Shown here piece after piece: positions 1 to 64,000 of a DNA stretch of 64,000 nt (positions within the stretch are counted from its first letter, which is position 1; every line of letters starts with the position of its first letter). Made by a program: the position numbers and the translations under genes. The stretch is from Candidatus Nealsonbacteria bacterium (GTDB taxonomy: Bacteria; Patescibacteriota; Minisyncoccia; Minisyncoccales; UBA6532). Where the stretch lies: assembly GCA_016186485.1 (NCBI GenBank), contig JACPLN010000005.1, positions 105,256-169,255 of the forward strand. The letters run 5' to 3'. Below the pieces are notes generated by a model. That model had not been told where the DNA came from. It searched no databases and saw only the letters and a list, made by a program, of their open reading frames with translations.

Positions 1-549
1 GACCATCCTGCCAGGGACGCTCTTTCTCTTGGAAAAACCTTTTATTTAAAGGAAGGAGGGCTAATGAGGACCCATACTTCTTCTGTGCAAATAAGGTATT
101 TTGAAAAAAATAACCCTCCGTTTAGAATTATTGTTCCGGGACGAATTTTTAGAAATGAAGCAACCGATGCCAAGCACGAATTCAATTTTTACCAGCTTGA
201 AGGTCTATTTGTTGATAAAGCCGTTTCGGTGGCTAATTTAAAAGCCGTTATCCAAGAATTTCTCCATAGGTTTTTTGAAAAATCAATAGAGATAAGGATA
301 AGACCAAGTTATTTTCCTTTCACTGAACCCTCTTTTGAAATAGATATGAGATGGGGGGAAAACTGGATGGAAATTATGGGAGCAGGAATGGTTCATCCTA
401 ACGTATTTATAAATGCGGGTTTGAATCCCGGGGACTGGCAAGGGTTTGCTTTCGGGGTGGGGCTGGATAGATTGGCAATGCTAAAGTATAAAATTAACGA
501 TATCAGATTATTTTATAGCGGAGACTTAAGATTTTTAGCGCAATTTTAA
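1..549 (+). CDS. pheS: Phenylalanine--tRNA ligase alpha subunit, C-terminal part (5' end lies outside the window)
   Basis: Frame 1 is open from base 1 (DHPARD...). Class II aaRS core blocks are present: FRNEATDAKHEFNFYQLEG, GAGMVHPNV, GFAFGVGLDRLAM. pheT starts 1 nt after the stop. Confidence 0.9.
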   Translation, partial: DHPARDALSLGKTFYLKEGGLMRTHTSSVQIRYFEKNNPPFRIIVPGRIFRNEATDAKHEFNFYQLEGLFVDKAVSVANLKAVIQEFLHRFFEKSIEIRIRPSYFPFTEPSFEIDMRWGENWMEIMGAGMVHPNVFINAGLNPGDWQGFAFGVGLDRLAMLKYKINDIRLFYSGDLRFLAQF

Positions 550-550
550 T

Positions 551-2557
551 ATGTTATTTTCATACAACTGGCTAAAAGAATATATATCAGGAAAGCTGCC
601 CCAGCCAAAAAAGCTGGCAGAGATTTTAACTATGCATAGTTTTGAGGTGACAGAACTCAAAAGAATTTCAGGGGACCGGGTTTTTAACATAGATATTTTG
701 CCAAACCGTCCTGATTGTCTTTCTTGCATTGGCCTCGCCAGAGAAATATCAGCCTTATTGGGCAGAAAATTAGGCGAGACCCGTGCCCCAAAAACAGAAA
801 AATTAACCGTTGGAAAAGGGAGTTTGGATCCAGTAAAGATAAAAATAATAAATCATACGCTGGTACCGAGATATTCAGCAATTCTGCTAGAAGGAATTGA
901 GATAAAAGATTCTCCAAGATGGCTGAGATCAAAATTGGAAAAAGTCGGGGTTCGTTCGGTAAACAATATAGTTGATATAACCAATTTTGTGATGCTTGAA
1001 ACGGGACAGCCTCTTCACGCTTTTGATTATGATAAAATAAAGGGGGCGAAGATAACTCTGAGAATGGCTAGAGAAAGAGAATTTTTAATAACGCTTGACG
1101 GGATAAGGAGGCCTTTGCGAGAAGGGGTTTTGGTTATTGAAGACAAAGAAAGATTAATTGATTTGGCAGGCGTTATGGGGGGGAGATCAAGCGAAATTGA
1201 TTCAAAGACAAAGAACGTTTTTTTGCAGGCAGGAAATTTTGAACGCCAAAACATTGCCAGGACGGTGAAAAAAATGGGTTTTGGCACGCAAGCCTCCAAT
1301 ATTTACAGCCAAGGCGTTGATCCCGCCATGACGGCGGCCGGGCTGGAAAGAGCCCATTTCCTTATTAAGGATTTGGCAGGAGGAAAAATAGTTCAGCTGG
1401 TTGATATTTATCCCAAAAAGGTTTTGCCAAAAAGAATACGGTTAGACGAGGGGCGCATTGAAAATTTGCTTGGGGTAAAAATTCCGCAAAAAAATGCGGT
1501 TTCAATCCTGAAAAATTTAGGTTTTAAACAAGAGAAGCCGCTGGTTTTAGTTCCTGCTTTTAGGCAAGACATAAATCTTGAGGAAGATTTAGTTGAGGAA
1601 GTCGGGCGAATTTATGGATACCAAAATATTCCCGCAGCGCTTCCGGTTGCCGCGCTTTCCTCGCCAAAGAGGAACCTCGATATTTTTTGGCGGGATTTTG
1701 TAAAAGCCGTCTTAAAGGAATCGGGTTTTGCCGAAGTCTACAATTATTCTTTCATTCCTGAAAAGGAGGCAAAAATCTTTGGAAAATCCATTGAACTGGA
1801 GAATCCAATCAGCCAGGATTACAAATACTTGAGGCCCAGCCTCCTCCCCGGCCTTATTTCAAATATCAGCCAAAACAAGAAATATTTTACAGATATTAAA
1901 ATATTTGAATTGGGGAAAGTTTTTAAGAAGCAAAATGGTTTTGAAGAAAAAAACATGCTTTCCGGCCTGATTTTAGGAGAAGCATTTTACGAATTAAAGG
2001 GAATAGTTGACTTGCTGCTGTCAAAATTGGGAATAAGCGGCGTTTGGTACGATTCTTACCAGCAAACCCCTCAAGAAAGCAAAATAGAAATTTGGCATAA
2101 GGAGAAATCCGCAGAAATAAAGGTAGACGGAGAGGAAATCGGATTTTTGGGAGAAATATCGCCATCTCTATTAAAGGAATTTAAAATAGAAGGAAAAGTA
2201 ACTGCCCTTGATATTGATTTTGAAAAACTAAGCAAGCTTTCTTCTGAGGAGCACGAATACGAGCCAATTTCAAGGTTCCCTTCGGCAATAAGGGATTTGG
2301 CGGTTTTGGTGCCCCCAGAAACAAAGGTTGCCGACGTTTTGAACGCAATTGAGACTGCCGGCGGGAAATTAGTAAGAGACGTAGATTTATTTGACATTTA
2401 CGAAGGAGAAGAAGTGGGAGAGGGCCAAAAGAATTTCGCTTTCCACATTATTTACCAATCGGAAGACCATACTTTAAATTCGGCGGAAGTTGAAGCGGTC
2501 CACAATAAAATAATTCAAGCAATAGAAAAAAACATACAATGGCAAGTAAGAAAATAA
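551..2557 (+). CDS. pheT: Phenylalanine--tRNA ligase beta subunit, short form (668 aa) lacking the OB-fold tRNA-binding insert
   Basis: Canonical MLFSYNWLKEY start. The sequence runs straight into the DILPNRPDCLS B3/4 region, and the C-terminal FDX-ACB-like end is RFPSAIRDLAV. Adjacent to pheS. Confidence 0.9.
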   Translation: MLFSYNWLKEYISGKLPQPKKLAEILTMHSFEVTELKRISGDRVFNIDILPNRPDCLSCIGLAREISALLGRKLGETRAPKTEKLTVGKGSLDPVKIKIINHTLVPRYSAILLEGIEIKDSPRWLRSKLEKVGVRSVNNIVDITNFVMLETGQPLHAFDYDKIKGAKITLRMAREREFLITLDGIRRPLREGVLVIEDKERLIDLAGVMGGRSSEIDSKTKNVFLQAGNFERQNIARTVKKMGFGTQASNIYSQGVDPAMTAAGLERAHFLIKDLAGGKIVQLVDIYPKKVLPKRIRLDEGRIENLLGVKIPQKNAVSILKNLGFKQEKPLVLVPAFRQDINLEEDLVEEVGRIYGYQNIPAALPVAALSSPKRNLDIFWRDFVKAVLKESGFAEVYNYSFIPEKEAKIFGKSIELENPISQDYKYLRPSLLPGLISNISQNKKYFTDIKIFELGKVFKKQNGFEEKNMLSGLILGEAFYELKGIVDLLLSKLGISGVWYDSYQQTPQESKIEIWHKEKSAEIKVDGEEIGFLGEISPSLLKEFKIEGKVTALDIDFEKLSKLSSEEHEYEPISRFPSAIRDLAVLVPPETKVADVLNAIETAGGKLVRDVDLFDIYEGEEVGEGQKNFAFHIIYQSEDHTLNSAEVEAVHNKIIQAIEKNIQWQVRK

Positions 2558-4482
2558 AACCTAAAAAAATAAAAAGCGAAGGCAGTTACGAAGCCAAGGA
2601 TATTTATGTATTGCAGGGTTTGGAGCCCGTAAGAAAAAGGCCCGGCATGTATATTGGCACTACGGGTCTTGAGGGTTTGCATCATTTGATTTGGGAGTGC
2701 GTTGACAATAGTATTGACGAGGCAATGGCTGGGTACGCAAAGAACGTTGAGATTGCGCTGACGGGCGGCAACAAGGTTACGGTTGCTGACGACGGCCGCG
2801 GCATTCCGGTTGAAAAACATCCCCAGACGAAAAAATCAGCCCTGGAAACCGTAATGACCACTCTGCATGCCGGAGCAAAGTTCGGAGGAAAGTCTTACCA
2901 GGTAGCCGGAGGCCTTCATGGGGTTGGGGTTTCGGTGGTGTGCGCTTTATCAACATGGATGAGGGTAGAGGTTTGCAGGGGAGGCTTTAGGTATTACCAG
3001 GAATATTCCAAAGGAAAAGTCAGGGCGGCCGTTAAGAAAATGGGAAATTGCCGCCAAACAGGGACCAGCGTTTCTTTTGAGCCGGACCCCGAAGTCTTCA
3101 AGGAAATACGCTTTGATTTAAAGAAGATATTAAACCATCTTCGCCAGCAGGCTTATCTTACCAAGGGAGTAAGGATATCGGTGAAGGACAATAGGGCTAG
3201 CGAAAAATCCGAATACACATTTTATTTTGAAGGCGGCCTGAAGTCTTATGTCAAATATCTTGTTAGAGGAACCCCTTTAAGGCAGCAAAACATTTTTTAT
3301 ACCCAAGGAACGTATGAAGATATTTTAGTTGAGACAGCCTTTCAATACACTCAAGACCAGGAATATTTTGAAGAAAGTTTTGCCAACAATATCAATACCG
3401 GAGAAGGAGGAACGCATTTGACCGGATTGAGAACCGCCCTTACCAGAACCTTTAACGATTATGCAAGGCGGAATAACTACCTAAAAGAAAAAGACGAGAA
3501 TCTGTCCGGGGAGGATATAAGGGAGGGATTTACCGGCGTTGTTTCGGTTAAATTAAAAGAGCCCCAGTTTGAGGGGCAGACAAAAGCCAGGCTGGGGAAC
3601 CCCGAAGCTAGGCTGGCGGTAGAAAAAGTCGCTTCAGAAGGGTTAGCAGATTTTCTTGAAAGAAATCCCCAAGACGCAAGAGCTGTTATTGAAAACTGCA
3701 TTTTGGCGCAAAAGGCAAGGAAAGCCGCGAAGTCAGCCAGAGAAACCGTTTTGAGAAAAGGGATTCTTGAGGGTTTGGCCCTGCCGGGGAAACTGGCTGA
3801 TTGCGTTTCAAGAAACCCCGAGGAGTCCGAATTATACATTGTTGAGGGGGAGAGCGCCGGAGGGTCTTCAAGGCAGGCGAGAGACAGGCATTTTCAGGCA
3901 ATATTGCCATTGAAAGGCAAAATTTTGAATGTTGAAAGAGCAAGGCTGGATAAGATTTTGTCTTCAAAAGAAATAAGGTCTTTAATCATTGCTTTGGGCA
4001 CGGCCGTTGCCGACGACTTTAACATAGAAAAAGCTAGATATTACCGTACGGTTATAATGTGCGACGCGGACTCCGACGGAAACCATATCAGAACCCTTCT
4101 TTTAACTTTATTTTACAGATATTTTAAGCCTTTAATAGAGAAGGGGTATCTTTATATCGCCCAGCCTCCTCTTTACAAGATCCAGGCAGGGAAGAGAATA
4201 GAGTACGCCTATACGGAAACGGACAAAGAAGAAATTTTGGCAGATATTAAAAAACAAAAATTAAACGCCAATATTCAAAGATATAAAGGTTTGGGCGAAA
4301 TGAACCCCGAAGAGCTTTGGGAAACGACAATGAATCCAAAAAACAGGGTTCTTTTGAAAGTGACAATTGAAGACGGAAGGGAGGCAGACAAAATATTTGA
4401 CGTTTTAATGGGTGAAGAGGTTCTTCCGAGGAAAAAGTTTATCCAAGCTCAAGCAAAAAAGGTGCAAAATCTTGACATTTAA
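2539..4482 (+). CDS. gyrB: DNA gyrase subunit B
   Basis: GHKL ATPase motifs (LEPVRKRPGMYIGTT, HHLIWECVDNSIDEA), Toprim EGESAGGS, and QPPLYK. Overlaps the pheT end by 19 nt. Confidence 0.95.
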   Translation: MASKKIKPKKIKSEGSYEAKDIYVLQGLEPVRKRPGMYIGTTGLEGLHHLIWECVDNSIDEAMAGYAKNVEIALTGGNKVTVADDGRGIPVEKHPQTKKSALETVMTTLHAGAKFGGKSYQVAGGLHGVGVSVVCALSTWMRVEVCRGGFRYYQEYSKGKVRAAVKKMGNCRQTGTSVSFEPDPEVFKEIRFDLKKILNHLRQQAYLTKGVRISVKDNRASEKSEYTFYFEGGLKSYVKYLVRGTPLRQQNIFYTQGTYEDILVETAFQYTQDQEYFEESFANNINTGEGGTHLTGLRTALTRTFNDYARRNNYLKEKDENLSGEDIREGFTGVVSVKLKEPQFEGQTKARLGNPEARLAVEKVASEGLADFLERNPQDARAVIENCILAQKARKAAKSARETVLRKGILEGLALPGKLADCVSRNPEESELYIVEGESAGGSSRQARDRHFQAILPLKGKILNVERARLDKILSSKEIRSLIIALGTAVADDFNIEKARYYRTVIMCDADSDGNHIRTLLLTLFYRYFKPLIEKGYLYIAQPPLYKIQAGKRIEYAYTETDKEEILADIKKQKLNANIQRYKGLGEMNPEELWETTMNPKNRVLLKVTIEDGREADKIFDVLMGEEVLPRKKFIQAQAKKVQNLDI

Positions 4483-4485
4483 CAA

Positions 4486-4526
4486 GGCCTTGCTATCATA
4501 AGGCAAGGCCCCCGAAGGCCGTTTTT
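4486..4526 (+). terminator. Intrinsic terminator after gyrB
   Basis: GGCCTTGC/GCAAGGCC stem (4486-4493/4503-4510), a second GGCC..GGCC stem, then GTTTTT. Confidence 0.5.
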
Positions 4527-4541
4527 AAATAAGATTTTTGT

Positions 4542-4733
4542 ATGAATATATTTGCAATAATCGTAAATTACCTGAAAGAGGTAAGGGCAGAGGTAAAAAA
4601 GGTCAGCTGGCCCACAAGAGAACAAACGCTAAATTACACTTTGATTGTGGTGGGGTTGTCTATTGTCGTTGCTATATATATGGGCGGTTTGGATGTTCTA
4701 TTCTCCCGATTGTTAAATAAATTAATATTGTAA
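4542..4733 (+). CDS. secE: Preprotein translocase subunit SecE
   Basis: 63 aa with the KEVRAEVKKVSWPTREQT motif and one C-terminal TM helix. Sits directly upstream of nusG in the conserved secE-nusG-rplK order. Confidence 0.85.
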   Translation: MNIFAIIVNYLKEVRAEVKKVSWPTREQTLNYTLIVVGLSIVVAIYMGGLDVLFSRLLNKLIL

Positions 4734-4734
4734 T

Positions 4735-5280
4735 ATGCCAAAACAGCAGCTTCCGCAACAAAGAAATTGGTACGTTATCCATACCTATTCCGGATACGAA
4801 GATTCTGTGGCTAGGAATTTAAAGCAAAGGATTGAGTCTTTGGGTATGGATAATAAGATTTTCAGCGTTATTGTGCCAAAAGAAAAGAAAATCAAGATAA
4901 AGGAGGGGAAGAGAAGGGTTATTGAAGAGAAGATTTACCCCGGCTATGTCTTGGTTGAGATGATAGTTACCGATGATTCGTGGTATGTTGTTAGGAATAC
5001 CCCGAATGTTACCGGTTTTGTCGGGGCCGGCACGACACCCGTTCCCGTTTCTCCGGAGGAAATTGAAATCCTAAAGAAGAGAATGGGGGCTGCAGAGCCC
5101 CATTACAAGATAGACGTAAAAGCCGGAGACGCCGTAAAGATTACCGACGGCCCGTTTAAGGATTTTGACGGTAGGATTTCAGAGGTTGATCAAGAGCGCG
5201 GAAAGGTAAAGGTTTTGGTGAATATGTTCGGCAGAGACACGCCCGTGGAATTAGACTCCCTACAAATTAAAAAGATTTAA
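4735..5280 (+). CDS. nusG: Transcription termination/antitermination factor NusG
   Basis: NGN domain ([11 protein letters not shown]) and KOW domain ([22 protein letters not shown]). Conserved neighbourhood. Confidence 0.95.
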
Positions 5281-5296
5281 TATAATACCAGGCAAT

Positions 5297-5719
5297 ATGC
5301 CCAAAAAAATAAAGGCTATAGTAAAACTTCAAATACAGGCAGGCCAGGCAACGCCGGCGCCTCCGGTGGGGCCGTCTTTGGCTCAGCATGGGGTAAATAT
5401 CTCAGAATTTTGCCAAAAGTTTAACGACAGAACCAAAGACAAACAGGGCTTTAAAATACCGGTGGAAATAACTGTTTTTGAAGATAGAACCTATGAGTTT
5501 AAGCTAAAACAGCCGCCAGCTTCAGAATTATTGAAGAAAGCAGCCGGAATTGAAAAAGGATCGGGGCAGCCAAACAAGGTAAAAGTTGCTAAAATAACCA
5601 GAGCGCAGCTTAAAGAAATCGCTCAAAAGAAAATGGAAGACCTTAATGCCAACGATATTGAGGCTGCAATGAAAATTATTGAAGGCACTGCCCGCAATAT
5701 GGGAATTGAAATTCAATAA
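5297..5719 (+). CDS. rplK: 50S ribosomal protein L11
   Basis: [26 protein letters not shown] is a typical L11 N-terminus. Confidence 0.95.
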
Positions 5720-5723
5720 TTTT

Positions 5724-6269
5724 ATGGAAAACAAAAGCAATAATTCTTTTGAAACTAAAAGGCCGAGCTGGGAAGAGTTTTGGTTTACCCTCGCGCTTTT
5801 TTATTCAACACGCGGAACTTGCGACAGGTTGAGGGCCGGCTGTCTCTTGGTTGATAAAAATAACAGGTTAATCGGGGCCGGCTACAATGGCTCTCTTCCG
5901 GGGCATCCGCACTGCGACGATGTCGGGCATCTTATGGTTGACGGCCACTGCCTAAGGACGCTGCACTCTGAAGTTAACGCAATATTGTACAGCGCCGGAG
6001 ACCTTGATGGGGCAACGGCTTACGTCATTGGCACGCCTTGCATTGACTGCGTTAAAAAACTTCTTTCAAAGAAAGTAAAAAAGATTCTTTTCACCAGAGA
6101 TTACGATAACAAAGAAAAAGGGGGAAAACAGATTTTTGAACTAGCCAATTCTTCCGGGGCAGAGCTCAGGCGGGCCGATATAGACTTCGCAAAAGTTCTA
6201 AAGAAAAAGATTTCAATACTAAACGGTCCCGGAGGAGCTTTTAACGGCCAAGATATTAAATTAACCTGA
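5724..6269 (+). CDS. Deoxycytidylate (dCMP) deaminase-like cytidine/deoxycytidylate deaminase
   Basis: Zinc motifs HSEVNA and PCIDCVKK. I prefer ATG 5724 (MENKSNN) because the longer ORF from 5679 overlaps rplK. Confidence 0.8.
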   Translation: MENKSNNSFETKRPSWEEFWFTLALFYSTRGTCDRLRAGCLLVDKNNRLIGAGYNGSLPGHPHCDDVGHLMVDGHCLRTLHSEVNAILYSAGDLDGATAYVIGTPCIDCVKKLLSKKVKKILFTRDYDNKEKGGKQIFELANSSGAELRRADIDFAKVLKKKISILNGPGGAFNGQDIKLT

Positions 6270-6276
6270 CCAAACC

Positions 6277-6894
6277 ATGCAGAAAAACACATATCCCGGA
6301 AAGCTTATTGTATTTGAGGGATTGGACGGTTCAGGTCAAAGCACTCAGGCAGGACTTCTCCGCGATTTTTTAGTTTTCAAGGACTATCAAGTAATTTTGA
6401 CCAAAGAGCCAACAAAAGATTCTGAAGCTGGTAAAAAAATTAGAGAAGTTTTGGATAAAAAAAAGAAAGTTAGTCCTGAAGAGCTTCAGAAGTTTTTCGC
6501 AGAAGACCGGAAAGAACACCTGGAAAAGGTAATTATCCCCGCTTTAAAGGAGGGGAAGATCGCGATATCAGATCGTTATTTTTTTTCAACCTTTGCTTTT
6601 GGTACGGGCTCGGGCCTTGATTTAGAATGGCTAATTAAGCTTAATGATAATTTTCTTTTGCCGGATTTAGCCGTTATTTTGAGGGTAAGCCCTAAGGTTT
6701 GCATAGAAAGGATTAAGGCCAGAGGAAGCGTTAGAACCCTTTTTGAAGAAGAAGATAGGTTAGCTAGAGTTTGGAAGGTTTACGAAGTCTTGCCAGATCG
6801 TTTTGAAAATGTTCATATTGTAGATGGAGAGAGATCGGTTGAAGATGTCCACGAAAATATCAAAGCTCTTTTGCAAGAAAAACTTGAGTTGTAG
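6277..6894 (+). CDS. tmk: Thymidylate kinase
   Basis: P-loop GKLIVFEGLDGSGQSTQ and a DRYFFST motif. Confidence 0.9.
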   Translation: MQKNTYPGKLIVFEGLDGSGQSTQAGLLRDFLVFKDYQVILTKEPTKDSEAGKKIREVLDKKKKVSPEELQKFFAEDRKEHLEKVIIPALKEGKIAISDRYFFSTFAFGTGSGLDLEWLIKLNDNFLLPDLAVILRVSPKVCIERIKARGSVRTLFEEEDRLARVWKVYEVLPDRFENVHIVDGERSVEDVHENIKALLQEKLEL

Positions 6895-6904
6895 GTGATA
6901 GTGG

Positions 6905-7690
6905 TTGAGAATAGTAGAACCTAAGGTGTTTCTGGTCGGAGAAACCAGGATTATGAAGTCCGAATTGAATGCCTATTTAAGGCATATTGGCGTCCCAAAG
7001 TGGAAGTCGGACGCGACAACAGATGCCGAGAAGCTGACTGAGGTTTACGGGCGGCTTTGCTACAGGAGTTTCGTTCCCGGCCTCAATCCTAATGTTAAAA
7101 AAATCAGAGAGCGCAATAAGGACTATCTGGAAAACGTTATTGAGGTGAAACACGGTTCTGTATTAGAGCATATAACGCTGAATTTTATCTTTGCCGATGT
7201 CAGCCGGGTTTTCACCCACGAATTGGTCCGTCACAGGGTAGGGGTGGCAATTTCACAAGAGAGCTTGCGGTTTGTAAGACTTACTGATTTGGGATTCTGG
7301 CCGCCTTTGGCAGTCAGGGAAAACGAAAAGGTAATGGAAGTTATGTCCAATACCTTCAAGATTCTAGAGAAGCTGCAAAAAGATTTGGCGGAAGAATTAG
7401 GGCTTGATGAAGAAGATAAAAAGTTTGCTGAAAAGAAAAAGCTGACTTCGGCAATGAGAAGGATAGCGCCTCTGGGTTCAGCCACCGCTATCGGCTGGTC
7501 TACGAATATAAGGAATTTGAGACATGTAATTGAAATGAGAACTGATCCTGCGGCCGAAGAGGAAATAAGGCTGGTTTTCGGGAAAGTTGCTGAAATAGTT
7601 AAGGAGCGTTATCCAAATCTGTTTGCCGATTACGAAGTTGAAATTGCAGATGGTTTGCCCTGGTGGCATACCAAAAACAAAAAAGTATAA
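6905..7690 (+). CDS. thyX: FAD-dependent thymidylate synthase ThyX (TTG start)
   Basis: ThyX signature HELVRHRVGVAISQESLRF (RHRxxSxxxxSxR). Confidence 0.9.
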   Translation: MRIVEPKVFLVGETRIMKSELNAYLRHIGVPKWKSDATTDAEKLTEVYGRLCYRSFVPGLNPNVKKIRERNKDYLENVIEVKHGSVLEHITLNFIFADVSRVFTHELVRHRVGVAISQESLRFVRLTDLGFWPPLAVRENEKVMEVMSNTFKILEKLQKDLAEELGLDEEDKKFAEKKKLTSAMRRIAPLGSATAIGWSTNIRNLRHVIEMRTDPAAEEEIRLVFGKVAEIVKERYPNLFADYEVEIADGLPWWHTKNKKV

Positions 7691-7723
7691 AAGGCTTAAA
7701 CTCGTTCTAGCCTTTTTATTTTT
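7691..7723 (+). terminator. Intrinsic terminator after thyX
   Basis: AAGGCT (7691-7696) pairs with AGCCTT (7709-7714), followed by TTTTTATTTTT. Confidence 0.55.
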
Positions 7724-7755
7724 CGGCTGTTGACAGAAATACTATTATGTTTAAA
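7711..7755 (+). repeat. 45-bp perfect direct repeat, left copy (right copy at 8667..8711)
   Basis: CCTTTTTATTTTTCGGCTGTTGACAGAAATACTATTATGTTTAAA is identical at both sites, offset 956 bp. Confidence 0.95.
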
Positions 7756-7757
7756 AT
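7730..7757 (+). promoter_or_regulatory. Sigma70-like promoter for the tandem-repeat protein gene
   Basis: TTGACA (7730-7735), 16 nt, TAAAAT (7752-7757). The last 2 nt of the -10 lie outside the 45-bp repeat. Confidence 0.6.
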
Positions 7758-7862
7758 GGAGGTTAGCCATGAATAAATTGCTTTGGGTTGTATCTCCAAC
7801 GTGCCAGAAGGGGTGCCTTGGAGTAACTAGCCCAATAGTGAAAGAGGTTAGGAGGTGCATGT

Positions 7863-8633
7863 ATGTTGGGTAAAGTGAATGTAGACCAACTCTGCGAACT
7901 CTTCAGTCAGATAGCTGGAGGGAAAGTTACATCTGAAGCTATACAGGAATTGATTGACAAAGCGCCAAAGCTGGCGTTGCAACAGACTCTTGGGATAGTC
8001 TTGCGCCAGGCTCGTAAGACTGTAAAAGAAATCAACGACCCTCATTTACGAGCCAAAACTCTAGCAGCCATTGCCGGAGTAAGCCATGATGTCCATGACC
8101 TTGACGCAGCCAGAGAAAGCCATGATGTCCATGACCTTGACGCAGCCAGAAAACTAGTACCAGAAATCAGCCATCCTTATTCGCGAGCCGAAGTTCTAGC
8201 AGCCATTGCCGGAGTAAGCCATGATGTCCATGACCTTGACGCAACCAGAGAATCATTAGCAAAAATCACTGATCCTTACCAGCTAGCCAAAACTCTAGCA
8301 GCCATTGCCGGAGTAAGCCATGATGTCCATGACCTTGACGCAGCCAGAAAACTAGTACCAGAAATCAGCCATCCTTATTCGCGAGCCGGAGTTCTAGCAG
8401 CCATTGCCGGAGTAAGCCATGATGTTCATGACCTTGACGCAGCCAGAAAACTAGTACCAGAAATCAGCCATCCTTATTTACGAGCCAAAACTCTAGCAGC
8501 CATTGCCGGAGTAAGCCATGATGTCCATGACCTTGACGCAGCCAGAGAATCATTAGCAAAAATCACTGATCCTTACCAGCTAGCCGGAGTTCTAGCAGCC
8601 ATTGCCGGAGCATTAGCTGAAGCGCTGAAGTAA
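7863..8633 (+). CDS. Tandem-repeat protein with 33-aa helical-looking repeats (LAAIAGVSHDVHDLDAAR...); function unknown
   Basis: AGGAGG sits 8 nt upstream of the ATG. The ORF is made of near-identical 99-bp units. Own promoter and terminator. Confidence 0.75.
   Translation: MLGKVNVDQLCELFSQIAGGKVTSEAIQELIDKAPKLALQQTLGIVLRQARKTVKEINDPHLRAKTLAAIAGVSHDVHDLDAARESHDVHDLDAARKLVPEISHPYSRAEVLAAIAGVSHDVHDLDATRESLAKITDPYQLAKTLAAIAGVSHDVHDLDAARKLVPEISHPYSRAGVLAAIAGVSHDVHDLDAARKLVPEISHPYLRAKTLAAIAGVSHDVHDLDAARESLAKITDPYQLAGVLAAIAGALAEALK
8028..8630 (+). repeat. In-frame 99-bp tandem repeat array (about 5.5 units plus one internal 36-bp duplication)
   Basis: CTAGCAGCCATTGCCGGAGTAAGCCATGATGT recurs at 8061, 8196, 8295, 8394, 8493 and 8592. 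The first interval is 135 bp because of an extra 36-bp copy. Confidence 0.95.
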
Positions 8634-8651
8634 GTCCGAAAGTTCCAAGTT

Positions 8652-8679
8652 AGGGGCCACAAAGCCCCTTTTTATTTTT
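8652..8679 (+). terminator. Intrinsic terminator after the repeat-protein gene
   Basis: AGGGGC (8652-8657) pairs with GCCCCT (8664-8669), followed by a T-run. Confidence 0.6.
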
Positions 8680-8711
8680 CGGCTGTTGACAGAAATACTA
8701 TTATGTTTAAA
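8667..8711 (+). repeat. 45-bp perfect direct repeat, right copy
   Basis: Identical to 7711..7755. It ends 1 nt before the stop codon of the convergent gene 8713..9750. Confidence 0.95.
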
Positions 8712-8712
8712 G

Positions 8713-9750
8713 CTAGCGGCGCGGTTTCCTTTGGCGGGCAACCGCTCTTAGTTCTTTTAAGCAAGCCTCTGGGCTGAAAAATACCTTGCGAGCAGGGTAA
8801 ACAGTCCAGGGGCTGTATTTTTTATCCGGCCAGATTAAATAAACGATTTTGCCGTTGGAATTTGCGTAGTTGATTTCCGTTATCATTCCCGAGCTTGAGG
8901 CGACAATAGGGAAGTAGGCCACGACAAAATCGGATTGGTTGATTAATCTATAATCCCTTTTTATTATAACTTCAGCTCCCAGCGATTTTAGTTTTTGGGG
9001 GAAATGTTCAAACTTTTCCACCTTGTAGGGATCAAAGACGATCGCGATTTCATCAAGCTTTTTTATAAATTTCTCCGTTCTTTTTTTGATGTGGTCTGCG
9101 GCAAAGGTAATGGGAAAGCTGAAATATATTTTCAATCGGTTGTCAAAGATTAAACGGAAAAGAGTGTCCGGCGACTGTTCTTTCGGCAAAAGATAATATT
9201 CTTTTTTGTGTATCTGGGAAAAAAGCTCCGTGACAAACGACTCAAAATCGCGCCAGCGTATAACTCCCTCCAAATCCAGCGCCCTCCCCATGTTTTCCGC
9301 CACCTTGTCTATCCTCTCTTTTATAAATTCCAAGCCGTCAGTAATCTGGACGAAAAACAGAGGTTTTAATTTCTCAAAAAACGAGTTTAATATGTTGGCC
9401 GAGACAACTTCTTCCGGGCTTTCTTTCCACCAGTAAGTAAGATGGATGTTTATTATATTTATAGCGTCTTTTTTCAGCCTTTCCCTTAAAATATTATCAA
9501 GAGCGTCTTGGTGCCAGGCATTTCTGGTGCTTTTCGGGAAATTCAAAATATTATACCTTGTTATTTCGGCAGTCGTTTCTTTTGCCGCTTCCAGCACCTC
9601 GTCGGTTACGCTTATAACATTAACTTTTCTGCCTTTTTTAGCGCAGAATTCCGCAAAATCCTTGTAATACTCTTTTTCTCCGCAGCCGGCAATGCCGGAA
9701 GATACTATGTTGACCATATACTTTATTGTATCATTTTTTTGTGTTATCAT
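8713..9750 (-). CDS. Two-domain hypothetical protein: N-terminal kinase-like region plus C-terminal nucleoside 2-deoxyribosyltransferase-like domain
   Basis: The C-terminal pattern SDFVVAYFPIVASSSGMITEINYANSNGKIVYLIW resembles the Nuc_deoxyrib_tr superfamily. The N-terminal GIAGCGEK is only P-loop-like. The start could instead be M12 (9717). Confidence 0.45.
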   Translation of the reverse strand: MITQKNDTIKYMVNIVSSGIAGCGEKEYYKDFAEFCAKKGRKVNVISVTDEVLEAAKETTAEITRYNILNFPKSTRNAWHQDALDNILRERLKKDAINIINIHLTYWWKESPEEVVSANILNSFFEKLKPLFFVQITDGLEFIKERIDKVAENMGRALDLEGVIRWRDFESFVTELFSQIHKKEYYLLPKEQSPDTLFRLIFDNRLKIYFSFPITFAADHIKKRTEKFIKKLDEIAIVFDPYKVEKFEHFPQKLKSLGAEVIIKRDYRLINQSDFVVAYFPIVASSSGMITEINYANSNGKIVYLIWPDKKYSPWTVYPARKVFFSPEACLKELRAVARQRKPRR

Positions 9751-9759
9751 AAAATAACA

Positions 9760-10176
9760 ATGTCGGCCATAAGAAAGAAATCTTGTTCTGGAAAGAGTGC
9801 GGGAATTGTTGTAAATAAAGAGGGCAAAATATTGTTAATTGATAGAGCAATCTTTCCTTTCGGCTGGGCTTGCCCAGCGGGACACATAGACGAGGGAGAG
9901 CTGCCGGAAGAAACCGTAAGGCGGGAGCTTGAGGAAGAAACCGGACTGGTTGTTAACAGTTCAAAACTGGTTTTTGAAGAAAAGATGGTTCCGAATCAAT
10001 GCAGCAGAGGAACGGGATTTCATGATTGGTATGTGTTTGAAGGCGATGTTTCAGGAGACTTGAGGATTGCAGAAAGAGAGGTTAAGAATGTCGGCTGGTT
10101 TGAAATAAAAGAGATAAAAGGATTGACGCTTGAACCGATTTGGGAAAAGTGGTTTAAAAAACTAAAGGTAATATAA
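9760..10176 (+). CDS. NUDIX hydrolase
   Basis: Nudix box GHIDEGELPEETVRRELEEETGL. ATG 9760 is chosen because the upstream part of ORF 9508.. overlaps the minus-strand gene. Confidence 0.8.
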   Translation: MSAIRKKSCSGKSAGIVVNKEGKILLIDRAIFPFGWACPAGHIDEGELPEETVRRELEEETGLVVNSSKLVFEEKMVPNQCSRGTGFHDWYVFEGDVSGDLRIAEREVKNVGWFEIKEIKGLTLEPIWEKWFKKLKVI

Positions 10177-10189
10177 ATCACATAAATCA

Positions 10190-10654
10190 ATGAAGTCGGT
10201 TGTATTTTGCTCAAGCCAGAGATTCAAAAAAGAACTGGAAGAATTTATGGTTAAACTCTCAGACTTAGCCGAAGAAAAAGGCGTAAATTTAGCTATTTTG
10301 CATCCTGAGTTTGAGAGCGACGGCTGGCCAGAAGATTTTTACAAGCTTTCGGAAGAAGAGCGTTTAAAAAATACAAATTACAGAAGAACGGTGATGAGCA
10401 AGGTTTACGACCATCTTTTCAGAAAAATCAGGGCGGCGGATGTTTGTTATGTATTCAACAAAGACGGATACCTGGGACCCAACACCATAGGGGATTTATT
10501 TACCGCAGCTGCTTTGGGGAAAATGGTATATTCTCTTGAGGAGGAATGTAAAACAGGAGAATACCCCAAAAGAATGCACGAAGAGCCCTGTTGCCGCGGT
10601 TTAATCCACAAGGTTATCCCAAGCCCGGAAGAGCTGATAAAGTATCTGCTCTAA
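10190..10654 (+). CDS. Hypothetical protein, possibly nucleoside 2-deoxyribosyltransferase-like fold
   Basis: The pattern IRAADVCYVFNKDGYLGPNTIGDLFTAAALGKMVYSL resembles that superfamily. Weak call. Confidence 0.3.
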   Translation: MKSVVFCSSQRFKKELEEFMVKLSDLAEEKGVNLAILHPEFESDGWPEDFYKLSEEERLKNTNYRRTVMSKVYDHLFRKIRAADVCYVFNKDGYLGPNTIGDLFTAAALGKMVYSLEEECKTGEYPKRMHEEPCCRGLIHKVIPSPEELIKYLL

Positions 10655-10675
10655 TTCTTTCCGGTTGCAAAACTA

Positions 10676-10703
10676 TTGACAGAATTATCTTAAATGATAT
10701 AAT
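10676..10703 (+). promoter_or_regulatory. Sigma70-like promoter with extended -10
   Basis: TTGACA (10676-10681), 16 nt, TGA-TATAAT (10698-10703). Confidence 0.65.
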
Positions 10704-10720
10704 GCACCCGGTGAATAAAC

Positions 10721-10945
10721 GTGGAATACGAAGGTCGTTTCTGGAAAAACAGCTTTAGGCGGGTAGAAAAAACGGGTCCCTTCCCCTTTACCGTAGAGGC
10801 AGGATCTGCTGAAGAGGCAAAGAAGGAGGCGCAAAGAAAGTTGTTGCAAATAGACAGCCAGTCTCGTCGTCGGGCAACAACAGACTGTGAAATCTTTATA
10901 GACGGTCATTGGGCATCGATCTATAATCTGATCGCTCACAGTTAA
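10721..10945 (+). CDS. Small hypothetical protein (74 aa, GTG start)
   Basis: Consensus promoter upstream, GGTGA 6 nt before the GTG, and a terminator directly downstream. No family recognised. Confidence 0.45.
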   Translation: MEYEGRFWKNSFRRVEKTGPFPFTVEAGSAEEAKKEAQRKLLQIDSQSRRRATTDCEIFIDGHWASIYNLIAHS

Positions 10946-10950
10946 CAACA

Positions 10951-10972
10951 AGGGCATATGCCCCTTTTTTAT
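10951..10972 (+). terminator. Intrinsic terminator
   Basis: GGGCATATGCCC palindrome followed by a T-run. Confidence 0.6.
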
Positions 10973-11017
10973 TTCAGGGCGCTTGACTAGCGCCTGTTTT
11001 TTTGCAAATATTTACGT

Positions 11018-12124
11018 ATGGCACTTTCAAAATTGGTTGTTGGCGCCAGCCCTCAGAATCCAGACATGGTATGGGCTACGCAGTTCTGTTCTCCCGATCC
11101 ATTTGCGTTGCTTGTTTTAAATGATAATGATAGGCGAGTAATGGTGGTAAATCCCTTAGAATACAACCGTGCCCTTAAAGAGGCAATGGCAGGAGAGGTA
11201 GTTTGTTCTTCTCAGAAATTATCCGAGGCAATACTGTCTCTGCTTGAAAGTTTCAATATTTCTTCGGTTTTAGTTCCTGAAGACTTTCCTGCAAGTCTTT
11301 ATAGTTACTTTTTGGGAAAGGGTGTTGGCGTTAGCATATCCGATTCCTTAAAGCCTTTGTTTCCGGAAAGGGCAGTAAAGAAAGATTACGAAATTGAAGA
11401 CATAAGTTATGCTCAGTTAGCAATAGAAAAGGCCTTTAAGAAACTGCTGGATATTATTGAGAGGGCGAATGTTAGAGACGGCAAGCTATGGAACGGCAAG
11501 AAATACCTGACCTCAGAAGATCTCCGAAAAATATTTGAGCTTGAAGTTTTGAAACAAAACTGTTTGTCCGAAGCAACGATTGTTGCTTCCGGGGACCAAG
11601 CGGCAAACCCCCATTGCTTGGGTTCGGGCCCGATTCTGGCAAATACTCCCATAGTCATTGATATGTTTACAAGATCAAGAAAGAAATGGTATTGGTCTGA
11701 TATGACTAGGACGGTTGTTAAGGGATTTTTTTCCAATCCTGCAAGGCGATTATATGAAGCGGTTTTCGAGGCCCAAGAGAGAGCGCTTGAAATGGTGAGG
11801 CCGGGAATAGATGGCTGGGATATACATAATTTTGTATCCTCGTTTTTTAAAGAGGAAGGCTTTAAAACAGAGCAGGTTAATGGCGTCTGGCGGGGATTCT
11901 TCCACGGAACCGGGCATGGGGTGGGAGTGGAAATACACGAATGGCCTCGTGTTAGCGGCAGATACAAAAATCAGATACTGCAGCCGGGAAATGTTATTAC
12001 CATTGAACCCGGATTGTATTATCCCGGAATCGGAGGAGTAAGAATAGAAGACACTGTAGTAGTTACTGAAAATGGATATCGTAATTTAGCGAAACCAACC
12101 AAAGAATTAATTGAGCTTCCTTAA
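11018..12124 (+). CDS. M24 family metallopeptidase (Xaa-Pro aminopeptidase-like)
   Basis: C-terminal pita-bread motifs HGTGHGVGVEIHEWP and GNVITIEPGLY..GGVRIEDTV. Confidence 0.8.
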   Translation: MALSKLVVGASPQNPDMVWATQFCSPDPFALLVLNDNDRRVMVVNPLEYNRALKEAMAGEVVCSSQKLSEAILSLLESFNISSVLVPEDFPASLYSYFLGKGVGVSISDSLKPLFPERAVKKDYEIEDISYAQLAIEKAFKKLLDIIERANVRDGKLWNGKKYLTSEDLRKIFELEVLKQNCLSEATIVASGDQAANPHCLGSGPILANTPIVIDMFTRSRKKWYWSDMTRTVVKGFFSNPARRLYEAVFEAQERALEMVRPGIDGWDIHNFVSSFFKEEGFKTEQVNGVWRGFFHGTGHGVGVEIHEWPRVSGRYKNQILQPGNVITIEPGLYYPGIGGVRIEDTVVVTENGYRNLAKPTKELIELP

Positions 12125-12150
12125 GAGGAAGCTTTTTGTTATTATGATTT

Positions 12151-13623
12151 ATGATAAACTTTCTGCCGGTTATAGGTTTGGAGGTGCACGCTGAGCTGAA
12201 AACAAAAAGCAAGATGTTTTGTTCTTGCCATAATGATCCCTTGGAAAGGCACCCCAATACAAATATTTGCCCGATTTGCATGGGGCACCCGGGCACTCTG
12301 CCGGTTATTAATAAAGAAGCGGTGAGAAAAGTGATTAAAACGGGGCTGGCTTTAAATTGCCAAATTTCGGAACATTCTAAATTCGACAGAAAAAATTACT
12401 TTTATCCCGACCTCCCTAAAGGATATCAGATATCGCAGTATGACAAACCCCTGTGCCTGGGAGGTTTTTTAATTATTGATGGCAAGGAAATACGCATTAG
12501 GAGAATTCACCTTGAAGAAGACACTGGAAGGCTAATTCACCCTGAAGGGGCGGATTACAGCTTGGTTGATTTTAACAGAGCCGGAGTTCCTTTGATGGAA
12601 CTGGTGACCGAGCCCGATATTGATTCAGCAAAAGAAGCCAGAAGTTTCGCCCAAGAGCTCCAGCTTATTTTTAGATATCTTGGGGTTTCTGACGCTGATA
12701 TGGAAAAGGGAGAAATGAGGGTGGAGGCAAACGTGAGTTTGCTTCAACTTAAACCCAAAACCCAAAACCCAAAACCCAAAACTCTGGGTACTAAAGTAGA
12801 GGTTAAAAATCTGAACTCTTTCCGAGCAGTAGAGAAGGCAATAGAGTATGAGGTTATCAGGCAAAAAGGAATTCTTGGCAAGGGTAAGAAAGTCATTCAA
12901 GAGACTATGGGATGGGATGACGTTAGCGAAGTTACTTTCAGCCAGAGAATAAAAGAAGAAGCCCATGATTACAGGTATTTTCCCGAGCCCGATTTGCCGC
13001 CCTTGCGCATAACAAAAGAGGAGGTTTTGAGAATAAGGGCAGGCGTTCCCGAGCTTCCCCAAAACCGCAGAACAAGGCTTATTAAAGAATACAAATTAGA
13101 GCCAAAAGCGGCCGAGGTTTTCGTAACCAACAAAGACCTCGGTGAGTATTTTGAGAAGACGGTAAGCGAGTTTGATCCGCATCTTTCTAAAGAAAAACTC
13201 CAATCTTTAATAAAGCTGGCAACAAACTATATCGTTACAGACCTTCAGGGTTTGCTAAAGGGGGCTTTGGTGGCGGGCGAAGATTTTTTAATAACGCCGG
13301 AAAATTTCGCCGAGTTTATAAGTTTAATTTACGAAGGCAAAATTACGAGCAAAATTGCCAAGATTGTGCTGGAAGAAATGTTCAAGGCAGGAGCCGATCC
13401 CTCCCATATTATTGAAGAAAAAGGATTGGTTCAGATGACCGACGAGAAAGAAATCGAAGAAATAATAAAAGAGGTAATTTCTCAAAATCAAAAAGCGGTG
13501 GAAGATTACAAAAAAGGCAAAGAAAACGCCCTCCAGTTTTTATTAGGACAGGTAATGGCTAAAACTCAAGGCAAGGTCAATCCCGAGACCGCCCGCAAAC
13601 TTCTCTTGACAAAGCTAAAGTAA
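12151..13623 (+). CDS. gatB: Asp/Glu-tRNA amidotransferase subunit B
   Basis: GLEVHAELKT, CPICMGHPGTLP, GTKVEVKNLNSFR, and the C-terminal YqeY-like tail KGKENALQFLLGQVMAKTQGKVNP. Confidence 0.95.
   Translation: MINFLPVIGLEVHAELKTKSKMFCSCHNDPLERHPNTNICPICMGHPGTLPVINKEAVRKVIKTGLALNCQISEHSKFDRKNYFYPDLPKGYQISQYDKPLCLGGFLIIDGKEIRIRRIHLEEDTGRLIHPEGADYSLVDFNRAGVPLMELVTEPDIDSAKEARSFAQELQLIFRYLGVSDADMEKGEMRVEANVSLLQLKPKTQNPKPKTLGTKVEVKNLNSFRAVEKAIEYEVIRQKGILGKGKKVIQETMGWDDVSEVTFSQRIKEEAHDYRYFPEPDLPPLRITKEEVLRIRAGVPELPQNRRTRLIKEYKLEPKAAEVFVTNKDLGEYFEKTVSEFDPHLSKEKLQSLIKLATNYIVTDLQGLLKGALVAGEDFLITPENFAEFISLIYEGKITSKIAKIVLEEMFKAGADPSHIIEEKGLVQMTDEKEIEEIIKEVISQNQKAVEDYKKGKENALQFLLGQVMAKTQGKVNPETARKLLLTKLK
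12751..12785 (+). repeat. Heptanucleotide tandem array (AAACCCA x4 plus AAACTCT) inside gatB
   Basis: Read directly. It encodes LKPKTQNPKPKTL in a loop between the conserved ANVS and GTKVE blocks. Confidence 0.9.
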
Positions 13624-13656
13624 GTCGAACAGCCCCATAATTTTTTTAAAAAGTAC

Positions 13657-13685
13657 TTGACAGGGGTGTTAGCTATTGTATATAC
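13657..13685 (+). promoter_or_regulatory. Sigma70-like promoter for the toxin-antitoxin pair
   Basis: TTGACA (13657-13662), then 16-17 nt, then TATATA/ATATAC. ATG at 13695. Confidence 0.5.
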
Positions 13686-13694
13686 TTTAGATAT

Positions 13695-13973
13695 ATGGCG
13701 AAGACGATGATAAATATTAGGGCAGACCAGGATATAAAGAGCAAGGCACAGAGAGTTGCTCACGACCTTGGCATGCCTCTTTCTACGATTATTAATGCTT
13801 ATCTCAGACAGCTTATTCGCACCAAGGAGATTCACTTTTCTACTGAAGGAGAATTAAAGCCGGCAGTCAAAAAAAGACTGGATCGTATTCACGAAGAGGT
13901 CAGGGAAGGGAAGAATCTTTCCCCGGTATTTCATAATGCTAAGGCAATGGATTCTTATCTAGATTCTCTATAG
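13695..13973 (+). CDS. Type II antitoxin, RelB/DinJ family (ribbon-helix-helix)
   Basis: The N-terminus INIRADQDIKSKAQRVAHDLGMPLSTIINAYLRQL is DinJ-like. The toxin gene starts 3 nt downstream. Confidence 0.75.
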   Translation: MAKTMINIRADQDIKSKAQRVAHDLGMPLSTIINAYLRQLIRTKEIHFSTEGELKPAVKKRLDRIHEEVREGKNLSPVFHNAKAMDSYLDSL

Positions 13974-13975
13974 AA

Positions 13976-14236
13976 ATGAAGATACAGCTGCATAGAAATT
14001 TTGAGAAGAAATTTGTTAAACTTCCTCTCAAAATAAAGGAGAGGTTCAAAGAACGTAGAGGTCTCTTTCTAGAAGACGCTTTTAATCCGTTGCTTAATAA
14101 TCATCCTTTAAGCGGCGACCGTTTGGGGCAATGGAGTGTTAATATCACAGGCGACTGGCGCGCTATTTATGTGTTTAGAGACGAGAATACTATTGTTTTC
14201 ATTGATATAGACACGCACAGTAATTTATATAAATAA
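13976..14236 (+). CDS. Type II toxin, RelE/YafQ (ParE/RelE superfamily)
   Basis: NNHPLSGDRLGQWSVNITGDWRAIYVF....IDTHSNLY pattern. 86 aa, paired with the antitoxin. Confidence 0.75.
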   Translation: MKIQLHRNFEKKFVKLPLKIKERFKERRGLFLEDAFNPLLNNHPLSGDRLGQWSVNITGDWRAIYVFRDENTIVFIDIDTHSNLYK

Positions 14237-14240
14237 TAAT

Positions 14241-14351
14241 CAAGGCAAAGAAAACGCTTTGCAATTTCTTGTAGGCCAAGCAATGGCAAAATCTAGGGGC
14301 CGCGCCAACCCAGATAAAGTCAGGCAAACTCTATTGACAGAATTAAGATAG
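14241..14351 (+). pseudogene. Displaced relic of a gatB 3' end (36 codons plus stop)
   Basis: Translates to QGKENALQFLVGQAMAKSRGRANPDKVRQTLLTELR*, versus KGKENALQFLLGQVMAKTQGKVNPETARKLLLTKLK* at the live gatB end (22 of 36 identical by my count). No upstream coding continuation. Confidence 0.85.
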
Positions 14352-14362
14352 GGTGCTATAAT
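14334..14362 (+). promoter_or_regulatory. Perfect-consensus sigma70 promoter embedded in the gatB relic
   Basis: TTGACA (14334-14339), 17 nt, TATAAT (14357-14362). Confidence 0.75.
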
Positions 14363-14368
14363 TGGCTT

Positions 14369-14703
14369 AGCTCATAATGGCTGGACGATGAACACCGAGG
14401 GACGCTGGAGAACCTTAGCGTCTAGCAGGAGGGAAAGCTCCGGTCCCTTTGATGGAAGCACAGTCTTCTCTTGGGCCTAGATAGCAAGAGTTATCTTCTT
14501 GGGTGCTATGCAATAATGTCAGCCGGCTAAAAGGCTGGCTGGAAAGGGCGCAATACCCAACAATCACTAGCTTCTAGTGCAACTCTCGTAAGTTAAGTCT
14601 TACTTATGTTGCATACTAGCGAAGGCAAGAGGATGGCAGATGCGCTGTCTAGATATAATTAAAAGGGCCTAGTAGACTAAAAGTCCAACGGCCCCGTTTT
14701 TTT
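14369..14703 (+). ncRNA. Candidate structured non-coding RNA (~335 nt), family not identified
   Basis: Consensus promoter upstream. Terminator GGGCC (14665-14669) / GGCCC (14690-14694) followed by T7. No ORF above ~30 codons. Visibly higher GC than the flanks. Several hairpins: 14401-06/14417-22, 14499-504/14555-60, 14565-70/14574-79, 14578-83/14608-13 with inner 14588-92/14599-603. Confidence 0.6.
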
Positions 14704-14732
14704 ATTTTCAGAATGCGTGGTAATATTTTATA

Positions 14733-15437
14733 ATGGCCTCCTCAAAAATTTTCATTATAAGCCTGGGCGGATCTATTGTGGCCCCAAAGAGCGGGGAGGT
14801 TAATATTTCTTTCCTCAAAAAATTCAAAAAGCTTGTTTTAGGGTTTGTAAACAAAGGACACAGTTTTGTTATTGTGGTTGGAGGAGGGAAATTAGCCAGG
14901 GTTTACCAGGAAGAAATTTCCAACATCTTAAAACCCTCTTTTGAAGATAAAGATTGGTTGGGTATTTTAACTACCAGACTTAATGCTCAGTTTGTAAAGA
15001 TAATTTTTGGCGATAAAGCCCATTCTTTTATTGTCACCAATCCAACTTTACCGATAAAAACCGTAAAGCCAATCATTATATCAGCCGGCTGGAAGCCCGG
15101 CTGGTCCACGGATTATATCGCCGTGCTTTTAGCTAAAAAGTTCGGGGCAAAAGAGATAATTAATGCCAGCAATATTCCATTTGTTTATTCTGAAGACCCA
15201 AAATTAGCAAAGGTCAACGGCAGGAAACCGAAAGCTATCCCGAAGCTTTTTTGGAAAGAATACAGAAAACTAATAGGGGGAAAATGGATTCCGGGATTGG
15301 GAGTCCCGATTGATCCCATAGCCGCCAAAGAAGCTCAAAAACAGGGAATAAAAGCAATTATTGTTCTTGGAACCGATTTAAAGAACCTGAAAAATTTGCT
15401 ATCGGGTAAAAATTTCCGCGGCACTACCATTGCTTGA
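14733..15437 (+). CDS. pyrH: Amino-acid-kinase-fold UMP kinase, archaeal-type (putative)
   Basis: FIISLGGSIVAP and VIVVGGGKLAR motifs, 234 aa. Confidence 0.65.
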   Translation: MASSKIFIISLGGSIVAPKSGEVNISFLKKFKKLVLGFVNKGHSFVIVVGGGKLARVYQEEISNILKPSFEDKDWLGILTTRLNAQFVKIIFGDKAHSFIVTNPTLPIKTVKPIIISAGWKPGWSTDYIAVLLAKKFGAKEIINASNIPFVYSEDPKLAKVNGRKPKAIPKLFWKEYRKLIGGKWIPGLGVPIDPIAAKEAQKQGIKAIIVLGTDLKNLKNLLSGKNFRGTTIA

Positions 15438-15481
15438 CAATATAAACGCCTTTTGGTAACCTGGCGTCAGGTGATAGTTAT

Positions 15482-15721
15482 TTGCCAAAAGCATTTGTGG
15501 CGGTAAATACCGTAGAGCGCTCAGACGACAAAGAAATGAAAGAAAGGCTTAGCAAGGTGGACGGGGTAAAAGAAGTTTATTCAGTCTACGGAATATATGA
15601 TTTTTGTCTTGTTGTTGAGGCAGATACCGAGGAAGAATTGCTGGATATCGCAAGTAAGCGAATAAAACCAGTAAAAGGAGTGCTTTCTATCCTAACCTTA
15701 GTTGTTGCTGCTACTGAATGA
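15482..15721 (+). CDS. Stand-alone Lrp/AsnC ligand-binding (RAM) domain protein, TTG start
   Basis: 79 aa. VDGVKEVYSVYGIYDFCLVVEADTEEEL is typical of the AsnC_trans_reg domain. Confidence 0.55.
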   Translation: MPKAFVAVNTVERSDDKEMKERLSKVDGVKEVYSVYGIYDFCLVVEADTEEELLDIASKRIKPVKGVLSILTLVVAATE

Positions 15722-16589
15722 ATTTCAAGACTAAGTTTTCAGCATCTTCATAGTTTTTGACCCAGCGGATTCTTTTGTCCTTTTTAAACCACGTAAGTTG
15801 ACGCTTGGCATATTGCCAAGTGTTTTTTATTATCTCATTTTTAACTTCTTCTAGGCTCTTTTTTCTTTCAAAATAGCCTTTCCATTCTTGGTATCCTATA
15901 CTTTGGAAAGCGGGCGCTTCCCAGCCGTATTTTTCCGTCAAAACTTCAACCTCTTTTTTAAGGCCCAGTCCAATCATTTTTTTTACTCTTTTTACAATTT
16001 TATTTTTAAGTTCTTCTTTGTCTGTTTTTATTCCAATTATCAGGATATCAAGAGAAAAAGGGGCTTTTCTGGGTTTTGGAACCGGCCTATTGGTTTTGAG
16101 CACAATTTCTAGGGCTCTAATCAGCCGCCGCCGATTATTAACATCAATCGTTCTAAATCGGACCGGATCTAGTTTTTTTAGCCAGCTTGCTAATTCCGAG
16201 ATCGCTTTTTTATCAAGCTGTTTTCTAAGCTTCCAATCCGGTTTTACCTCTGGAATTATTATTCCGTCCACAACGGATTTAATATAAAATCCGGTTCCCC
16301 CTGCTAAAAACGGCAGCTTTCCCCTGTCTAGAATTTCCTTAATTTTTTTGACCGCCAATTTTTTATATAAGGTTACATTGAATTTCTGGTTTGGCTTTAG
16401 AATATCAATAAGGTGGTGGGGTACCGGGCTATTTTTTTGCTTTGCCGTTCCAATATCCATTCCCTTATAAATCTGTCTTGAGTCGGCAGAAACGATTTCG
16501 CCGCCAAATTCTTTAACCAGTTTTTTGGCCAGCTCGCTTTTTCCAGAGGCGGTTGGTCCCAAAACGACAATAAGCTTTTCTGTTGACAT
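15711..16589 (-). CDS. miaA: tRNA dimethylallyltransferase
   Basis: P-loop GPTASGKSELA, ADSRQIYKGMDIGTAK, and YAKRQLTWF. Confidence 0.9.
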   Translation of the reverse strand: MSTEKLIVVLGPTASGKSELAKKLVKEFGGEIVSADSRQIYKGMDIGTAKQKNSPVPHHLIDILKPNQKFNVTLYKKLAVKKIKEILDRGKLPFLAGGTGFYIKSVVDGIIIPEVKPDWKLRKQLDKKAISELASWLKKLDPVRFRTIDVNNRRRLIRALEIVLKTNRPVPKPRKAPFSLDILIIGIKTDKEELKNKIVKRVKKMIGLGLKKEVEVLTEKYGWEAPAFQSIGYQEWKGYFERKKSLEEVKNEIIKNTWQYAKRQLTWFKKDKRIRWVKNYEDAENLVLKFIQ

Positions 16590-16626
16590 TTTTAAATTTA
16601 GTATTATAATAAAAGAGATGAATTAA

Positions 16627-17004
16627 ATGGTAAAGGTGAGAAGTACTTTCAGTATAAGTTATAAGAACTTCTTAGATCAAGGAACAGAATGGACTGTTGA
16701 TTGGAACTGGTGGGGGGAATGGAGAGGGTTTTCCCGCAAGTTCGGAACTTTAAATAGGGATAGTTGGGAAGAGGCTCCTTTCATTGGCGACATGGCTTAC
16801 GAAGCGATTCTCAAAAAATTTGGCCTAGAAGAATGGCCGGAGGAATTTCCCAGAGATTCTATAGTAAAGATGAGCCCGGCCGAATTAATAGCAAAGAGAA
16901 GAGAAAAAGAGCAAAGTTTTCCTGAACTGTCCAGACTCATGGCGGTAAGCGATTTCGCAACGCCAGACAAAGAAGCGGAACTGGCAGAAAATTACGCGCC
17001 GTGA
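16627..17004 (+). CDS. Hypothetical protein (125 aa, Trp-rich N-terminus)
   Basis: ORF with terminators downstream. No recognisable family. Confidence 0.4.
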   Translation: MVKVRSTFSISYKNFLDQGTEWTVDWNWWGEWRGFSRKFGTLNRDSWEEAPFIGDMAYEAILKKFGLEEWPEEFPRDSIVKMSPAELIAKRREKEQSFPELSRLMAVSDFATPDKEAELAENYAP

Positions 17005-17148
17005 ATATATTGGCATCAGGCGATCGCGGGCCGGCAGAAGAATATACATAGGGCATCAAGCCCTTTTTTATTTTTGGGCCTATTGCTTCCTCCGAGGAAG
17101 CAACGAGCCCGTTTTGGTTGAGTTGTGGTAGAATGGAAGAAAAGTTGT

Positions 17149-18789
17149 ATGCTCAATAGAGTTTTAAATTCTCAAACTAACAGCATTACGGGGGCGGCTA
17201 TTTTGCTTGGCGCCTCGGCTTTTGGGAGCCAGATTTTGGGGATTATCAGAGACAGGCTTCTGGCTGGTACGTTTGGAGCCGGCCAAGAACTAGATGTTTA
17301 TTTTGCTTCATTCAGGATACCGGATTTTGTATACGCAATTTTGATTACGGGGGGCATTTCAGCCGCTTTTTTGCCCGTATTTTCCGAATACTTCAGCAAA
17401 AATAAAGAAGAGGCTTGGCGGCTGGTCAATAGCGTGTTAAATGTTTTTTTTATTTTACTTATTTTGATAGCGGGATTCTTAGCTTTGTTTACGCCCTCAT
17501 TGCTGGAATTAATAACCCCGGGATTTAGTTTCAGTCAAAAAGCGATAACAGCGGAACTAACGAGGATTATATTTTTAGGGTCAATTATTTTCGGGGTTTC
17601 CGGGATATTCGCCGGCATACTCCAGTATTTTAACAAGTTTTTAGCTTATGCCTTAGCTCCGATTTTGTACAACCTGGGAATTATTATCGGAATCATTTTT
17701 TTTGTTCCTGTTTTTGGCATTAAAGGGCTGGCTTACGGCGTTGTTTTCGGATCCCTGCTCCATTTTGCAATTCAGCTGCCTGCCGTTTTCCAATCGGGAT
17801 ATAGACCAAAACCAATATTTTCTTTGAAAAATCCAGGTTTGATAAAAATATTTAAACTAATGGCGCCGAGAACCTTTGGCCAGATATCCAACCACATTAA
17901 TTTATTGGCAATAACCGCCATTGGTTCAACATTAACCGCGGGTTCAATATCGGTTTTTAGCTTATCAAATAATCTTCAATCTTTCCCCGCCGGTCTTGTT
18001 GGCGTACCCTATGCTTTAGCTGTTTTTCCAAGTTTTTCAAAGGCTTTTGCGAGAAGCGATAAGCAAAAATTTATCTCCGATTTTTCTTCAACGCTAAGAA
18101 AAGTCATCTTTTTGATTATCCCGTCTATAATTTTAATATTTTTATTAAGGGCTCAGATTGTAAGGTTGGTGCTTGGTACCGGACAATTTGGCTGGGCAGA
18201 TACCCGCTTGACGGCAGCGAGCTTGGGCGTTTTTGCTTTTGGGATTTTTGCAGCCAGCTTAATTCCTTTATTGGTAAGAGCCTTCTTTTCTTTTCAGGAC
18301 ACCAAAACCCCGGTTATTATAGGAATGATTTCTATTGCCATAAACATTATTTCCTCATTATATTTTGTCTGGATTTTAAGTTTCAGCAATTCTTTCCAGG
18401 CGCTGATTGTTAACCTGCTTAAATTGCAGGGTCTTAACGGCATTTCTGTAATTGGCTTGCCGCTGGCGCTTTCTTTGTCCGGCACTTTCCAGCTTTTACT
18501 GCTTTTATTTTTTTTGAAAAGAAGGATTAGAGAAATAGAATTCCGGGGAATTGCCGGTTCTCTAAAGAAAATATTAATCGCCAGCGTTTTGGCTGGCGCC
18601 TCCGCTTATTTTACCATTTATCTTGTTGCCCAATTTTTAAACCTTCAGACTTTTCTTGGTGTTTTTGCGCAGGCCCTATCAGCTTTTTGCATAGGGGCCG
18701 CTGTTTACGGCTTCGTTTCTTATTCTCTGGGATTAACAGAGGCCAGCCTGATTTACTTCTCTTTTTTGAAGAAGATTAAGATAATGTAA
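17149..18789 (+). CDS. murJ: Lipid II flippase MurJ/MviN
   Basis: Polytopic membrane protein with RDRLLAGTFGAG..LDVYFASFRIPDF. I prefer ATG 17149; GTG 17125 is possible. Confidence 0.85.
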   Translation: MLNRVLNSQTNSITGAAILLGASAFGSQILGIIRDRLLAGTFGAGQELDVYFASFRIPDFVYAILITGGISAAFLPVFSEYFSKNKEEAWRLVNSVLNVFFILLILIAGFLALFTPSLLELITPGFSFSQKAITAELTRIIFLGSIIFGVSGIFAGILQYFNKFLAYALAPILYNLGIIIGIIFFVPVFGIKGLAYGVVFGSLLHFAIQLPAVFQSGYRPKPIFSLKNPGLIKIFKLMAPRTFGQISNHINLLAITAIGSTLTAGSISVFSLSNNLQSFPAGLVGVPYALAVFPSFSKAFARSDKQKFISDFSSTLRKVIFLIIPSIILIFLLRAQIVRLVLGTGQFGWADTRLTAASLGVFAFGIFAASLIPLLVRAFFSFQDTKTPVIIGMISIAINIISSLYFVWILSFSNSFQALIVNLLKLQGLNGISVIGLPLALSLSGTFQLLLLLFFLKRRIREIEFRGIAGSLKKILIASVLAGASAYFTIYLVAQFLNLQTFLGVFAQALSAFCIGAAVYGFVSYSLGLTEASLIYFSFLKKIKIM

Positions 18790-18800
18790 CAGATAATAAT

Positions 18801-20585
18801 ATGGAAAATATCAGGAATTTTGTTATTATCGCCCATATTGATCACGGGAAGTCAACGCTGGCTGACCGGCTTTTGGAAATAACTGGTACAATTCCTAAAG
18901 AAAAAATGAAACCGCAGTATTTGGATATGATGGATTTGGAAAGAGAGAGGGGAATTACAATAAAAATGCAGCCGGTTCGCATGAACTACAATCTACATTC
19001 TACTTTCTACATTCTAAACTTGATTGATACCCCGGGTCACGTTGATTTTGCTTATGAGGTTTCAAGGTCTCTGGCTGCGGTTGAAGGAGCAATTCTTTTG
19101 GTTGACGCAACCCAAGGGGTTCAGGCGCAGACCCTGGCTAATTTGGAGCTGGCCAGGAAGCAAAATTTGGTTATTATACCCGTTGTGAACAAGATAGATT
19201 CTCCGCAGGCGAACACAGAGGAAGCGGCAATAGAGCTTTCCAAGGTTTTAGGAATAAAGAAGGAAGAAATTATAATGATTTCGGCAAGGCTCGGCACCAA
19301 TGTAGATAAAGTTCTCCTTTCTGTCATTGAAAAGGTCCCGCCTCCAAAAATTAATTTAGAGAAACCATTAAGAGCTCTGGTTTTTGATTCAGATTACGAT
19401 ACTTATAAAGGAATTCTGGCTTATGTGAGAATAATTGACGGCGAAATCAAAATGGGAGAGCAAATTCATTTAATGGCTGCAAACATATCCAGTCAGATAA
19501 AAGAAATTGGATACTTTGCTCCGGAGTTAAAGCCGGCTGATTCGTTAAAGTCTGGCGAGATAGGATATATAGCAACAGGGATAAAGGAGCCCGGCAAAGT
19601 AATGGTAGGGGATACCATCACAATTCCCAATTTCAACATTGGACCCTTGGCGGGTTATAAAGAGCCAAAGCCCGTTGTTTTTGCCAGCGTTTACCCCCAG
19701 AATCCGGACGATTTTGATTTATTGAAGATTGCTTTGGAGAAATTGAAGCTTAGCGATTACGCCCTGACTTTTGAGCAGGAACTTAAAGCAATAATCGGCA
19801 GAGGGTTCCGCTGCGGATTTTTAGGCTCTTTGCACGCGGAAATAGCGACAGAAAGATTAAAAAGGGAGTTTGGTTTGGAGGTTATAATTTCCAAACCCTC
19901 TGTTGTTTATAAAATAATTGATATTAAAGACAAGGAGCATTTTATATATTCCCCGGCCGACTGGATCAGCTACTCTTTGATCAAGGAAATCAAAGAGCCA
20001 TGGGTAAGGATAGAGGTTATTGCTCCAAGCAGGTTTTTAGGCCCAGCCTTAAATGTTTTGGAAAGCGTGTCCGGGCGCCAGGTTGGCATCGTAAACATCA
20101 GCCAAGACAAGCTTTTGGTGACATACGAATTGCCCCTAAGGGAACTGATAGTGGGATTTTACGACAATCTTAAGGGAGCCACCCAAGGGTATGCTTCAAT
20201 GAACTACGAAATTTTAGATTATAGGCAGGGGGATTTGGCAAAGCTTGAGGTTTTGGTTGCCGGCCAGAAAGAGGAAGCTTTTTCCGAGATTGTTCCCAAA
20301 GAAAAAGCTTACCAAGAGGGCAGCAGGATTGTTAAGAAGCTGAAAGATATTTTGCCTCCCCAGCTTTTTTCTGTTGCTTTGCAGGCGGTTTTCCAGGGCA
20401 AAATAATCGCCAGGGAAACAATGAGGGCAAAAGGCAGAGATGTTATCGCTCCTCTTTACGGGGGAGATTACACAAGAAAAAAGAAGCTTCTGGAAAAACA
20501 GAAAAAAGGAAAGAAAGAGTTAAAAGAAAAGGGAAAGGTTAGGATTCCGCCCAAAGTATTTTTGGAGATATTCAAGAGCCATTGA
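18801..20585 (+). CDS. lepA: Translation elongation factor 4 (LepA)
   Basis: IRNFVIIAHIDHGKSTLADR, DTPGHVDF, NKID, and the LepA C-terminal domain with a Lys-rich tail. Confidence 0.95.
   Translation: MENIRNFVIIAHIDHGKSTLADRLLEITGTIPKEKMKPQYLDMMDLERERGITIKMQPVRMNYNLHSTFYILNLIDTPGHVDFAYEVSRSLAAVEGAILLVDATQGVQAQTLANLELARKQNLVIIPVVNKIDSPQANTEEAAIELSKVLGIKKEEIIMISARLGTNVDKVLLSVIEKVPPPKINLEKPLRALVFDSDYDTYKGILAYVRIIDGEIKMGEQIHLMAANISSQIKEIGYFAPELKPADSLKSGEIGYIATGIKEPGKVMVGDTITIPNFNIGPLAGYKEPKPVVFASVYPQNPDDFDLLKIALEKLKLSDYALTFEQELKAIIGRGFRCGFLGSLHAEIATERLKREFGLEVIISKPSVVYKIIDIKDKEHFIYSPADWISYSLIKEIKEPWVRIEVIAPSRFLGPALNVLESVSGRQVGIVNISQDKLLVTYELPLRELIVGFYDNLKGATQGYASMNYEILDYRQGDLAKLEVLVAGQKEEAFSEIVPKEKAYQEGSRIVKKLKDILPPQLFSVALQAVFQGKIIARETMRAKGRDVIAPLYGGDYTRKKKLLEKQKKGKKELKEKGKVRIPPKVFLEIFKSH
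18984..19018 (+). repeat. Degenerate heptanucleotide array (AACTACA ATCTACA TTCTACT TTCTACA TTCTAAA) inside lepA
   Basis: Read directly. It encodes NYNLHSTFYILN just upstream of the DTPGH motif. Confidence 0.7.
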
Positions 20586-20610
20586 CAGGGTTAAAGATAT
20601 AACCTATAAT
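20582..20610 (+). promoter_or_regulatory. Consensus sigma70 promoter
   Basis: TTGACA (20582-20587), 17 nt, TATAAT (20605-20610). Confidence 0.7.
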
Positions 20611-20631
20611 ATATTCGGTTCGTCAAAATTG

Positions 20632-21078
20632 ATGGGATCAGAAAGAAGAGAAATAGCAGCAAAGGAAACTTCATGGCATCGCAGGTTAAGGAAAAAGCAT
20701 GTTACAAAACCGATTTTTTTTATTCTGCTAATAGTAACGATATTTTGGTTTGCCGGAATCCCTATTTATGCACGCACATCAGGGGCGGGTCTAATCCATC
20801 TTACCAGCAAAGAAACGAGGGTTAGTGGCATAGGAACAATGGAAGATATCAAAAATGCTAGCGTTAGGTTTGATGGTTCTCAATTAATCTTTACTGTTGA
20901 TGGACAAATAAGGAGCATCAAACACATAGGCTCCGGGGCCTTTCAGGAAGAGTTTGCCGTAGGGAATACTGTTGTTGTTATCAACGGAATTACAGAGCGG
21001 GGCGAAGTCTTTTTTGTCAAAATATCTTATTACCAAGGCCAAACCAAATCTTCTTTCCAAACATCTCTACCCGAATAA
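20632..21078 (+). CDS. Hypothetical single-pass membrane protein
   Basis: One TM helix (PIFFILLIVTIFWFAGIPIY). The leader is identical to that of the next gene. Confidence 0.5.
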   Translation: MGSERREIAAKETSWHRRLRKKHVTKPIFFILLIVTIFWFAGIPIYARTSGAGLIHLTSKETRVSGIGTMEDIKNASVRFDGSQLIFTVDGQIRSIKHIGSGAFQEEFAVGNTVVVINGITERGEVFFVKISYYQGQTKSSFQTSLPE

Positions 21079-21110
21079 ATAGTTCGTTCCGTACTCCCCG
21101 CATAATGCCC

Positions 21111-21139
21111 TTGACAGATATAAGAATACATGATATTAT
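21111..21139 (+). promoter_or_regulatory. Sigma70 promoter with extended -10
   Basis: TTGACA (21111-21116), 17 nt, TGA-TATTAT (21134-21139). Confidence 0.65.
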
Positions 21140-21160
21140 ATATTCGGTTCGTCAAAATTG

Positions 21161-21754
21161 ATGGAATCAAGAAAAATACTGACCGTGAAAAAGGGTTCGT
21201 GGCACTACCTGCTAGCGAAAGTACTTGATGACCTCTGGGGTTCGGATATCACTCTCTCGCGCGATGGCTGCAGTTACAGAAGAGGATTAGGCATAGGTGT
21301 TTTCTTTACAGCCATGCCGGTCTTTATGGCGATAGGCATTTTCGCAATTGTCTTTCCCCCAAAAGAGCCATTCTTATCAGCATTTTCCGTCTTAACCCCG
21401 ATATATGGGATAGCAACCCTAATCGAACTAATTGTTCTGTGGGAGAACATGAGCGAGAACAAAAAGCGTCCAGTACAGAGAGTTCTTGGTCCTATTGCAA
21501 AAGTTCTTGATAGGGCATTCGCAAGATGGGATCGCGCGCGTCTTGTCGTAGACAGGACAATAGATGAGCTCTTATCACCGCTAGGGACCCTCATAGACTA
21601 TCTGTGGGAAAGAATTCACGCGCGGCGAATGGCGAGCAGACAGCAAAAGCCCAAAGCCATAAAAGCAGAAAGACAAAAACAGCCAAACCTATTCTTTCTT
21701 TGGATTAAGGCCAAGAAAGAAAGATACTGCCCGCTAATAGAATTCGTGCCATAA
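21161..21754 (+). CDS. Hypothetical membrane protein
   Basis: Two or three TM helices. The N-terminus (K.GSWH) resembles the preceding gene. GC is higher than the surroundings. Confidence 0.5.
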   Translation: MESRKILTVKKGSWHYLLAKVLDDLWGSDITLSRDGCSYRRGLGIGVFFTAMPVFMAIGIFAIVFPPKEPFLSAFSVLTPIYGIATLIELIVLWENMSENKKRPVQRVLGPIAKVLDRAFARWDRARLVVDRTIDELLSPLGTLIDYLWERIHARRMASRQQKPKAIKAERQKQPNLFFLWIKAKKERYCPLIEFVP

Positions 21755-21761
21755 ATCATTC

Positions 21762-21802
21762 GGGGTGTAAAAAGCATAAGCTTAGTCACCCCTTTTTATT
21801 TT
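21762..21802 (+). terminator. Intrinsic terminator
   Basis: GGGGTG (21762-21767) pairs with TCACCCC (21786-21792), followed by a T-run. Confidence 0.55.
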
Positions 21803-21813
21803 GTTTAGATTTG

Positions 21814-21909
21814 CTAGAATAAGGGAGCAATCAGGAAAAATATCGTGCTGATAACGACAAGCGAGACCATCAATAGCCAGACTATTTTAATTATTTTTTT
21901 GGACTTCAT
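21814..21909 (-). CDS. Possible 31-aa hydrophobic peptide (MKSKKIIKIVWLLMVSLVVISTIFFLIAPLF)
   Basis: A short ORF below the ORF-track cutoff, found by reading the minus strand. No further support. Confidence 0.2.
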   Translation of the reverse strand: MKSKKIIKIVWLLMVSLVVISTIFFLIAPLF

Positions 21910-21915
21910 TGATTT

Positions 21916-22299
21916 ATGATAACACGAACAAAAAGGACAAAAAGGGATTTTTACGAAAACCTATTTTTCTCCGTTCTCCTTATTGTTTTAATCTTTGCGA
22001 TAGTCGGCTTTCTTGTTGTTTCCAATATAAGGGCCAGTAAGAAAAGAGGGGAACTTCAATCCCAGATCCAGACCCTAAAAAAAGAAATCCAATCATTAGA
22101 AGATAAGAAGAAAGAATTAACGGGTCGGGCTGGCGAATCAAACAATGGAGAATTTTTGGAAAGGGAGGCGAGAGAAAGATTCAACCTTCAAAAACCAGGC
22201 GAAGAGGTGGTAACCATCGTTCCTTTTGAAAAAAGCGGAGAAAGCAAAAGCGAAGAAGGCAAAAATAAAAAATCTTGGTGGAATATCTTAGGGTTTTAA
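21916..22299 (+). CDS. Septum formation initiator (FtsB/DivIC-like) protein
   Basis: N-terminal TM helix followed by a coiled-coil (LQSQIQTLKKEIQSLEDKKKEL) and ARERFNLQKPGEEVV. Confidence 0.55.
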   Translation: MITRTKRTKRDFYENLFFSVLLIVLIFAIVGFLVVSNIRASKKRGELQSQIQTLKKEIQSLEDKKKELTGRAGESNNGEFLEREARERFNLQKPGEEVVTIVPFEKSGESKSEEGKNKKSWWNILGF

Positions 22300-22307
22300 T
22301 TATTTTT

Positions 22308-22378
22308 GCGGGTATGGTTCAGTGGCAGAATGCGACCTTCCCAAGGTTGAGATACGGGTTCGATTCCCGTTACCCGCA
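22308..22378 (+). tRNA. tRNA-Gly (anticodon CCC)
   Basis: Manual cloverleaf: acceptor GCGGGTA/TACCCGC, anticodon stem CGACC/GGTTG, loop TTCCCAA, T-arm ACGGG-TTCGATT-CCCGT. Confidence 0.9.
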
Positions 22379-22379
22379 T

Positions 22380-22454
22380 GCCGGCTTAGCTCAGCGGCAG
22401 AGCAGCTGTTTCGTAAACAGCAGGCCGTCGGTTCGAATCCGACAGCCGGCTCCA
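22380..22454 (+). tRNA. tRNA-Thr (anticodon CGU), CCA encoded
   Basis: Acceptor GCCGGCT/AGCCGGC, anticodon stem GCTGT/ACAGC, loop TTCGTAA, T-arm GTCGG-TTCGAAT-CCGAC, 3' TCCA. Confidence 0.9.
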
Positions 22455-22478
22455 ATTTTTTTATGTTAGAATATATTA

Positions 22479-23432
22479 GTGAGAACAATTATCCAATCCT
22501 TTTTTGTTTCATTGATCGCCGTATTAGCGGTTTTTCTGTTTTTCACCGAATCTTCTCTGGCAAAAACAGACCTTTCAATAACCGCTACTGATATCACCTT
22601 TTCTAAAGAGGATCCGTTAGACGGAGAAAATGTTCGGGTTTTCGCCCGAGTTTTTAATTTAGGAGATACGGATGTTTACGGTTTTGTCGTTTTTTTAGAC
22701 GGCAAGAGAGAAATGGCGGGTCCCCAGCCAATTTCCGTGAAAGCAAACACTTATGACGACGTATTCATTGATTGGGAAGCGGCTTCGGGCAGTCATAATA
22801 TAGATGCAAAAATTATCGGGACAAATCTTGCAGACGAAAATTCGTCCAATGACGTGGCCAAGAAAGAGAATTATTTCGTTGATTTAGACACGGATAGAGA
22901 TGGAAAGGGGAACATTGCAGACCAAGACGACGATAACGACGGGCTGTCGGATAACGATGAAATTGCAATAGGGACAAACCCCCTGGTTTTAGATACCGAC
23001 GGGGATTTGGTAAAAGACGGGATTGATCTTTTTCCTTTGGATAAAAGCGAATGGCGGGATTCGGATCAAGACGGGTCAGGAGACAATAAAGATTTGGACG
23101 ATGATAATGATAATTTGCCGGACAAAGAAGAAATTTTCGTTTTTGGCACCAACCCCCTCAATAGAGACAGCGATCAAGACAATATTTCAGACGATCAAGA
23201 AGTAATTTTGGGCACCAATCCCGTAAAAAAGGATACAGACGGGGACGGGGTAGCGGATTCCGAAGATGATTTTCCTTTAGATCCCACCAGATTCCAGGCA
23301 TCAATATTAGAAGCCATCGGCGCTTTAATCAAAAAAGAGGGATTGGCGAGAACCCAATTATTTATAGGATTTTCTCTCTTTTCAGCAATCTTTTTGTTTT
23401 TATTTTTCTATCGCAGAAGAAAAATACAATAA
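22479..23432 (+). CDS. Exported protein with CARDB-like N-domain and thrombospondin type-3-like Ca-binding repeats; C-terminal TM anchor (GTG start)
   Basis: Signal-like N-terminus. Repeated D-x-D-x-D-G blocks (DTDGDLVKDGIDLFPLD, DSDQDGSGDNKD, DTDGDGVADSEDDFPLD). Hydrophobic C-terminus followed by RRRK. Confidence 0.55.
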   Translation: MRTIIQSFFVSLIAVLAVFLFFTESSLAKTDLSITATDITFSKEDPLDGENVRVFARVFNLGDTDVYGFVVFLDGKREMAGPQPISVKANTYDDVFIDWEAASGSHNIDAKIIGTNLADENSSNDVAKKENYFVDLDTDRDGKGNIADQDDDNDGLSDNDEIAIGTNPLVLDTDGDLVKDGIDLFPLDKSEWRDSDQDGSGDNKDLDDDNDNLPDKEEIFVFGTNPLNRDSDQDNISDDQEVILGTNPVKKDTDGDGVADSEDDFPLDPTRFQASILEAIGALIKKEGLARTQLFIGFSLFSAIFLFLFFYRRRKIQ

Positions 23433-23434
23433 TC

Positions 23435-23998
23435 TTATTCAATCCTTCTGGAATATTCGCCGGTTTCCGTATTTATCTCAATAATATCTCCCTCGTTAAC
23501 AAATAAGGGAACATTTATTTTTGCGCCGGTTTCAAGAGTAGCCAATTTCGTCCCAGGTTGCGCCCTTTCTCCTTTGACGCCGGGCGGAGCCTCCGTAATT
23601 TTCAAACTTATCTTTATCGGCAAAGAGACGCCAATAATCTTGTTTTCAAACTCAAACGTCTCCACTTCCTGATTTGCTTTTAAAAATTGAGAGCTGTAGC
23701 CAATCTGTTCTTGGGTTAACTCAAACCTGAAAGAGGGATTGTCGGTTTTTGAAAATACAAACTTTCCTTTATTAGAGTAAATAAACTTTGCCTGAAATTT
23801 AGAGATCTCGGCCTCTTCAAAGACGTCTCCCTGATGGAAGTTTTTCTCAAAAACGCTGCCCCCAATGAGATTTTTTATTTTTGCTTGAATTACAACACGC
23901 CTCTGAGCTTTTTTCAGAGGCCTGGCTTCCAAAACTTCGTATGGTTCGCCTTCAATGATAATTCTGATTCCTTTGTGAAGTTCGCTATGCGTAATCAT
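23435..23998 (-). CDS. efp: Translation elongation factor P
   Basis: 187 aa. The N-terminal KOW-like region is ELHKGIRIIIEGEPYEVLEARPLKKAQRRVV, followed by OB domains. Confidence 0.9.
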   Translation of the reverse strand: MITHSELHKGIRIIIEGEPYEVLEARPLKKAQRRVVIQAKIKNLIGGSVFEKNFHQGDVFEEAEISKFQAKFIYSNKGKFVFSKTDNPSFRFELTQEQIGYSSQFLKANQEVETFEFENKIIGVSLPIKISLKITEAPPGVKGERAQPGTKLATLETGAKINVPLFVNEGDIIEINTETGEYSRRIE

Positions 23999-24001
23999 AA
24001 A

Positions 24002-24670
24002 TTATTTTATTGTGCGCCATTCAATTTCCGCTTCTTTGCCGGCAAATTCAAGCCACTCGCTGCTTTCACTGATAACATACCATTTTTTCCTAGTTTCAGA
24101 CCAGACCATTGGATTTCCCCGGAAATAAGGCTTTTTTACTATTTCTTTCGGCTTCAGGTTGTCCAGCTCCAGCCATTTTTTAAAAACGGTTTCAATGGCA
24201 TAGTCAAGCTTCCTTGATTTTGCCCAGCTAGCCACTTTGTCAATGGCTTCTCTGGCCCTTTCCAGGGAACCCGCTAATTCCAGCAGCTGCTTTGCCGGTT
24301 TTGTAAACCTTGAATAAATGATCTTTTGCTTTCTTGTATTTTGTTTTAGTTCGTTTAAAGAAACGCCCTTGGTTTCAAAATAATGGGTAATAACCGTTCT
24401 GATGGCCGTTTTTGATTTTAATTCCTCGTAATATTTGATTTTTCCTTTTTTCAGGTATTCTTCAATTTTTTCTGCTATGCTTTTTCCGACTGCCGGAATC
24501 AGCTCCAGGCCCTTTATACCCTTTTCTTTATAGATTTGCGCAATGTCTTCTTTCAAATTTTCTATGCTTTGAGCCGCTTTTTTGTAGGCTCGGGGCTTGA
24601 AAGCAATACTGTTTATTTCCAGCATCTTTCCGATATCGTATAGTATTTGGGCAATATCTTTATTTTCCAT
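24002..24670 (-). CDS. Helix-hairpin-helix protein resembling the PolX/Pol-beta N-terminal region; no polymerase domain
   Basis: IAQILYDIGKMLEINSIAFKPRAYKKAAQSIENL...IPAVGKSIAEKIEEYLKKG matches the PolX 8-kDa/HhH pattern. The C-terminal ~120 aa are unassigned. Confidence 0.5.
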   Translation of the reverse strand: MENKDIAQILYDIGKMLEINSIAFKPRAYKKAAQSIENLKEDIAQIYKEKGIKGLELIPAVGKSIAEKIEEYLKKGKIKYYEELKSKTAIRTVITHYFETKGVSLNELKQNTRKQKIIYSRFTKPAKQLLELAGSLERAREAIDKVASWAKSRKLDYAIETVFKKWLELDNLKPKEIVKKPYFRGNPMVWSETRKKWYVISESSEWLEFAGKEAEIEWRTIK

Positions 24671-24710
24671 GTTATTTAATTTTAATCTTTTTTATGATAA
24701 CATTCAATCT

Positions 24711-25283
24711 GTGAGACACCGAATTTTCATTGCCATTAATCTTACTGACGATATTAAAGAACGGCTTTTAGAATGCCAAAAAAAATGGCCGGAACTTCCG
24801 GCGCACTGGACCAAAATAGAAAATTTGCACATAACCCTGCTTTTTCTTGGGTACTTGGCGGAAGAAGACTTGCCGTTGGTTTTAGAGAAAACAAAAGAGC
24901 TTGCCTTGAAACAAAAGCCTTTTTCTATTTCCTTAGTAAAAGTTGTTTACGGACCGCCAGGAAAAATGCCGCCCAGGATGATTTGGGCACAAGGAGCAGG
25001 GTCAAAAGAGTTGGGCGTCCTGAAAGAAGGCCTAGAGAAATCGTTGCTGGAAGGCGGCATTAAATTTTCTGCAGAGGATAGAGTTTTCGCCCCCCACATA
25101 ACTTTAGCAAGAATCAAGACTTGGGAGTGGCGGAAGATTGAACCCGAAGAAAGGCCGGAGGTTTCAGAAGAAATCAATTTAAGTTTTGAGGTTAATTCAA
25201 TTGAGGTTATGGAAAGCAAGTTAAAAAGGGGAGGACCAGAATATTTTATTTTAGAGTCAGCCCCCCTTAAAACAGCTTCTTAA
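24711..25283 (+). CDS. thpR: RNA 2',3'-cyclic phosphodiesterase (2'-5' RNA ligase family, ThpR/LigT)
   Basis: Two H-x-T-x motifs (LHITLLFLG and PHITLARI). GTG 24711 gives a typical (M)RHRIFIAI start. ATG 24669 is the in-frame alternative. Confidence 0.75.
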   Translation: MRHRIFIAINLTDDIKERLLECQKKWPELPAHWTKIENLHITLLFLGYLAEEDLPLVLEKTKELALKQKPFSISLVKVVYGPPGKMPPRMIWAQGAGSKELGVLKEGLEKSLLEGGIKFSAEDRVFAPHITLARIKTWEWRKIEPEERPEVSEEINLSFEVNSIEVMESKLKRGGPEYFILESAPLKTAS

Positions 25284-25288
25284 AAGAT

Positions 25289-25354
25289 ATGCGAGCGCAC
25301 TTTATCGGCATCGGAGGAATCGGAGTGTCGGCCCAATGTGGTATATTTTTCTAA
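25289..25354 (+). pseudogene. Displaced relic of a murC 5' end (MRAHFIGIGGIGVSA then out-of-context tail)
   Basis: Nucleotides 25298..25332 match murC 26046..26080 at 29 of 35 positions. All 6 differences are synonymous third-codon positions. Homology ends at about 25334 and a stop follows at 25352-25354. Confidence 0.85.
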
Positions 25355-25380
25355 AGAGCGAGAAGAAAATAAAAACGGGT

Positions 25381-25974
25381 TCATTGAACCTTTTGAACCC
25401 GATAGCGTTTTATGTATAATTGGTGGCACGAGAGACTAAATCCCCCGATGAATATAGCAATGTCGCCAGGGCTTAGATAAACTGGAGATATCTGATCTCC
25501 TAACATTGGCAGGATGGCATCATCGGGGTTTGAGAGAAAGAGATGCCGTTCATAGACGACAGGCTCTGGGTATCCATCCATTATAACTGGCATATAGCCG
25601 TTGTTAACCGCAACAACAATCATATTACTAAGAATGCCAAAAGAGAGAATAATTAGACTAACTGCTAAAATTTTTCGCTTTCTATTTTGAACTGCTATAA
25701 TTAATAAAAAAGACGCGATTGATGTCCTAGTCATTAAAAATAGTAGATCTACTATATTGGACAGCAAGAACGAGAATATCATAATCAGAAATAAAATTCC
25801 GAGGAGTATCAGCACAAAAACCCTGATATGTTTTTGAAGTTTTTCAGCATTTCTTATCCAATATCTTTTCATTAAATCTTGAAGCAGTAATACCAGGCCT
25901 GGCCCAACTGACAGTATAATAAAGCAAGCAACATAATTACTCAACAGATAATCCAACGCAGTCTCAATTATCAA
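25381..25974 (-). CDS. Polytopic membrane protein, DUF5317-like (TTG start as drawn; start uncertain)
   Basis: NNGYMPV ... LGDQI ... SPGDIAIFIGG resembles my recollection of the DUF5317 pattern. The terminator hairpin GGGTTCA/TGAACCC overlaps its stop. Confidence 0.45.
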   Translation of the reverse strand: MIIETALDYLLSNYVACFIILSVGPGLVLLLQDLMKRYWIRNAEKLQKHIRVFVLILLGILFLIMIFSFLLSNIVDLLFLMTRTSIASFLLIIAVQNRKRKILAVSLIILSFGILSNMIVVAVNNGYMPVIMDGYPEPVVYERHLFLSNPDDAILPMLGDQISPVYLSPGDIAIFIGGFSLSCHQLYIKRYRVQKVQ

Positions 25975-25985
25975 GGGGCATCACT

Positions 25986-27365
25986 ATGCAAAGTAATAAC
26001 ATATTTAATAAAATAAGTCAATCCCAAAGAAGAAAACAAGGGGTCCATTTTATCGGCATTGGGGGCATTGGGGTGTCGGCTTTGGCGCAATATTACTTAG
26101 CAATGGGCCATAAAATTAGTGGTTCGGATTTAGCGTCTTCTGAAATTACCGAATTACTTAGAAAGAAGGGGGCTGAAATTTTTATAACAAATCCAAAATC
26201 CAAAATCCAAAATCCAAAATTACAATCAAAAATCAAAAATGCTGACTTGGTTATTTATAGTCCTGCGGTCAGAAAAGACCACCCAGAATTGTTAGCCGCT
26301 AGCCGCTATAAGCTAGAAACCATGTCGTATCCCCAGGCGTTAGGGGAGTTAACGAAAAAATATTTTACCATTGCTGTTTCCGGGACTCACGGCAAAAGCA
26401 CCACCACCGCCATGATTGCTTTGATTTTAGTTAAATCCGGCCTTGACCCCGCTGTAATCGTAGGAACAAAGCTTAAGGAGTTTGGCAACAGCAACTTTAG
26501 AACGGGAAAATCAAAGTATTTAGCGATAGAAGCAGATGAGCACATGGCTTCGTTTTTGAATTACTGGCCAAAAATTATTGTTTTGACAAACATTGATAAG
26601 GACCACCTGGATTACTATAAAAATTTAAAGAATATATTAAAAAGTTTCAAAAAATATGTCAGCCATCTGTCCAAAGACGGCGTTTTAGTAGCCAATAAAG
26701 ACGACATTAATATCTCAAAACTCAAAACTCAAATCTCAAAGCTGCAATTCAAAACTCAAAACTATTCTTTAAAACAAAGGGAGGCGAATATTTTAAGACG
26801 TATTCTGAAAATTCCGGGGGAGCATAATGTTTCCAACGCCTTGGCGGCTTTGACCACGGCAAGGGTTTTGTGTGTTCCAGACAAAATATCTTTTAAAGCG
26901 CTCTCAGAATTCAGGGGTTCCTGGCGCCGTTTTGAAGAGCGCCATATAACATGGAATAAAAAATACTTAACAATTGTTTCCGATTACGCGCATCATCCGA
27001 CAGAAGTTCTGGCCACCCTGAAAGCTGCCAGGAAAAAATATCCCAAAAAACGGATTTGGTGCGTTTTCCAGCCCCACCAATATCAGAGAACGCATTATTT
27101 GTTTAAAGATTTCATAAAAGTTTTTAAAGAAGCTCTTACATATATAGATAGAGTGATCATTACGGATATTTACGATGTAGCCGGCAGGGAAAATAAGGAG
27201 GTTAAGAAAAAAGTGAGCGGTAAAAAATTAGTTGAGGCGGTAAGAAAGCCTAAGGCAATCTATTTGCCTAAAGACAGCGTATTGGGATATGCAAAAGATA
27301 ATTTTCCAAATAGGGGAGTTCTTGTCATAATGGGCGCCGGCGATATTTATATGCTGGGTCGCTAG
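25986..27365 (+). CDS. murC: UDP-N-acetylmuramate--L-alanine ligase
   Basis: HFIGIGGIGVSALAQ, GTHGKSTTTAM, and the Mur ligase C-domain DYAHHPTE. Confidence 0.95.
   Translation: MQSNNIFNKISQSQRRKQGVHFIGIGGIGVSALAQYYLAMGHKISGSDLASSEITELLRKKGAEIFITNPKSKIQNPKLQSKIKNADLVIYSPAVRKDHPELLAASRYKLETMSYPQALGELTKKYFTIAVSGTHGKSTTTAMIALILVKSGLDPAVIVGTKLKEFGNSNFRTGKSKYLAIEADEHMASFLNYWPKIIVLTNIDKDHLDYYKNLKNILKSFKKYVSHLSKDGVLVANKDDINISKLKTQISKLQFKTQNYSLKQREANILRRILKIPGEHNVSNALAALTTARVLCVPDKISFKALSEFRGSWRRFEERHITWNKKYLTIVSDYAHHPTEVLATLKAARKKYPKKRIWCVFQPHQYQRTHYLFKDFIKVFKEALTYIDRVIITDIYDVAGRENKEVKKKVSGKKLVEAVRKPKAIYLPKDSVLGYAKDNFPNRGVLVIMGAGDIYMLGR
26191..26239 (+). repeat. Heptanucleotide tandem array (ATCCAAA x4, ATTACAA, TCAAAAA x2; 49 nt) inside murC
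   Basis: Read directly. It encodes NPKSKIQNPKLQSKIKN between the conserved EIFI and ADLVIYS blocks. Confidence 0.9.
26714..26762 (+). repeat. Second heptanucleotide array (CTCAAAA-type, 7 units, 49 nt) inside murC
   Basis: Read directly. It encodes SKLKTQISKLQFKTQN. Confidence 0.9.
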
Positions 27366-27451
27366 TGAACAAGCTGTGCAAAACTCAAATTGACGTAACC
27401 GTTGTACTAAACGAAAATGAATTAATAATAATTAAATAACATAAAATAAGT

Positions 27452-30400
27452 ATGCCATACAAAAGCATTAGCCGTTTTTTTAAAAAGGTTGCGGTTTTTT
27501 TTATCGCCATAGTTACAATTTTCGGCGTAACTAATCCTTTTTTGTTTTTGCCGAAAATTGTTTTTGCCCAAGATACCGTTCCTCCAAACATTAATCATTG
27601 GTCTGCTTGGCAGGCAGACGGCGACGCTGTTGTCACTACCACTCTTTATGTCCACGCTTTTGTAGGAGATAACACAGCTACACCCGGTTCCACTCTTGTG
27701 GTGTCAGCTCTTTCTAAGAGCGCGGGTTGGGGCGGTTTCTCAAGCAGCACTTGTTACGCCGAATACAGCGATACCAATCAGTTCAGGTGTCCGATTGGAA
27801 TACAGGGCGGTTCCGATGCCAGAACATTTAACTATTATTTAGAAGCTTTTGACGGTGAAAATAAGTCTTGGAGATCCTGGGCAACAGATACCAATAGTTT
27901 AAATAACGCCAAAAATTATCCTTTTCAAACAACAGTCTACAACGCTCCAAGCTGGACTAACGGTATTTCAGCCGAGGTTACAGACGGCCGGCATTACAAT
28001 TTTAGCCGAGGGATACAGGTCGCCACCTCAACCTTATATATTTCTTCCACCACCGACAGTACGGCCAACTTGGCGGTAAACGACTGGATAATTTTAAAGA
28101 GCACTACAGGGGCGTCTGAGCCAAAAGTAAAGATTCTGGCAATTAACGGTTTTGGCCAAACCGCTACGGAATACGAGGTTCAGATTTCAGGCTATACGCC
28201 TCACAACTTTACCACTTCTGATTATGTTAACGAATTCGTAGACAACGCTTTGGTTTTCATTGACGGCACAACGGCTTACGCTACCACCACAGCTGTCCAA
28301 GCCACCACTACTTTCGGCGCCATAAGTTTATACAATGTTCCTAACGGCAGTTTTGATGTGACTGCTTTTAAACAGGGTTACACAGAGCATAGGATTACTA
28401 ATGTTTATCTTTCCGGCACCTCAACTTCTACTTTAAGGTTTGTTTTGCCTTTTGGAGGTTTTCAGGGCGGAGCCAATCTTGGCGGAACTTCTGTCAGCTG
28501 GTCAGCTCCTTCAAATGGAATGACCGGAGCCCCGGCTAATATCGGTATCGCCCAACAGCCGATTTTAGTCGCTTTTTCCGGAAACGCTTCTTCCACTACC
28601 ATCAGTAAAAATAATATTACTTTGAAAGTTGCCAATCCCGACGGCACTTTTACTGCTTTTTCCGGATACTATAACGTGGCTTATGAAGCCCAAGGGACAA
28701 ATGTCAGCATTGGCGGCACAAATTATGATTTCGGGCCCGATGCCAAAGCCATTGTTTATTCTTCTACCACCTTGGCCACTTCCACGGGTTATGTTGTTCG
28801 TTTGAACAATAATGTTAAGGATGCCAACAATAGCCCCATAAATGGCAACGACCCCCAAGGCGGCCACACAGTCTTTTTCAGCACTTCTGGCGGATTTTTC
28901 TCCGGGGGGGCTGGAATTACTGTCGGCAATTTTGGCAGCGGAGGATCCTTTATGCCGCCTTTTGCGCTCAATGTGATGCCAAACTCTGGTTCGGTGAATG
29001 TTGCCAGAAACACTAAAATCGCTGTCCAGTTTGACCAGCCAATGTCAGCTTCATCTCTTTCTAGCAACATTGAATTAAAGGCCTTGAGTTCTACTTTCCA
29101 AGAAGGGGATTCGGTCACTTTTACAGCAGCGCTTTCTGACACCGATAAATCTCTTTTGATTATTACTCCTTCCAGCAATCTGGCAGCTAGCATCAGGTAT
29201 AAAGTTAAGCTTTTAGGCGGTTTGCAGTCTTCTTCCGGCGTGTCTATGGCTCCGCCGGGGTCTGCCTCAACGAAGATGTTTGAGTTTGAATTTACAACAG
29301 GCTCTTTAACAGATAGCGCAGCTCCAACGATTTTAGCTGCCGGCCTTGACAGATTTTTAGTCGGCTCAACCTACACTGGCGTGCCGGTTTCGGGTATTTT
29401 GAAAGTTTCTTTTTCAGAATCAATTGATCCTACGACGGTCAATGCGTCTAATGTTTACCTAAGAAGAAAGGGCAGTACAAGCAATATTTCTGGCGACGTA
29501 AAATACGATATTATGGAAGGCAAAGTGCTTTTGGCTCCTTCTACCGCCCTTAATGCCACCACCACCTATATTTTGACTTTGACAGGCTATATTAAAGATC
29601 TGACCGGCGCTCAAAACGCTTTGGCAACCACTACTTATGAGTTTACTACCGGAGGGGTTGACGTGACCGGCCCGGCCTTGTCATTCTTTAACGCTGACGA
29701 TTACTCTTTATCTTTGACCTTTGACGAGCCTATGAACTCTGCGGCCATCACGGACACTAATACCTGGCCGTCCGGCTCCACCAAATGGCAGACTTCCGTT
29801 TTGAATCCGTCAAACTACATAGTTTATGTTGATGACGGGGCTCCGACTACAGGTGCTTTTGCAAAGTATTTTAACGTTGACAGTTTGGCAAGTTCAAGCG
29901 CACCCTCGGTTACTTTGACATATGACTCCATGTTTAAGACTATAAAAATTAAAGGAATGCAGTTATTTGCGGGCTCTTCAGGAGTGAGCAGCGATTCAAG
30001 CAGAAGAGGGGCAAGGGTTTGGATAAAAAATGCAACTGATATTTCCGGAAATGTCATTCAGGCAAATGTCGGCCCTGACGCCGAAGCCGATAATTTTGGT
30101 TCAAATGCAGCTGGAGGACCTGTCAAGAATTCTCAGAGCACTTTCGGCCAAATGGGTCCTGGCGGAGGAATGTTTGCTCCGCCTTCTACAGCCGGCAGTT
30201 TCACTATTACCGATTTTGGCGGAAAGAACCCAGCAATGATGGGTATGATGCCTGTTGGTATTTGGCCTATGAATATGATGGCTGGCGCCACTTCAACTTA
30301 CATGATGGATATTCCCGTGTCTTCCGGCAAAGCCATTCCGGCTTCGGGGAAAATCGTTATTGGTCCTTTCCCTGACGAAGCCAATGTTTCTTTGGTTAGG

Positions 30401-33400
30401 GATGCCGATCCCAACAAGACATTTGCTCACAGGGATATTAATGGCCCGGGAACAGGCACGGTTACCATTGCCTCGGTTTCAGTTTCCGGCCAGACAGTTA
30501 CAGTAACTCTGGGTACTACCGGCACTCAAGCCCCAGACTTTATTCATTTGGAATTGGATAATATCAAGAATCCGACCACCCCTACCCAAAGCGGCTATAA
30601 GGTCAGCATCCAGACCCAGAAAGCTGACAGTACGGCCCTGGAATCTTTCACCTCAATGCCCTTCTTTATAACGCCAAAAGGGAAATACGTTATTATAGGC
30701 CATGTTACAGCAACAGATGTTGGGCTTAACGGAGTTCAGGTATTTGGCGGTTCTCCTTCAACCGGGCCTTTGTTTGCCAATTCCAGCAACAGCGCTTTCG
30801 GTTCTTCCACTGACGGCGAATTTAAAATTGAGGGATTAAATGCCGGAGACGTGATGTTAATGACAGAGCAGTCTATCACAATAGGCGCTGATGAATATAT
30901 AGCTTCTTTCCCGGAGCCCATCCATTTGGATGATAGCACCACTAATAATAATTCCGGAGCCGCCAAAGGTGGATTGACCGGCTGCACAAGCACCACCGCT
31001 TGTTATGGTTACAAAAAGATTACTCTGACTAGAGTGGCAGCGGGCACAACCCCGGGTTTAGTGGTTTATATTTACGGCAATTTTGCTACCACTACCGGGG
31101 CTGGTTATGCCACCATTGATATTTTTGCCGGCGGACAAAACGGTTTTAAAGTGAAAGAGGTGTCACTAAACGGCGATTATAGTTCTACTCCTTATTCCAC
31201 TTTGTTGAGTTTGCCTAATACCGGCAGCTATTTTGTCGGCATAGGGCCTGCTATGCCAAAAACAATGGGCAAGTCAGCTCCTCCAATGCCGACTACCTGG
31301 ATGCCGCCAAAACCGGTAAACGTCAATGTTTCTGGGTCTGGCGGAACTTGGACTTGGGTGGAATCTGACTCAGCCTCAACAGGGACATCAACCGCTGACG
31401 GCTTGGTAAAGTTTACTATTGTTTCAGCCAACAAAACCATTTCCGGCCACGTTTACGACACTTCCGGCAACGCTGTTACCAATGCCCAAGTTTTTGCTTA
31501 TTCTCCGAATGGTTCCTTTGGAAACAGCACGTATGTCGGGCAAAACGGATCATTTAGCCTTCAGGTTAGCACCGGATTTTACAAAATCGGCGCATTCTTG
31601 CCAGGCGCTCCTCCGACAAACGAAATCGGGGTGGAAGTTAAATCCAGTGCCGTTCTTGTTGATGGAATTACCACCACAGACGTTATCTTAAAGATTAGTA
31701 AGGACATACAGTCAGGCTATACTATTTCGGGCACTGTCTATTCGGACACAAGCTCCCAGTATCCGGCCTCAGACGCTTCTGTGTATGCTTACAGAACGGA
31801 TGGCCCGGGCAACACCGAAACAATGACGGATTCCAAAGGAACTTATACCCTTTATGTTGGTATCGGTACCTGGAAAGTGGGGGTTTTCCTTCCTTCTCAC
31901 GGAAAACTTACCGAACAGACGGTCAGTGTTTCTCCGTCAAAATCAGGCCTTAAGTTTACTCCGGATACAACGACCAATTATGTCACCATTAGAGAGAGGG
32001 TTTGGGAAGATCAGAATGACGACGGCGTTGTTGATTCTGGAGAAGGAATTGCCAAGGCGACAGTAACCTTTGTCGCCACCAGCACGGCCTATGTCAACAC
32101 GGCTGTTACCGATTCCAGCGGCGTTTATGAAATTAAGGTTCCCGCTACCACTACTTACGATATTTATGTTTGGTCGCCGGATATTGGCAATTTAGCGCCT
32201 CAAAAGAATACCATAGTTACCAGCACCAACATTATTTACACTTCTTTTTCTGACTATGCTGACATGAGAACGGAAAAAGCCACCACTGTTGAGTTTGGAA
32301 TATATGATTCCAACAATGTGGCTACAACCGTTGATAAATTACTTATTCAATTGGACAGGATAGGCGTGTTCGGGGTGAGCAACGACGTTTATAAAGAGAA
32401 AGTTGCCACTACTACTATTAGGGTTGCCACTAGTACCAGACCTTATATTCTGGATGCTAGAATAGAAGGCATTCCCAAGGGTTTGCTGACCTTTACTACT
32501 TTTGATGCCAATACCGCTTTAACAACCACGACAGTTGGCACCAAGAGATTTGCCACAACTACCGTTAATGATTATGAGAAGATAAAGATACTTCTGCCGC
32601 CGGTTAGCTATGTTTCTGGCCAGGTTAGAGACGATAGCGGCAATGGTATTTCCAATGCTGTCTTGCACATTGAACAGCCGGGAACCGATGTTGAGTTTGA
32701 TGTTGATACTGACAGTTCAGGCAACTATTCTTTCAGAGTGGCCTCAAGTACTACTCCTTACCTAATACAGGCAAACGTTTCAGGATATATAGATTCAGCT
32801 GATTCAGTTTATGCTTCAAGTACGTCTTTAACCTATAACCCGAGCGTCAAGAAAGCAAACTTTACAATTTCAGGACAGGTTACTATTAATGGGTCGGCTC
32901 CTTCCGGCACAAGCGTGTATGTTTGGGCGGAGAAGCTGGGCGGCGGATACGGGGCCACTGCCAAGGGAGATCCTTCTACAGGCGCCTACACTTTGTCTAT
33001 TACCGAAGGAAGTTGGGAGGTTGCTGCTTCCGCCGAAGGTTATTCGGCTTTAACTAAACCGGTTATTGTTGATGTTTCAGGAAACAATGTTTCTGGCATA
33101 GGCTTTGATATCGCTTCTGAAGCAACGACCCAAAAACCGCAGAACTTGAGCATGGCAGGAAATGTCGGAGGCACTGTTACCAACAAGGATTCCGGTTTTG
33201 AAATGTCAGTTCCGACGGGTACCATTTCTGCCTCAGACTCAAGCTCATACAATGTAAAGGAGAAAGAAGTTTCCAACATCCCGACCTATACTCCAACTGG
33301 TAATTTGGTCGGTAACACAGCAGAAGAGGTTTCTGCTTATAAGATGTCGGGGTCAGGAGGAAATGTCAGCACTGTTTCCGGGTTGAATGGTTCCGCGTTT

Positions 33401-34552
33401 GTTGATAAGACATTCACGGTAGCCCAATTGGCAACCGAGGGTATTACTACGACTGACCAGGCAGAAGAGGTAAAGATGGGAAGTTATGATACTTCCGCTC
33501 AAAACTGGACAATGATGCCAACTACAATTACTTATCTAAACAACGCCGACCAACCCATTGTGCCTACTTCAACAAATCTTTCGTTGGGCATTTCCAAAGT
33601 CGTCTTTAACGGCGTAACCAAGCACTTTTCAACCTTCGGTGTGATTAATTCTAAGTTTGACGGACTGGCTCCTTCAGCTCCCACTGGGGTTGCGGTAACA
33701 GTTTCCGGCAACCAGGCAACTGTTTCTTGGAACGCGGTTACTACAAATGCCGATGGCACTGCTGCCGGTGATCTGCAAAAGTATGCAATCTATAGGTCTT
33801 CAGGATCATCCGGTCCCTGGACAAAGATTACTACCGTACCGGTTGGCACCACTTCTTATACAGATACTTTGCCTTCAGGAGGTACTTCCTACTACAAAGT
33901 AACGGCTGATACCGGTTTGCAGTCTGATTTCTCAGGTTCTTCTGGCGGCGTCAGCCCTTCAAGCGGCGGATCAGAAAATATAGTTTCTACTCCTTCTTCT
34001 GGGGGCGGCGGGGTATCAACCCCTCCTCCGGCCTCTCCAGCCGCTCCTTCAGTTCCACCAGAAACGCCAAAGAAAATAGCTGAGGCTCCGGCAGCCCCAA
34101 AAGCAGAAGTAAAAGCCGAGAAAAAGCTTACCGTGACCTTTGACAAGCCAATCAGCAAGATGACAAAAGCAGAGATTCAGGTAAAAATAGCCGAAATTCT
34201 GGAGGTGATTAATAATTTGAAAGAAATGATTAAAGAGGTCGCAACATCTGTTATTGAAGGGATTCCTTCTGGATTCAAGTTTGAAAGGACTATAAAGCCA
34301 GGATCCGCAAGCGATGATGTAAAGTACATCCAGATTATTTTGAATTCTGACCCAGACACAAGAATATCGGGATCAGGCGCCGGCTCTCCGGGTAAAGAAA
34401 CGAATTACTTTGGATCCATAACCAAAGCCGCATTAATCAAATTCCAAGAAAAGTACGCTTCCAAGATTTTGGCTCCTTGGGGATTGATTAAAGGGACGGG
34501 AACTCTTGGAAATAACACTAGGGATAAATTGAACGAGATTATTGGTAAATAA
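27452..34552 (+). CDS. Giant (2366 aa) cell-surface protein: signal/anchor, Ig-like (SbsA/Big_5-like) domains, CarboxypepD_reg-like repeats, FN3, C-terminal peptidoglycan-binding domain
   Basis: N-terminal hydrophobic segment. Repeated ISG.V.D..G..V.NA.V.. motifs. FN3-like APSAPTGVAVTVSGNQATVSWNAV...YAIYRSS. C-terminal PG_binding_1-like DDVKYIQIILN...GSITKAALIKFQEKY. Thr/Ser/Gly-rich. Confidence 0.8.
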   Translation: MPYKSISRFFKKVAVFFIAIVTIFGVTNPFLFLPKIVFAQDTVPPNINHWSAWQADGDAVVTTTLYVHAFVGDNTATPGSTLVVSALSKSAGWGGFSSSTCYAEYSDTNQFRCPIGIQGGSDARTFNYYLEAFDGENKSWRSWATDTNSLNNAKNYPFQTTVYNAPSWTNGISAEVTDGRHYNFSRGIQVATSTLYISSTTDSTANLAVNDWIILKSTTGASEPKVKILAINGFGQTATEYEVQISGYTPHNFTTSDYVNEFVDNALVFIDGTTAYATTTAVQATTTFGAISLYNVPNGSFDVTAFKQGYTEHRITNVYLSGTSTSTLRFVLPFGGFQGGANLGGTSVSWSAPSNGMTGAPANIGIAQQPILVAFSGNASSTTISKNNITLKVANPDGTFTAFSGYYNVAYEAQGTNVSIGGTNYDFGPDAKAIVYSSTTLATSTGYVVRLNNNVKDANNSPINGNDPQGGHTVFFSTSGGFFSGGAGITVGNFGSGGSFMPPFALNVMPNSGSVNVARNTKIAVQFDQPMSASSLSSNIELKALSSTFQEGDSVTFTAALSDTDKSLLIITPSSNLAASIRYKVKLLGGLQSSSGVSMAPPGSASTKMFEFEFTTGSLTDSAAPTILAAGLDRFLVGSTYTGVPVSGILKVSFSESIDPTTVNASNVYLRRKGSTSNISGDVKYDIMEGKVLLAPSTALNATTTYILTLTGYIKDLTGAQNALATTTYEFTTGGVDVTGPALSFFNADDYSLSLTFDEPMNSAAITDTNTWPSGSTKWQTSVLNPSNYIVYVDDGAPTTGAFAKYFNVDSLASSSAPSVTLTYDSMFKTIKIKGMQLFAGSSGVSSDSSRRGARVWIKNATDISGNVIQANVGPDAEADNFGSNAAGGPVKNSQSTFGQMGPGGGMFAPPSTAGSFTITDFGGKNPAMMGMMPVGIWPMNMMAGATSTYMMDIPVSSGKAIPASGKIVIGPFPDEANVSLVRDADPNKTFAHRDINGPGTGTVTIASVSVSGQTVTVTLGTTGTQAPDFIHLELDNIKNPTTPTQSGYKVSIQTQKADSTALESFTSMPFFITPKGKYVIIGHVTATDVGLNGVQVFGGSPSTGPLFANSSNSAFGSSTDGEFKIEGLNAGDVMLMTEQSITIGADEYIASFPEPIHLDDSTTNNNSGAAKGGLTGCTSTTACYGYKKITLTRVAAGTTPGLVVYIYGNFATTTGAGYATIDIFAGGQNGFKVKEVSLNGDYSSTPYSTLLSLPNTGSYFVGIGPAMPKTMGKSAPPMPTTWMPPKPVNVNVSGSGGTWTWVESDSASTGTSTADGLVKFTIVSANKTISGHVYDTSGNAVTNAQVFAYSPNGSFGNSTYVGQNGSFSLQVSTGFYKIGAFLPGAPPTNEIGVEVKSSAVLVDGITTTDVILKISKDIQSGYTISGTVYSDTSSQYPASDASVYAYRTDGPGNTETMTDSKGTYTLYVGIGTWKVGVFLPSHGKLTEQTVSVSPSKSGLKFTPDTTTNYVTIRERVWEDQNDDGVVDSGEGIAKATVTFVATSTAYVNTAVTDSSGVYEIKVPATTTYDIYVWSPDIGNLAPQKNTIVTSTNIIYTSFSDYADMRTEKATTVEFGIYDSNNVATTVDKLLIQLDRIGVFGVSNDVYKEKVATTTIRVATSTRPYILDARIEGIPKGLLTFTTFDANTALTTTTVGTKRFATTTVNDYEKIKILLPPVSYVSGQVRDDSGNGISNAVLHIEQPGTDVEFDVDTDSSGNYSFRVASSTTPYLIQANVSGYIDSADSVYASSTSLTYNPSVKKANFTISGQVTINGSAPSGTSVYVWAEKLGGGYGATAKGDPSTGAYTLSITEGSWEVAASAEGYSALTKPVIVDVSGNNVSGIGFDIASEATTQKPQNLSMAGNVGGTVTNKDSGFEMSVPTGTISASDSSSYNVKEKEVSNIPTYTPTGNLVGNTAEEVSAYKMSGSGGNVSTVSGLNGSAFVDKTFTVAQLATEGITTTDQAEEVKMGSYDTSAQNWTMMPTTITYLNNADQPIVPTSTNLSLGISKVVFNGVTKHFSTFGVINSKFDGLAPSAPTGVAVTVSGNQATVSWNAVTTNADGTAAGDLQKYAIYRSSGSSGPWTKITTVPVGTTSYTDTLPSGGTSYYKVTADTGLQSDFSGSSGGVSPSSGGSENIVSTPSSGGGGVSTPPPASPAAPSVPPETPKKIAEAPAAPKAEVKAEKKLTVTFDKPISKMTKAEIQVKIAEILEVINNLKEMIKEVATSVIEGIPSGFKFERTIKPGSASDDVKYIQIILNSDPDTRISGSGAGSPGKETNYFGSITKAALIKFQEKYASKILAPWGLIKGTGTLGNNTRDKLNEIIGK

Positions 34553-34570
34553 CAGTCTCTCCTTGTGGAC

Positions 34571-34599
34571 GAAACCCCCGCCTAAATCGGCGGGGGTTT
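34571..34599 (+). terminator. Strong hairpin after the giant gene
   Basis: AAACCCCCGCC / GGCGGGGGTTT 11-bp stem. The T-tract is weak. Confidence 0.5.
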
Positions 34600-34615
34600 G
34601 TGTTATAATCTAGTA

Positions 34616-35749
34616 ATGGCAAAGAAAATAATTTTTATTGTTATTGACGGCTTGGGTGATAAGCCAATTAAAGCTCTTGGAAATAAAACGCCTTTAGAAG
34701 CGGCTAAAACCCCTAACCTAGATTTTATGGCTGAAAATGGAATATATGGTTTAATAGAACCTTTTTTGTTTCCTTGGCAGGAGCTTCCGGCTTCCGATAT
34801 TTCTCATCTTGCCTTGTTCGGATATGATCCAAAAACCTTTTATCTTGGCCGCGGCCCTTATGAGGCAGCGGGATTAGGAATCAAACTAAAGAAAGGAGAT
34901 ATCGCCCTAAGGGCTAATTTTGCCGCAGTCAGCAAGGATTTAATTGTTTTAGACAGAAGGGCCGGCAGAATAGAGAAAACCCAGCCTTTAATTAAAATCT
35001 TATCAAGAATAAAAATAAAAGGAGTGAAAATTTTAGTTAAAAGAAGTTTTGGGCACAGGGCAGTCTTGGTTTTAAGAGGGAAAAGGCTTTCTTCAAAATT
35101 AACCGATAATGATCCAAAAAAAGAAGGGGAGACGGTTAAAAAGGTTTTACCAGCCGATAAATCCAAAGAAGCTAGGTTTACCGCCGCTGTCCTAAACGAG
35201 TTTTTGGATAAGGCCCGCCAATTCTTAAAAAACCAAGTTAGAGCTAATTATTTCTTGGTAAGGGGGGCGGGCCAAATAAGGGAAACCCCTAGTTTTGAAA
35301 AAAGGTACGGATTGAAAGCTTGCTGTGTTGCCGGAGGCGCTCTATACAAGGGCATAGCAAAAATCTTAGGCATGGATTTGATAAAAGTTAAGGGAGCCAG
35401 CGGGCTTCCCAACACCAATTTAAAAGGAAAATTCCTGGCGGCAAAAAAAGCGATTAATAAATACGATTTCGTCTTTCTGCACATTAAAGCGGCTGATAAT
35501 TTTGCTGAAGACGGGAACTTTTTGGCAAAAAAAGACTTTTTGGAAAAAATAGATAAAAATATAAAACACCTGCTTGGCTTGAAAAATACTTTAATTGTGC
35601 TTACGGGAGATCATTCAACTTGTTCTGAGCTGAAACGGCACTGCGTGGACTCAATACCAATTTTAATTTCTGGCTTTTCTCGGGGGAAGCTTAGCAGACC
35701 ATTGCCGCAGCTTGAGGTCTTGCCAATGGTTCTAAAATTGTTATTATGA
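34616..35749 (+). CDS. apgM: Cofactor-independent phosphoglycerate mutase, archaeal type
   Basis: KIIFIVIDGLGDKP, TGDHSTC, and metalloenzyme superfamily layout. I prefer ATG 34616 over TTG 34598. Confidence 0.8.
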   Translation: MAKKIIFIVIDGLGDKPIKALGNKTPLEAAKTPNLDFMAENGIYGLIEPFLFPWQELPASDISHLALFGYDPKTFYLGRGPYEAAGLGIKLKKGDIALRANFAAVSKDLIVLDRRAGRIEKTQPLIKILSRIKIKGVKILVKRSFGHRAVLVLRGKRLSSKLTDNDPKKEGETVKKVLPADKSKEARFTAAVLNEFLDKARQFLKNQVRANYFLVRGAGQIRETPSFEKRYGLKACCVAGGALYKGIAKILGMDLIKVKGASGLPNTNLKGKFLAAKKAINKYDFVFLHIKAADNFAEDGNFLAKKDFLEKIDKNIKHLLGLKNTLIVLTGDHSTCSELKRHCVDSIPILISGFSRGKLSRPLPQLEVLPMVLKLLL

Positions 35750-35815
35750 ATTTGAGCGTCGGCGATAGCACTCACTAAAGACTTAGTATTGGAGTCAACT
35801 GCCGGCGCTCTTCAT

Positions 35816-36784
35816 ATGAATTTTCAATTTTCAATTTCTAATTTCCAAAAAAATGTTCCGTTAAACAATCATACTACGTTTAAAATCGGGGGGCCGGCGA
35901 AATATTTTTTTGCCGCCAAAACAAAAGAAGATATAATTCAGGCGATAAATTGGGCAAAGAAAAACGATCTGCCGTTTTTTATTTTGGGAGGCGGCAGCAA
36001 TATGGTGGTTTCAGACAAAGGCTTCAACGGCCTTGTTATAAAAATACAAACCACAAACTATAAACTGCAAGCTGCAAGATTGCATGCCGAGGCCGGTGTT
36101 CTAATAGAAACGCTGGTAAGGGAAACCGGTAAGTTAGGGTTGTCCGGTTTTGAATGGGCCGGGGGATTGCCAGGGACTTTAGGAGGGGCAATAAGAGGGA
36201 ACGCCGGAGCCTTTGGAGGAGAAATCAAAGACAATATAATTGAAGTTGAGGCGCTGGATAATAAGGGAAGAATTAGAAAATTTTCTAAAAAACAATGCCG
36301 GTTTTCTTACAGGGATTCTATTTTCAAAGATAAAAACTGGATTATTCTTTCGGCAATTTTTGTATTTAAAAATGGGGATGGGGAAAAAATTAAAGAAGCG
36401 GCAAGGGAACACATTAATTACCGCAAAGAAAGACACCCTCTTGAATACCCAAGCGCCGGCAGCGTTTTTAAAAACTGCGATTTAAAAGATGTGCCAATAA
36501 ATATCAGAAATTTTTTTAAGGATGTTGTGAAAACAGATCCTTTCCCTGTTGTGCCAGCAGCCGCCATTATAGCCAGAGCCGGTTTAAAGGGATTAAGGGC
36601 TGGGGGGGCCGAAGTTTCGGAAAAACACCCCAACTATATTGTTAATAAAGACAATGCGAGAGCGGTTGATGTGCTGAAACTTATAAAAATGGTTAAGAAA
36701 AAGGTTAAAGAAAATTTTGGGATAAAGCTAGAGGAAGAGATACAGTTGTTGGGTTTTTCTTCAAATAATTTATTGACAAAATAA
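35816..36784 (+). CDS. murB: UDP-N-acetylenolpyruvoylglucosamine reductase
   Basis: FAD-binding TTFKIGGPAKYFF, GGGSNMVV, and C-terminal SAGSVFKN. I prefer ATG 35816. Confidence 0.9.
   Translation: MNFQFSISNFQKNVPLNNHTTFKIGGPAKYFFAAKTKEDIIQAINWAKKNDLPFFILGGGSNMVVSDKGFNGLVIKIQTTNYKLQAARLHAEAGVLIETLVRETGKLGLSGFEWAGGLPGTLGGAIRGNAGAFGGEIKDNIIEVEALDNKGRIRKFSKKQCRFSYRDSIFKDKNWIILSAIFVFKNGDGEKIKEAAREHINYRKERHPLEYPSAGSVFKNCDLKDVPINIRNFFKDVVKTDPFPVVPAAAIIARAGLKGLRAGGAEVSEKHPNYIVNKDNARAVDVLKLIKMVKKKVKENFGIKLEEEIQLLGFSSNNLLTK
35821..35848 (+). repeat. Heptanucleotide array (TTTTCAA x2, TTTCTAA, TTTCCAA) forming codons 2-11 of murB
   Basis: Read directly. It encodes NFQFSISNFQ. Confidence 0.85.
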
Positions 36785-36801
36785 TCGCTTCATGCTAGCA
36801 T
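36773..36801 (+). promoter_or_regulatory. Sigma70-like promoter of paralog A; overlaps the last codons and stop of murB
   Basis: TTGACA (36773-36778), 17 nt, TAGCAT (36796-36801). Homologous to the promoter at 38040. Confidence 0.6.
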
Positions 36802-36817
36802 CTTACTAGGTGAAAAA

Positions 36818-37489
36818 TTGAACCTTAACAAGTACGTATATCCTAAGGGCTACAAAGTAAAGAACATTACGGAGCAGACCAACATCTTGCGTCAGTTATT
36901 CCCCGGAATAGGCTATGCTGACGAGAGAATAGTCAAAGGACCTTTGCCGGAGGGAGCCGAAGGATGGTTCGCCATCCCGAGGTGGGATAGTATCGCGCAT
37001 ACCTACAACGAGGCGGTGGATAAGGTGCTGAAAATGCTCAAGCAACAGTGCAAAGGCAGGTTCTATAACTACCGCGAGCACCATATAACAGATTGGTTGC
37101 AACAAACCAATAAGGCAATGAAGATGTTCTATAAGATATGGCAAGAGCAGGATGGATACGACATTCTCGTAGTTCCGGCGCAGTTCGGTCTCCGTCATCG
37201 GGGCCTTTCCATTAGGCAGGCTCGGAATGCCATGAATGTCATGGAGTTTGGTTTCGGCGCTTTCGCCGTCGGTATCATGCTATTGATCCATCCCGAGCGG
37301 GAAGTCCAGTGGGAACAGCTCCACGTTCTATGCGCTGGTGACGACTTCAGTATCATCTATGTCGAGTCCTTGCGCGAGCCGTTTTTCGACTTCTACAACG
37401 GCGAGGTAAAGTTCGACAACTGCTTGGAACATAGCTACGACGATCGCTACGGTTCCGCGTCGGGATTTGTCTCGTCCTCCTCCGTATAA
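36818..37489 (+). CDS. Unassigned protein family, paralog A (223 aa, TTG start)
   Basis: TAGGTGA SD-like sequence then TTG. Shares blocks GAEGWFAIPRW, YNEAV, PAQFGLRHRG, HPEREVQWEQLH and C-terminal GSASGFVSSSSV with 38085.. and 55518.. Confidence 0.8.
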   Translation: MNLNKYVYPKGYKVKNITEQTNILRQLFPGIGYADERIVKGPLPEGAEGWFAIPRWDSIAHTYNEAVDKVLKMLKQQCKGRFYNYREHHITDWLQQTNKAMKMFYKIWQEQDGYDILVVPAQFGLRHRGLSIRQARNAMNVMEFGFGAFAVGIMLLIHPEREVQWEQLHVLCAGDDFSIIYVESLREPFFDFYNGEVKFDNCLEHSYDDRYGSASGFVSSSSV

Positions 37490-37598
37490 AAACTATGGAC
37501 GGACAAGCAGTAGCCTTTCAAATAATTATCCGCCAAAGGCGGATCCGCCTATGGCGGAAACTCTCGGGTCTTTTAATCCTTGAGTTCTTTTTTATTTT
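37490..37598 (+). other. Conserved 3' module, copy A: GC palindrome (37530..37557) plus terminator hairpin and T-run
   Basis: CCGCCAAAGGCGGATCCGCCTATGGCGG, then AACTC..GAGTT and CTTTTTTATTTT. Nearly identical downstream of all three paralogs. Confidence 0.85.
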
Positions 37599-37617
37599 CA
37601 CTAGTGTAATGAAAAAC

Positions 37618-37646
37618 TTGACAAATTTATAAACAGAGAGTAATGT
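37618..37646 (+). promoter_or_regulatory. Sigma70-like promoter
   Basis: TTGACA (37618-37623), 17 nt, TAATGT (37641-37646). Confidence 0.55.
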
Positions 37647-37676
37647 GTTGGGTAGCACAAAAGAGGCGTTGGTTGG

Positions 37677-37991
37677 TTGAGAGAAGGTGTCTTTTTTAGG
37701 GTTGCTGTTATAACTACTATAGCTGTATTAATAAGCGCTGGTATTACCATGTTGCTTTTTTCTAAAACCGATGGGCCGTCGTCTTACCCGCTTAGGTCTG
37801 AATTTAATACGCTTAACTACCCTGTTATTAAAGTAGAGGCGCCAGCTTCCTGGGGTAAGGTAGTGGACGTTTCTCCGAGTAGGGATTATGGGATAACGGC
37901 TTTGGTCTTTGAAGATGGACATGTATTGTATCTTAAAATAGGTTACGTTTATAATACTGTAATAGAAGTCGTTCCAATCCGCGGCAATTAA
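37677..37991 (+). CDS. Small N-terminally anchored hypothetical protein (104 aa, TTG start) between paralogs A and B
   Basis: One TM helix (VAVITTIAVLISAGITMLLF). Own promoter and terminator. Confidence 0.5.
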   Translation: MREGVFFRVAVITTIAVLISAGITMLLFSKTDGPSSYPLRSEFNTLNYPVIKVEAPASWGKVVDVSPSRDYGITALVFEDGHVLYLKIGYVYNTVIEVVPIRGN

Positions 37992-37998
37992 CAAAAAG

Positions 37999-38027
37999 CG
38001 GGGAGAAAATTTCGCCCCGATTTTTTA
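37999..38027 (+). terminator. Intrinsic terminator
   Basis: CGGGG (37999-38003) pairs with CCCCG (38015-38019), followed by a T-run. Confidence 0.6.
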
Positions 38028-38039
38028 TTCTTACTGTAC

Positions 38040-38068
38040 TTGACAAAGTAATCGCCTTATTCTAATAT
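38040..38068 (+). promoter_or_regulatory. Sigma70-like promoter of paralog B
   Basis: TTGACA (38040-38045), 17 nt, TAATAT (38063-38068). The leader TAGTAGGTGAAAAATTGAACCTT is nearly identical to copy A. Confidence 0.65.
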
Positions 38069-38084
38069 CTTAGTAGGTGAAAAA

Positions 38085-38804
38085 TTGAACCTTGAAAATC
38101 TGATGAGTCCGTTCTTCGCTAACGAAGAAGCGTCGTCCAACTACGGCTATCCGCAAGGGTATGCCGTGAAGCCGATTTCGGAACAGCTCGTGGAGCTTTC
38201 CAAGCACTTCAAAAGCCTCAATAACAGTTCGGTGCTCGCGTGTTCTAATGAGCTTCCGGCTCTGCCCGCTGGCGCGGAAGGCTGGTTCGCCGTTCCGCGA
38301 TGGGAGAAAGTCGCGTCTTCGTACAACGAGGCTGTTAAGAAGGTCCTCTACCTGATCGGCAAGACCCGCAACTTCTACAACTGCCGTAAATACGCACTCG
38401 GCCCGAAGTACCTGCGGCTCTCTGAGCGAACGGCTGTCGCGCTCCAGATGATCTGCGAAAAGCAGAAGGGCGACTTTCTGCTGATCCCGGCGCAGTTCGG
38501 TCTGACCCATCGCGGTCGGTCCGTGCGAAGGGTGCGCGTGGTATACGCTCCCCACGAGTTCGGCCTCGGGTCGTTCATCGCGGGGTGCATGATCCTGTCA
38601 CATCCCGAGCGCCTCGTTCAGTGGGAGCAGTTGCACATTGACTGCCCCGGTGACGAGTATAGTCCTGGCGCCGATGGTCGCTTCGACAGCGCGCCGATCT
38701 TTTTCTTCGTCGACAGCGAGGTCAAGTTCAACGCCTTCTGGGTCAGCCTCGCCCGCGAGCACGATGGCTCCGCGTCGGGATTTGTCTCGTCCTCCTCCGT
38801 ATAA
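38085..38804 (+). CDS. Unassigned protein family, paralog B (239 aa, TTG start), GC-rich core
   Basis: Same conserved blocks and identical C-terminal GSASGFVSSSSV. The interior is strongly diverged from A and C. Confidence 0.8.
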   Translation: MNLENLMSPFFANEEASSNYGYPQGYAVKPISEQLVELSKHFKSLNNSSVLACSNELPALPAGAEGWFAVPRWEKVASSYNEAVKKVLYLIGKTRNFYNCRKYALGPKYLRLSERTAVALQMICEKQKGDFLLIPAQFGLTHRGRSVRRVRVVYAPHEFGLGSFIAGCMILSHPERLVQWEQLHIDCPGDEYSPGADGRFDSAPIFFFVDSEVKFNAFWVSLAREHDGSASGFVSSSSV

Positions 38805-38909
38805 AAACTATGGACGGACAAGCAGTAGCCTTTCAAATAATTATACGCCAAAGGCGGATCCGCCTATGGCGAAAACTCTCGGGTCTTTTAATCCTTGAGT
38901 TCTTTTTTT
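38805..38909 (+). other. Conserved 3' module, copy B
   Basis: Together with the last ~40 nt of the CDS, it differs from copy A at 3 positions by my count. Palindrome core at 38845..38872. Confidence 0.85.
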
Positions 38910-38959
38910 AGAACTAGCCCAAAAATATCTTTTGTATTAAAATTAAGATATAAATTATA

Positions 38960-40264
38960 ATGAATAATAATATAATAATACCGCCTAAAAAATTTTTATT
39001 TGTTTCTTGGGAGAGCTTAAGCGGAGATTTAGCCTGGCAGATTAAGAAAGAAGGCCACGAAGTAAAAGTTTATATAAAAAACGAAAAAGATAAGGATGTT
39101 TACGACGGATTTATAGACAAAGTAGATAAATGGGAAGATTATATTGATTGGGCCGATGTTATTGTTTTTGATGACGTAGGGTTTGGTAGGGTTGCAGACC
39201 GATTAAGGAAGAAAGGAAAGTTAGTGGTCGGGGGAAGCGAATATACCGATAGGCTTGAAGAGGAGCGAGAATTCGGCCAGATAGAAATGAAGGTAGCGGG
39301 GATGTCGGTTTTGCCGCATTGGGATTTTTTTGACTTCGATTCTGCCATTGAGTTTCTTCGCAATAACCCCGGCCGTTACGTTTTTAAACCAAACCCGGTA
39401 GACAACCGGAATCTTTCGGATTTGATATTTTTAGGGGAAGAAGAAGACGGCAAAGATCTTTTAGAAATGCTTGAATCCAACAGGAAATTTTTACAATCAA
39501 AGGTTAAGGGCTTTCAGTTACAGAAATTTGCCAGCGGAGTAGAAGCAGCTGTCGGGGCTTTTTTTAATGGCAAAGAGTTCATCTATCCAGTTTGCGTTAA
39601 CTTTGAGCATAAAAGATTGTTTCCCGGCGAATTAGGACCTTTTACCGGAGACATGGGGGCATTAATGTATTGGAGCCAGCCCAATGTTCTTTTTACGGCT
39701 ACTCTAGAGAAGGTAAAAAACAGACTGGCAGAAAACAATTACGTCGGCTATATCGATATTAACTGTATTGCAAATAGCCGAGGGATTTATCCCTTAGAGT
39801 GGACGTCTAGGTTCGGCTATCCCACTATCAGCACCCAGATGGAAGGAATTTTGACTCCGATTGGCGAGTTTCTCTATCGTTTAGCAAATGGAGAAAGTTT
39901 TGAACTGAGAACTCAAAGGGGTTTTCAATTGGGAGTTGTTACCGCTGTTCTTCCATACATATCAGAAGACCCTAACGATATTAATACTTATCGCGACCTT
40001 TCCGTGTTGTTTAAACAGCCCCAGCTCGGCATGGAGGGTATACACCTTGGCGACGTGAAGCTGGTAGAAAATCGTCTGAGGCTTGCCGGCACCTCGGGCT
40101 ACGTGCTGATAGTTACGGGATCCGGCCAAACAGTTGATGAAGCGAGAAAGCAGGCTTACCGAAGAGTAAAAAATATTCGTCTCCAAAATGTGTTTTACAG
40201 AGTTGATATTGGCATTCGTTGGCTTGAGGATTCAGACAAGCTTCAGGCTTGGGGTTATTTATAA
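38960..40264 (+). CDS. PurD-like ATP-grasp ligase (phosphoribosylamine--glycine ligase family)
   Basis: [27 protein letters not shown], and the C-terminal [22 protein letters not shown]...YRVDIG parallel PurD blocks. Confidence 0.6.
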
Positions 40265-40268
40265 CATT

Positions 40269-40811
40269 ATGGTTCCGACAAAATTTTTCCTTACAAAAGG
40301 CGTAGGCATACATAAAGAGAAATTGACTTCTTTTGAGCTGGCTCTAAGGGATGCCGGGCTGGCTCCATTTAATTTGGTATATGTTTCCAGCATTGTGCCC
40401 CCTGGCTGCAAGAGAATTTCTAAGGAAGAAGGGGTCGTTTCATTAAATCCCGGGGAAATAGTTTTCTGTGTTATGGCTAGAAACGCCACAAACGAACCAA
40501 ACAGATTGGCCGCTGCTTCAATTGGCTGCGCCATACCGGCGGAAAATAACCAATACGGCTATCTTTCAGAGCATCATTCTTTCGGAGAAACCGATGAAAA
40601 AGCCGGCGAATATGCCGAAGATTTGGCGGCTTCCATGCTGGCTACGACTCTGGGCATTGAGTTTAATCCGGATGCCGCTTGGGACGAAAGAGAACAGATT
40701 TATAAAATGGGAGGAAAGATCACCAGGACGTTTAACGCCACTCAATCTTCGCAGGGCAATAAAAACGGGCTTTGGACATCCGTAGTGGCCGCCGCCGTCT
40801 TTGTTTTTTGA
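40269..40811 (+). CDS. pdaD: Pyruvoyl-dependent arginine decarboxylase
   Basis: [39 protein letters not shown] is typical of PdaD. ATG 40269 lies 4 nt after the ATP-grasp stop. Confidence 0.8.
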
Positions 40812-40834
40812 ATATAAATTATTTAAGGTAAATT

Positions 40835-43261
40835 ATGTCGCTGCTGGCTAAAATTTTTGGGGATGCCAATGAGAAATATTTGGAAGGTTTGCAGCCATTG
40901 GTTGAGAAAATAAACCAGCTCGAATCCCAATTCGAGTCTTTTTCTGCCGGACAGCTGAAAGAAAAAACAAAAGAGCTCAAAGAGAAATTGGGCGAAGGCG
41001 GAACTTTAACTGACGAGATATTGCCCCCAGCTTTTGCTTTAGTCAGGGAGGCAGCAAAAAGAACTCTTAACCAGCGCCACTTTGACGTCCAGCTAATCGG
41101 AGGAATCGCATTGCATCAGGGTAAAATTGCCGAAATGAAAACCGGCGAAGGAAAAACGCTTACCGCTACCCTCCCTGTTTATTTTAATGCTCTGCAAGGG
41201 CGTGGAGTGCACGTGATAACGGTAAATGATTATCTTGCAAAAAGGGATACGGTATGGATGGGGCAGATATACGATTTTTTGGGGCTGTCGGTGGGGTGCA
41301 TAGTTCATGAGGCGGCATACCTATATGATCAAAATTACCAGCCAAATAATAAAGATAGAGAGAGAGATTTGCTTGGCGGGTTTAAGGTTGTTGAAAGTTA
41401 CTTGAGACCAGTTTCAAGAAAGGAAGCCTATGGCGCAGATATAACCTATGGGACCAATAACGAATTCGGGTTTGATTACTTGAGAGACAATATGGTTTAC
41501 ACCCAAGACCAAATGGTCCAGCGAGGTTTTGATTATGCCATTATTGACGAAGTAGACTCAATTTTAATTGACGAGGCCAGAACTCCTTTGATTATTTCTG
41601 CTCCGGATACAGAATCTTCAAAAATGTATGAAGAATTTGCCAGGATTATTCCTCGGCTTTCAAAAGATATTGATTACGAAATAGATGAAAAAAGAAAATC
41701 CGCCACACTAACAGAGGCCGGGATTAATAAAGTTGAAAAGATCTTGGGAATGAAGGATATTTATCAAGAAAAGGGGATAAGATACCTTCATCATTTAGAG
41801 CAAGCTTTGAGGGCAGAAGTTTTCTTTAAAAAAGACCGAGATTATATTGTTAAAGACGGGGAGGTTATAATAGTTGATGAGTTTACCGGCAGATTGATGG
41901 CGGGGCGCAGGTGGTCTGGCGGCCTTCACCAGGCAGTAGAAGCAAAAGAAGGATTGAGAATACAGCCAGAATCAATAACTCTAGCTTCCATAACCTTTCA
42001 AAACCTATTTCGCATGTACAGCAAATTGGCCGGAATGACCGGGACTGCGGCAACCTCAGGAGAAGAGTTTTCAAAAGTTTATGGGTTGGATGTTGTTGTC
42101 GTCCCGACCGAAAAACAGATGATAAGGCAAGATTTGCCGGATAAGATATATAAGACGAGAGACGGAAAGTTTGTGGCGGCAGCGAGAGAAATTAAAGAAC
42201 GCCACAAAAAAGGCCAACCATTGCTGGTAGGCACTGTTTCTATTGAAAAAAATGAGTACCTAGGAAAGCTTTTGGACAGAGAAGGTGTTCCCCATAATAT
42301 CCTTAATGCAAAAAATCACGAAAAAGAAGGTGAAATTATCGCTCAAGCCGGGAGGCTGGGAGCCGTAACAATTGCTACGAATATGGCAGGCCGCGGCGTT
42401 GATATTATCCTAGCTGGCAATCCCCAGGATCCAGAGGAGGCTAGAAAGGTTCGGGAAACAGGCGGGCTTCATGTTATCGGCACTGAACGCCATGAAGCAA
42501 GGCGTATTGACAACCAGTTGCGGGGAAGGTCTGGCAGGCAGGGGGATCCGGGCTCATCGCAGTTTTTTGTTTCTTTGGAAGATGATTTAATGAGGATTTT
42601 TGGGGGAGAGAAGATTAAAAGATTAATGGAAATGCTGAAGATTCCGGAAGATGAGCCCATTGAAGCAAAATTAATTTCTGGGGTTATAGAGGGCGCTCAA
42701 GCAAAAATTGAAGGAATGAATTTTGATTTAAGAAAGCATCTTTTGGATTTTGACGATGTTTTAAACAAGCATAGAGAAGTGATATACAAAAAAAGGAGAG
42801 AGACGTTAGATAAATCTCAAATATTATTGATTGTCAAAAAGGCGGGATATTCGGAAAGCGATTATGAAAAAAAAGAAAAAGAAGTAGGAGAGGAAAACAT
42901 GAGAAAACTTGAAAAATTCATTCCGCTTAGGGTGATTGACGCTCTTTGGGTTGAACACTTGGAAAATATGGAGCAGTTGAGAGATTCTGTAAGGCTGAGG
43001 GGTTATGGTCAGCAGGATCCTTTGATAGAATACAAGAATGAGGGCCATAGGCTTTTTCAGGGCCTATTGAAAACGCTGGAGCTGTCAATCGCAAACACAA
43101 TAATGAAAGTCGGCGAGGCAAAGGAAGCGTCATATCAATCCCCACCTCCGGTAAAAATTCAGGGCAGCTCGGCCAAAGTTAGCCGTAACGATCCCTGTCC
43201 ATGCGGAGCGAAAAAACCAGACGGTCGCCCAATAAAGTATAAACATTGCCATGGAAAATAA
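40835..43261 (+). CDS. secA: Preprotein translocase ATPase SecA
   Basis: DEAD motor motifs ([38 protein letters not shown]) and C-terminal zinc motif [21 protein letters not shown]. Confidence 0.95.
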
Positions 43262-43583
43262 ACCGCTGAAAAAACTTTTAAGATCTTCTTATCGGAAAGA
43301 GATGTGGAAGAATGCAGAAGAGATTGTGCGAAAGATTGAAAAGGTATTGCCGATTTCTTCAATGTACTTGATGGGAAGTTTTGCATCGAAGAAACGAAGA
43401 CCCGCAGATGTAGATTTTATTGTAATGCTACAAACGCCGGTTAAACGAAAGCATGAAAAGTGGTCACTTGATCTAGTCATCGCACCAGATAATAAACATG
43501 GCAAGGAGTTACTTGAAGATAATAAAAAGTGGATGAAGCAGAAATATGGTGCAAAAAAGTCAGAGGTTATGCGGTATCGGTAA
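43251..43583 (+). CDS. Minimal nucleotidyltransferase-domain protein (MNT-like)
   Basis: The [17 protein letters not shown] pattern is G-S...D-x-D. Its start overlaps the secA stop by 11 nt. Confidence 0.6.
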
Positions 43584-43605
43584 GAAATATAAGAGATGTC
43601 ATGAG
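43570..43605 (+). pseudogene. Relic of a SecA C-terminal zinc-finger ([12 protein letters not shown]) in a frame unrelated to neighbours
   Basis: TGC GGT ATC GGT AAG AAA TAT AAG AGA TGT CAT GAG matches the canonical SecA tail C-G-x-G-K-K-Y-K-x-C-H. The first Cys pair of the motif is missing. Confidence 0.55.
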
Positions 43606-43614
43606 ACGCAGGGA

Positions 43615-44379
43615 TTAAGAAAGAATCCCAAAAGAGATCAAAATTGTTCTTAGGCTCAAAATAATTATTGATATCCCAACCGAAATACCTACTATTTTCT
43701 CCGGTAATTTATTGGTCAATAAAGCCGCGATTGGAGCCGCTATAATGCCTCCGAGCAGGAGCGGAAAAACAATTTTCCAGTCAATTGCCCTTAATGACAA
43801 AAGAAAAGTCGCAGAGATAGATAACGTTATGAAGAACTCGGCGGCATTTACTGAGCCTATCGTCTTTTTCGGATCACCATTGCCGGCAATCAGGGTTGGA
43901 GTGGTAATTGGACCCCAGCCCCCGCCGCCAATAGCATCAATAAAAGCGGCAATGAATCCCAGCGGCATTAGTTTTCTGATCCTGGGTACGTCGTAAGTAT
44001 GTTTTAGGGGATCATTCTTGTTTAAAAATTTTACGATTATAAGGAATCCTAAGAACAATAAGACAAATGAAATAGCCGGTCTTAAAAAAAATAAATTTTG
44101 AGCGCGAACGGCCACATAGGCTCCAAAAACGCCGCCAATAATACCTGGGATTGCCAAGAATTTAAAAATCTTTTTATCAAAATTACCGATTCTAAAGTGG
44201 GAAGATCCGGAAACCAGAGACGTAAAGACTTCCGAGAAATGAACAACAGCGCTTGACATGGCTGTTCCCACTCCTATTGAAAGCAGCATGGTTGTAAGCG
44301 AAACGCCGTAACCCATGCCGATCCCGCCATCAATAAGCTCGGCTATAAAAGCAAATAGTAGAAAAATAAAATATAGCAT
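43615..44379 (-). CDS. TauE/SafE family anion exporter
   Basis: Polytopic protein with a duplicated 4-TM pattern and IGGGGWGPITTP. Confidence 0.65.
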   Translation of the reverse strand: MLYFIFLLFAFIAELIDGGIGMGYGVSLTTMLLSIGVGTAMSSAVVHFSEVFTSLVSGSSHFRIGNFDKKIFKFLAIPGIIGGVFGAYVAVRAQNLFFLRPAISFVLLFLGFLIIVKFLNKNDPLKHTYDVPRIRKLMPLGFIAAFIDAIGGGGWGPITTPTLIAGNGDPKKTIGSVNAAEFFITLSISATFLLSLRAIDWKIVFPLLLGGIIAAPIAALLTNKLPEKIVGISVGISIIILSLRTILISFGILS

Positions 44380-44420
44380 ATGCTAAATACAGCATAACAA
44401 ATACCGCGCGATAAAAAAAC

Positions 44421-44687
44421 ATGGCAATTATTAAGAAAAAAATTTGGCCGAAATACTTTGATGCCGTAGCTTCAGGAAAGAAAAAGTATGAGTTTCGCCT
44501 TGATGATTTTGAAATAGAAGAAGGAGATGCAATGCTTCTTGAAGAATGGGATCCAAAGACAGGAGAGTATACCGGCAGATCAATTAAAAAAAATGTTACC
44601 TATATTTGGAGATTCAAGACAGATAAGATTTTTTGGCCAGAAGAAGAAATTAAAGAAAAAGGCATCCAGATTATTTCAATTGAATGA
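44421..44687 (+). CDS. ASCH-like (DUF3850-type) small protein
   Basis: KKYEFRLDDFEIEEGDAMLLEEWDPKTGEYTGR pattern. Confidence 0.55.
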   Translation: MAIIKKKIWPKYFDAVASGKKKYEFRLDDFEIEEGDAMLLEEWDPKTGEYTGRSIKKNVTYIWRFKTDKIFWPEEEIKEKGIQIISIE

Positions 44688-44695
44688 AATAACTT

Positions 44696-45172
44696 ATGGA
44701 AAACAAGACAAAGAAAATTTTGACGCTTTGCATTGTGCACAATCATTCCAAGGTTTTGCTTGGCATTAAAAAACGCGGTTTTGGAAGCGGTAAGTGGAAT
44801 GGTTTTGGCGGAAAGATTGAGAAGGGAGAGAGCATAAAGGAGGCTGCGTTAAGAGAATTAAAAGAAGAAACGGGTTTGGTTGGTAAAGACATCAATAATT
44901 TGGGCGTGCTGGATTTTGAGTTTTTGGGAAACCCGGAAATTTTGGAAGTCCATGTTTTTAAAGCCGCAGATCTAAAAGGGGAGCCAAAAGAAACAGAAGA
45001 GATGGCGCCAAAATGGTTTAATATCAATGAAGTTCCCTTTGATTTAATGTGGCCGGATGATAAGTATTGGTTTCCTTTGTTTTTGAGCGATAAAAAGTTC
45101 CGAGGCAAATTTCTCTTTGAAGGCCAAGATAAAATTATTGAAATGGACCTGAAAGAGGTAAAAGAGATATAA
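44696..45172 (+). CDS. NUDIX hydrolase (MutT/MTH1-like)
   Basis: Nudix box GGKIEKGESIKEAALRELKEETGL. Confidence 0.8.
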   Translation: MENKTKKILTLCIVHNHSKVLLGIKKRGFGSGKWNGFGGKIEKGESIKEAALRELKEETGLVGKDINNLGVLDFEFLGNPEILEVHVFKAADLKGEPKETEEMAPKWFNINEVPFDLMWPDDKYWFPLFLSDKKFRGKFLFEGQDKIIEMDLKEVKEI

Positions 45173-45205
45173 ACAAAAGCTCGGGGCGTTCCCGAGGCTT
45201 AATTA

Positions 45206-45739
45206 TTAACGATTGTTATTTGACGGTTCGTCTATCCAGTTTAAGATCTTTTTTAGATAGAAAATGAATGCTATTGCCAGCCCTATCATCATCATCAATG
45301 ACGATATCCAGCTGAATGTTTCTGTTATCCCTCCGAATTTATAAAGCAGAAGTTCTGTGGGCGCGTAGAAAAGATTTGTATAAATAGTGGCGCTTGCCGC
45401 CGATTCAACATAGATATCTTGTTTTGTTTTGGTAAGCCAAGGAGGAAGCCAGAAGAAGACGAAAAAGAATAGGGCTGTTATAACTCCGCCAGCCGGATAC
45501 ATTAACCATAGGTGATCTGGATTTGGAGGCATCTTGGTAACTGTCATACTGCCAAAGAGAAGGGTGGCGTCATAAGATATTATTCCGTCTCCGCCTAAAA
45601 TTTTGACCATCATAAGATGTCCTGCCTCGTGGACGGTAATTCCAAGGACGGTGAATCCAATCAGCATTAAAATCCAGGCAGACATTTTTCTTGTTTGATT
45701 TACCCCGTTATACTCATTATTATTTGTTTCTTTTGTCAA
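45206..45739 (-). CDS. Membrane protein with HExxH motif (putative zinc metalloprotease)
   Basis: VHEAGHLMMV lies within or next to TM helices. The start is TTG as drawn, or the internal ATG (MSAWIL). Confidence 0.4.
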   Translation of the reverse strand: MTKETNNNEYNGVNQTRKMSAWILMLIGFTVLGITVHEAGHLMMVKILGGDGIISYDATLLFGSMTVTKMPPNPDHLWLMYPAGGVITALFFFVFFWLPPWLTKTKQDIYVESAASATIYTNLFYAPTELLLYKFGGITETFSWISSLMMMIGLAIAFIFYLKKILNWIDEPSNNNR

Positions 45740-45756
45740 CGATCAACCACCGCTTA

Positions 45757-45784
45757 ATTATACAAAATTTCTATAATTTGTCAA
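45757..45784 (-). promoter_or_regulatory. Consensus promoter for the minus-strand gene 45206..45739
   Basis: The minus strand reads TTGACA (45784-45779), 16 nt, TATAAT (45762-45757). Confidence 0.6.
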
Positions 45785-45787
45785 TAT

Positions 45788-45816
45788 TTGACTTTTATGC
45801 TTTTCCGTCTGATAAT
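45788..45816 (+). promoter_or_regulatory. Promoter for secDF
   Basis: TTGACT (45788-45793), 17 nt, GATAAT (45811-45816). Confidence 0.5.
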
Positions 45817-45849
45817 TAAAAAAGCGCATAAAAACATAAGGTCATTATC

Positions 45850-47235
45850 ATGAAGAGGAATAATTTCTACATAATATTGATTGCCATCCTGACTTTTTTT
45901 GCTTTGAATTTCAGCTATCCCGCATATTTAAATCTTGGAATAGACCGGCTGAATTCAAGGCTTTCCACAAGCTTTCCTCATTTTTGGGATGTGCCTTTTA
46001 GGTTGGGGCTTGACCTCCGGGGCGGAATCCATCTCTTATATGAAGCAGATTTGTCAAAAATTGAAAAAAAAGACCATCAATCCGCGATGCAGGGTTTAAG
46101 AGATGTCATAGAAAGGAGAGTTAATATTTTCGGAGTCAAAGAACCGTCGGTTCAGGTCCAACAGGAGGGGGAGAGATATAGATTGATAGTGGAGTTAGCC
46201 GGAGTCATGGATCCCGCAGAAGCAATAAAAATGATTGGCGAAACCCCGTTTTTAGAGTTTAGAGAAAAGAGATTAGAAGACGAAACTAAAAAGATTATTG
46301 ATATTCAGAAAGCGGCAGAGGGAAAAACGATGGAAGAAGTTCAAAAAAGCGAAAACTGGCAGATGGTTTTAGAAGATCCTTATTTTAAGCCCACCCAGTT
46401 GACAGGAAGGTTTTTAGCCAAAGCCGAATTAAATTTTGATCAAACTACTTATCAGCCAATCGTTTCTTTGCAGTTTAACAGCGAAGGAGCCGAAATATTT
46501 AAAGAATTAACTTCAAAAAATATCGGCAAACCCATAGCGATTTACGTTGATAACTCCTTAATTTCAGCGCCGGTAGTCCAGGAAGTTATATCGGGGGGCA
46601 AGGCCCAGATTACCGGCCGTTTTACCGTTGAAGAAGCTAAGAAATTAGCCCAAAATTTGAGCGCTGGGGCTTTGCCTTTGCCAATTAAGATAATTTCTCA
46701 ACAGAATGTTGGGCCAACCTTGGGTAAAGAATCCCTTGATCAGTCGTTAAGGGCCGGCATATTCGGTTTCTTGGCAATCATTTTATTCCTGATTGTTTTC
46801 TACAGATTGCCAGGATTTTTGGCGTCTTTGGCATTGCTTATTTATATTGCACTAGTTCTAACTATCTTTAAATTTGTTTCCGTTACCTTAACGCTTGCCG
46901 GCATTGCTGGTTTTATTCTTTCTATAGGCATGGCAATTGACGCCAATGTCTTAGTTTTTTCCAGGCTTCGCGAAGAATTGAAAGAAGGCAAGGATTTTTC
47001 CCTCGCTCTGTCTGAAGGATTTAGCAGGGCTTGGCCCTCAATCCGTGACGGAAACATAACTACCATCCTTGTGGGCATTATTCTTTTTTTCTTTGGAACA
47101 GGTTTTGTCCAGGGGTTTGCCCTGACTCTGGTTTTAGGCAACATTATCAGCATATTTTCCGCAGTCTTTATTACAAAGGTTTTTCTTGAGATGTTTATCG
47201 GAAGTAAGTTGGGAAAAATACCTTTCTTATGGTGA
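45850..47235 (+). CDS. secD: Protein translocase subunit SecD
   Basis: LGLDLRGGIHL, a periplasmic domain, and a C-terminal 6-TM bundle. Confidence 0.9.
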   Translation: MKRNNFYIILIAILTFFALNFSYPAYLNLGIDRLNSRLSTSFPHFWDVPFRLGLDLRGGIHLLYEADLSKIEKKDHQSAMQGLRDVIERRVNIFGVKEPSVQVQQEGERYRLIVELAGVMDPAEAIKMIGETPFLEFREKRLEDETKKIIDIQKAAEGKTMEEVQKSENWQMVLEDPYFKPTQLTGRFLAKAELNFDQTTYQPIVSLQFNSEGAEIFKELTSKNIGKPIAIYVDNSLISAPVVQEVISGGKAQITGRFTVEEAKKLAQNLSAGALPLPIKIISQQNVGPTLGKESLDQSLRAGIFGFLAIILFLIVFYRLPGFLASLALLIYIALVLTIFKFVSVTLTLAGIAGFILSIGMAIDANVLVFSRLREELKEGKDFSLALSEGFSRAWPSIRDGNITTILVGIILFFFGTGFVQGFALTLVLGNIISIFSAVFITKVFLEMFIGSKLGKIPFLW

Positions 47236-48116
47236 GTTTTATCAGATACAAAAAAGTTTATTATCTTATTTCAGGGATTTTGGCTGTTTCGTCCATAATT
47301 TCTCTTTTGGCCTTTGGTCTGAATTTCGGGATAGATTTCACCGGGGGAAGCATTTTAGAGTTGGATTTTGAACAAAGGCCGGAAAACGCAGTTATTCAAG
47401 AAAAACTCGCATCACAAGACTTGGGAGAAGTGATCGTTCAGCCGACCAAAGAAACAGAAGTTCTTTTGAAGCTTAAAAGCATTGACGAAGACGCGCATCA
47501 AAGAATAATTTCAAGCCTTAACGAAGTTTCGCCCTTAACCGAAAAACGTTTTGAGAGCATAGGGCCGCTGATTGGCAGGGAATTGAGAGAAAAAACAATG
47601 GTTATTGTTATCCTCGCAGTTGTTTTAATGCTAATTTATATTACATTCTCTTTTAGAAGAGTTTCTCGGCCGATTTCCAGCTGGAAATACGGCATAATTT
47701 CCATAGTTGCTCTTTCTTTTGATGTTTTAGTGTCGTTGGGAATATTTTCTTACCTAGGCAAGACCTATAATATTCAGTTTAATCTTCCGATTGTTACCGC
47801 CATATTGACGATTTTGGGTTACACTATAAATGATAAAATAATAGTTTTTGACAGGATTAGGGAAAACCTTTTAAGGTCGCAGGAAGCAAGTTTTGAGCTG
47901 GTGGTTGACAAAAGTTTTGTTCAGGTGCTTTCCCGATCGTTGAGCACCGGAACTTGTACGCTTTTAGTCTTGTTTTTTATACTTTTTCTTGGAGGAGAAA
48001 CCCTTAGGTACTTTGCCCTAACCTTAATTGCTGGAATTCTTATTGGCACATATTCTTCATTATTTTTAGCCGCTCCCTTGCTGGTTAGCTGGCTTAATTT
48101 CAAAAGAAAAATATAA
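47229..48116 (+). CDS. secF: Protein translocase subunit SecF
   Basis: [11 protein letters not shown] and a C-terminal TM bundle. Overlaps secD by 7 nt. Confidence 0.9.
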
Positions 48117-48120
48117 GTTT

Positions 48121-49287
48121 ATGAAAAACTTTCTTTTCACATCGGAGTCAATGACCGAGGGGCATCCCGATAAATTATCGGATCAAATTGCCGACGCCGT
48201 CCTAGATGAAGTTTTAAGGCAAGACAGGTATGGAAGGGTGGCCTGTGAAGTGGCTACGGGTATGGGATATATTATTGTCGGGGGAGAGGTAACAACTAGC
48301 GCCTGGATAAATATAGGGAATTTGGTTAGGTCGGTAGTTAAAGATATTGGGTACGATAAGCCGGAATACGGGTTTGATTGGCATACCGTGGCCGTATTCA
48401 ATACGATCCACGAACAGTCTCCGGATATTGCCAGAGGGGTGAGAAAAACAGGCGCCAAAAAACAGGGGGCGGGGGACCAGGGATTGATGGTGGGGTATGC
48501 TTGCAAAGAAACAAAAGAATTGATGCCTCTTCCAATAACCCTTGCCCACAAGCTTGCCAGAAAACTTGCCGAGGTCCGGAAAAAAAAGATTATGCCCTTT
48601 TTAAGGCCAGACGGGAAAACCCAAGTTACCGTAGAATACAAAGATGGGTTCCCGAAAGCAATAAACAACGTTGTTATTGCGGCCCAGCACGATCCTGGCG
48701 TTTCCAACTCAAAACTGAAAGAGGGGATAATAAAAAAGGTAATTTTTCCTGTCTGCCGGCCGTATTTAAATTCAAAATCCAAGTTTTATATCAATAACAC
48801 CGGGCGTTTTGTAATCGGGGGGCCGGTGGCTGATTGCGGGCAGACAGGAAGAAAAATTATTGCCGATACTTATGGCGGCGCGGCTTCGCACGGAGGAGGA
48901 GCTTTTTCCGGGAAAGATCCGACTAAGGTGGACAGATCCGGGGCTTATATGGCAAGATACGTTGCTAAAAATATTGTTGCAGCGGGCTTGGCAGATAAGT
49001 GCGAGGTTCAAATTGCCTATGTTATCGGAGGAAAAAGCTCCCTTTCTTTATATGTAAACACTTTTAATACCGGGAAAGTAAGCGATGAAAAATTAGCAGA
49101 AATTATTCCAAAAGTATTTGATCTTTCTCCCGGAGGATTAATTGGAGAATTGAATCTTTTAAGGCCAATATACCGTAAAACCTCCTGCTACGGGCATTTC
49201 GGTAGAGAAGAAACCGAGTTTACCTGGGAAAAGACAGATAGGGTTAAGGGCTTGACAAAATTTTGTAATATGCTTAAAATAGAGTAG
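48121..49287 (+). CDS. metK: S-adenosylmethionine synthetase
   Basis: [30 protein letters not shown], and [16 protein letters not shown]. Confidence 0.95.
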
Positions 49288-49291
49288 AAAT

Positions 49292-50284
49292 ATGAAATTA
49301 GCTGACTATAGGAAAATAAGCTTATCTTTGGTTAAAGATTTGCCAGACAAGACAAGAACCGTTTTAGAAAGGCGGTTTGGTTTTGGTTATGCGGAGCCCG
49401 AAACATTAGAGTCTATCGGCAAAATCTTCGGTTTAACCAGAGAAAGAGTAAGGCAGATAGAGGCAGCCGGCCTTAAGAAAACCGCAGAGCTGGCTAAGGA
49501 AAAATACGGCAATATTTTTCAAAGTTTTAGAAACTACCTTAATAAGAACAGCGACGTAAAAAAGGAAGAACTTTTAGTATCGGATTTTTCTTCCCCCGAA
49601 TCTAAAAACTATTTTTTGTTTCTTCTGGCTCTAGGAGAAGAATTCCAAAGGTTTAACGAGAACAATCGTTTTTATGCTTTTTGGGGGGCGGGCTCAAGTT
49701 CGGCAAATCTGGCAAAAAAGGCTGTGGACCAGGCAATAGAAAAACTTGAGAAATCTAAAAAACCTTTTTCCTTGGCTGACTTCGGGGCAATTCCCGAATC
49801 TTATCTTGAGATAACAAAACGCATTGTAAATTTTGAGGGCAAATACGGTCTGCGAGAGTGGCCGGAAGTTAACCCGCGTTTTGTAAAGGATAAAACATAT
49901 TTAGTTTTAAGGAAGGCCGGCAAACCCCTTCATTTTATGGAAGTTACCAGCCTAATTGGAACCTTAGATGCGCCGGGCAGCATTCATAAGAAGGTTAATC
50001 CTCAAACTGTCCATAACGAACTAATTAAGGATCAAAGGTTTGTTTTAGTCGGCAGAGGCACTTATGCTCTAAAAGAGTGGGGCTATTTTGAGGGAACGGT
50101 AAAAGACGTGGTTTTTGCCGTTTTGACCGAAGCGCAGCAGCCCCTGCCTAAATCAGAAATTGTAAAAAGAGCGCTAGCTCAAAGGCAGGTAAAAGCCAAT
50201 ACAATTGCATTAAGCCTCCAAGACGGCAAAGTTTTTGTAAGAGATTCGGGAGGAAATTATTCTCTAAAAGGAAAGTTAGTTTAA
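49292..50284 (+). CDS. DNA-binding protein with N-terminal sigma70 region-4-like HTH and C-terminal HARE-HTH-like domain
   Basis: ETLESIGKIFGLTRERVRQIEAAGLKK is region-4-like. LHFMEV....VHNELIKDQRFVLVGRGTYALKEWGY is HARE-HTH-like. Confidence 0.5.
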   Translation: MKLADYRKISLSLVKDLPDKTRTVLERRFGFGYAEPETLESIGKIFGLTRERVRQIEAAGLKKTAELAKEKYGNIFQSFRNYLNKNSDVKKEELLVSDFSSPESKNYFLFLLALGEEFQRFNENNRFYAFWGAGSSSANLAKKAVDQAIEKLEKSKKPFSLADFGAIPESYLEITKRIVNFEGKYGLREWPEVNPRFVKDKTYLVLRKAGKPLHFMEVTSLIGTLDAPGSIHKKVNPQTVHNELIKDQRFVLVGRGTYALKEWGYFEGTVKDVVFAVLTEAQQPLPKSEIVKRALAQRQVKANTIALSLQDGKVFVRDSGGNYSLKGKLV

Positions 50285-51597
50285 TGCCGGCCCAACTGAT
50301 ATTTATTTTCAACACCCTCTGGGAAATTTTCAAAAATTGGTGGTGGTTAGCGCCTCCGTTTTTGCTTTATCGCCCATTTTTGGTTTTATGGCTGTGGTGG
50401 CGGCAGGAAGTGTTTTCTTCCCAACAAAAGTACGTTTTTTTAGAAATAAAAATTCCTAAAGAAGTTATTAGGCCCCTGAAAGCGATGGAGCAGGCCTTTC
50501 ATTCAATTTGGGGCAATATTTATGATCCTCCTGATTGGTGGGAAAAGTGGATAGAAGGGAAGTTCCTCTTGAGATTTTCAATGGAAATAGCAGCCATAGA
50601 CGGGGAACCCCATTTTTTTATGTGGGTTCCCGAGGGCAGAAGGAATGCCATAGAGGCCTCGCTTTATTCCCAGTATTCGGATGTTGAGATTTCTACGGCA
50701 GATGATTATACCAAAGCCGTCCCAAGAGAAATTCCAAACAAGAATTGGAACATGTGGGGATGCGATTACGAGCTTGTAAAACCAGATGTTTATCCCATAA
50801 AAACTTATGCGCAGTTTTTCGAAGAGAGGCCGGAGGCTCCAGTTGAAGAAAAAAGGCTGGATCCCATTTCAACTCTTTTGGAAGGCATGGCTACTTTAAA
50901 AGCAGGAGAGCAGCTTTGGGTTCAGATTGTTGCTGTTCCCATTGTCAGCGTGGACGACCCGTCTGCGGGCGACAACTATGTAGCCAGAGGAAAAGTTATT
51001 GTTGAGAAACTATTGAAAAGGCCGCCGAAGGAAAAACCAAAATCAATTTTTAGAGAAGCGTTAGGCGTTTTAATCACCGGTAAAACCCCAGGAGAGGATG
51101 AAAAAGAGCAATCTTTCTTTGTGCCGGAAATGATGCTTTCGCCCGGCGAAAGAGCGGTTGTGGCCGGCATAGAAGATAAAATAAGCAAGTATTGTTTCAC
51201 TTCTTGGATAAGGTTTATTTATATTGCCAAAAGCGATGTTTATTTTGGGGGGGCTAAAGCAACGCCCTTCGGGTTTTTTCAGCAGTTTTCTACTTCAAAT
51301 TTAAACGCTTTGAAACCATGGTCAAACACGCTGACTAAAATTAAAAAACACTGGTTTCTGCCAATAAACTTTATTCGGGAAAGAAGGCTGTATTTAAGGA
51401 AAAGGCAGCTATTTAAGACTTATATTTCAAGGCTCCCTCCCAGGTTTCCTCATAAGCCAACCATGACCTTTATTTTGAATACCGAAGAGCTGGCTACCAT
51501 ATTTCATTTCCCGGGCAGGGCGGTATCCAAGGCTCCGTTTGTGGAGAGAATAGAAACTAAAAAGGGAGAAGCGCCTCCAGGATTGCCAACGGAATAA
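50284..51597 (+). CDS. Membrane-anchored hypothetical protein (437 aa) upstream of the coupling-protein-like ATPase
   Basis: N-terminal hydrophobic hairpin (WWWLAPPFLLYRPFLVLWLWW). TAATG overlap with the preceding gene. Confidence 0.5.
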   Translation: MPAQLIFIFNTLWEIFKNWWWLAPPFLLYRPFLVLWLWWRQEVFSSQQKYVFLEIKIPKEVIRPLKAMEQAFHSIWGNIYDPPDWWEKWIEGKFLLRFSMEIAAIDGEPHFFMWVPEGRRNAIEASLYSQYSDVEISTADDYTKAVPREIPNKNWNMWGCDYELVKPDVYPIKTYAQFFEERPEAPVEEKRLDPISTLLEGMATLKAGEQLWVQIVAVPIVSVDDPSAGDNYVARGKVIVEKLLKRPPKEKPKSIFREALGVLITGKTPGEDEKEQSFFVPEMMLSPGERAVVAGIEDKISKYCFTSWIRFIYIAKSDVYFGGAKATPFGFFQQFSTSNLNALKPWSNTLTKIKKHWFLPINFIRERRLYLRKRQLFKTYISRLPPRFPHKPTMTFILNTEELATIFHFPGRAVSKAPFVERIETKKGEAPPGLPTE

Positions 51598-51601
51598 AAC
51601 T

Positions 51602-53272
51602 ATGAATGGTGATATAAATTTTTTTGCCGAAACTACTTTTAGGAATATTAATAGAAAATTCGGGATAAAAATCGACGATAGGCGAAGGCATGTTTACGTT
51701 GTTGGAAAGACCGGAATGGGTAAAACGGTAATGCTGAAAAACATGGCAATCCAGGATATTCAGCAGGGGCACGGAATTGCTTTTGTTGATCCTCACGGAG
51801 AAGCCTCGGAAGAGCTTCTGGATTTTGTTCCCCCCAACAGAATTAACGATGTTATATATTTTAACCCCGCAGATTTAGACCATCCTATTGCCTTTAATAT
51901 TATGGAGAAGGTTGGTCCGGAACACCGGCATTTGGTTGCCGGAGGCCTAATGGGCGTATTTAAAAAAATATGGCCGGATGTTTGGTCTGCCCGCATGGAA
52001 TACATTTTAAATAATGCAATTTTAGCTCTTCTTGAATATCCCGGGTCCACGCTTTTGGGAGTAAACCGAATGCTTTCCGATCCGGAATATAGAAGAAAGG
52101 TGGTAGAAAATATTACCGATCCTTTAGTTAAAGCTTTTTGGGTCCAGGAATTCGCCCGCTACACCCAAAGGCTGGAATCAGAAGCAACGGCGGCTATTCA
52201 AAATAAAGTCGGCCAGTTTACTTCCGCCTCTTTGATAAGGAATATTATTGGCCAGACCGCCTCATCCATTGATATGAGAGATATAATGGACAAGGAAAAG
52301 ATATTGATTATTGATCTTTCCAAGGGAAGGGTGGGCGAGGATAACTCGCGCCTTTTAGGAGCCTTGATTATTACCAAGCTGCAGTTGGCCGCAATGTCAA
52401 GGGTTGATATTCCGGAGAACCAGAGAAAAGACTTTTTTCTGTATGTTGATGAATTCCAGAACTTTGCCACGCAATCTTTTGTAAACATTTTATCTGAAGC
52501 AAGAAAATACAGGCTGGCCTTGATTTTGGGCCACCAATACATTACTCAAATGGAGGAAGAAGTTAGAGACGCAGTGTTTGGAAACGTTGGAACGATAGTC
52601 AGTTTTAGAGTCGGAGCGGAAGACGGCGAATTTTTAGAGAAAGAATTTATGCCAGAATTTACCGCTCAAGATTTGGTAAATCTGGGAAAGTACTCTATTT
52701 ACCTTAAGTTAATGATAGACGGATTAGCCGGGCGCCCATTTTCTGCCCAAACACTGGCTCCTTTGCCTCCGTTAGAAATTTCCAATAGAAATAAGATTAT
52801 AGAGGCATCGCGGGAAAGGTATGGCAGACCGAGGGCAGGGGTGGAAGAAAAGATTGCCAAATGGGCTGAAGTATCTGCAAGCCAAGTTCCTCCGCAAAGG
52901 ACGCAAACAATGCTTTATGACGCTAAATGCAGCGAGTGCGGGAAAGATACCAAGGTTGTTTTCCCTCCGGATGGCGTAAGGCCGGTTTATTGCAAGTCCT
53001 GCCGCAACAAGATAAGCATGCAAAGATACAAAGAAGACGAAGTTTCGGCTCCGCCAAAAAGAGAATTCGTTTCTCTTAAAGAAACAATGGAAGACAAAAC
53101 CGCTTTCTTTTCGCCAAAAAAAAGAGACGAAAACCAGGAACAAAAAAGGCCCAGAAGAGAAGTTGACCTGGAAGGTTTAAGAGAAACATTGAGAGAACCT
53201 TCAATTGGCGATAATAAAGAAAGCGGCGCAAAGAAAGGAACGCTAAAGCCGGGAGAAACAATAAAGTTTTAA
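51602..53272 (+). CDS. VirD4/TraD/TraG-like (type IV coupling protein-like) P-loop ATPase with C-terminal zinc ribbon
   Basis: Walker A VVGKTGMGKT, FVDPHGE, Walker B-like FFLYVDEFQNF, and C-terminal CSECGKDTKVVFPPDGVRPVYCKSCRNK. No N-terminal TM segment. Confidence 0.6.
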   Translation: MNGDINFFAETTFRNINRKFGIKIDDRRRHVYVVGKTGMGKTVMLKNMAIQDIQQGHGIAFVDPHGEASEELLDFVPPNRINDVIYFNPADLDHPIAFNIMEKVGPEHRHLVAGGLMGVFKKIWPDVWSARMEYILNNAILALLEYPGSTLLGVNRMLSDPEYRRKVVENITDPLVKAFWVQEFARYTQRLESEATAAIQNKVGQFTSASLIRNIIGQTASSIDMRDIMDKEKILIIDLSKGRVGEDNSRLLGALIITKLQLAAMSRVDIPENQRKDFFLYVDEFQNFATQSFVNILSEARKYRLALILGHQYITQMEEEVRDAVFGNVGTIVSFRVGAEDGEFLEKEFMPEFTAQDLVNLGKYSIYLKLMIDGLAGRPFSAQTLAPLPPLEISNRNKIIEASRERYGRPRAGVEEKIAKWAEVSASQVPPQRTQTMLYDAKCSECGKDTKVVFPPDGVRPVYCKSCRNKISMQRYKEDEVSAPPKREFVSLKETMEDKTAFFSPKKRDENQEQKRPRREVDLEGLRETLREPSIGDNKESGAKKGTLKPGETIKF

Positions 53273-53273
53273 A

Positions 53274-54314
53274 ATGAAAACTATCCGCGATTTTGGAGTC
53301 AGAAATAAAAGAGTGTTGGTAAGGGCTGATTTTAACGTTCCTCTTTCCCCGCCTGCCGGCGGGCAGGAAAAGCAAGGGGAGATTTTAGATGATTTAAGGA
53401 TTAGGGCAACCTTGCCTACCATTGATTATTTAATAAACAATGGAGCCAAGATAATTTTAATGAGCCACTTGGACAGTCCCGGAGGAAAAGTAGTTGAAGA
53501 GCTAAAGTTAGATAAGGTCCAAGAAAGATTAATGGAATATCTTGATCTTTCTATAACCAAAGCTCCTGATTGCATTGGTCCTAAGATAGAAAAGTGGACA
53601 AAAGAAATGCGGCCGGGAGAAATTCTCCTTTTGGAAAACTTGAGATTTCGCAAAGAAGAAGAAAATAACGATGAAAATTTCGCCGCAGATCTTTCAAAAC
53701 TAGGGGATATATATATAAACGATGCTTTTGGCGTTTCTCACAGGGCCCATGCCTCTATTGTTGGCGTGCCAAAACACTTGCCGTCAGGGGCAGGTTTTTT
53801 GTTAGAAAAAGAAATTAAAACATTGAATATGATTTTAAAAAATCCTGACAAGCCTTTAATAGCAATAGTCGGCGGCGTAAAAGCCGAAACAAAAGGGGCT
53901 ATTATTGATAGAATTTCTAAGGTCGCAGATTGGGTATTGGTTGGCAACATAATTGCTAAAAATATTGACGGTAAAAAGGTATTGAAACCCGTTGACGGAG
54001 CAAAAGATATCGGGCCAAAAACAATAGAGATTTTTAAAGAAAAGATCTTTCAGGCAAAGACCGTTTTTTGGTCAGGTCCCCTGGGAATGGTTGAAAAAAA
54101 GGAATTTCAGAAAGGCTCTTTAGAGATTGCAAAATCTATTGTTGAGAGCAAGGCTTTTTCTGTTGCCGGAGGGGGAGAAACAACGGAGTTTATAAACAAA
54201 ATTGGTTTTGAAGATAAATTCAGCTATATTTCTACCGGCGGAGGAGCAATGCTGGAATTTTTATCCGGAAAGAAACTGCCCGGCATAGAAAGCTTAAATG
54301 TTATAATAAGGTAA
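53274..54314 (+). CDS. pgk: Phosphoglycerate kinase (short, 346 aa)
   Basis: VLVRADFNVPL, NLRF..EE, and DAFGVSHRAHAS. Confidence 0.9.
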   Translation: MKTIRDFGVRNKRVLVRADFNVPLSPPAGGQEKQGEILDDLRIRATLPTIDYLINNGAKIILMSHLDSPGGKVVEELKLDKVQERLMEYLDLSITKAPDCIGPKIEKWTKEMRPGEILLLENLRFRKEEENNDENFAADLSKLGDIYINDAFGVSHRAHASIVGVPKHLPSGAGFLLEKEIKTLNMILKNPDKPLIAIVGGVKAETKGAIIDRISKVADWVLVGNIIAKNIDGKKVLKPVDGAKDIGPKTIEIFKEKIFQAKTVFWSGPLGMVEKKEFQKGSLEIAKSIVESKAFSVAGGGETTEFINKIGFEDKFSYISTGGGAMLEFLSGKKLPGIESLNVIIR

Positions 54315-55468
54315 TGTCACAAGATATTAAAAACCTGGATAAGGCGGCAAAAAGGATTATAGAGGGCATTAAAAACAAAGAAAGGTTTATACTTTTCGGC
54401 GACGCAGACCCTGACGGCGTGTCTTCAGTTGTTATTTTAAAAGAAACCCTTGAAGCTTTTGGCGCAAAAAGAATAATTGCCTATTTCCCAGACAGGGAGC
54501 AAGACGGCTACGGCCTTAATCAAAAAGCCCTAAGCTACCTTAAAAATAAGGCGCCCGGCATCTTAATAACCCTTGATTGCGGAATAGGGAATTTTAAAGA
54601 AGTAGAAAGAGCAAAGAAAACCGGCTTTTATGTAATAATAGTTGACCATCACAGGCTTACTACGGTTGTTGCAAAACCAAATATTTTGGTGGATCCATTT
54701 CAAGAGGGAGATAACTCAACCTTTAAAGACTTTGCCGCTGGCGGCCTGTCCTTTTTGCTTTCAAAATTAATTTTGAATAAAGCCCATCCTTTATTAAAAG
54801 GGGAACAGGATAGATTTTTAGAATTGGCTGCGCTTGCCACTGTCGCTGACCAGATGAAATTGGAAGACGAAAACGAAAGAATAGTTAGAGAGGGAATTAT
54901 CGCTTTGAGTTACACGAAAAGAAAAGGGCTTATTTTGCTGATTAAGAGAGTTGGTTTTGGAGGGGGCAAAAGCGATGTTATAGAAAAGCTGCTGCCGCCC
55001 TTAAGCGCAGCCGGACCAAAAGGCAACCTTAACGAGGCATACCTGCTTTTAATTGAAAATAATCTAAATAAGGCTAAGAAGATGGTTAATGTTTTGGTTA
55101 AAAAGGCATTAGCCAAAAAAGATAGACAGCAGAGAATATATGCAGAAGTCCTAAATAATATTGAAGATAAAAATGATTCAATAATCTTTGAGGGGAAAAA
55201 TTCTTGGCCCCTGGTTTTACTTGGGGCCGTGGCTTCAAAGTTATGCCAAAAACATAATAAACCAGTTTTTCTTTATAGGCGCGGCAGGAAAGAAAGCCCT
55301 GGTTCTGTAAGAGCTCCAAAGGGCGTAGACAGCGTAAAAGCAATGACTTCTTGCGAAAAACTGCTGGTTACATATGGCGGCCATCCGCCTGCCTCCGGTT
55401 TTAGGGTAAAAAACGAGAACTTGGATAAATTTAAAAGCTGTTTAATTAAGTATTTTGAAGAAAGATAG
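54314..55468 (+). CDS. DHH-family phosphoesterase, RecJ-like (short, 384 aa)
   Basis: GDADPDGVSS, DCGIGN, and VDHHR motifs. Confidence 0.7.
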   Translation: MSQDIKNLDKAAKRIIEGIKNKERFILFGDADPDGVSSVVILKETLEAFGAKRIIAYFPDREQDGYGLNQKALSYLKNKAPGILITLDCGIGNFKEVERAKKTGFYVIIVDHHRLTTVVAKPNILVDPFQEGDNSTFKDFAAGGLSFLLSKLILNKAHPLLKGEQDRFLELAALATVADQMKLEDENERIVREGIIALSYTKRKGLILLIKRVGFGGGKSDVIEKLLPPLSAAGPKGNLNEAYLLLIENNLNKAKKMVNVLVKKALAKKDRQQRIYAEVLNNIEDKNDSIIFEGKNSWPLVLLGAVASKLCQKHNKPVFLYRRGRKESPGSVRAPKGVDSVKAMTSCEKLLVTYGGHPPASGFRVKNENLDKFKSCLIKYFEER

Positions 55469-55473
55469 GTGCC

Positions 55474-55502
55474 TTGACAACAACCAATATGTTTGCTATA
55501 AG
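55474..55502 (+). promoter_or_regulatory. Sigma70-like promoter of paralog C
   Basis: TTGACA (55474-55479), 17 nt, TATAAG (55497-55502). Confidence 0.6.
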
Positions 55503-55517
55503 ATATGCAGAGTAAAA

Positions 55518-56198
55518 TTGCTCTTCAAAAAAAGGTACGTATATCCTAAGGGCTACAAAGTAAGGAGTATTACGGAGCAGACCAACATCTTGCGTCAGTT
55601 ATTCCCCGGAATAGGCTACGCTGATGAGAGAATAGTCAAAGGACCTTTGCCGGAGGGAGCCGAAGGATGGTTCGCCATTCCGAGGTGGGAGAATATCGCG
55701 TCCTCGTACAATGAGGCGGTGGAAAAGATGCTGGAGCTGATTAGGCAACAGCGTAAGGGCAGGTTCTGCAACTATCGCGCGGGCCGTCTCGGACCATATT
55801 ACCTGAAACAAACCGAGAAGGCAACGATGATGTTCCATAAGATAGAACAAGAGCAGAAGGGATACGACATTCTTGTAGTTCCGGCGCAGTTCGGTCTCCG
55901 TCACAGGAATCTTTTCGTAGAGCAGGCTCGCGCAGTCATGAACGCTGGCGAGTTCGGTTTCGGCGCCTTCGCTGTCGGCATCATGCTATTGATCCATCCC
56001 GAGCGGGAAGTCCAGTGGGAACAGCTCCACGTCCAATGCGCTGGCGACGACTTTAGTAATTTAATCCATGGCGAGTGGTCGCGCGCGCCGCTCTTCGACT
56101 TCAACGACGACGAGATCAAGTTCGGCGCCGGCTGGTTCCTCAGTACCTACGCGCACTACGGTTCCGCGTCGGGGTTTGTCTCGCCCTCCTCCGTATAA
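55518..56198 (+). CDS. Unassigned protein family, paralog C (about 226 aa from TTG 55518)
   Basis: Same family as 36818.. and 38085... The ORF-track start 55455 lies upstream of the promoter and inside the recJ-like gene, so TTG 55518 is preferred. Confidence 0.75.
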   Translation: MLFKKRYVYPKGYKVRSITEQTNILRQLFPGIGYADERIVKGPLPEGAEGWFAIPRWENIASSYNEAVEKMLELIRQQRKGRFCNYRAGRLGPYYLKQTEKATMMFHKIEQEQKGYDILVVPAQFGLRHRNLFVEQARAVMNAGEFGFGAFAVGIMLLIHPEREVQWEQLHVQCAGDDFSNLIHGEWSRAPLFDFNDDEIKFGAGWFLSTYAHYGSASGFVSPSSV

Positions 56199-56308
56199 AA
56201 ACTACGGACGGGCAGGTAGTAGCCATTCAAATAATTGTCCGCCATAGGCGGATCCGCCTCTGGCGGAAACTCTCGGGTTTTTTAATCCTTGAGTTCTTTT
56301 TTATTTTT
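56199..56308 (+). other. Conserved 3' module, copy C
   Basis: Palindrome CCGCCATAGGCGGATCCGCCTCTGGCGG (56239..56266), then the same terminator hairpin and T-run. Confidence 0.85.
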
Positions 56309-56426
56309 CCAAAACTTGATTGAAATCGGTTTGATTGAGGCTCGGCCTCAATTATATTAAAAACTTAGAAAAATTTAGAAACTGTATGATTGACTACTTT
56401 GTTGGGCACTGATGCACTAATTTTTG

Positions 56427-56455
56427 TTGACAAATCCTATAAAAATTGATAATCT
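56427..56455 (+). promoter_or_regulatory. Sigma70 promoter with extended -10 for nadK
   Basis: TTGACA (56427-56432), 17 nt, TGA-TAATCT (56450-56455). Confidence 0.55.
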
Positions 56456-56477
56456 AATAAGTTTTGGGGATTGTTCG

Positions 56478-57272
56478 TTGAAATTCAGCGTTGTGCGAGA
56501 TCCTTTTAAGGAAGAGACCGAACTTTTTAATCAGGAACTTGTGAAATGGTGTCAGGAAAGAAATATAGAAGTGGAACCGGGTACAGGAAAGAACACAATT
56601 GTTTTGGCGCTGGGAGGGGACGGTTTCATTATGCGCGAAGCAAAAAGATTACAGAAATCCAGTCTTCCGGTTCTCGGAGTAAACTTTGGAAGGAAAGGTA
56701 TTTTAGCCGCAGTTGAAAAGGAGAACTGGCAGGAAAATTTGAGCCGGGTGATAAGGGGCGAATACAAGATTGAAAGACGTCTTATGTTAACCTGCGATCA
56801 TTTAGATGGGGCAGGGCGTTTGGTTAAAAGAATCGAATCCATCAATGATATATATATTAGGCACCCAAAGCGTATGGTGATTGTGGGGCTTAGAATCAAT
56901 GGAGAGGTAGTTCATAAGGAGGTTCACGCTGACGGAGTGGTTATTTGTACTCCAATGGGATCGACGGCTTATTTTCGTACTTCCGGGGGCAGCCCATTTC
57001 CTTCGGGAATAGGAGTAAACTTTATATGCCCGATGGAAGAAAATTTGACCGCGCTTATCCAGACGGAAGGAGATGTAATCGAAGTCACCTTGTCCGATGT
57101 CGGATCATTCAAAAAGGAGCCTGCTTTCTTGTTTGTGGACGGCGAGGACTCTGAGATTAAGGTGGGAGAAATGATAAGAGTGCGAAAAAGTAAAAAGAAA
57201 GCACGTTTTGTGATACCAAGGGGCTTTTCCTGGTTTCACGTTGCCCAGCGAAAACTAGGATTGTCATATTGA
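56478..57272 (+). CDS. nadK: NAD kinase
   Basis: The GGDGFIM motif and the NAD kinase C-domain. TTG 56478 is preferred because ORF start 56424 overlaps the -35 element. Confidence 0.8.
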   Translation: MKFSVVRDPFKEETELFNQELVKWCQERNIEVEPGTGKNTIVLALGGDGFIMREAKRLQKSSLPVLGVNFGRKGILAAVEKENWQENLSRVIRGEYKIERRLMLTCDHLDGAGRLVKRIESINDIYIRHPKRMVIVGLRINGEVVHKEVHADGVVICTPMGSTAYFRTSGGSPFPSGIGVNFICPMEENLTALIQTEGDVIEVTLSDVGSFKKEPAFLFVDGEDSEIKVGEMIRVRKSKKKARFVIPRGFSWFHVAQRKLGLSY

Positions 57273-57303
57273 AGATTCGTGCTATAATGTAGGAGATCAG
57301 GGA

Positions 57304-57894
57304 ATGAGAAATCATAAGAGAAGGGCTCTGATTGTTGTAGACGTTCAGAATGATTTTTGTTCCGGCGGGGCGCTAGCTGTCCCGGGTGGGGACGAGATTG
57401 TTCCCGTTATTAATTCTTTAATAAGGTCCGGAAAATTCCGTTACGTATATTACACATTGGATTGGCATCCTGAAAATCATTGTTCTTTCAAAGACTATGG
57501 CGGCGCTTGGCCAAAGCATTGCGTTGGAGGAAGTTCCGGCGCAGAATTCCATCCCTATCTTTTTGTGGATAGACAAGAGGGGGTAATAATCAAAAAAGGA
57601 ACCGATCGCAGAAAGGAAGCCTACTCTGGTTTTGACGGAAAAGATTCCGATTCCGGATGGGATTTAGGTCTTTGGCTAAAATTAACTAAAGCAGACGAAG
57701 TTTATGTCTGCGGTTTGGCAACAGATTACTGCGTAAAAGCCACTGCTTTAGACGCAAGAAAGCAGGGTTTTAAGACCTTTGTGTTAAGGAATGCTTGCAG
57801 GGGCGTAGAGCTAAACCAAGGAGACGTAAGCCAGGCAATATATGAAATGGCTATAGAGGGAATAATAGTAATAGAGAGTGAGGATATAAAATAG
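57304..57894 (+). CDS. pncA: Nicotinamidase/pyrazinamidase (isochorismatase family)
   Basis: ALIVVDVQNDFCSGGALAV and the catalytic Cys context VCGLATDYCV. Confidence 0.85.
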   Translation: MRNHKRRALIVVDVQNDFCSGGALAVPGGDEIVPVINSLIRSGKFRYVYYTLDWHPENHCSFKDYGGAWPKHCVGGSSGAEFHPYLFVDRQEGVIIKKGTDRRKEAYSGFDGKDSDSGWDLGLWLKLTKADEVYVCGLATDYCVKATALDARKQGFKTFVLRNACRGVELNQGDVSQAIYEMAIEGIIVIESEDIK

Positions 57895-57976
57895 ACACCT
57901 TCAAAAGAAGGTGTATTTTTATGCTAATTTTGCTATAAATAATGCGGTACATTAAAATAATGGTGTGGGATGATTT

Positions 57977-59557
57977 ATGAAAATTACCATTGCGCAATTG
58001 AATCCGACCATCGGAGATATTGATAGGAACCTAAGCCTGGCAAAAAAGGCAATAAAGAAAGCTTTGCTGGACAAGGCAGATCTTATTGTTTTCCCTGAGC
58101 TGTTTATCACCGGATACCCGCCTCTGGATTTGCTGGAAAGGAAAGATTTTTTAGAGAGAGTCTTGAAAGCCATAGAAAAACTGACTGTTTTTTCTAAAGA
58201 AATCAAGGGACTGGGCATAATTATTGGCGCGCCTATTTTGCGTTTTAACTCAGCTTTGCTGATTTTCGGAGGGAAAATAGTGTTTCAACAAAACAAGCGC
58301 CTTTTGCCAACGTATGATGTTTTTGACGAATTGAGGTATTTTGATCCCGGCCAAGATGCAAGAGTAGTAAAATTTAAAGACGAAATATTGGGCATTTCCA
58401 TTTGCGAAGATATGTGGAAGCCGGGCCCCATAGAAAGGCTGGCAGAGAAAGGAGCAACTTTGATTATCAATATTTCAGCCTCCCCGTTTTATGCCGACAA
58501 AGAAAAGATCCGCTATGAAATTATCAGGAATCATGCCAAGAAGCACAGGGTTCCTTTTGTCTTTGTTAACCAGGTAGGGGGTAACGATGAACTGATTTTT
58601 GACGGCGGAAGTATGGTTATTGACGGAAAAGGAGAAGTGATAGCGGTTTTGCCCGCCTTTAAAGAGAAGACGCAAACAGTAGATCTGGATCGTTTGAATA
58701 AGGTTCCTTATGCCCCAAAAGAAAAAATTGAGAGCATTTACTGGGCATTGATCCTCGGAATCAGGGACTATATGAGAAAATGCGGATTTAAGAAAGCTAT
58801 AATTGGGTTATCCGGAGGCATTGATTCGGCAGTTACCGCTTCTCTGGCGGCGGCAGCCCTTGGCAACAAAAACGTTATAGGGCTTTCAATGCCAGGTCCA
58901 TATTCTTCAAAGGGCAGCGTTGAAGACGCAAAAAAATTGGCCGGCAATCTCGGAATCAAACTAAAAACAGTGCCGATTTCCAAAATATACCATTCTTATC
59001 TTGGATCGTTGAAATCGGATATTGGGGCGAAAGAAGCAAGTGTCGCAAAAGAGAATATACAGGCAAGGATAAGAGGGAATGTACTGATGGCTTTTTCCAA
59101 CAAATACGGATACCTTGTGCTTTCAACCGGAAACAAAAGCGAGCTGGCGGTCGGCTATTGCACCATTTATGGCGACATGTCTGGCGGTCTTGCTGTAATA
59201 TCGGACGTTCCCAAGACCATGGTTTATGAGTTGGCTGGATGCATTAACAGAAATTCTGAAATAGTTCCTCAGGAGATAATAAATAAAGCCCCGTCTGCCG
59301 AGCTGAGGCCGAACCAGAAAGACCAGGATACTTTGCCTCCTTACGATGTTTTGGACGAGATAATCCGTTGCTACATTGATGAAGGATGTTCTCTGGATGA
59401 TATTGAGGCAAGGGGCCATGATAGAAAAATCGCCAAATGGACAATTAACGCTATTAATAAGAATGAGTTCAAAAGAAGACAAGCCGCTCCCGGGCTTAAA
59501 GTTACCTCAAAAGCATTTGGCATGGGGAGGAAAATCCCTATCGCTGCTAAATTCTAG
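57977..59557 (+). CDS. nadE: Glutamine-dependent NAD+ synthetase (nitrilase domain plus NAD synthase domain)
   Basis: N-terminal CN-hydrolase (FPELFITGYPP, ICEDMW) and C-terminal GLSGGIDSAV. Confidence 0.9.
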   Translation: MKITIAQLNPTIGDIDRNLSLAKKAIKKALLDKADLIVFPELFITGYPPLDLLERKDFLERVLKAIEKLTVFSKEIKGLGIIIGAPILRFNSALLIFGGKIVFQQNKRLLPTYDVFDELRYFDPGQDARVVKFKDEILGISICEDMWKPGPIERLAEKGATLIINISASPFYADKEKIRYEIIRNHAKKHRVPFVFVNQVGGNDELIFDGGSMVIDGKGEVIAVLPAFKEKTQTVDLDRLNKVPYAPKEKIESIYWALILGIRDYMRKCGFKKAIIGLSGGIDSAVTASLAAAALGNKNVIGLSMPGPYSSKGSVEDAKKLAGNLGIKLKTVPISKIYHSYLGSLKSDIGAKEASVAKENIQARIRGNVLMAFSNKYGYLVLSTGNKSELAVGYCTIYGDMSGGLAVISDVPKTMVYELAGCINRNSEIVPQEIINKAPSAELRPNQKDQDTLPPYDVLDEIIRCYIDEGCSLDDIEARGHDRKIAKWTINAINKNEFKRRQAAPGLKVTSKAFGMGRKIPIAAKF

Positions 59558-59589
59558 GCGTTTGACATCGTGTCTTAAACGCCTTTTTT
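59556..59589 (+). terminator. Intrinsic terminator after nadE
   Basis: AGGCGTTT (59556-59563) pairs with AAACGCCT (59577-59584), followed by a T-run. Confidence 0.65.
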
Positions 59590-59590
59590 A

Positions 59591-59619
59591 TTGACAGAAG
59601 TCAATTTATTTGCTACAAT
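59591..59619 (+). promoter_or_regulatory. Sigma70 promoter for pncB
   Basis: TTGACA (59591-59596), 17 nt, TACAAT (59614-59619). Confidence 0.65.
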
Positions 59620-59647
59620 TTTAGCGGCTAAAGAGAGTGATTGGCGG

Positions 59648-61141
59648 TTGGAAAAAAGCAGCGCTTTGCGTGTAGATAGGTATCATCTTGTAATGGGGAA
59701 CTTTGCGCTTGGTCTTGATCCTTTACAAACCGGAAGAGTATTTGGCAAAGAACAAGCCTCTTTCTATGTTACTCAAAGAAAAGTTCCTTTTGCTCCTTGT
59801 TTGGGGCATGATAGATTAGTTGACTTTCTAAATAACTCAAGAGCTGACGAACCAAGGACTAGATTTCTTACAGAAGATAAGGCCGGCCTGAAACTAATTG
59901 CTGAAAATATGAGACTTTCCCGTTTCCCGGGAAAAGTTTGGACAGTTCCGGAAGGAACAATTATTTTTGCTCAAGAGCCTTTTGCCCAAGTTGCAGGTCC
60001 TTTTGCCGTGACCCAGATGATTGAAGTGGCTTTTGAAAATGCCTTTGATTCTCCAATGACAGTATCTTATTTAGCAATGATGATGAAAGAAGCGGCTGGA
60101 GAGGGCGCATTTGTTTCTGATTTTTCTTTGCGTCGCGGCGGCTTTGATCTTTCAAAATATCTCTATATCGGCGGCTGCGATAATACTAGCAATATGGAAG
60201 CGTCATTTTTGTACGGTCTCGCGTCTGTCGGAACGATGGCTCATTACTTGGTTCAGGCTTTTATGGCTTTTGTTTCTTTCGTTGTCAGCCGGAACTTTCC
60301 AATTCCAAATCATTGGCACGACGAGCAGGGGAATTTGAAGCACGGAGAAAGATTGTGTTTTGAGTATTGGCTTGACGCCCACCCTCAAGGAACAGTCTGT
60401 CTTGTAGACACAATATCGCTTAAGTTAGGACTAATACATGTTATTGAGGCTGCTCTTAGCAGTCCCTCAAGGAGAAAAGCCCTGATAGCAGTAAGAATAG
60501 ATTCCGGAGACTTAGCAAAAGGATCACTATTTGCCAGAAGGATGTTTGATGCTAATGGTCTTTACAACGTAAAGATCGTTCCTACCGGAGACTTGAACGA
60601 TAAAAAGGTTAGAGAGATCAAGAAAGAATTGGATGGGTATAATACCACCGCTAAATCAACAGGTATTATCGGATACGCCGGGGGAACAAAATTGGTTGCT
60701 GAAATTGATAGAATTGCCGGAGTCGTGTTTAAGCTGGTAGAGTTTTTAGGAACTCCTACCCTTAAATGTTCTGGTACTCCCGGGAAAGAAACCTTGCCGG
60801 GCAGACTTCAGCTATGGAGGTGTGAAGATAAGAAGGGGAAATACATACTTGATGTTATAAGCACGGAAAAAGAAGATCCTCCTGGGGGAGAAAAGGTTCA
60901 GCTGGCAACAGGTCTTTTACAGCCTTTCTGGGAACAAGGTAAATCTCCGGAATTAAAGACTCCGCAAGAACTAAAGAAATTAGTTGAGGATCAGAAGGGC
61001 AGGTTTGCCATATCGTTGGAAAGATATGCCAAAGAAAGAGTTGTTTTGAGCGATAAGCTTTTACGCCTTAAAGAAAATATTCAAAAGGAGTACAAAGAAA
61101 TTTCGCCAACAACAGTGAGGGTTGTAGATTGGCCAGAATAA
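59648..61141 (+). CDS. pncB: Nicotinate phosphoribosyltransferase family protein
   Basis: The N-terminal ALRVDRYHLVM is like the NAPRTase TD.Y.LTM motif. TTG 59648 is preferred because ORF start 59591 coincides with the -35 hexamer. Confidence 0.7.
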   Translation: MEKSSALRVDRYHLVMGNFALGLDPLQTGRVFGKEQASFYVTQRKVPFAPCLGHDRLVDFLNNSRADEPRTRFLTEDKAGLKLIAENMRLSRFPGKVWTVPEGTIIFAQEPFAQVAGPFAVTQMIEVAFENAFDSPMTVSYLAMMMKEAAGEGAFVSDFSLRRGGFDLSKYLYIGGCDNTSNMEASFLYGLASVGTMAHYLVQAFMAFVSFVVSRNFPIPNHWHDEQGNLKHGERLCFEYWLDAHPQGTVCLVDTISLKLGLIHVIEAALSSPSRRKALIAVRIDSGDLAKGSLFARRMFDANGLYNVKIVPTGDLNDKKVREIKKELDGYNTTAKSTGIIGYAGGTKLVAEIDRIAGVVFKLVEFLGTPTLKCSGTPGKETLPGRLQLWRCEDKKGKYILDVISTEKEDPPGGEKVQLATGLLQPFWEQGKSPELKTPQELKKLVEDQKGRFAISLERYAKERVVLSDKLLRLKENIQKEYKEISPTTVRVVDWPE

Positions 61142-61202
61142 TTTTATGCTGCTAGGCTATTAGCAGCTTTTTATTTTTTAAAAGGAGAGTTAGAATAAGT
61201 TA

Positions 61203-61643
61203 ATGGAGAAAATTATTGTTTATACAGACGGCGGATCTCGAGGAAACCCGGGCCCTGCCGGAATCGGGGTAGTTATTGAAAATAACAAGGAAGAAGTAAT
61301 AAAAGAATATTCAGCTTGCTTAGGAGAGGCTACCAATAATGAAGCTGAATACCAAGCGCTCATTTTTGCTTTAAAAAAAGTTAAAGCTCTTTTTGGAAAA
61401 GAAAAGATTAAAAAAACGGAAATGGAAATAAGATCGGATTCCGAACTTTTAGTAAGCCAGCTTAATGGGAAATATAAAGTTTTAGATAAAGATATCCAGC
61501 CTTTATTTTTGCAGGCTTGGAATCTTAAAACAGATTTTGGCAAAATCAAATTTACCGCGCTTCCCAGAGAAGAAAACAAAGAAGCCGACCGTCTTGTTAA
61601 TCAGGCGCTAGACGAACAACAAAAATCCCAAAAATTATTCTAA
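61203..61643 (+). CDS. rnhA: Ribonuclease HI family protein
   Basis: IVYTDGGSRGNPGPAGIG, TNNEAEYQALIFAL, SDSELLV, and NKEADRLVN. Confidence 0.85.
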   Translation: MEKIIVYTDGGSRGNPGPAGIGVVIENNKEEVIKEYSACLGEATNNEAEYQALIFALKKVKALFGKEKIKKTEMEIRSDSELLVSQLNGKYKVLDKDIQPLFLQAWNLKTDFGKIKFTALPREENKEADRLVNQALDEQQKSQKLF

Positions 61644-61645
61644 CA

Positions 61646-61672
61646 AAAAACAGACCGGTAAAACCGGTCTGT
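61646..61672. terminator. Bidirectional terminator shared by rnhA (+) and RNase P RNA (-)
   Basis: AACAGACCGGT / ACCGGTCTGTT perfect stem flanked by A-run and T-run. Confidence 0.7.
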
Positions 61673-61680
61673 TTTCTTAT

Positions 61681-62059
61681 CTCAGCGGGCTCATAGGCCG
61701 AATTTTGTTTAAATGGTCATCTATCTGGATCCGACTTTGCAGTCGGATTCTAGCGAGCTACTTTTATTCTTCGATAAATCCGGAGATTATCGAAGACTTT
61801 GCTCTTGCATCCGGGTAAGGATTTAGCCGTTTCACCTAGGCATTTCTGCCGAGTTCGCCCTCCTTTGCATAAAAGCTTCGGAGGGCGATTTTATCCTTTC
61901 GGACAAAATCGTCTCTGTTCGCACCTCTCCCGCCAGCAACTGCGTAGCTGTAGGCGGGGACGGGCGTTACCCGCTACCTTTGTCCTGACTTAACGTCTGG
62001 ACTGGATGTTCGGATCTTCCTCCCCGACTATAGTCGGAGCGACCATCCGGCCCACCAAG
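61681..62059 (-). ncRNA. rnpB: RNase P RNA, bacterial type A
   Basis: The minus strand reads the following elements. P1: CUUGGUGGGC / GCCCGCUGAG, 10 bp. P2: AUGGUC / GACCAU. P3 hairpin: CCGACUAUAGUCGG. P4 strands: GGAGGAAGAUCCGAAC and ACAAAAUUCGGCCUAU, where CCGAA:UUCGG covaries with E. coli CCGGG:CCCGG. Also present: GGUAACGCC, ACAGAGA, GGUGAAA and AGAUAGAUGAC. Confidence 0.9.
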
Positions 62060-62067
62060 ACAATTAT

Positions 62068-62096
62068 ATTATAAGGCTTGAATACCAATTTGTCAA
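62068..62096 (-). promoter_or_regulatory. Perfect-consensus promoter for rnpB
   Basis: The minus strand reads TTGACA (62096-62091), 17 nt, TATAAT (62073-62068). The P1 5' end lies ~8 nt downstream. Confidence 0.75.
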
Positions 62097-62098
62097 AT

Positions 62099-63697
62099 TT
62101 AGTGAATTTCTTCTTTTTTCTCTTTTAGAAAATAGCGCCATTGTTCCAAGAATTCAACGAACACCTGGAAAGGCAGATCTATCAATGAATTGAAAATTAT
62201 TACAACGGCATTGTATCTTTCCCATTGATGAGAAAGCCATTTGCCAACCCTTATAATGGGCAAAGAGAAAAAATCAATCACAAGGTTTAAAAACCTTTCT
62301 TTTCCTTCTTCAATCACCAACTCTTTTGCCCTTTGCCTTAATTTTACTCCGGCATAAGAAATTAAGGTCAAGAACAAAAGGAATATCCCCATAGATAATA
62401 TGCCGAAATTCAGCTCTTTTAACGCCCAGATTACGACTCCAAAAGATCCCATAAATCCAAGGGTATAGAAGAAGGCAATGATAATTCTCAGGGCTGTTCC
62501 TCTTTTCGCCGGCTTTTTGATTTCATAAATATCCTTACTTTCTCTTTCGTAGGTAATTTTAAAAACTTCCATAATAACCTTTTGCAGGTTTGATTTTTTA
62601 GGCGTTCTTATTGTTGATACCAGAAGAAACATAAGCAAAGGAGGCATAATAATATTGATGAGCAGAACTCTATAGCTGAATTCGCCAGTTATATACATAT
62701 CAAAAGGAATTTCAATAATTAATGCCGAAAAAATCTTAGTTATAAATATAGAAAGAGTGCTGTAAAAAGCAGCTCTTGCCAGCCTCTTTTTGAGTTTTGA
62801 AAATCTTTCGCCGTATGCTTCTTTTGCCGCATTTTCTAAAAATTCCGGATTTTGAATATTGTGGGCCTCTGCCGGATTTTTAGATATGATGTCGCCCAAA
62901 ATGAGGTAAGAAGTATCGTATTTTTCGCACAGCTGATAAAACCTTTCTGACCAGGGATGAGAAATAGCCTTTTCTATTTTTGATTTTAATTCCAGGATAT
63001 TTTGAGATATTTCCCCGAGAGTGTTTTCTTCCGGTTTATCCCAGTCTAAGTACAGCTTTTTAAACAGGTGATAAACGATTGTCGGAGTATCAAGCTTAAA
63101 AAGAGCTCTTTGGCAAGCAATATAAGTTTGAAGATTTTTTTCTTCTTCGGTTAACCCTCCAAAAACCAGGATTCCTTCTTTTGTCCGGATCCTTTCCTTC
63201 ATCAAAGCAGTCATATAGTCAATTATCGCCCCCTCTCTTATTGGAGGAGCAAGGCAAGCTTCTATTTCTGAGGCAGCGATTGCGGAAATCCAGTTAAAAA
63301 TATCTGCTTTTTGATTTTGCGATTTGCGAGAAACGCCATCAATGATATAAACGTATTTGTTTATGATCGTATTTATTTCCCCGATTTTAGTTTGGGGGAG
63401 ATTATCGTTTGGAAAATGGCCTCCGCGTATAAGTTCCATTACAAGAGCCTCGGCAATAATTTCTCCATCTTTCTTTAGGGTTAGCCTTCTTCTTAAAATT
63501 CTTTCTATTGCCGATTTTCTTAAGAGGTGTTCTTCTCGCCATTCAATAACCCCCCTTATTTTTTCATAGAAAGAAGCTACGCCGGAAGCCACCTCATCAA
63601 CATGAATTTTAGGGATACCTTCCGGCGGAGTAAGCATTTGAGACCAATATTGATAGCGCTCAATTAATTGTTTTGTTGGTTGAGATATTTCTGACAT
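62099..63697 (-). CDS. Hypothetical membrane protein (532 aa; soluble N-terminal ~330 aa plus C-terminal TM bundle)
   Basis: Long ORF whose start overlaps the thrS 3' end by 38 nt. No family recognised. Confidence 0.6.
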   Translation of the reverse strand: MSEISQPTKQLIERYQYWSQMLTPPEGIPKIHVDEVASGVASFYEKIRGVIEWREEHLLRKSAIERILRRRLTLKKDGEIIAEALVMELIRGGHFPNDNLPQTKIGEINTIINKYVYIIDGVSRKSQNQKADIFNWISAIAASEIEACLAPPIREGAIIDYMTALMKERIRTKEGILVFGGLTEEEKNLQTYIACQRALFKLDTPTIVYHLFKKLYLDWDKPEENTLGEISQNILELKSKIEKAISHPWSERFYQLCEKYDTSYLILGDIISKNPAEAHNIQNPEFLENAAKEAYGERFSKLKKRLARAAFYSTLSIFITKIFSALIIEIPFDMYITGEFSYRVLLINIIMPPLLMFLLVSTIRTPKKSNLQKVIMEVFKITYERESKDIYEIKKPAKRGTALRIIIAFFYTLGFMGSFGVVIWALKELNFGILSMGIFLLFLTLISYAGVKLRQRAKELVIEEGKERFLNLVIDFFSLPIIRVGKWLSHQWERYNAVVIIFNSLIDLPFQVFVEFLEQWRYFLKEKKEEIH

Positions 63698-64000
63698 ATT
63701 CTATAAATTTGTTTAATTTCATGGGTCCCATGTCGCCCTTGCCTCTTTCCCTTATTCTAACCGATTTTGTCTTTATTTCCTCGTCGCCAACAACAGCTAG
63801 GTAGGGTATTTTTTGCATTTCTCCTTCCCTTATTTTCTTTGAAACAGTTTCATTTTCATATTTTACCGTGACACGAAATCCTTTATCTGAGATCTGATCC
63901 CCGATTTCTTTGGCGTATTTTTCGTGTTTTGAGCCAACCGGAATTATCCAAACCTGTTCGGGGGAAAGCCACAGGGGCAAGGCTCCGGCGAAGTGTTCCA
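63660..64000 (-). CDS. thrS: Threonine--tRNA ligase, C-terminal anticodon-binding part (5' end outside window)
   Basis: The frame is open to the window edge. EHFAGALPLWLSPEQVWIIPV...KIREGEMQKIPYLAVVGDEE is typical of a ThrRS C-terminus. Confidence 0.85.
   Translation of the reverse strand, partial: EHFAGALPLWLSPEQVWIIPVGSKHEKYAKEIGDQISDKGFRVTVKYENETVSKKIREGEMQKIPYLAVVGDEEIKTKSVRIRERGKGDMGPMKLNKFIEYVRNISTNKTIN

Follow-up and report, generated by a model that had tools for sequence, protein, structure and literature searches.

A perfect 45-bp direct repeat, CCTTTTTATTTTTCGGCTGTTGACAGAAATACTATTATGTTTAAA, brackets a single gene for a predicted helical-repeat protein in a 64,000-nucleotide stretch of DNA (hereafter the window) from a groundwater Candidatus Nealsonbacteria genome. 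The arrangement is most probably a scar left by a local duplication or insertion, in a gene slot whose content varies among relatives; a novel type of mobile element is no more than a possibility. In the leading explanation, to which we assign a probability of roughly 0.45, the 45-mer marks a duplication junction that formed between two similar terminator tails and is not a dedicated recombination site. If this ordinary reading holds, the locus provides a clean, datable case of reduced-genome symbiotic bacteria gaining, and being able to lose, a single gene, through recombination of look-alike terminators in a conserved nucleotide-salvage neighborhood with a changing middle slot. The locus further points to a family of small, rapidly evolving helical-repeat proteins whose leader hairpin occupies the same place in three loci. 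Should the cassette prove mobile, the Candidate Phyla Radiation would gain a new class of mobile elements of very small size.

The 45-bp repeat and the unit it bounds

The two copies of the 45-mer lie on the + strand at positions 7711-7755 and 8667-8711 and are identical at 45/45 positions. No third copy with three or fewer mismatches occurs in the 64-kb window, and the chance expectation for such a repeat is 0 (100 dinucleotide shuffles). Identity ends abruptly at each edge; aligned locally, the outer and inner flanks score no better than shuffled sequence and reveal no diverged homology past the edges. The only partial matches elsewhere in the 64 kb are to the common terminator tail TTTTTATTTT, and neither JGI metagenome contigs nor viral contigs contain the repeat's 31-mer core. 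The exact search, the shuffles and the sharp ends of identity together bear out the preliminary description, which had reported the 45-mer twice at these positions. Its further claim, that perfect identity implies a recent event, is only weakly constrained: zero differences over 45 sites have a chance of 0.64 at 1% divergence and still of 0.05 at 6.5%, so with this few sites the age of the repeat is bounded only loosely.

The repeat is also present in other sequencing runs. Logan contigs (k=31) from runs SRR12113420, SRR12113422 and SRR12113424 are 100% identical to the window and stop at 7740 from the thyX side (SRR12113420, SRR12113424) and at 8682 from the opposite side (all three runs). 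Both break points fall exactly k-1 = 30 nt inside the repeat, as fits a 45-nt sequence with two left and two right contexts, which shows that the repeat is real in the reads. Unitigs of k=31 are too short to span a 45-nt repeat, and the breaks are compatible with a mix of filled sites, empty sites and circles.

Each copy combines the tail of a terminator with the head of a promoter-like site. The 45-mer consists of a terminator tail of 13 nt (CC followed by TTTTTATTTTT), the six bases CGGCTG, and the predicted promoter of the unit from its -35 element through the fourth base of its -10 element. The left copy begins in the 3' arm of the predicted thyX terminator hairpin, the right copy in that of the repeat-protein gene, and each supplies the U-tract. 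The thyX intrinsic terminator (7689-7723, + strand) has a stem at 7689-7696/7709-7716, a 12-nt loop and a U-tract extending to 7723; the final six stem bases and the entire U-tract lie within the left 45-mer. Its hairpin folds at -7.8 kcal/mol (z=-3.0) and, being U-rich on both strands, is predicted to act bidirectionally. The cargo terminator (8652-8679, + strand), called by the terminator scan, has the stem AGGGGC/GCCCCT (8652-8669) followed by a U-tract; its final three stem bases and the U-tract lie within the right 45-mer, and the minus strand lacks a U-tract. This hairpin folds at -11 kcal/mol (z=-2.8). The signature of an intrinsic terminator, a stable GC-containing hairpin with an immediate U-tract, is present at both places in sequence and fold. 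Several other GC-rich hairpins of the window are also followed by TTTTTATTTT tails, which gives terminators microhomology with one another.

The left copy contributes to the promoter-like site TTGACA-16-TAAAAT (7730-7757, + strand), with its -35 element at 7730-7735 and its -10 element at 7752-7757. The last two bases of the -10 element (AT, 7756-7757) fall outside the repeat, and the completed site matches the consensus at 11/12 positions and is the top-scoring site between 6500 and 10500 in a sequence-only promoter scan. The junction between repeat and adjacent AT was therefore correctly described as completing a promoter-like element. Sites of the form TTGACA-N16-18-TAnnnT are common in the genome; several lie between ORFs, and three start with TTGACAGAA. 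At the right copy the corresponding sequence reads TTGACA-16-TAAAGC (8686-8713, + strand; -10 position 8708-8713), lacks the conserved final T and is not called by the promoter scan. This second promoter remnant comprises the first 26 nt only and faces the convergent gene: base 8712 is a G, and 8713-8715 (CTA) form the stop codon of that minus-strand gene. The truncated site thus points into the stop codon from one base away, as had been noted.

Between the copies lie 911 bp, which comprise a leader of 105 nt, a single ORF and the 5' side of the terminator hairpin and which, with one 45-mer, make up a unit of 956 bp; the geometry, with exactly one gene plus its leader and terminator between the copies, is as first reported. 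The leader (7758-7862, + strand) is predicted to fold into a long two-tier hairpin (7778-7841), followed by an AGGAGG Shine-Dalgarno sequence (7850-7855). An Rfam search of leader and cassette returned no match even at E<=1. A small ORF of 34 aa (7769-7873) was treated as non-coding, with no family match and no obvious counterpart in two homologous leaders; its Shine-Dalgarno sequence lies directly after the -10 element and is probably not transcribed.

The cargo gene, its family and its neighborhood

The cargo gene (7863-8633, + strand) encodes a protein of 256 aa with an N-terminal domain of ~55 aa and about 5.5 helical repeats of 33 aa. The gene is built of 99-bp tandem repeats and contains exact internal repeats of up to 74 bp. 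The AlphaFold2 model is all-helical (pLDDT 75); tandem helix-turn-helix repeats of ~33-34 aa that stack into a solenoid characterize the TPR-like alpha-solenoid class, whose features the modeled protein shows. None of the Pfam TPR models reaches threshold on the cargo protein itself. A HMMER search yields 342 matches, including ~20 small proteins that share the N-terminal domain. The long proteins among the matches share the repeats; the three that were checked are STAND/NACHT-TPR proteins carrying NACHT/NPHP3_N domains, two of them also with TPR Pfam domains. The family of small helical-repeat proteins evolves fast: in one cluster at 90% identity, lengths of 78, 111 or 144 aa correspond to one, two or three repeats. 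The exact cargo protein is not on record in a look-up, probably an effect of internal repeats breaking short-read assemblies.

Several leads from this protein and its composition were set aside. The gene has 48% GC, compared with 42% in the window, and its dinucleotide signature sets it apart as an outlier, but this is uninformative about a foreign origin: the gene is Ala-rich and repetitive, and its GC3 of 0.36 is ordinary and within the range of its neighbors. The PDB match 8vd6 is a de novo designed repeat protein and says only 'helical repeat', weak SDR and LRV_2 matches represent repeat noise, and the PHROG and PADLOC matches that might have linked the protein to phages or defense are sub-threshold and caused by the repeats. 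Searches of phage records (tblastn), plasmids (blastn) and viral contigs returned no match or relative.

Homologues of the cargo gene occur at two other, unrelated genomic positions, L006 and L032. In each, a TTGACA-17-TAnACT promoter of its own lies some 95 nt before the ATG and is followed by a leader hairpin of ~60 nt, the same layout as in the window (105 nt). The leader hairpin is equivalently placed in all three loci, with compensatory changes between L006 and L032. Judged from sequence, this layout fits a cognate promoter for the cargo gene; a junction at the -10 element would keep the spacing too, and a captured resident -35 element therefore stays a rival. The homologue at L032/L033, which belongs to another lineage, lies between direct repeats of ~160 nt that are 77% identical; they duplicate the 3' end of the upstream gene (C-terminus TrmD-like), and the copies are diverged and frame-preserving. 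They resemble the ends of two orthologous genes that homeologous recombination has brought together, not a common att site. No flanking repeat was found at L006, and the 45-mer shows no similarity to the L032 flank repeat.

The cassette lies between two identified genes. Upstream of the left repeat lies thyX, an FAD-dependent thymidylate synthase gene (6905-7690, + strand; Pfam Thy1, E=1e-38), whose product matches at 100% identity an NCBI protein that takes its name from a Candidatus Nealsonbacteria MAG. Downstream, the convergent gene (8713-9750, - strand; start at 9717 according to gene callers) encodes a fusion of P-loop kinase-like (AAA_17) and nucleoside 2-deoxyribosyltransferase-like (NDT-like) domains in Pfam; its exact product is present on Logan contigs, and homologues reach 50-73% identity. 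Four relatives (L007, L009, L010 and L019) share the order tmk-thy-deoC-><-NDT-like, and three others (L029-L031) the order tmk-thyX-(144-aa gene)-NUDIX-p154. In two of the latter (L029, L030), a hairpin and T-tract follow thyX at the same position as in the window. At this slot, the repeat-protein gene is missing from every relative that shares the flanking genes. The cargo gene is thus lineage-specific at the thyX/NDT-like slot, whose content differs between related Parcubacteria.

The preliminary description had suggested looking in related genomes for an empty site, with thyX, a single 45-mer and then the convergent gene. Such a site was found in none of the collections searched: a thyX scan of GTDB species genomes returned nothing, and an alignment scan with the NDT-like protein across GTDB species genomes and JGI metagenome contigs recovered only relatives with deoC or other neighbors. 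The closest relatives, at 77% (thyX) and 73% (NDT-like) protein identity, are too distant to show the state before the event. Neither a deoC remnant nor a deoC gene elsewhere was found in the window, which by blastn and tblastn also holds no paralogue of the cassette. It does contain other duplicated promoter-gene-terminator units, in tandem at 20578/21107 and dispersed at 36.8, 38.1 and 55.5 kb.

Origin of the repeat

As a duplication junction, the 45-mer would be the tail-to-head joint of a self-contained cargo unit with a sigma-70-type promoter, a hairpin leader, a coding sequence and an intrinsic terminator. The joint may have arisen by recombination or template switching between the thyX tail (...AGCCTTTTT) and the cargo tail (...GCCCCTTTTT). 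One route would be a head-to-tail duplication of the 956-bp unit, the second copy of which was subsequently lost as far as the neighbor's stop codon; another, one repair or replication event in which about 40 nt from the tail-promoter region upstream were copied to the far side of the gene. The left copy would then end the thyX transcript and start the cargo transcript, while the right copy would give the cargo its U-tract and leave a dead promoter stub, and recombination between both copies would permit scar-free loss of the gene. We infer the promoter and terminator activities, as well as the order and type of the mutational events. Several observations count in favor of a duplication junction. 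Both copies begin within a predicted terminator hairpin, relatives carry a hairpin and T-tract in the corresponding place after thyX, and similar tails offer microhomology; only the left copy has a complete promoter, the repeat itself holding TTGACA and 4/6 bases of the -10 element; three further promoter-like sites in the window share the -35 context TTGACAGAA; both homologues show the same promoter and leader layout; the GC3 of the cargo gene falls within the range of its neighbors; recent internal duplications abound in the cargo gene, and whole promoter-gene-terminator units are duplicated elsewhere; and the searches found no terminal inverted repeats, no recombinase match among the ORFs tested and no metagenome or viral copy of the 31-mer core. 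The single gene copy counts against the tandem route, which therefore needs a second event, a deletion ending 1 nt from the neighbor's stop codon. The direct repeat at L032/L033 hints that members of this gene family repeatedly acquire duplicated flanks, a pattern not expected of a purely local accident.

The reading put forward in the preliminary description, an insertion or duplication capturing a resident -35 element, stands as regards the geometry and the lineage-specific gene; the empty site did not appear, the recency is weakly bounded, and the capture itself is not favored. It would have a promoterless segment of 911 bp (7756-8666) inserted between thyX and the convergent gene by staggered cuts or microhomology-mediated template switching, duplicating a 45-bp target whose TTGACA...TAAA was completed by the AT of the insert. 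The perfect repeat bounds such an insert exactly, the first 13 nt of the 45-mer resemble a native thyX terminator tail, both junctions lie in -10-like and T-tract sequence that offers microhomology with a donor promoter or terminator, and a variable slot could keep the promoter remnant of an earlier occupant such as deoC. We nevertheless consider it unlikely. The 45-mer supplies the -35 element, four -10 bases, the end of the cargo stem and the U-tract, and the 911-bp insert would therefore be bare, without promoter and terminator tail; both its ends would have been completed by luck, in a target offering a perfect -35 element at the right spacing as well as the exact three stem bases and U-tract for the insert's terminator. 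The homologues, moreover, carry their own TTGACA promoters at a similar distance from the ATG. Target duplications of transposons usually measure 2-14 bp, well short of the 45 bp seen here. The two ends of the insert, ATGGAGGTTAGCC... and ...GGGGCCACAAAGC, do not form an inverted repeat, the repeat scan finds no inverted pair spanning the cassette ends, and no transposase is encoded among the cassette ORFs and 20 less obvious window ORFs. Far less probable than such a capture is an assembly chimera, in which a cassette from elsewhere or from a co-occurring strain was threaded in through a shared 45-mer, an artefact of the kind that the preliminary description had raised. The source is a metagenome-assembled genome, and the exact internal repeats of the cargo gene could be mis-assembled in copy number. 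Typical short reads, however, are longer than a 45-nt repeat, three independent k=31 assemblies stop exactly at the repeat when approached from either outer flank, which requires two contexts per side in the reads, and a segment that starts and ends with the repeat must lie between two copies or be a circle.

The 956-bp unit might instead be a small non-autonomous mobile cassette, with a circular form in which the 45-mer joins terminator to promoter, integrating and excising at the 45-mer through a recombinase in trans or RecA, much like an att-flanked cis-mobilizable element. We judge this improbable, somewhat more so than capture of a resident -35 element. Perfect direct repeats surround one complete unit whose circular form would keep promoter and terminator intact, the gene is at this site only in this lineage and has homologues at unrelated sites, and the L032/L033 homologue is likewise flanked by direct repeats. 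Set against this, neither the cassette protein nor the 20 less obvious window ORFs match a recombinase, the 45-mer is unlike the L032 repeat and has no further copy in the window, the metagenome contigs or the viral contigs, the L032 copies suggest homeologous gene-end recombination, L006 lacks a flanking repeat, and phage and plasmid relatives are absent from the records searched. Slightly more doubtful again is a broader version, in which the repeat-protein unit would be a tiny Parcubacteria cassette that travels as a ~1-kb circle or concatemer and inserts after housekeeping genes with long flank duplications (45 bp at thyX, ~160 bp at the TrmD-like gene of L032/L033), its junction doubling as terminator tail and promoter so that the gene is expressed wherever it lands.

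Comparison with known systems

A literature search for cassette-like elements in Patescibacteria and for the run accessions returned nothing useful, and the locus is best placed by comparison with better-known arrangements. As in att-flanked cis-mobilizable elements (CIMEs) and other integrative elements that duplicate the 3' flank of a housekeeping gene, perfect direct repeats (45/45) bound a small insert just downstream of such a gene, and scar-free excision would be possible. The 45-mer, however, is a terminator tail plus promoter and not a gene 3' end; no integrase was found among the tested ORFs, and no further att-like copy in the window, JGI metagenome contigs or viral contigs. Integron cassettes are likewise single-gene units bounded by a repeated sequence, but the unit here has its own promoter, inspection by eye finds in the 45-mer no evident imperfect palindrome of the attC kind, the GTTTAAA at its 3' end departs from the GTTRRRY core, and the tested ORFs include no intI. 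Insertion sequences form hybrid promoters from an outward -35 element in the IS end and a resident -10 element. Capture of a resident -35 element would similarly draw two hexamers from different DNA segments across a junction, with the roles reversed: the -35 and most of the -10 element would be resident, two bases would come from the insert, and no IS is present. The evidence lends no support to hexamer segments of different origins.

Homology-facilitated illegitimate recombination after DNA uptake offers a further comparison. It fits the diverged, frame-preserving flank copies at L032/L033, as well as a variable slot between conserved flanks; the window repeat differs in being perfect, 45 bp long and non-coding, with no identifiable donor and anchor. 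Join-points of tandem duplications formed via short repeats differ from the locus in that one gene copy is present here and the second promoter is cut after four -10 bases. With a single copy and a cut promoter abutting the neighbor's stop codon, the comparison holds only if a further deletion or a double template switch took place. The likeness lies in the repeated segment itself, which is the tail of a unit followed by its head, in the similar terminator tails (CCTTTTT...) that would be the recombining sites, and in a window that carries other duplicated promoter-gene-terminator units.

The 45-bp repeat and its context

Two perfect copies of the 45-mer CCTTTTTATTTTTCGGCTGTTGACAGAAATACTATTATGTTTAAA lie on the plus strand at 7711–7755, after thyX, and at 8667–8711, before the convergent nucleoside 2-deoxyribosyltransferase-like (NDT-like) gene. 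No further matches with up to three mismatches were found, and none arose in 100 shuffles. Identity stops sharply at all four edges of the repeat, and aligning the outer and inner flanks locally gives scores no higher than for shuffled sequence. The copies start 956 bp apart and enclose 911 bp of unique DNA (the cassette) comprising a 105-nt leader, a single ORF, and the 5′ portion of a terminator hairpin. The left copy supplies all but the final two bases of a promoter-like TTGACA-16-TAAAAT (7730–7757), which matches 11 of 12 positions and is the top-scoring such site within the surrounding 4 kb in a promoter scan. The right copy reads TAAAGC at the same position, where the scan made no call, and the minus-strand gene at 8713–9750 has its stop codon directly after base 8712. 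Every descriptive statement of the preliminary description is confirmed.

Both copies begin part-way through the 3′ arm of a hairpin predicted to be a terminator, and provide its U-tract. The thyX hairpin (7689–7716, −7.8 kcal/mol) takes CCUUUU from the left copy, the cargo hairpin (8652–8669, −11 kcal/mol) takes CCU from the right copy, and UUUUUAUUUUU comes after both. The order within the 45-mer is terminator tail, six bases, TTGACA, then TAAA 16 nt on. The repeat is a terminator tail plus most of a promoter, resembling the joint where one transcription unit gives way to another. TTTTTATTTT tails also follow several other GC-rich hairpins of the window, and TTGACA-N16-18-TAnnnT sites are common in it; several lie between ORFs, and three start with TTGACAGAA as the cassette promoter does. 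Of the two hairpins, only that of thyX is U-rich on both strands, so the convergent gene would have lost the terminator closest to it, and its transcription may run through the cargo gene in antisense.

Public assemblies support the reality of this structure. The ThyX sequence shows 100% identity to an NCBI protein from a Candidatus Nealsonbacteria MAG, and Logan assemblies built with k=31 from three other runs yield contigs that agree with the window at 100% identity. In two runs the contigs on the thyX side stop at 7740, and in three runs those from the opposite side stop at 8682. Both points lie exactly 30 nt (k−1) inside the repeat, as expected of a de Bruijn graph when a 45-nt sequence has two different contexts on its left and two on its right. 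Any segment that has the repeat at both ends must either be circular or sit between two copies, and k=31 graphs do not distinguish a fixed arrangement from one mixed with empty sites or circles. The break points, together with this segment, make an assembly artefact very unlikely. At 1% divergence, 45 bases would remain identical with probability 0.64, and at 6.5% with probability 0.05; the cargo gene's internal repeats diverge by 6–18% and paralogues in the window by 12–21%. The event, previously judged recent from the perfect identity, is younger than these duplications but need not be very recent.

The cargo gene and its homologous units

The cargo ORF (7863–8633, plus strand) encodes 256 residues, mostly from 99-bp tandem repeats, and reached no family in Pfam, NCBIfam, PHROG or PADLOC. 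A word-indexed search of 5.8 billion clusters returned a single homologue, P0001, and a full HMMER search of 1.84 billion representatives gave 342 matches. Many of these are long proteins that have only the repeats in common with the cargo; NACHT/NPHP3_N domains were present in the three checked in Pfam, alongside TPR repeats in two. About 20 matches are small proteins that share the cargo's ∼55-residue N-terminal domain as well. The AlphaFold2 model of the cargo is an all-helical solenoid (pLDDT 75) whose structure matches are generic solenoids. Members of the 90%-identity cluster of P0001 (P0288–P0292, one from Candidatus Wildermuthbacteria) measure 78, 111 or 144 residues, corresponding to one, two or three repeats. 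Whole 33-residue repeats account for these differences within one cluster, and repeat number seems to change quickly in the family. The cargo is a TPR-like repeat protein that rapidly gains and loses repeats, and a binding or adaptor role would be a guess. Its gene holds exact internal repeats of up to 74 bp (8022–8610), which make its repeat count less certain, and a 36-bp partial duplication (8073–8150). The family was seen here in groundwater samples only, in two Parcubacteria groups, Nealsonbacteria and Wildermuthbacteria.

Homologous units occupy other loci. On contig L006, the unit encoding P0001 lies upstream of mnmA; on L032/L033, identical in two samples, the unit encoding P0144 has a gene with a TrmD-like C-terminus on its upstream side and a 16S rRNA gene on the other. 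Each has its own terminator and, about 95 nt ahead of the ATG, a TTGACA-17-TAnACT promoter of its own, and a two-tier ∼60-nt leader hairpin is conserved with compensatory changes between them. The window matches this layout, with 105 nt from −10 to ATG and the hairpin at 7778–7841 (∼292–357 in L006, ∼340–398 in L032), 10–20 nt upstream of the Shine-Dalgarno sequence in all three genes. The hairpin corresponds to no Rfam family and may be a regulatory element of the cargo gene family. The shared layout fits a cognate promoter for the cassette but falls short of proof, since a junction formed at the −10 would keep the spacing too. A 34-residue ORF (MNKLLWVVSPTCQKGCLGVTSPIVKEVRRCMYVG, 7769–7873) with GGAGGT ahead of its start overlaps the cargo gene start, and no obvious equivalent of it appears in the leaders of the homologues; because its Shine-Dalgarno sequence directly adjoins the −10, translation is improbable.

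The L006 unit has no flanking repeat. The L032/L033 unit is bracketed by a direct repeat of ∼160 nt at 77% identity, or ∼190 nt counting an indel (86–273 and 848–1030 in L032, identical in L033), with no sequence relationship to the 45-mer. This repeat is the 3′ end of the upstream gene, the one with the TrmD-like C-terminus, recurring after the unit's terminator and followed by a promoter and the 16S rRNA gene. The downstream copy stays in frame for ∼50 codons, across an in-frame 5-codon indel recognized by eye in the two translations; of 35 codons that align, 24 match exactly, 6 show synonymous and 5 non-synonymous differences. The repeat looks less like a decayed target duplication than like two orthologous versions of a gene end joined when foreign DNA recombined there, as if homeologous recombination had left the recipient's own gene end behind. 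The 16S rRNA gene itself begins at about 1576 of L032 and is apparently interrupted after ∼80 nt by an insertion with an ORF from 1695 (region 1576–1930). Such rRNA insertions are known in Candidate Phyla Radiation bacteria.

The variable slot after thymidylate synthase

Relatives were placed in contigs through homologues of the convergent gene (50–73% identity) and of thyX (74–77%). The window reads tmk-thyX-cassette, then the convergent NDT-like gene, NUDIX and p154. Contigs L007–L010 and L019 read gyrB-nusG-L11-dCMP deaminase-tmk-thymidylate synthase-deoC, then the convergent NDT-like gene, and the thyX-nearest group (L029–L031) reads tmk-thyX, a 144-residue paralogue of p154, NUDIX and p154. 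deoC was not found anywhere in the window. Comparison of these orders reveals conserved flanks around a variable slot, which holds the repeat-protein gene in this genome only among the relatives compared. The empty site envisaged by the preliminary description was found in no relative, and all are too distant to display the immediate ancestor. The contig of the closest NDT-like relative (L013, 73%) ends 77 bp beyond the gene, in another convergent terminator.

The thymidylate synthase also differs between relatives while tmk and the NDT-like gene stay on either side. The window encodes a 261-residue ThyX (6905–7690), L007 (3653–4381) and L019 (6770–7369) a 242-residue ThyX just 27% identical to it, and L009 a ThyA (7820–8491) in the same position, a case of non-orthologous displacement. 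The convergent gene (8713–9750) fuses a P-loop kinase-like domain to the nucleoside 2-deoxyribosyltransferase-like domain. It has full-length relatives at 34–36% identity (L015–L017) in MAGs of Candidatus Aenigmatarchaeota (DPANN archaea), and JGI annotates relatives as ‘adenylate kinase.’

Elsewhere in the window, three paralogues of a ∼225–245-residue gene (36773–37598, 38040–38913, 55455–56307) share 79–88% identity and have no Pfam match; a promoter-like stretch is common to two, as is a terminator sequence (CGGAAACTCTCGGGT.TTTTAATCCTTGAGTTCTTTTTTATTTT). A tandem small-gene pair (20578–20647 and 21107–21176) is 79% identical over promoter and 5′ end. The window also has a 2366-residue ORF (27452–34552), and at 61203–61643 and 61678–62058 an RNase H/RVT_3-like gene directly adjoins the minus-strand gene for RNase P RNA (Rfam RF00010).

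Origin of the arrangement

We tentatively favor, at a probability of roughly 0.45, the reading that the 45-mer is a duplication junction formed without dedicated machinery. Recombination or template switching between two look-alike terminator tails would have placed a ‘tail + promoter’ copy behind the gene, either by head-to-tail duplication of the unit and later loss of the second copy, or by a single repair or replication event with two switches. Other duplicated promoter-gene-terminator units are present in the window, and the cargo gene is full of recent internal duplications. The preliminary description had instead proposed that a promoterless insert generated a 45-bp target duplication and captured a resident −35 element. 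This appears less likely, gaining plausibility if the TTGACA segment were a promoter remnant of the slot's earlier occupant; it needs the target to complete the insert's promoter and also its terminator. More doubtful still is a mobile cassette that can form a circle and uses the 45-mer as an att-like site: the direct repeats are perfect, a circle would contain an intact promoter and terminator, and a second homologue is also flanked, but no recombinase was found in the cassette protein or in 20 other ORFs of the window, no att sequence is shared with the L032/L033 repeat, and the 45-mer was found nowhere else in the window, nor its 31-mer core in JGI metagenome contigs or viral contigs.

The feature is real and has a neat structure. 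Its most probable origin is a mutational scar of an ordinary sort, left around a gene that is specific to this lineage and occupies a variable slot. On the residual chance of true mobility, the arrangement would mark a very small mobile cassette of Parcubacteria.

Follow-up and report, generated by a model that had tools for sequence, protein, structure and literature searches.

A toxin-antitoxin cassette between two diverged gatB 3' ends in a Candidatus Nealsonbacteria genome, probably acquired by recombination anchored in gatB

Type II toxin-antitoxin (TA) modules of the RelB/DinJ and RelE/YafQ families are two-gene operons in which the antitoxin comes first and a palindrome overlapping the promoter is expected for autoregulation. 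Genomic islands that integrate into the 3' ends of tRNA, tmRNA or protein-coding genes leave a characteristic order, consisting of the gene 5' part, a core, a new 3' end, the insert, the core again and the old 3' end. Diversity-generating retroelements, which are common in CPR genomes, work with pairs of template and variable repeats. In Campbell-type 'ends-in' insertion-duplication, as used for gene disruption in the laboratory, the target is duplicated around the insert, which can loop out again between the repeats. Homology-facilitated illegitimate recombination (HFIR), by which foreign DNA is taken in with homology on one side only, is reportedly a property of naturally transformable bacteria. 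TA-only 'islets' that lie between core genes without an integrase or transposase have been found in Photorhabdus chromosomes, and their spread is proposed to proceed via homologous recombination at the core genes that flank them (PMC13617665). One of these islets displays a duplicated 24-bp res-like palindrome on both sides of the operon, and the integration of bare TA cassettes was called unclear in this 2026 survey (PMC13617665). In the full-text literature, as far as its incomplete coverage reaches, no description was found of a TA cassette flanked by a xenologous end of the neighboring gene, and the Photorhabdus study is the closest one.

The window analyzed here, a stretch of 64,000 nucleotides, derives from an uncultured Nealsonbacteria host in which the essential gene gatB lies directly 5' of a two-gene TA cassette (Table 1). 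The encoded GatB is a 100% match to the Candidatus Nealsonbacteria GatB at NCBI. As proposed in the initial annotation, a RelB/DinJ-RelE/YafQ-like pair follows the gatB stop codon, and a second copy of the gatB end follows the pair. The antitoxin passed the models Pfam RelB (PF04221; 32.8 bits, cutoff 22.4) and NCBIfam RelB_DinJ (TIGR02384; 48.5 bits, cutoff 45.65), and the toxin passed Pfam ParE_toxin (PF05016; 27.7 bits, cutoff 23) and NCBIfam RelE_StbE (TIGR02385; 31.7 bits, cutoff 27.9). Because the toxin remains under the cutoffs of both YafQ models (Pfam YafQ_toxin, PF15738, 29.2 bits, cutoff 30; NCBIfam TIGR00053, 29.3 bits, cutoff 87), it is assigned to the RelE superfamily and not certified as YafQ. 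Both open reading frames are intact and adjacent with the antitoxin first, and the pair is predicted to constitute an mRNA interferase toxin and its neutralizing antitoxin. The palindrome GTATATAC overlaps the cassette promoter. Apart from a toxin that falls short of YafQ certification, the genes themselves are not unusual for a type II module. Two Logan assemblies built from separate sequencing runs (L005/L009 and L006) extend over the region from gatB to past the downstream RNA stretch with 100% identity, and two more (L007 and L008) cover the locus from the antitoxin 3' end onwards, again identical to the window. An assembly chimera was thereby ruled out.

Table 1. Positions of the features at the gatB locus within the window.
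Feature	Position	Strand	Remarks
gatB	12151..13623	+	Intact, 490 aa; Pfam GatB_N 385.5 bits, GatB_Yqey 155.1 bits
Active gatB end, last 36 codons and stop	13513..13623	+	Putative import together with the cassette
16-base block AAGGCAAAGAAAACGC, left edge of the repeat	13514..13529	+	Identical to 14242..14257
Spacer of 33 bases, gatB stop to cassette promoter	13624..13656	+	Not conserved at other cassette loci
Cassette promoter, TTGACA, 18-base spacer, TATACT	13657..13686	+	11 of 12 consensus positions
RelB/DinJ-family antitoxin, 92 aa	13695..13973	+	Pfam RelB, NCBIfam RelB_DinJ
RelE/StbE-YafQ-type toxin (mRNA interferase family), 86 aa	13976..14236	+	Pfam ParE_toxin, NCBIfam RelE_StbE
Relic of a gatB 3' end, 36 codons and stop, without upstream gene body	14241..14351	+	Pfam GatB_Yqey
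Perfect sigma-70-type promoter	14334..14362	+	12 of 12 consensus positions
GC-rich non-coding stretch ending in an intrinsic terminator	14369..14703	+	GC content, folding energy
pyrH	14733..15437		TIGR02076, 158.5 bits

The second copy, hereafter the relic, translates to QGKENALQFLVGQAMAKSRGRANPDKVRQTLLTELR followed by a stop codon, and shares 22 of 36 residues and 71 of 108 bases with the active gatB end. Its 36 residues alone score 40.8 bits with Pfam GatB_Yqey (E 2.7e-10, cutoff 27) and match positions 114 to 148 of the 148 in the profile, in frame and up to the stop. At this E-value, a chance similarity is ruled out, and the likeness that had been judged by eye is significant in an alignment against a GatB profile. 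The gatB-end repeat was also recovered in a tblastn search of all window ORFs against the window (E 1.5e-9), and a local alignment of one flank to the other gave z = 12.2 against shuffled sequences. The first relic codon is CAA (Q), at a position occupied by K in most of 119 relatives and by Q in none of them. The homology of the relic is therefore taken to start at 14242, with this codon being probably junction filler.

The way in which the two ends differ is informative about their origin. The dN/dS value between them is 0.17, the replacements are conservative, and the 37 differing bases fall on the three codon positions as 12, 8 and 17. Against a profile built from the GatB tails of 80 distinct relatives, the relic scored 61.6 bits and the active end 69.2 bits. 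If insertion of the cassette had made a local target duplication of about 111 to 126 bases, with the copies diverging in place and the relic decaying, a direct repeat flanking the insert would result, as is seen here. The codon-position differences lie near the mean simulated for such a history (11.1, 10.8 and 15.1), and at one sister locus described below (L104) the duplicated native segment reaches the cassette -35 box, as a target duplication would originally. However, simulated duplication followed by neutral decay of the relic yielded 14.6±8.9 bits, and the observed score was reached in none of 1500 runs; the probability of retaining at least 22 identical residues was 0.009, and that of having no stop codon 0.29. 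Simulations with both copies constrained gave 22.8 identical residues on average, in keeping with the 22 observed, and with both copies neutral the probability was 0.0007. Furthermore, although synonymous divergence is saturated (dS 1.7), not a single indel interrupts the 111 bases of the relic, and the two ends are less alike than either of them is to two of the three relatives sampled: the active end shares 81, 77 and 71 of 108 bases, and the relic 77, 75 and 64, with L001, L002 and L003. A local duplication is thus given only a very slight probability. The relic score tolerates about four neutral substitutions, fewer than 10 at P<0.05 and at most about 10, so that about 25 or more of the 37 differences are older than the inactivation of the relic. 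The profile scores, the failed decay simulation and the divergence relative to other genomes therefore indicate that these are functional gatB ends of two different lineages, and the relic does not represent a local duplicate that has decayed. On sequence grounds, the two ends are shown to be xenologous, and the relic appears functional and recently inactivated.

A repeat of about 110 bases that matches the 3' end of a gene and lies shortly downstream of it is also reminiscent of the template and variable repeats of a diversity-generating retroelement, or of another programmed repeat system acting on gatB. By contrast with this expectation, the mismatches are not adenine-specific: of the 37, 12 fall on an A of the relic and 11 on an A of the active end, in line with base composition, which rules out a diversity-generating retroelement. 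No reverse transcriptase is found nearby, gatB encodes a housekeeping enzyme, and the divergence of 34% is far above that of such pairs. The probability of any programmed repeat system is close to nil.

In each of the six relatives that lack the cassette, a single gatB tail is present, in agreement with the insertion proposed in the initial annotation. The flanks of the locus consist of syntenic housekeeping genes. Between about -7.5 and +6.5 kb, Pfam searches of the ten large upstream ORFs, together with precomputed Pfam assignments for the downstream genes, revealed housekeeping genes only, and no integrase, transposase or recombinase gene; the absence of an integrase, noticed earlier in the open reading frames, thus holds over this interval. 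The content of the interval between gatB and miaA varies among relatives, and their regions 3' of gatB could not be aligned, with different content in each. Relatives differ downstream of the anchor gene both here and in the DUF3175 system described next, so that homology is available on one side only.

Two sister loci allow a more direct view of such an event. In Woykebacteria (L104/L105), a cassette of the same family is found in the order DUF3175, cassette, DUF3175 relic, and a near-identical empty-site genome (L106/L107) has the same flanking genes. L104 and L106 differ at one of the first 150 coding bases and then at 25 of the next 108, where 17 of the 21 changed codons are synonymous and 4 non-synonymous. 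This abrupt change within the anchor gene, from nearly identical to strongly diverged sequence, is what a homology-anchored acquisition predicts. After the cassette, native sequence resumes at position 388 of L106, with 97.6% identity over 1941 bases. The comparison of the two genomes is direct evidence of the import of a gene end. On its left side, the import is bounded by a homologous crossover, which lies about 70 bases upstream of the repeat and not at the identical block. With exchange points at two different positions (about 318 and about 408 in L106 coordinates), L104 is not accounted for by a simple Campbell single crossover with a circle. Over its first 20 bases, the L104 relic corresponds to the imported copy at both diagnostic positions, and this donor-type start points to a repeat-flanked donor rather than to a blunt illegitimate join. 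The second sister case, L038, shares both the gene and the left junction with L104, but has a longer relic. The 5' part of this relic is degenerate at positions conserved in 60 inspected family members, its center is a 32-base perfect block, and towards its 3' end it is similar to the terminus of L102, the nearest empty-site relative. In both sister cases, the native copy is the one that follows the toxin, without involvement of an RNA gene; as in the window, no integrase is found nearby.

Based on these comparisons, the cassette and a foreign gatB end were probably acquired together by recombination anchored in gatB, without a site-specific recombinase, and the resident end was left behind as the relic. 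The donor would have belonged to a different lineage, with the cassette in place directly behind gatB beforehand, and because of this position the incoming DNA would have carried the donor's gatB 3' end. On the left side, a homologous crossover is presumed inside gatB, at or upstream of 13513, and on the right side the incoming DNA would have been joined to the resident chromosome at a point about 110 bases short of the gatB stop there. As a consequence, gatB would have been completed by a foreign, functional terminus with the cassette next to it, and the resident terminus, which contains the promoter of the downstream RNA or pyrH leader, would have been stranded as a recently inactivated relic. 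With a tail-cassette-tail structure of this kind in place, both repeats can serve as homology arms for the same gene, and ordinary RecA-type recombination could then pass the cassette into any related genome having that gene, independent of the sequence downstream. With 66% identity and a longest shared run of 16 bases, the tails themselves are a poor substrate for a RecA crossover, and the model hence requires that the crossover was located further upstream, or else that a rare event over short homology took place; the import may accordingly begin upstream of the 36 codons compared here. That the cassette came with the replacement terminus, as the initial annotation had suggested, is supported by the score of the relic relative to simulated decay, by the divergence of the tails and by the Woykebacteria event. 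The companion proposal, that the relic is the ancestral gatB end, is favored by parsimony, by the continuity of the relic with its promoter and by the sister case, which together suggest that the relic is the native tail of the window; the phylogeny of gatB body and tails adds no signal. In a full-length GatB search the best hit had 75% identity, and the GatB of the nearest relative is 75–78% identical. With all relatives being about equally distant, neither a neighbor-joining tree of 120 GatB bodies nor rank correlations of body and tail identities gave a usable signal on which tail matches the body, and xenology tests were silent on which tail is foreign. Since there is no near-identical empty-site genome for gatB, its breakpoint and polarity are not directly observed.

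The first event may have involved either illegitimate joining, as in HFIR, or a repeat-flanked donor, as in ends-in integration. L104 resembles the products of HFIR in that the breakpoint on the gene side is homologous and the join on the other side is not. In contrast to HFIR, the join lies upstream of the end of the anchor, which gives rise to a duplication and not to the usual deletion, and the start of the L104 relic is of donor type. Moreover, the foreign end coincides with the toxin stop in the window, L104 and L038 alike, where the import terminates on the right within 0–7 bases of this codon, a regularity that random illegitimate joining alone does not explain. No consistent microhomology was found by eye at the joins between toxin end and relic in these three cases. 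The duplication of the target around the insert is shared with Campbell-type integration, from which the present locus differs in being natural, in carrying a selfish addiction module and in having homeologous tails (66–87% identity), and L104 in its differing exchange points. Compared with the Photorhabdus islets (PMC13617665), the cassettes described here belong to CPR hosts, the duplicate is the coding 3' end of the neighboring gene, and a xenologous copy is the one in use.

The cassette family was analyzed across other genomes. About 60 CPR loci encode both cassette proteins, with toxin identities of 50–79%, in many different contexts. A comparison of about 47 distinct loci places the conserved left end at the TTGACA -35 box, with the promoter kept in most of them, and the right end at the toxin stop codon. 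The cassette thus consists of promoter, antitoxin and toxin, with a length of about 580 bases, and nothing outside this unit is conserved. Because conservation stops at the toxin stop codon, the cassette loci share no attC-like element, as judged by this cross-locus comparison; with the lack of an integrase, an integron gene cassette was discarded. A transposon or insertion sequence was likewise rejected: there is no transposase, no inverted repeat links the cassette ends, and the repeat is 111 bases long and xenologous. Among the approximately 60 cassette-bearing loci from metagenomes and GTDB genomes, none adjoins gatB and none has terminal repeats. A donor-type locus with the cassette behind gatB was not found among 5.8 billion proteins searched, where the nearest toxin, 79% identical, is located elsewhere, and exact-protein look-ups of both window proteins returned only the same strain (100% identity). 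The viral contigs searched contained no relative of the cassette.

The arrangement had initially been likened to islands that integrate into gene 3' ends. The resulting order is indeed the same, with a substituted 3' end, an insert and the displaced end as a direct repeat, but the likeness is only formal, since no integrase is needed and the left boundary in the sister case is not an att site. A remnant of an integrase-type island could be envisaged in which attP carried a gatB-like terminus, the identical 16-base block at the left edge of both copies served as att core, and the integrase with the rest of the element was later deleted. This would account for the order and for the block. Against this possibility, no integrase is found within the interval searched here or at the sister loci, the element between the blocks measures just 728 bases (less than 0.75 kb) with the toxin stop as its end, the replacement end has diverged by 34%, and the related cassettes at many sites have neither an evident att core nor any other sequence in common outside the promoter-to-stop unit. 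The homologous crossover upstream of the repeat in L104 and the lack of viral relatives point in the same direction, and an island remnant is considered very unlikely. The block itself is the longest run shared by the active end and the relic, and is a candidate crossover site or carried segment. It is only suggestive in this respect, because a run of this length has a chance of about 0.05 at 66% identity, by our own rough estimate, and covers the conserved KGKENA motif; conservation of this motif, the most conserved one, may account for the block instead of a crossover. Identical blocks of 16, 20 and 32 bases occur in the window, L104 and L038, respectively, all within the host gene and differing between contexts.

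Downstream of the cassette, the perfect promoter that the initial annotation had placed in the relic was found there, with its -35 box in relic codons 32–33, a TG just upstream of the -10 box, and the -10 box beginning 6 bases past the relic stop. The stretch that follows has a GC content of 0.49–0.50, compared with about 0.39 in its flanks, a minimum free energy of -117.6 kcal/mol (z = -3.4), and a terminator with a stem at 14665..14695 and a T run at 14697..14703. This stretch represents a small-RNA gene or, alternatively, a long pyrH leader. No Rfam family matched it, whether gathering thresholds or limits of E<=1 and E<=10 were applied, and nhmmer searches against all fetched loci recovered the same strain only. 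The stretch is absent from L002, where a kinase gene follows gatB by about 130 bases, and from L108.

The absence of this stretch from two relatives is compatible with a different sequence of events, in which the active end is native, the cassette was inserted cleanly behind it, and a second event imported the RNA/leader region, together with 111 bases of gatB tail, from a relative in which the promoter and the end of gatB overlap. The variable content of the gatB–miaA interval agrees with such a history, and neither phylogeny nor xenology tests tell which tail fits the gatB body or is foreign. It demands, however, two independent events at adjacent positions, the second of which starts 4 bases past the toxin stop. 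Both sister cases have the native copy after the toxin without any RNA gene, and the identity block at the left edge of the relic, which recurs in L104, is left unexplained. Two separate events are therefore regarded as unlikely, and acquisition of the cassette together with the foreign gatB end is retained as the preferred reading.

Under this preferred reading, the window and the two sister loci represent a readable footprint of one integrase-free route for bare TA cassettes, and recombination anchored in a gene explains an island-like layout without an integrase. An essential translation gene such as gatB can then bear a foreign 3' end as a by-product of the traffic of selfish elements, and recombination between quite diverged Patescibacteria lineages is indirectly evidenced. 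The signature, a small insert flanked by direct repeats of a gene end that are xenologous to each other, can be scanned for in other genomes. A further proposal, which we regard as tentative and somewhat doubtful, is that the tail-cassette-tail arrangement is itself a mode of mobility, in which a cassette with the 3' end of one conserved host gene on each side would bring its own homology arms and could move into related genomes having that gene by host recombination alone, each time swapping in a foreign end and leaving a hybrid relic. If true, addiction modules would have a general integrase-free means of spreading among bacteria that naturally import DNA, such as CPR, and essential genes could gain mosaic 3' ends in this hidden way.

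The cassettes of L021/L023, L040 and L085 are accompanied by flanking repeats of a different sort (a larger duplicated gene; a promoter plus N-terminus; palindromic repeats), and these loci were left out of the tail-cassette-tail count.

The gatB gene of this Candidatus Nealsonbacteria (Patescibacteria/CPR) metagenome-assembled genome, whose product is 100% identical to an NCBI protein of that name, is followed by a promoter and toxin-antitoxin pair (the cassette) and then by a second gatB end, the relic. Judging from their profile matches, the toxin and antitoxin are ordinary members of the RelB/DinJ-RelE superfamily. The relic is functional-looking and continues directly into the promoter of the following transcription unit, with the -35 box of that promoter in relic codons 32-33 and its -10 box 6 bases past the relic stop; the overlap of a perfect promoter with the relic end, proposed in the initial annotation, is thereby verified. 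Independent Logan assemblies of separate runs match the window at 100% identity. Two of them (L005/L009 and L006) reach from gatB to beyond the adjacent RNA stretch, and an assembly chimera is therefore ruled out. Both of these same-strain assemblies end at 12752 within gatB, a few bases before a short AAAACCC-type tandem repeat (12748..12782) that encodes KPKTQNPKPKT.

Features of the gatB locus, in window coordinates
Feature	Position	Strand	Remarks
gatB, intact, 490 aa	12151..13623	+	Pfam GatB_N and GatB_Yqey
Cassette promoter	13657..13686	+	11/12 consensus positions
Antitoxin, 92 aa	13695..13973	+	Passes Pfam RelB and NCBIfam RelB_DinJ
Toxin, 86 aa	13976..14236	+	Passes Pfam ParE_toxin and NCBIfam RelE_StbE; narrowly below Pfam YafQ_toxin
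Relic, second copy of the last 36 codons and stop of gatB	14241..14351	+	
Perfect promoter	14334..14362	+	12/12 consensus positions; TG just upstream of the -10 box
GC-rich, well-folding non-coding stretch, about 335 bases	14369..14703	+	Terminator at end
pyrH, archaeal-type	14733..15437	+	

The second gatB end reported initially is real. Taken alone, its 36 residues match the last 35 positions of Pfam GatB_Yqey with 40.8 bits (E 2.7e-10; curated cutoff 27), and a tblastn search inside the window with the gatB ORF recovers it at E 1.5e-9 as the only short local duplicate of the gene-fragment type in the 64 kb. The relic and the terminus in use (tail1, the last 36 codons and stop of gatB) share 22 of 36 residues and 71 of 108 bases. 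With a dN of 0.30 and a dS of 1.71 (ratio 0.17, NG86) and mostly conservative replacements, the two ends differ as two working genes would.

A profile was built from 80 distinct GatB tails of relatives, the window's own excluded, and it gave 69.2 bits for tail1 and 61.6 bits for the relic. Three histories were simulated, each conditioned on 34-40 base differences. After a duplication with the gene copy constrained and the relic neutral, the second copy scores 14.6 ± 8.9 bits (0 of 1500 reach 61.6), and a mean of 16.4 residues are identical (P(≥22) 0.009). With both copies neutral, the values are 27.3 ± 10.5 bits (0.07% reach 61.6) and 14.2 residues (P(≥22) 0.0007), and with both copies constrained 47.1 ± 9.0 bits (3.8%) and 22.8 residues (P(≥22) 0.72). 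Of the three, only the last model reproduces the observed 22 identities. In a decay series, about 4 neutral substitutions, and fewer than 10 at P<0.05, go with a 7.6-bit loss, implying that at least about 25 of the 37 tail differences predate the loss of function of the relic. Comparison with gatB loci of relatives that lack the cassette (L001-L003) gave 81, 77 and 71 identical bases of 108 for tail1, and 77, 75 and 64 for the relic. The two tails of the window are thus less alike than either is to two of the three sampled lineages (L001 and L002). The ratio of dN to dS, the simulated profile scores and the tail identities agree in rejecting a decayed local duplicate; tail1 and the relic are therefore xenologous, that is, functional gatB ends of different lineages, one of which was severed recently from its gene.

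Upstream of gatB lie nusG, L11, dCMP deaminase, thymidylate kinase and ThyX, together with a nucleoside deoxyribosyltransferase-like gene, a NUDIX gene and an M24 peptidase; pyrH, an AsnC-like gene, miaA, murJ and lepA lie downstream. This backbone is syntenic with that of relatives. Conservation of the neighbourhood is one-sided, and the interval between gatB and miaA differs in each relative: L108 has nothing there, L109 has 390 non-coding bases, L001 an unknown ORF and L002 a kinase gene. Each of the six relatives without the cassette (L001-L004, L108 and L109) carries a single gatB tail. Neither this result nor the significant match of the relic to GatB profiles refutes the insertion proposed in the initial annotation. 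Its remark that an integrase is missing also holds: no integrase, transposase or reverse transcriptase is encoded within about -7.5 to +6.5 kb of the locus.

About 60 loci encode close relatives of the toxin (50-79% identity) paired with the antitoxin, at many different sites and none of them next to gatB; no cassette relatives were found in viral contigs. Almost all come from CPR metagenomes and genomes. The exception, L083 (JAUYPG010000039.1), from a bin labelled Nanoarchaeota, encodes a toxin 76% identical to that of the window, which reflects either a transfer between CPR bacteria and DPANN archaea or a binning error. An end alignment of ~47 distinct loci shows a sharply bounded unit, conserved from the -35 box (TTGACA, 17 bases, TATATAC palindrome) to the toxin stop codon, with no common sequence and no terminal repeats outside it. 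When the 270 bases before each promoter were compared with the 200 bases after each toxin stop, clear direct matches of the tail-type layout were found in three loci only, the window (z 12.2) and two from Candidatus Woykebacteria, L038 (z 34) and L104/L105 (z 13.3). A fourth candidate, L085, was rejected, as its match is a palindromic repeat element; this locus (2715..4005) carries two related cassettes in tandem, with palindromic elements of 30-35 bases on either side. Larger repeat-insert-repeat arrangements surround the cassette and one extra gene in L021/L023 (about 2129..3931) and L040 (about 650..1947). In L021, a 139-aa gene has lost an internal segment in its upstream copy, and L040 has a duplicate of a gene's promoter and first ~21 codons, joined to a different ORF.

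In L104/L105, a DUF3175 gene is followed by the cassette and, directly after the toxin stop, by a second copy of the gene end. A nearly identical genome (L106/L107) has the same flanking genes and an empty site. The DUF3175 genes of L104 and L106 differ at 1 of the first 150 coding bases versus 25 of the next 108 (17 synonymous and 4 non-synonymous codons), the switch being abrupt at about L106 position 318. Past the cassette, L104 continues from L106 position 388 with 97.6% identity over 1941 bases, which means that native positions 388-452 are present twice. The gene-attached copy is foreign (62% identity to L106 over positions 408-444) in a protein whose body is 97% identical to that of L106, and the native copy, with a few substitutions and a 1-base deletion, stands behind the toxin. 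The L106 terminus (...LRSLYSRT) is of the relic type, unlike the type in use in L104 (...LRNLFSRH). This pair thus displays directly the import model of the initial annotation, native end retained, and from the pattern of differences the import is bounded on the left by a homologous crossover within the gene.

L038 has the same gene and gene-to-cassette junction as L104, with the TGA stop of the gene sitting within the TTGACA of the cassette; its closest relative (L102/L103) has an empty site, and its relic is longer (127 bases). Codons 1-15 of this relic differ at 15 of 45 bases (6 synonymous and 5 non-synonymous codons), the non-synonymous changes falling at positions invariant in the 60 family members inspected (VSVPSS for MSMLNF). 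Codons 16-25 lie inside a 32-base perfect block (0 of 30 bases differ), and codons 26-37 differ at 13 of 36 bases (9 synonymous and 2 non-synonymous codons) and run into the terminus NLFNRGI, similar to KLFNQGI of the empty-site relative. Over its first 20 bases, the L104 relic has the imported-copy state, not the native L106 state, at both diagnostic positions. Both relics therefore look like hybrids of a short unselected 5' piece carried with the cassette and a native 3' end, as expected from a donor that already had the tail-cassette-tail arrangement and transferred it by two crossovers, the first in the body of the gene and the second in the relic. Because the two relics encode different family-typical termini, they represent two separate integrations and no single inherited event. 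The cassettes of L038 (1581..2124) and L104 (2810..3339) are mosaic: an 82%-identical stretch covers the upstream DUF3175 gene, the promoter and the first ~60 antitoxin bases, a 35-base stretch (the last 30 toxin bases and 5 past the stop) is 94% identical, and the interiors are too diverged for blastn alignment, as though the core had been exchanged while the ends were conserved.

The window has the geometry of these sister cases, with an intact gene ending in tail1, the cassette, 4-5 filler bases, a 16-base block identical in tail1 (13514..13529) and the relic (14242..14257), and a diverged gatB end. The simplest history would be one import of a foreign gatB 3' end together with the cassette, the relic being the resident terminus left by the import or, if recombination further out later transferred the entire unit, the terminus of the genome in which the structure arose. 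In the main alternative, tail1 would be native and the relic and RNA stretch later imports; the window has no close empty-site relative to set the polarity, yet this order calls for two events side by side and finds no counterpart in the sister cases, and we consider it improbable. The insertion proposed in the initial annotation, with a replacement terminus, is thus supported by the xenologous tails and the import in L104, while its polarity in the window is one that we infer.

CPR bacteria are presumed to be naturally competent, and the foreign DNA of the single import may have entered by uptake. At any one gene, the initial acquisition would be an illegitimate join, and the likeness of the L106 sequence after the stop (TTGAACAATTAT) to the -35 region of the cassette (TTGACAATTAT) hints at microhomology at the original left junction. 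In later transfers, both repeats could serve as homology arms. Two points weigh against this scheme: tails that share 66% identity and a 16-base block make a poor substrate for recombination, and in 3/3 cases the import ends on the right at the toxin stop, which random joining does not explain.

The layout resembles that of integrase-type islands in gene 3' ends; however, no integrase lies at the locus and an att core conserved across the cassette loci compared is not apparent, two features that define such islands. Functionally, it is comparable to homology-facilitated illegitimate recombination or insertion-duplication integration. Islets consisting of toxin-antitoxin genes only, without mobile-element genes, are known, and their spread via recombination at flanking core genes has been proposed (PMC13617665). 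The literature searched holds no description of a xenologous replacement of a neighbouring gene end, with the native end stranded, that recurs in one cassette family. What makes the locus valuable is its clean footprint, together with the testable idea that host recombination alone could transfer the cassette by way of the flanking duplication.

The non-coding stretch, which lies 30 bases upstream of pyrH with the perfect promoter before it and a strong terminator at its end, folds better than its shuffles (z = -3.4). Rfam gives no match to it even at E ≤ 10, and it may represent either an undescribed small RNA or a long pyrH leader acting as an attenuator. In L109, the corresponding place between gatB and miaA (3910..4300) holds a GC-rich non-coding region of similar size that also has a terminator, with no Rfam match and no nhmmer alignment to the stretch in the window. 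Elsewhere in the window, two adjacent genes (20629..21078 and 21158..21754) have N-terminal regions about 54% alike over 39 residues and look like a tandem paralogue pair, not a relic. Three further paralogous genes (36785..37486, 38052..38801 and 55446..56195; 41-74% identity) are spread over 20 kb, with similar short ORFs downstream.

Follow-up and report, generated by a model that had tools for sequence, protein, structure and literature searches.

C-terminal displacement in the Rhs, CDI and T6SS toxin genes is the closest known process to the arrangements described here. There, as here, a conserved gene is followed by at least one silent, displaced copy of its end, each displaced copy has a brief repeat of the gene's conserved portion in front of it, new ends would come laterally with a small neighboring gene, arrays can accumulate, and the locus carries no recombinase. 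Homologous recombination with circular intermediates is the published model for rhs loci (Jackson et al. 2009, PMC2935791), while homology-facilitated illegitimate recombination (HFIR) was proposed for T6SS arrays (Kirchberger et al. 2017, PMC5361080), and the same two routes are candidates here. The preliminary description of this DNA, which knew of no described mechanism that makes this a genome-wide habit, is corrected by these systems. Several differences separate them from the present loci: the genes are housekeeping ones (gatB, murC, secA, recJ, argS, rplK, rnj) instead of polymorphic toxins, what arrives would be an orthologous equivalent of the gene end and no novel toxin domain, the accessory gene carried along is unrelated where toxin loci bring in a cognate immunity gene, displacement affects 5′ ends and promoters as well as 3′ ends, and the pieces are 20–110 nt. 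Terminus displacement is known for toxin genes; it is not known to act on housekeeping genes.

Integrative elements (tRNA/tmRNA islands; phage 21 and e14 in icd) classically enter at the 3′ ends of conserved genes, where they supply a replacement for the gene end and preserve target function (PMC7192596). They resemble the present loci in that conserved genes are targeted, a substitute terminus keeps the target functional, and a displaced, diverged native end lies at the far junction. They differ in size (5–100 kb, versus inserts of 0.3–0.9 kb here), and here neither an integrase in the window nor a consistent identical core was found. HFIR in natural transformation (references in PMC5361080; PMC3240628), in which a one-sided homologous anchor admits non-homologous DNA, suits organisms thought to take up DNA, and competence genes are reported to be prevalent in Patescibacteria (PMC12455944). 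However, HFIR has been demonstrated experimentally only between close relatives, and long exact blocks within the repeats are not something it predicts.

Silent gene ends beyond small inserted genes

The DNA examined (the window) is a 64-kb stretch of a metagenome-assembled genome (MAG) of Candidatus Nealsonbacteria, an ultra-small groundwater bacterium. Displaced, silent and diverged copies of core-gene ends lie in it beyond small inserted genes, and the observation is real. A controlled scan of the 114 termini of the window, with a control set of 150 regions, gave strong z-scores at three of them (20 for gatB, 7.5 for murC and 6.9 for recJ), with 0.6–0.9 kb of cargo between live terminus and silent copy. 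The same pipeline run on 81 sequences (1.35 Mb) returned 13 terminal relic matches versus one with reversed queries, an excess over controls. Among the 13, L014 is a scaffold-gap artefact: its two copies are perfectly identical and lie on either side of an N run. The window contributed two pipeline matches where about 0.3–0.5 were predicted from other Patescibacteria loci, which suggests enrichment but falls short of proof; the "genome-wide habit" suggested at first was assessed on 64 kb. Of the three displaced termini named in that claim, gatB 3′ and murC 5′ stand, secA 3′ is weak within the window, and the recJ 3′ end had been missed. Calling the targets "essential" was loose wording, as recJ and promoter duplications show the pattern too.

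The gatB locus is arranged as follows.

12151..13623, + strand: gatB (open reading frame with translation; GatB homologues)
13513-13623, + strand: live C-terminal tail of gatB, typical of relatives
13657-13686, + strand: the RelB/RelE pair's own promoter (promoter scan)
13695..14236, + strand: cargo 1, RelB antitoxin with RelE/YafQ/ParE-type toxin (Pfam PF04221, PF15738/PF05016; NCBI names of the same proteins)
13695-13973, + strand: RelB antitoxin
13976-14236, + strand: RelE/YafQ/ParE-type toxin
14241..14351, + strand: silent gatB tail relic, 36 codons plus stop, in frame, without a start codon
14365..14705, + strand: putative structured RNA gene, no family assigned (promoter inside the gatB relic; fold z=-2.7)

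The toxin–antitoxin pair and the relic beyond it are thus as first described. Of 37 codons, counting the stop, 23 are the same in relic and live tail, as are 66% of bases (tblastn E-value 1.5e-12 within the window), and 33 of the 36 relic residues occur in real GatB tails. Despite 34% base divergence, the 36 codons contain no internal stop or frameshift, and the preserved frame and stop fit the import of a foreign gene end, as had been suggested. The live tail is as similar to relatives as expected (0.62 versus 0.63±0.04), whereas the relic, at 0.53, falls below all 119 relatives; this low score could reflect a foreign relic or early decay. A 16-nt identical block sits at the exact inner edge of the repeat (p=0.024). 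A perfect promoter (TTGACA-17-TATAAT, 14334-14362) has its −35 box within the last codons of the relic, and the RNA gene that follows ends in a terminator-like hairpin and T-run. No Rfam family matched this gene at gathering score (a weak sok match only, E=0.22), and no homologue was present in the fetched loci. Copies of the RelB/RelE proteins at 90% identity or above were not found elsewhere.

At murC the 5′ end is affected, and the membrane protein previously placed before the gene is confirmed as a DUF5317 member with the relic start on its far side.

25290..25336, + strand: silent murC 5′ end relic, ATG then MRAHFIGIGGIGVSA (z=7.5)
25381..25974, − strand: cargo 2, DUF5317 membrane protein (Pfam PF17248)
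25986..27365, + strand: murC, duplicated motif at 26046-26081

The relic begins 7 nt after the ligT stop. Ahead of its FIGIGG motif, live MurC carries an unusually long leader of 21 residues; among 88 representative MurC N-termini the median is 10 residues, and 4.5% have at least 20.

The recJ locus carries a member of a within-genome paralog family as cargo.

54314..55468, + strand: recJ (NCBIfam TIGR00644), live tail at 55418-55468
55515..56310, + strand: cargo 4, paralog C, with a conserved 3′ hairpin region as in paralogs A and B
56356..56412, + strand: silent recJ tail relic, KNLEKFRNCMIDYFVGH* (E 0.002; z=6.9)

The live tail reads NLDKFKSCLIKYFEER* and the relic, beyond paralog C, NLEKFRNCMIDYFVGH*; directly 3′ of the relic comes the NAD kinase promoter.

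A scan of about 40 proteins of the window detected neither an integrase nor a transposase, in agreement with the earlier remark that no recombinase is in sight. The junctions yielded no shared motif, and comparison of the cargos revealed neither a common motif nor an inverted repeat. The search for an insertion-free allele or donor genome returned none, the nearest GatB outside this genome being 75% identical.

The secA arrangement and its recurrence in other genomes

The third cargo is a small nucleotidyltransferase (NTase) at the end of secA.

40835..43261, + strand: secA, live zinc-finger tail, last four codons overlapping the NTase start
43226-43261, + strand: left NTase flank (SecA tail), same tail type in L102 and L109
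43251..43583, + strand: cargo 3, small nucleotidyltransferase (DUF6932; Pfam PF22014)
43570..43605, + strand: right NTase flank, SecA-tail-like copy, conserved in L102, L109 and L118

The candidate secA relic is short, about 7–12 codons (KYKRCHE), its z of 2.0 does not reach significance within the window by itself, and its first five codons are the NTase 3′ coding end in another frame. Support for it, on sequence comparison, comes from other genomes. NTase homologues are 81–87% identical in other Parcubacteria and 61–65% in DPANN archaea, and the secA-NTase arrangement recurs in Liptonbacteria and other Parcubacteria. Since synonymous divergence is moreover saturated for both secA and NTase (pS 0.83 and 0.88), the arrangement is old and not a recent insertion here. 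The right flank retains 19 of 22 bases between the window and L102; it is better conserved than a neutral relic should be, which terminus displacement alone would not explain. The limits of the cassette are exactly its ORF, its right and left flanks when joined give a complete SecA tail ending in HGK* after the join, the flanks have moved with the gene to non-secA sites in L121 and L118, and in L109 four SecA-tail copies form an array.

Such behavior recalls miniature or decayed integrative elements, that is, circular cassettes put into conserved gene ends by an integrase encoded elsewhere (tyrosine or serine type, from a prophage, an ICE-like element or of Xer type). The att site would mimic the gene end, the target would be repaired, the repeats would be attL and attR, and the leftovers would be comparable to recombinase-less cis-mobilisable elements. 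The joined flanks, conserved across lineages as if by element-level selection, fit this explanation, as do the L109 array, resembling tandem accretion, the choice of 3′ ends of conserved genes, an L117 site 8 nt after a tRNA, and the position of the gatB block exactly at the inner edge of its repeat. We nevertheless consider it fairly unlikely: the 64-kb window yielded no integrase, the inserts (0.33–0.9 kb) are far smaller than known islands, an identical core is missing from the repeat edges of the murC, recJ, secA, rnj and argS pairs, the cargos lack a common motif or inverted repeat, and repeat lengths range from ~20 to 111 nt.

The terminus-cargo-terminus anatomy recurs elsewhere in the Patescibacteria, where it involves different genes and cargos, for example argS with a Cys/His-rich protein (L018), rplK with a 124-aa ORF (L026) and the RNase J gene (rnj) with the NTase (L104/L110). 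Its presence in unrelated assemblies speaks against an assembly artefact that placed variants from several strains or species in tandem, a concern raised by the MAG origin of the sequence and by the scaffolding error in L014. At 63–83% identity the copies are also far too diverged for common k-mers in assembly, N runs are absent from the relic sites of the window, the secA-NTase-relic region (42706-50583) is identical in independent Logan assemblies of two sequencing runs, and the RelB and RelE genes are likewise present on Logan contigs. An artefact is accordingly very improbable.

Divergence of the copies and possible duplications in place

Pooled over pairs, live and silent copies differ by codon position in the ratio 26:22:55, with a pN/pS of 0.29 that is biased downward because protein similarity was how most of the pairs were detected. 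Amino-acid identity as high as observed is rare in random matches (P=5e-5 for gatB, P<5e-5 for murC). In murC, 12 of 12 amino acids are identical and 7 of 7 base differences synonymous; none of the 24 first and second positions is changed, versus 7 of 12 third positions. The third-position bias indicates that the copies accumulated their differences in separate lineages while serving as functional gene ends, and not as decaying target duplications, which upholds the earlier argument against simple target-site duplication. Strongly conserved motifs make up the duplicated pieces, namely the tails of GatB, ArgS and L11, the GIGGIG loop of MurC and the zinc finger of SecA.

Duplications with a different character occur at promoters and start segments.

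7711..8711, + strand: perfect 45-bp direct repeats on either side of a repeat-protein gene (7863-8633)
20578..21176, + strand: duplicated promoter, 5′UTR and start-codon segment beside lepA (copies 20578-20647 and 21107-21176, 79% identical)
20629-21078, + strand: 149-aa membrane-protein gene flanked by the lepA-side repeats
35789-36784, + strand: murB, last codons inside the −35 box (TTGACAAAATAA) of the first paralog unit
36773..38908, + strand: two promoter-to-terminator units with paralogs A and B
36773-36831 and 38040-38098, + strand: promoter repeats of these units
36818-37489, + strand: paralog A
37441-37593 and 38756-38908, + strand: 3′ repeats of the units
37677-37991: small membrane ORF between the units
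38085-38804, + strand: paralog B

The lepA-side duplication, another case missed at first, contains a 27-nt exact block (p=0.003), and the two proteins downstream of its repeats are unrelated to each other. At murB, listed previously as a fourth related case, a promoter overlaps the stop codon but no convincing murB relic was found in the window, so no terminus is displaced. The 45-bp duplicated junctions of the repeat-protein cassette were correctly noted; their copies (7711-7755 and 8667-8711) each span a terminator T-run and a promoter and, being 100% identical, stem from an event that is either of another kind or recent.

These identical repeats are what duplication in place would leave behind: an insertion duplicates a long target stretch, or a tandem duplication is trimmed by deletion, and of two copies identical at first the silent one drifts while the live one stays under selection. 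The recJ pair by itself is compatible with such random decay (P=0.19), and paralogs A, B and C are within-genome copies whose shared 3′ ends are 95% identical. In Helicobacter, restriction-modification insertions are flanked by long near-identical target repeats, and long target duplications have reportedly been described around these genes. Like the cassettes here, they are small selfish units with direct repeats tens to hundreds of bases long and no transposase; their repeats, however, are near-identical local target copies, whereas most pairs here show selection-shaped divergence. Drift of a relic would predict about seven changes at the unchanged first and second positions of murC, and the intact frame of the diverged gatB relic, its residues drawn from real GatB tails and the pooled codon-position bias are also hard to reconcile with decay. 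As a general explanation, duplication in place is therefore unlikely.

Proposed terminus displacement by lateral DNA

The explanation that we favor, at about an even chance, is that lateral DNA displaced these termini and that the silent copies are the footprints it left. Donor DNA from another Parcubacteria lineage, comprising a small accessory gene and the adjoining end of a conserved gene, would recombine with the resident gene at a short near-identical stretch within the conserved terminus. A single crossover with a circularised fragment (Campbell-type integration) would give terminus, cargo and terminus directly; alternatively, a homologous anchor with one illegitimate joint (HFIR) would give the same structure. 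One terminus copy would remain fused to the gene and functional, the other would be left silent past the cargo, and the cassette would need no dedicated recombinase. The anatomy itself, its surplus relative to controls, the selection-shaped divergence between copies and the recurrence elsewhere in the Patescibacteria are observed, whereas the lateral origin, the crossover mechanism and the direction (which copy is native) are what we infer from the compared sequences. Long exact blocks in otherwise diverged pairs (gatB, 16 nt; rplK, 28 nt, p=0.007; lepA-side, 27 nt; Fisher combined p=0.002) would have the look of a crossover or conversion point. Against terminus displacement, recombination between sequences 20–35% diverged is very inefficient.

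In a compact genome the displaced copy may often be undeletable, and relics would be retained because the next gene has its promoter or start in or beside them. The gatB relic, the lepA stop (in the first lepA-side repeat) and the murB stop all fall within −35 boxes of downstream promoters. As to base composition, the paralog A/B cargo is GC-rich (GC3 0.66–0.75 versus ~0.40 for the genome). Paralog C is GC-rich as well but the adjoining live recJ tail is AT-rich, so that no single GC-rich donor accounts for both.

Displaced ends of core genes

Candidate Phyla Radiation (CPR) bacteria clearly exchange genes although their tiny, tightly packed genomes hold few recognisable mobile elements; to our knowledge, gene entry into these genomes is poorly understood. 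The window (42% G+C) belongs to an NCBI metagenome-assembled genome of Candidatus Nealsonbacteria (181,449-bp contig; locus tags HYW70_02285 to HYW70_02380) and contains densely packed housekeeping genes, including pheT, gyrB, thyX, gatB, miaA, murJ, lepA, efp, murC, murB, secA, secDF, metK, pgk, recJ, and nadE. Some of these possess a relic, i.e., a silent, diverged second copy of a gene terminus located beyond a cargo, with the live copy fused to the working gene. The cargos are a RelB/RelE (RelBE) pair at gatB, a DUF5317 protein at murC, a DUF6932 nucleotidyltransferase (NTase) at secA, and, at recJ, paralog C of a family without a Pfam match.

Each of 114 gene termini was compared with the adjacent 1.6 kb and with 150 distant control regions. 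The displaced termini at gatB (z = 20) and murC (z = 7.5) claimed in the preliminary description proved real, and recJ, which it had missed, was retrieved as a further outlier (z = 6.9). The copy claimed at secA was not significant in the window alone (z = 2.0) but gains support from other genomes. Outliers at the C-termini of 21158-21754 and 6277-6894 and at the N-terminus at 24597 were dismissed as short or low-complexity matches.

Displaced termini in the window
14241-14351: gatB relic, the last 36 codons plus stop, in frame and lacking a start codon; gatB ends at 13623
25290-25336: original-looking murC start (ATG, then MRAHFIGIGGIGVSA), 7 nt past the ligT stop; the live murC start is at 25986
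56356-56412: recJ tail relic, past a 0.9-kb unit with paralog C

Relics also exceeded controls in a single pipeline run over the window and 80 loci centred on GatB (1.35 Mb), with 13 terminal relic matches, one of them an artefact, against 1 for reversed queries. Two of the 13 originate from the window, which constitutes 5% of the sequence and thus appears enriched, in a small sample. The artefact, a perfect 24-codon gene-end duplicate in locus L014 (3070-3320), straddles a run of N, is due to scaffolding, and makes a useful negative control for genome-wide relic scans. Parallels in other Patescibacteria include argS followed by a 199-aa Cys/His-rich protein and an argS tail relic (L018), and rplK followed by a 124-aa ORF and an L11 tail relic (L026). 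L010, from another Patescibacteria genome, has a further cassette-like unit whose junctions are duplicated: a diverged intergenic segment of ~120 nt occurs on both sides of tmk-thyA (7703-7825 and 9387-9510), and the unit lies upstream of a gene for dihydrofolate reductase.

The RelB/RelE-type pair follows gatB under its own promoter (Pfam; promoter scan). Its genes are 2 nt apart, and the profile scores (PF04221, 32.8 bits; PF05016, 27.7 bits; both above cut-off) place it among type II toxin-antitoxin (TA) systems. Relic and live gatB tails have 23 of 37 codons in common, counting the stop, and a base identity of 66%; despite this 34% divergence, the relic has acquired neither stops nor frameshifts, and 33 of its 36 residues are also found in real GatB tails. 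The live tail is intact and belongs to a complete ORF; in a calibrated comparison with 119 relatives it proved typical, and the relic ranked lowest in similarity. Differences between the two tails showed no significant placement bias between conserved and variable columns (p = 0.15). Because GatB relatives are at most 75% identical (search of 5.8 billion proteins), no close insertion-free relative was found. The closest GTDB species representatives reach 68-73%, and a GTDB GatB scan (80 loci, best 73%) yielded no insertion-free gatB allele and a second tail in none of the loci. An exact GatB match was absent from the contig index, and gatB synteny in relatives ends before murC, secA, and the cargos.

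At murC, a DUF5317 membrane-protein gene on the opposite strand separates the relic from the live start, a 5′ mirror image of the arrangement at gatB, recJ, and secA, where the relics are downstream, in direct orientation, without a start codon, and each preceded by a stop. All seven differences within the murC pair are synonymous third-position changes; none of 24 first and second positions has changed, where drift in place predicts about seven such changes. The leader of the live MurC, though of unusual length, is similar to that of the nearest homologue, and the MurC motif and live ORF are intact. Duplication in place followed by drift is therefore a misfit with murC, as it is with gatB, and we consider it quite unlikely as the source of the relics. 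It would nonetheless suit the perfect 45-bp junction repeats flanking the repeat-protein gene, which the preliminary description had correctly recorded, as well as the paralogs, which were copied inside this genome, and possibly recJ, whose pair taken alone fits decay (P = 0.19).

On the lepA side, a segment containing promoter, 5′UTR, and start codon is duplicated at 79% identity around a 149-aa gene that lies immediately behind lepA. The murB locus, previously listed as a related case, turned out to display promoter overlap and not a displaced terminus. A candidate murB relic (37593-37631) matched only through TTGACAAA plus weak similarity and was not accepted.

Overlaps of this kind may bear on why relics persist: where genes are packed this closely, an insertion close to a gene end would survive only with the overlapping piece in duplicate. 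The murC relic adjoins the ligT stop, and the recJ relic adjoins the next promoter. Gene ends are overlapped by -35 boxes at the last codons of the gatB relic, at the lepA stop (within the first -35 box of the repeat), and at murB, whose last codons and stop fall within a -35 box belonging to a promoter-like repeat that also occurs at paralog B. Promoters buried in gene tails limit where insertions can survive.

Promoter and transcript behind the gatB relic
14334-14362: perfect promoter (TTGACA, 17 nt, TATAAT, with TG extension), its -35 box within the relic
14334-14705, + strand: predicted structured transcript of ~340 nt faced by this promoter, ending in a hairpin and T-run (fold z = -2.7)

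The latter may be an undescribed small RNA gene, given its predicted fold and promoter. Rfam returned no credible match (weak sok only, E = 0.22), and no homologue was found in the fetched loci.

The DUF6932 nucleotidyltransferase and the secA 3′ end

The secA copy in the window is short (KYKRCHE); what look like its first five codons belong to the NTase, whose 3′ coding end is read there in another frame. The comparative support for this copy derives from NTase homologues, with identities of 81-87% for those of other Parcubacteria and 61-65% for those of DPANN archaea. One NTase-bearing archaeon comes from the same sample (SRR12113424). One archaeal and one bacterial copy are 62% identical and adjoin unrelated aminoacyl-tRNA synthetases.

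Contexts of the NTase gene in loci from other genomes
L102 (Liptonbacteria): directly after secA
L109: at the contig start, with a SecA-type tail before the NTase
L094/L096: one gene further downstream of secA
L104/L110: directly after RNase J
L111/L121: after a glyoxalase-family gene
L118-L120 (Giovannonibacteria): after a gene without assigned identity
L117: 8 nt after a tRNA

Near-universally, a core gene (SecA, RNase J, TrpRS, ProRS, M1 peptidase) or a tRNA ends within a few bases of the NTase (loci including L104, L122, and L125). Alignment demonstrated that the conserved unit is exactly the NTase ORF. In secA contexts, it resides between two SecA-tail-like copies: the left (..KKYKKCHGK*) holds the NTase start codon, the right (CGIGKKY.RCH.) starts in the NTase stop region, and the two flanks joined constitute one complete SecA tail. 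Degenerate forms of both flanks also accompany the NTase at non-secA sites (L118 and L121). At RNase J, the flanks are a live rnj tail (ILPVVIEI*) and a diverged rnj relic (ILLLVIEI*) that differ mostly by synonymous changes.

The SecA zinc-finger tail motif (KKYK.C...) is serially repeated around the NTase in up to four copies (four in L109, 1-820; also L102, 3850-4420), and two SecA tail types are observed (..CHGK* and ..CGLIN..HRK*). In Parcubacteria, the 3′ end of secA has the appearance of a hot spot for repeated recombination.

High amino-acid identity had suggested recent transfer of the NTase, an idea rejected upon finding that synonymous divergence is saturated for the NTase (pS 0.77-0.85) as for SecA (pS 0.78-0.88). 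The secA-NTase arrangement is thus old and not the product of a recent insertion in the Nealsonbacteria genome. The NTase is under stronger constraint (pN 0.07-0.12 vs 0.23-0.31 for SecA). Its right flank has the same base at 19 of 22 positions in the window and L102, above the conservation of neutral DNA; one possible reading is selection on this flank as a recombination arm.

An A_AAA_AAG-type heptamer near the NTase 3′ end (43545-43560) is kept in L102, L109, and L096, but frameshifting there was rejected since a -1 shift gives the wrong frame for the SecA-like flank. In L117 (2148-2250), a tRNA-like gene that ARAGORN did not call has CAT in its anticodon loop and ~25 nt inserted before the T arm. 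Viral scans for phage carriers of the NTase and of RelE gave 0 matches.

Origin of the displaced ends

Seven codon-aligned live/relic pairs differ in the ratio 26:22:55 at codon positions 1, 2, and 3, with amino-acid identities of 62-100% and a pooled pN/pS of 0.29, a value biased by the detection of most pairs through protein similarity. Given the synonymous bias in murC and the preserved frame in gatB, most of the divergence arose while both copies served as functional gene ends. Such divergence argues for live and relic copies from different lineages that would have been joined recently relative to neutral decay. An assembly artefact is unlikely: the copies are 63-83% identical, the region 42706-50583 was reproduced exactly by two independent Logan assemblies, and Logan contigs also contain the TA genes.

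From these patterns we infer, with moderate confidence, terminus displacement by laterally acquired DNA, in which incoming DNA bearing a cargo and a foreign gene end would have recombined within a conserved gene end; either copy, live or relic, may be the native one. No donor genome for the incoming end was found. Exact blocks longer than shuffling predicts are present in three pairs (gatB, 16 nt at the edge of the repeat; rplK, 28 nt; lepA-side repeat, 27 nt; Fisher combined p = 0.002). As this is the expected look of a crossover or conversion tract within a repeat, we lean toward a single-crossover version of the process, which the block lengths would fit; the blocks could instead stem from codon conservation.

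The preliminary description knew of no described mechanism that would produce this as a genome-wide habit, but the same anatomy is known from rhs and type VI secretion (T6SS) loci. In rhs loci, displaced tips with a partial core repeat pile up downstream, and homologous recombination with circular intermediates has been proposed (PMC2935791); for T6SS effector-immunity arrays, the proposal is homology-facilitated illegitimate recombination (PMC5361080). As in rhs C-terminal displacement, a silent downstream fragment consisting of a partial conserved part and a terminus forms a direct repeat with the live gene. The difference is that live and relic ends here are homologous instead of providing a new toxin domain, and the cargos are not cognate immunity genes. 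A process of this kind is hence already known; what would be new is its occurrence in core genes of ultra-small bacteria, extending terminus displacement beyond toxin loci.

The earlier observation that no recombinase is in sight held up, as Pfam and NCBIfam searches of ~40 window proteins identified neither an integrase nor a transposase. All live ORFs are complete, so the target genes are kept intact as with integrative elements, and an integrase acting in trans on att sites at gene ends would fit both the target choice and the conserved NTase flanks. We deem this unlikely: unlike in integrase-mediated elements, the enzyme is absent from the window proteins scanned, and the att-like identical core is inconsistent, consisting of the edge block in gatB and missing from murC, recJ, secA, rnj, and argS. 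Integron cassettes differ in that no 3′ element is common to the TA, DUF5317, and NTase cargos (3′ hairpins are common only to paralogs A, B, and C) and no integrase was found among the window proteins scanned. Transposons and IS elements differ likewise, given the missing transposase and repeats that are 20-111 nt long and diverged, not short identical target-site duplications. A search for shared junction motifs turned up two candidates, CTCAATTAT and AATWATCAAGG, each present at two or three of the cassette edges; their overall frequency is that of chance, and both were rejected.

Displaced gene ends would be physical scars of gene entry that mark the insertion point and keep a sample of another lineage's sequence, and they would show conserved housekeeping genes serving as recombination anchors. 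Scanning thousands of existing genomes for relics could make rates and partners of lateral transfer measurable in uncultivated lineages. A bolder extension, which we offer tentatively and with some doubt, is that core genes in Patescibacteria, and perhaps DPANN archaea, offer their conserved first and last codons as portable attachment sites that need no recombinase. Tiny cassettes carrying a gene-end mimic would move from one diverged genome to another by short-homology crossover; among them would be the DUF6932 NTase, flanked by two SecA zinc-finger-tail copies conserved across lineages, and arrays of displaced ends would be a by-product. If true, ultra-small genomes would gain genes by a general route of this kind, one that leaves a legible record of DNA donors and recipients.

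Paralogs A, B, and C and neighbouring genes

Paralogs without a Pfam match, and their 3′ regions with conserved hairpins
36818-37489: paralog A, after murB; 3′ region 37490-37593
38085-38804: paralog B, after murB; 3′ region 38805-38908
55515-56198: paralog C, after recJ; 3′ region 56199-56310

The family to which these genes belong comprises >1000 Parcubacteria proteins with a highly conserved core and stays rich in G+C even where the host is A+T-rich (GC3 0.66-0.86). In the C-terminal variable region, 25, 27, and 15 of 35 codon columns vary at positions 1, 2, and 3, respectively; in the core, the corresponding values are 96, 76, and 128 of 173. C-ending codons account for 65% of the variable region (~35 codons). 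Foldseek comparison of an AlphaFold2 model (pLDDT 69) with the PDB returned 0 matches. No reverse transcriptase, template repeat, or fourth copy was found within the 64-kb window. Together, the variable region and the hairpins are the signature of diversity-generating retroelement targets, a role predicted here from codon and repeat patterns; such retroelements are known in these lineages (PMC8144416).

Other genes of the window
51602-53272, + strand: TrwB/TraG-like coupling ATPase with a treble-clef zinc finger (PF10412, PF23477)
27452-34552, + strand: gene for a 2366-residue secreted or surface protein

The ATPase is possibly part of the Patescibacteria DNA-transfer machinery and so relevant to the entry of foreign DNA. 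The surface-protein gene has a G+C content of 0.45-0.48, above that of its surroundings.
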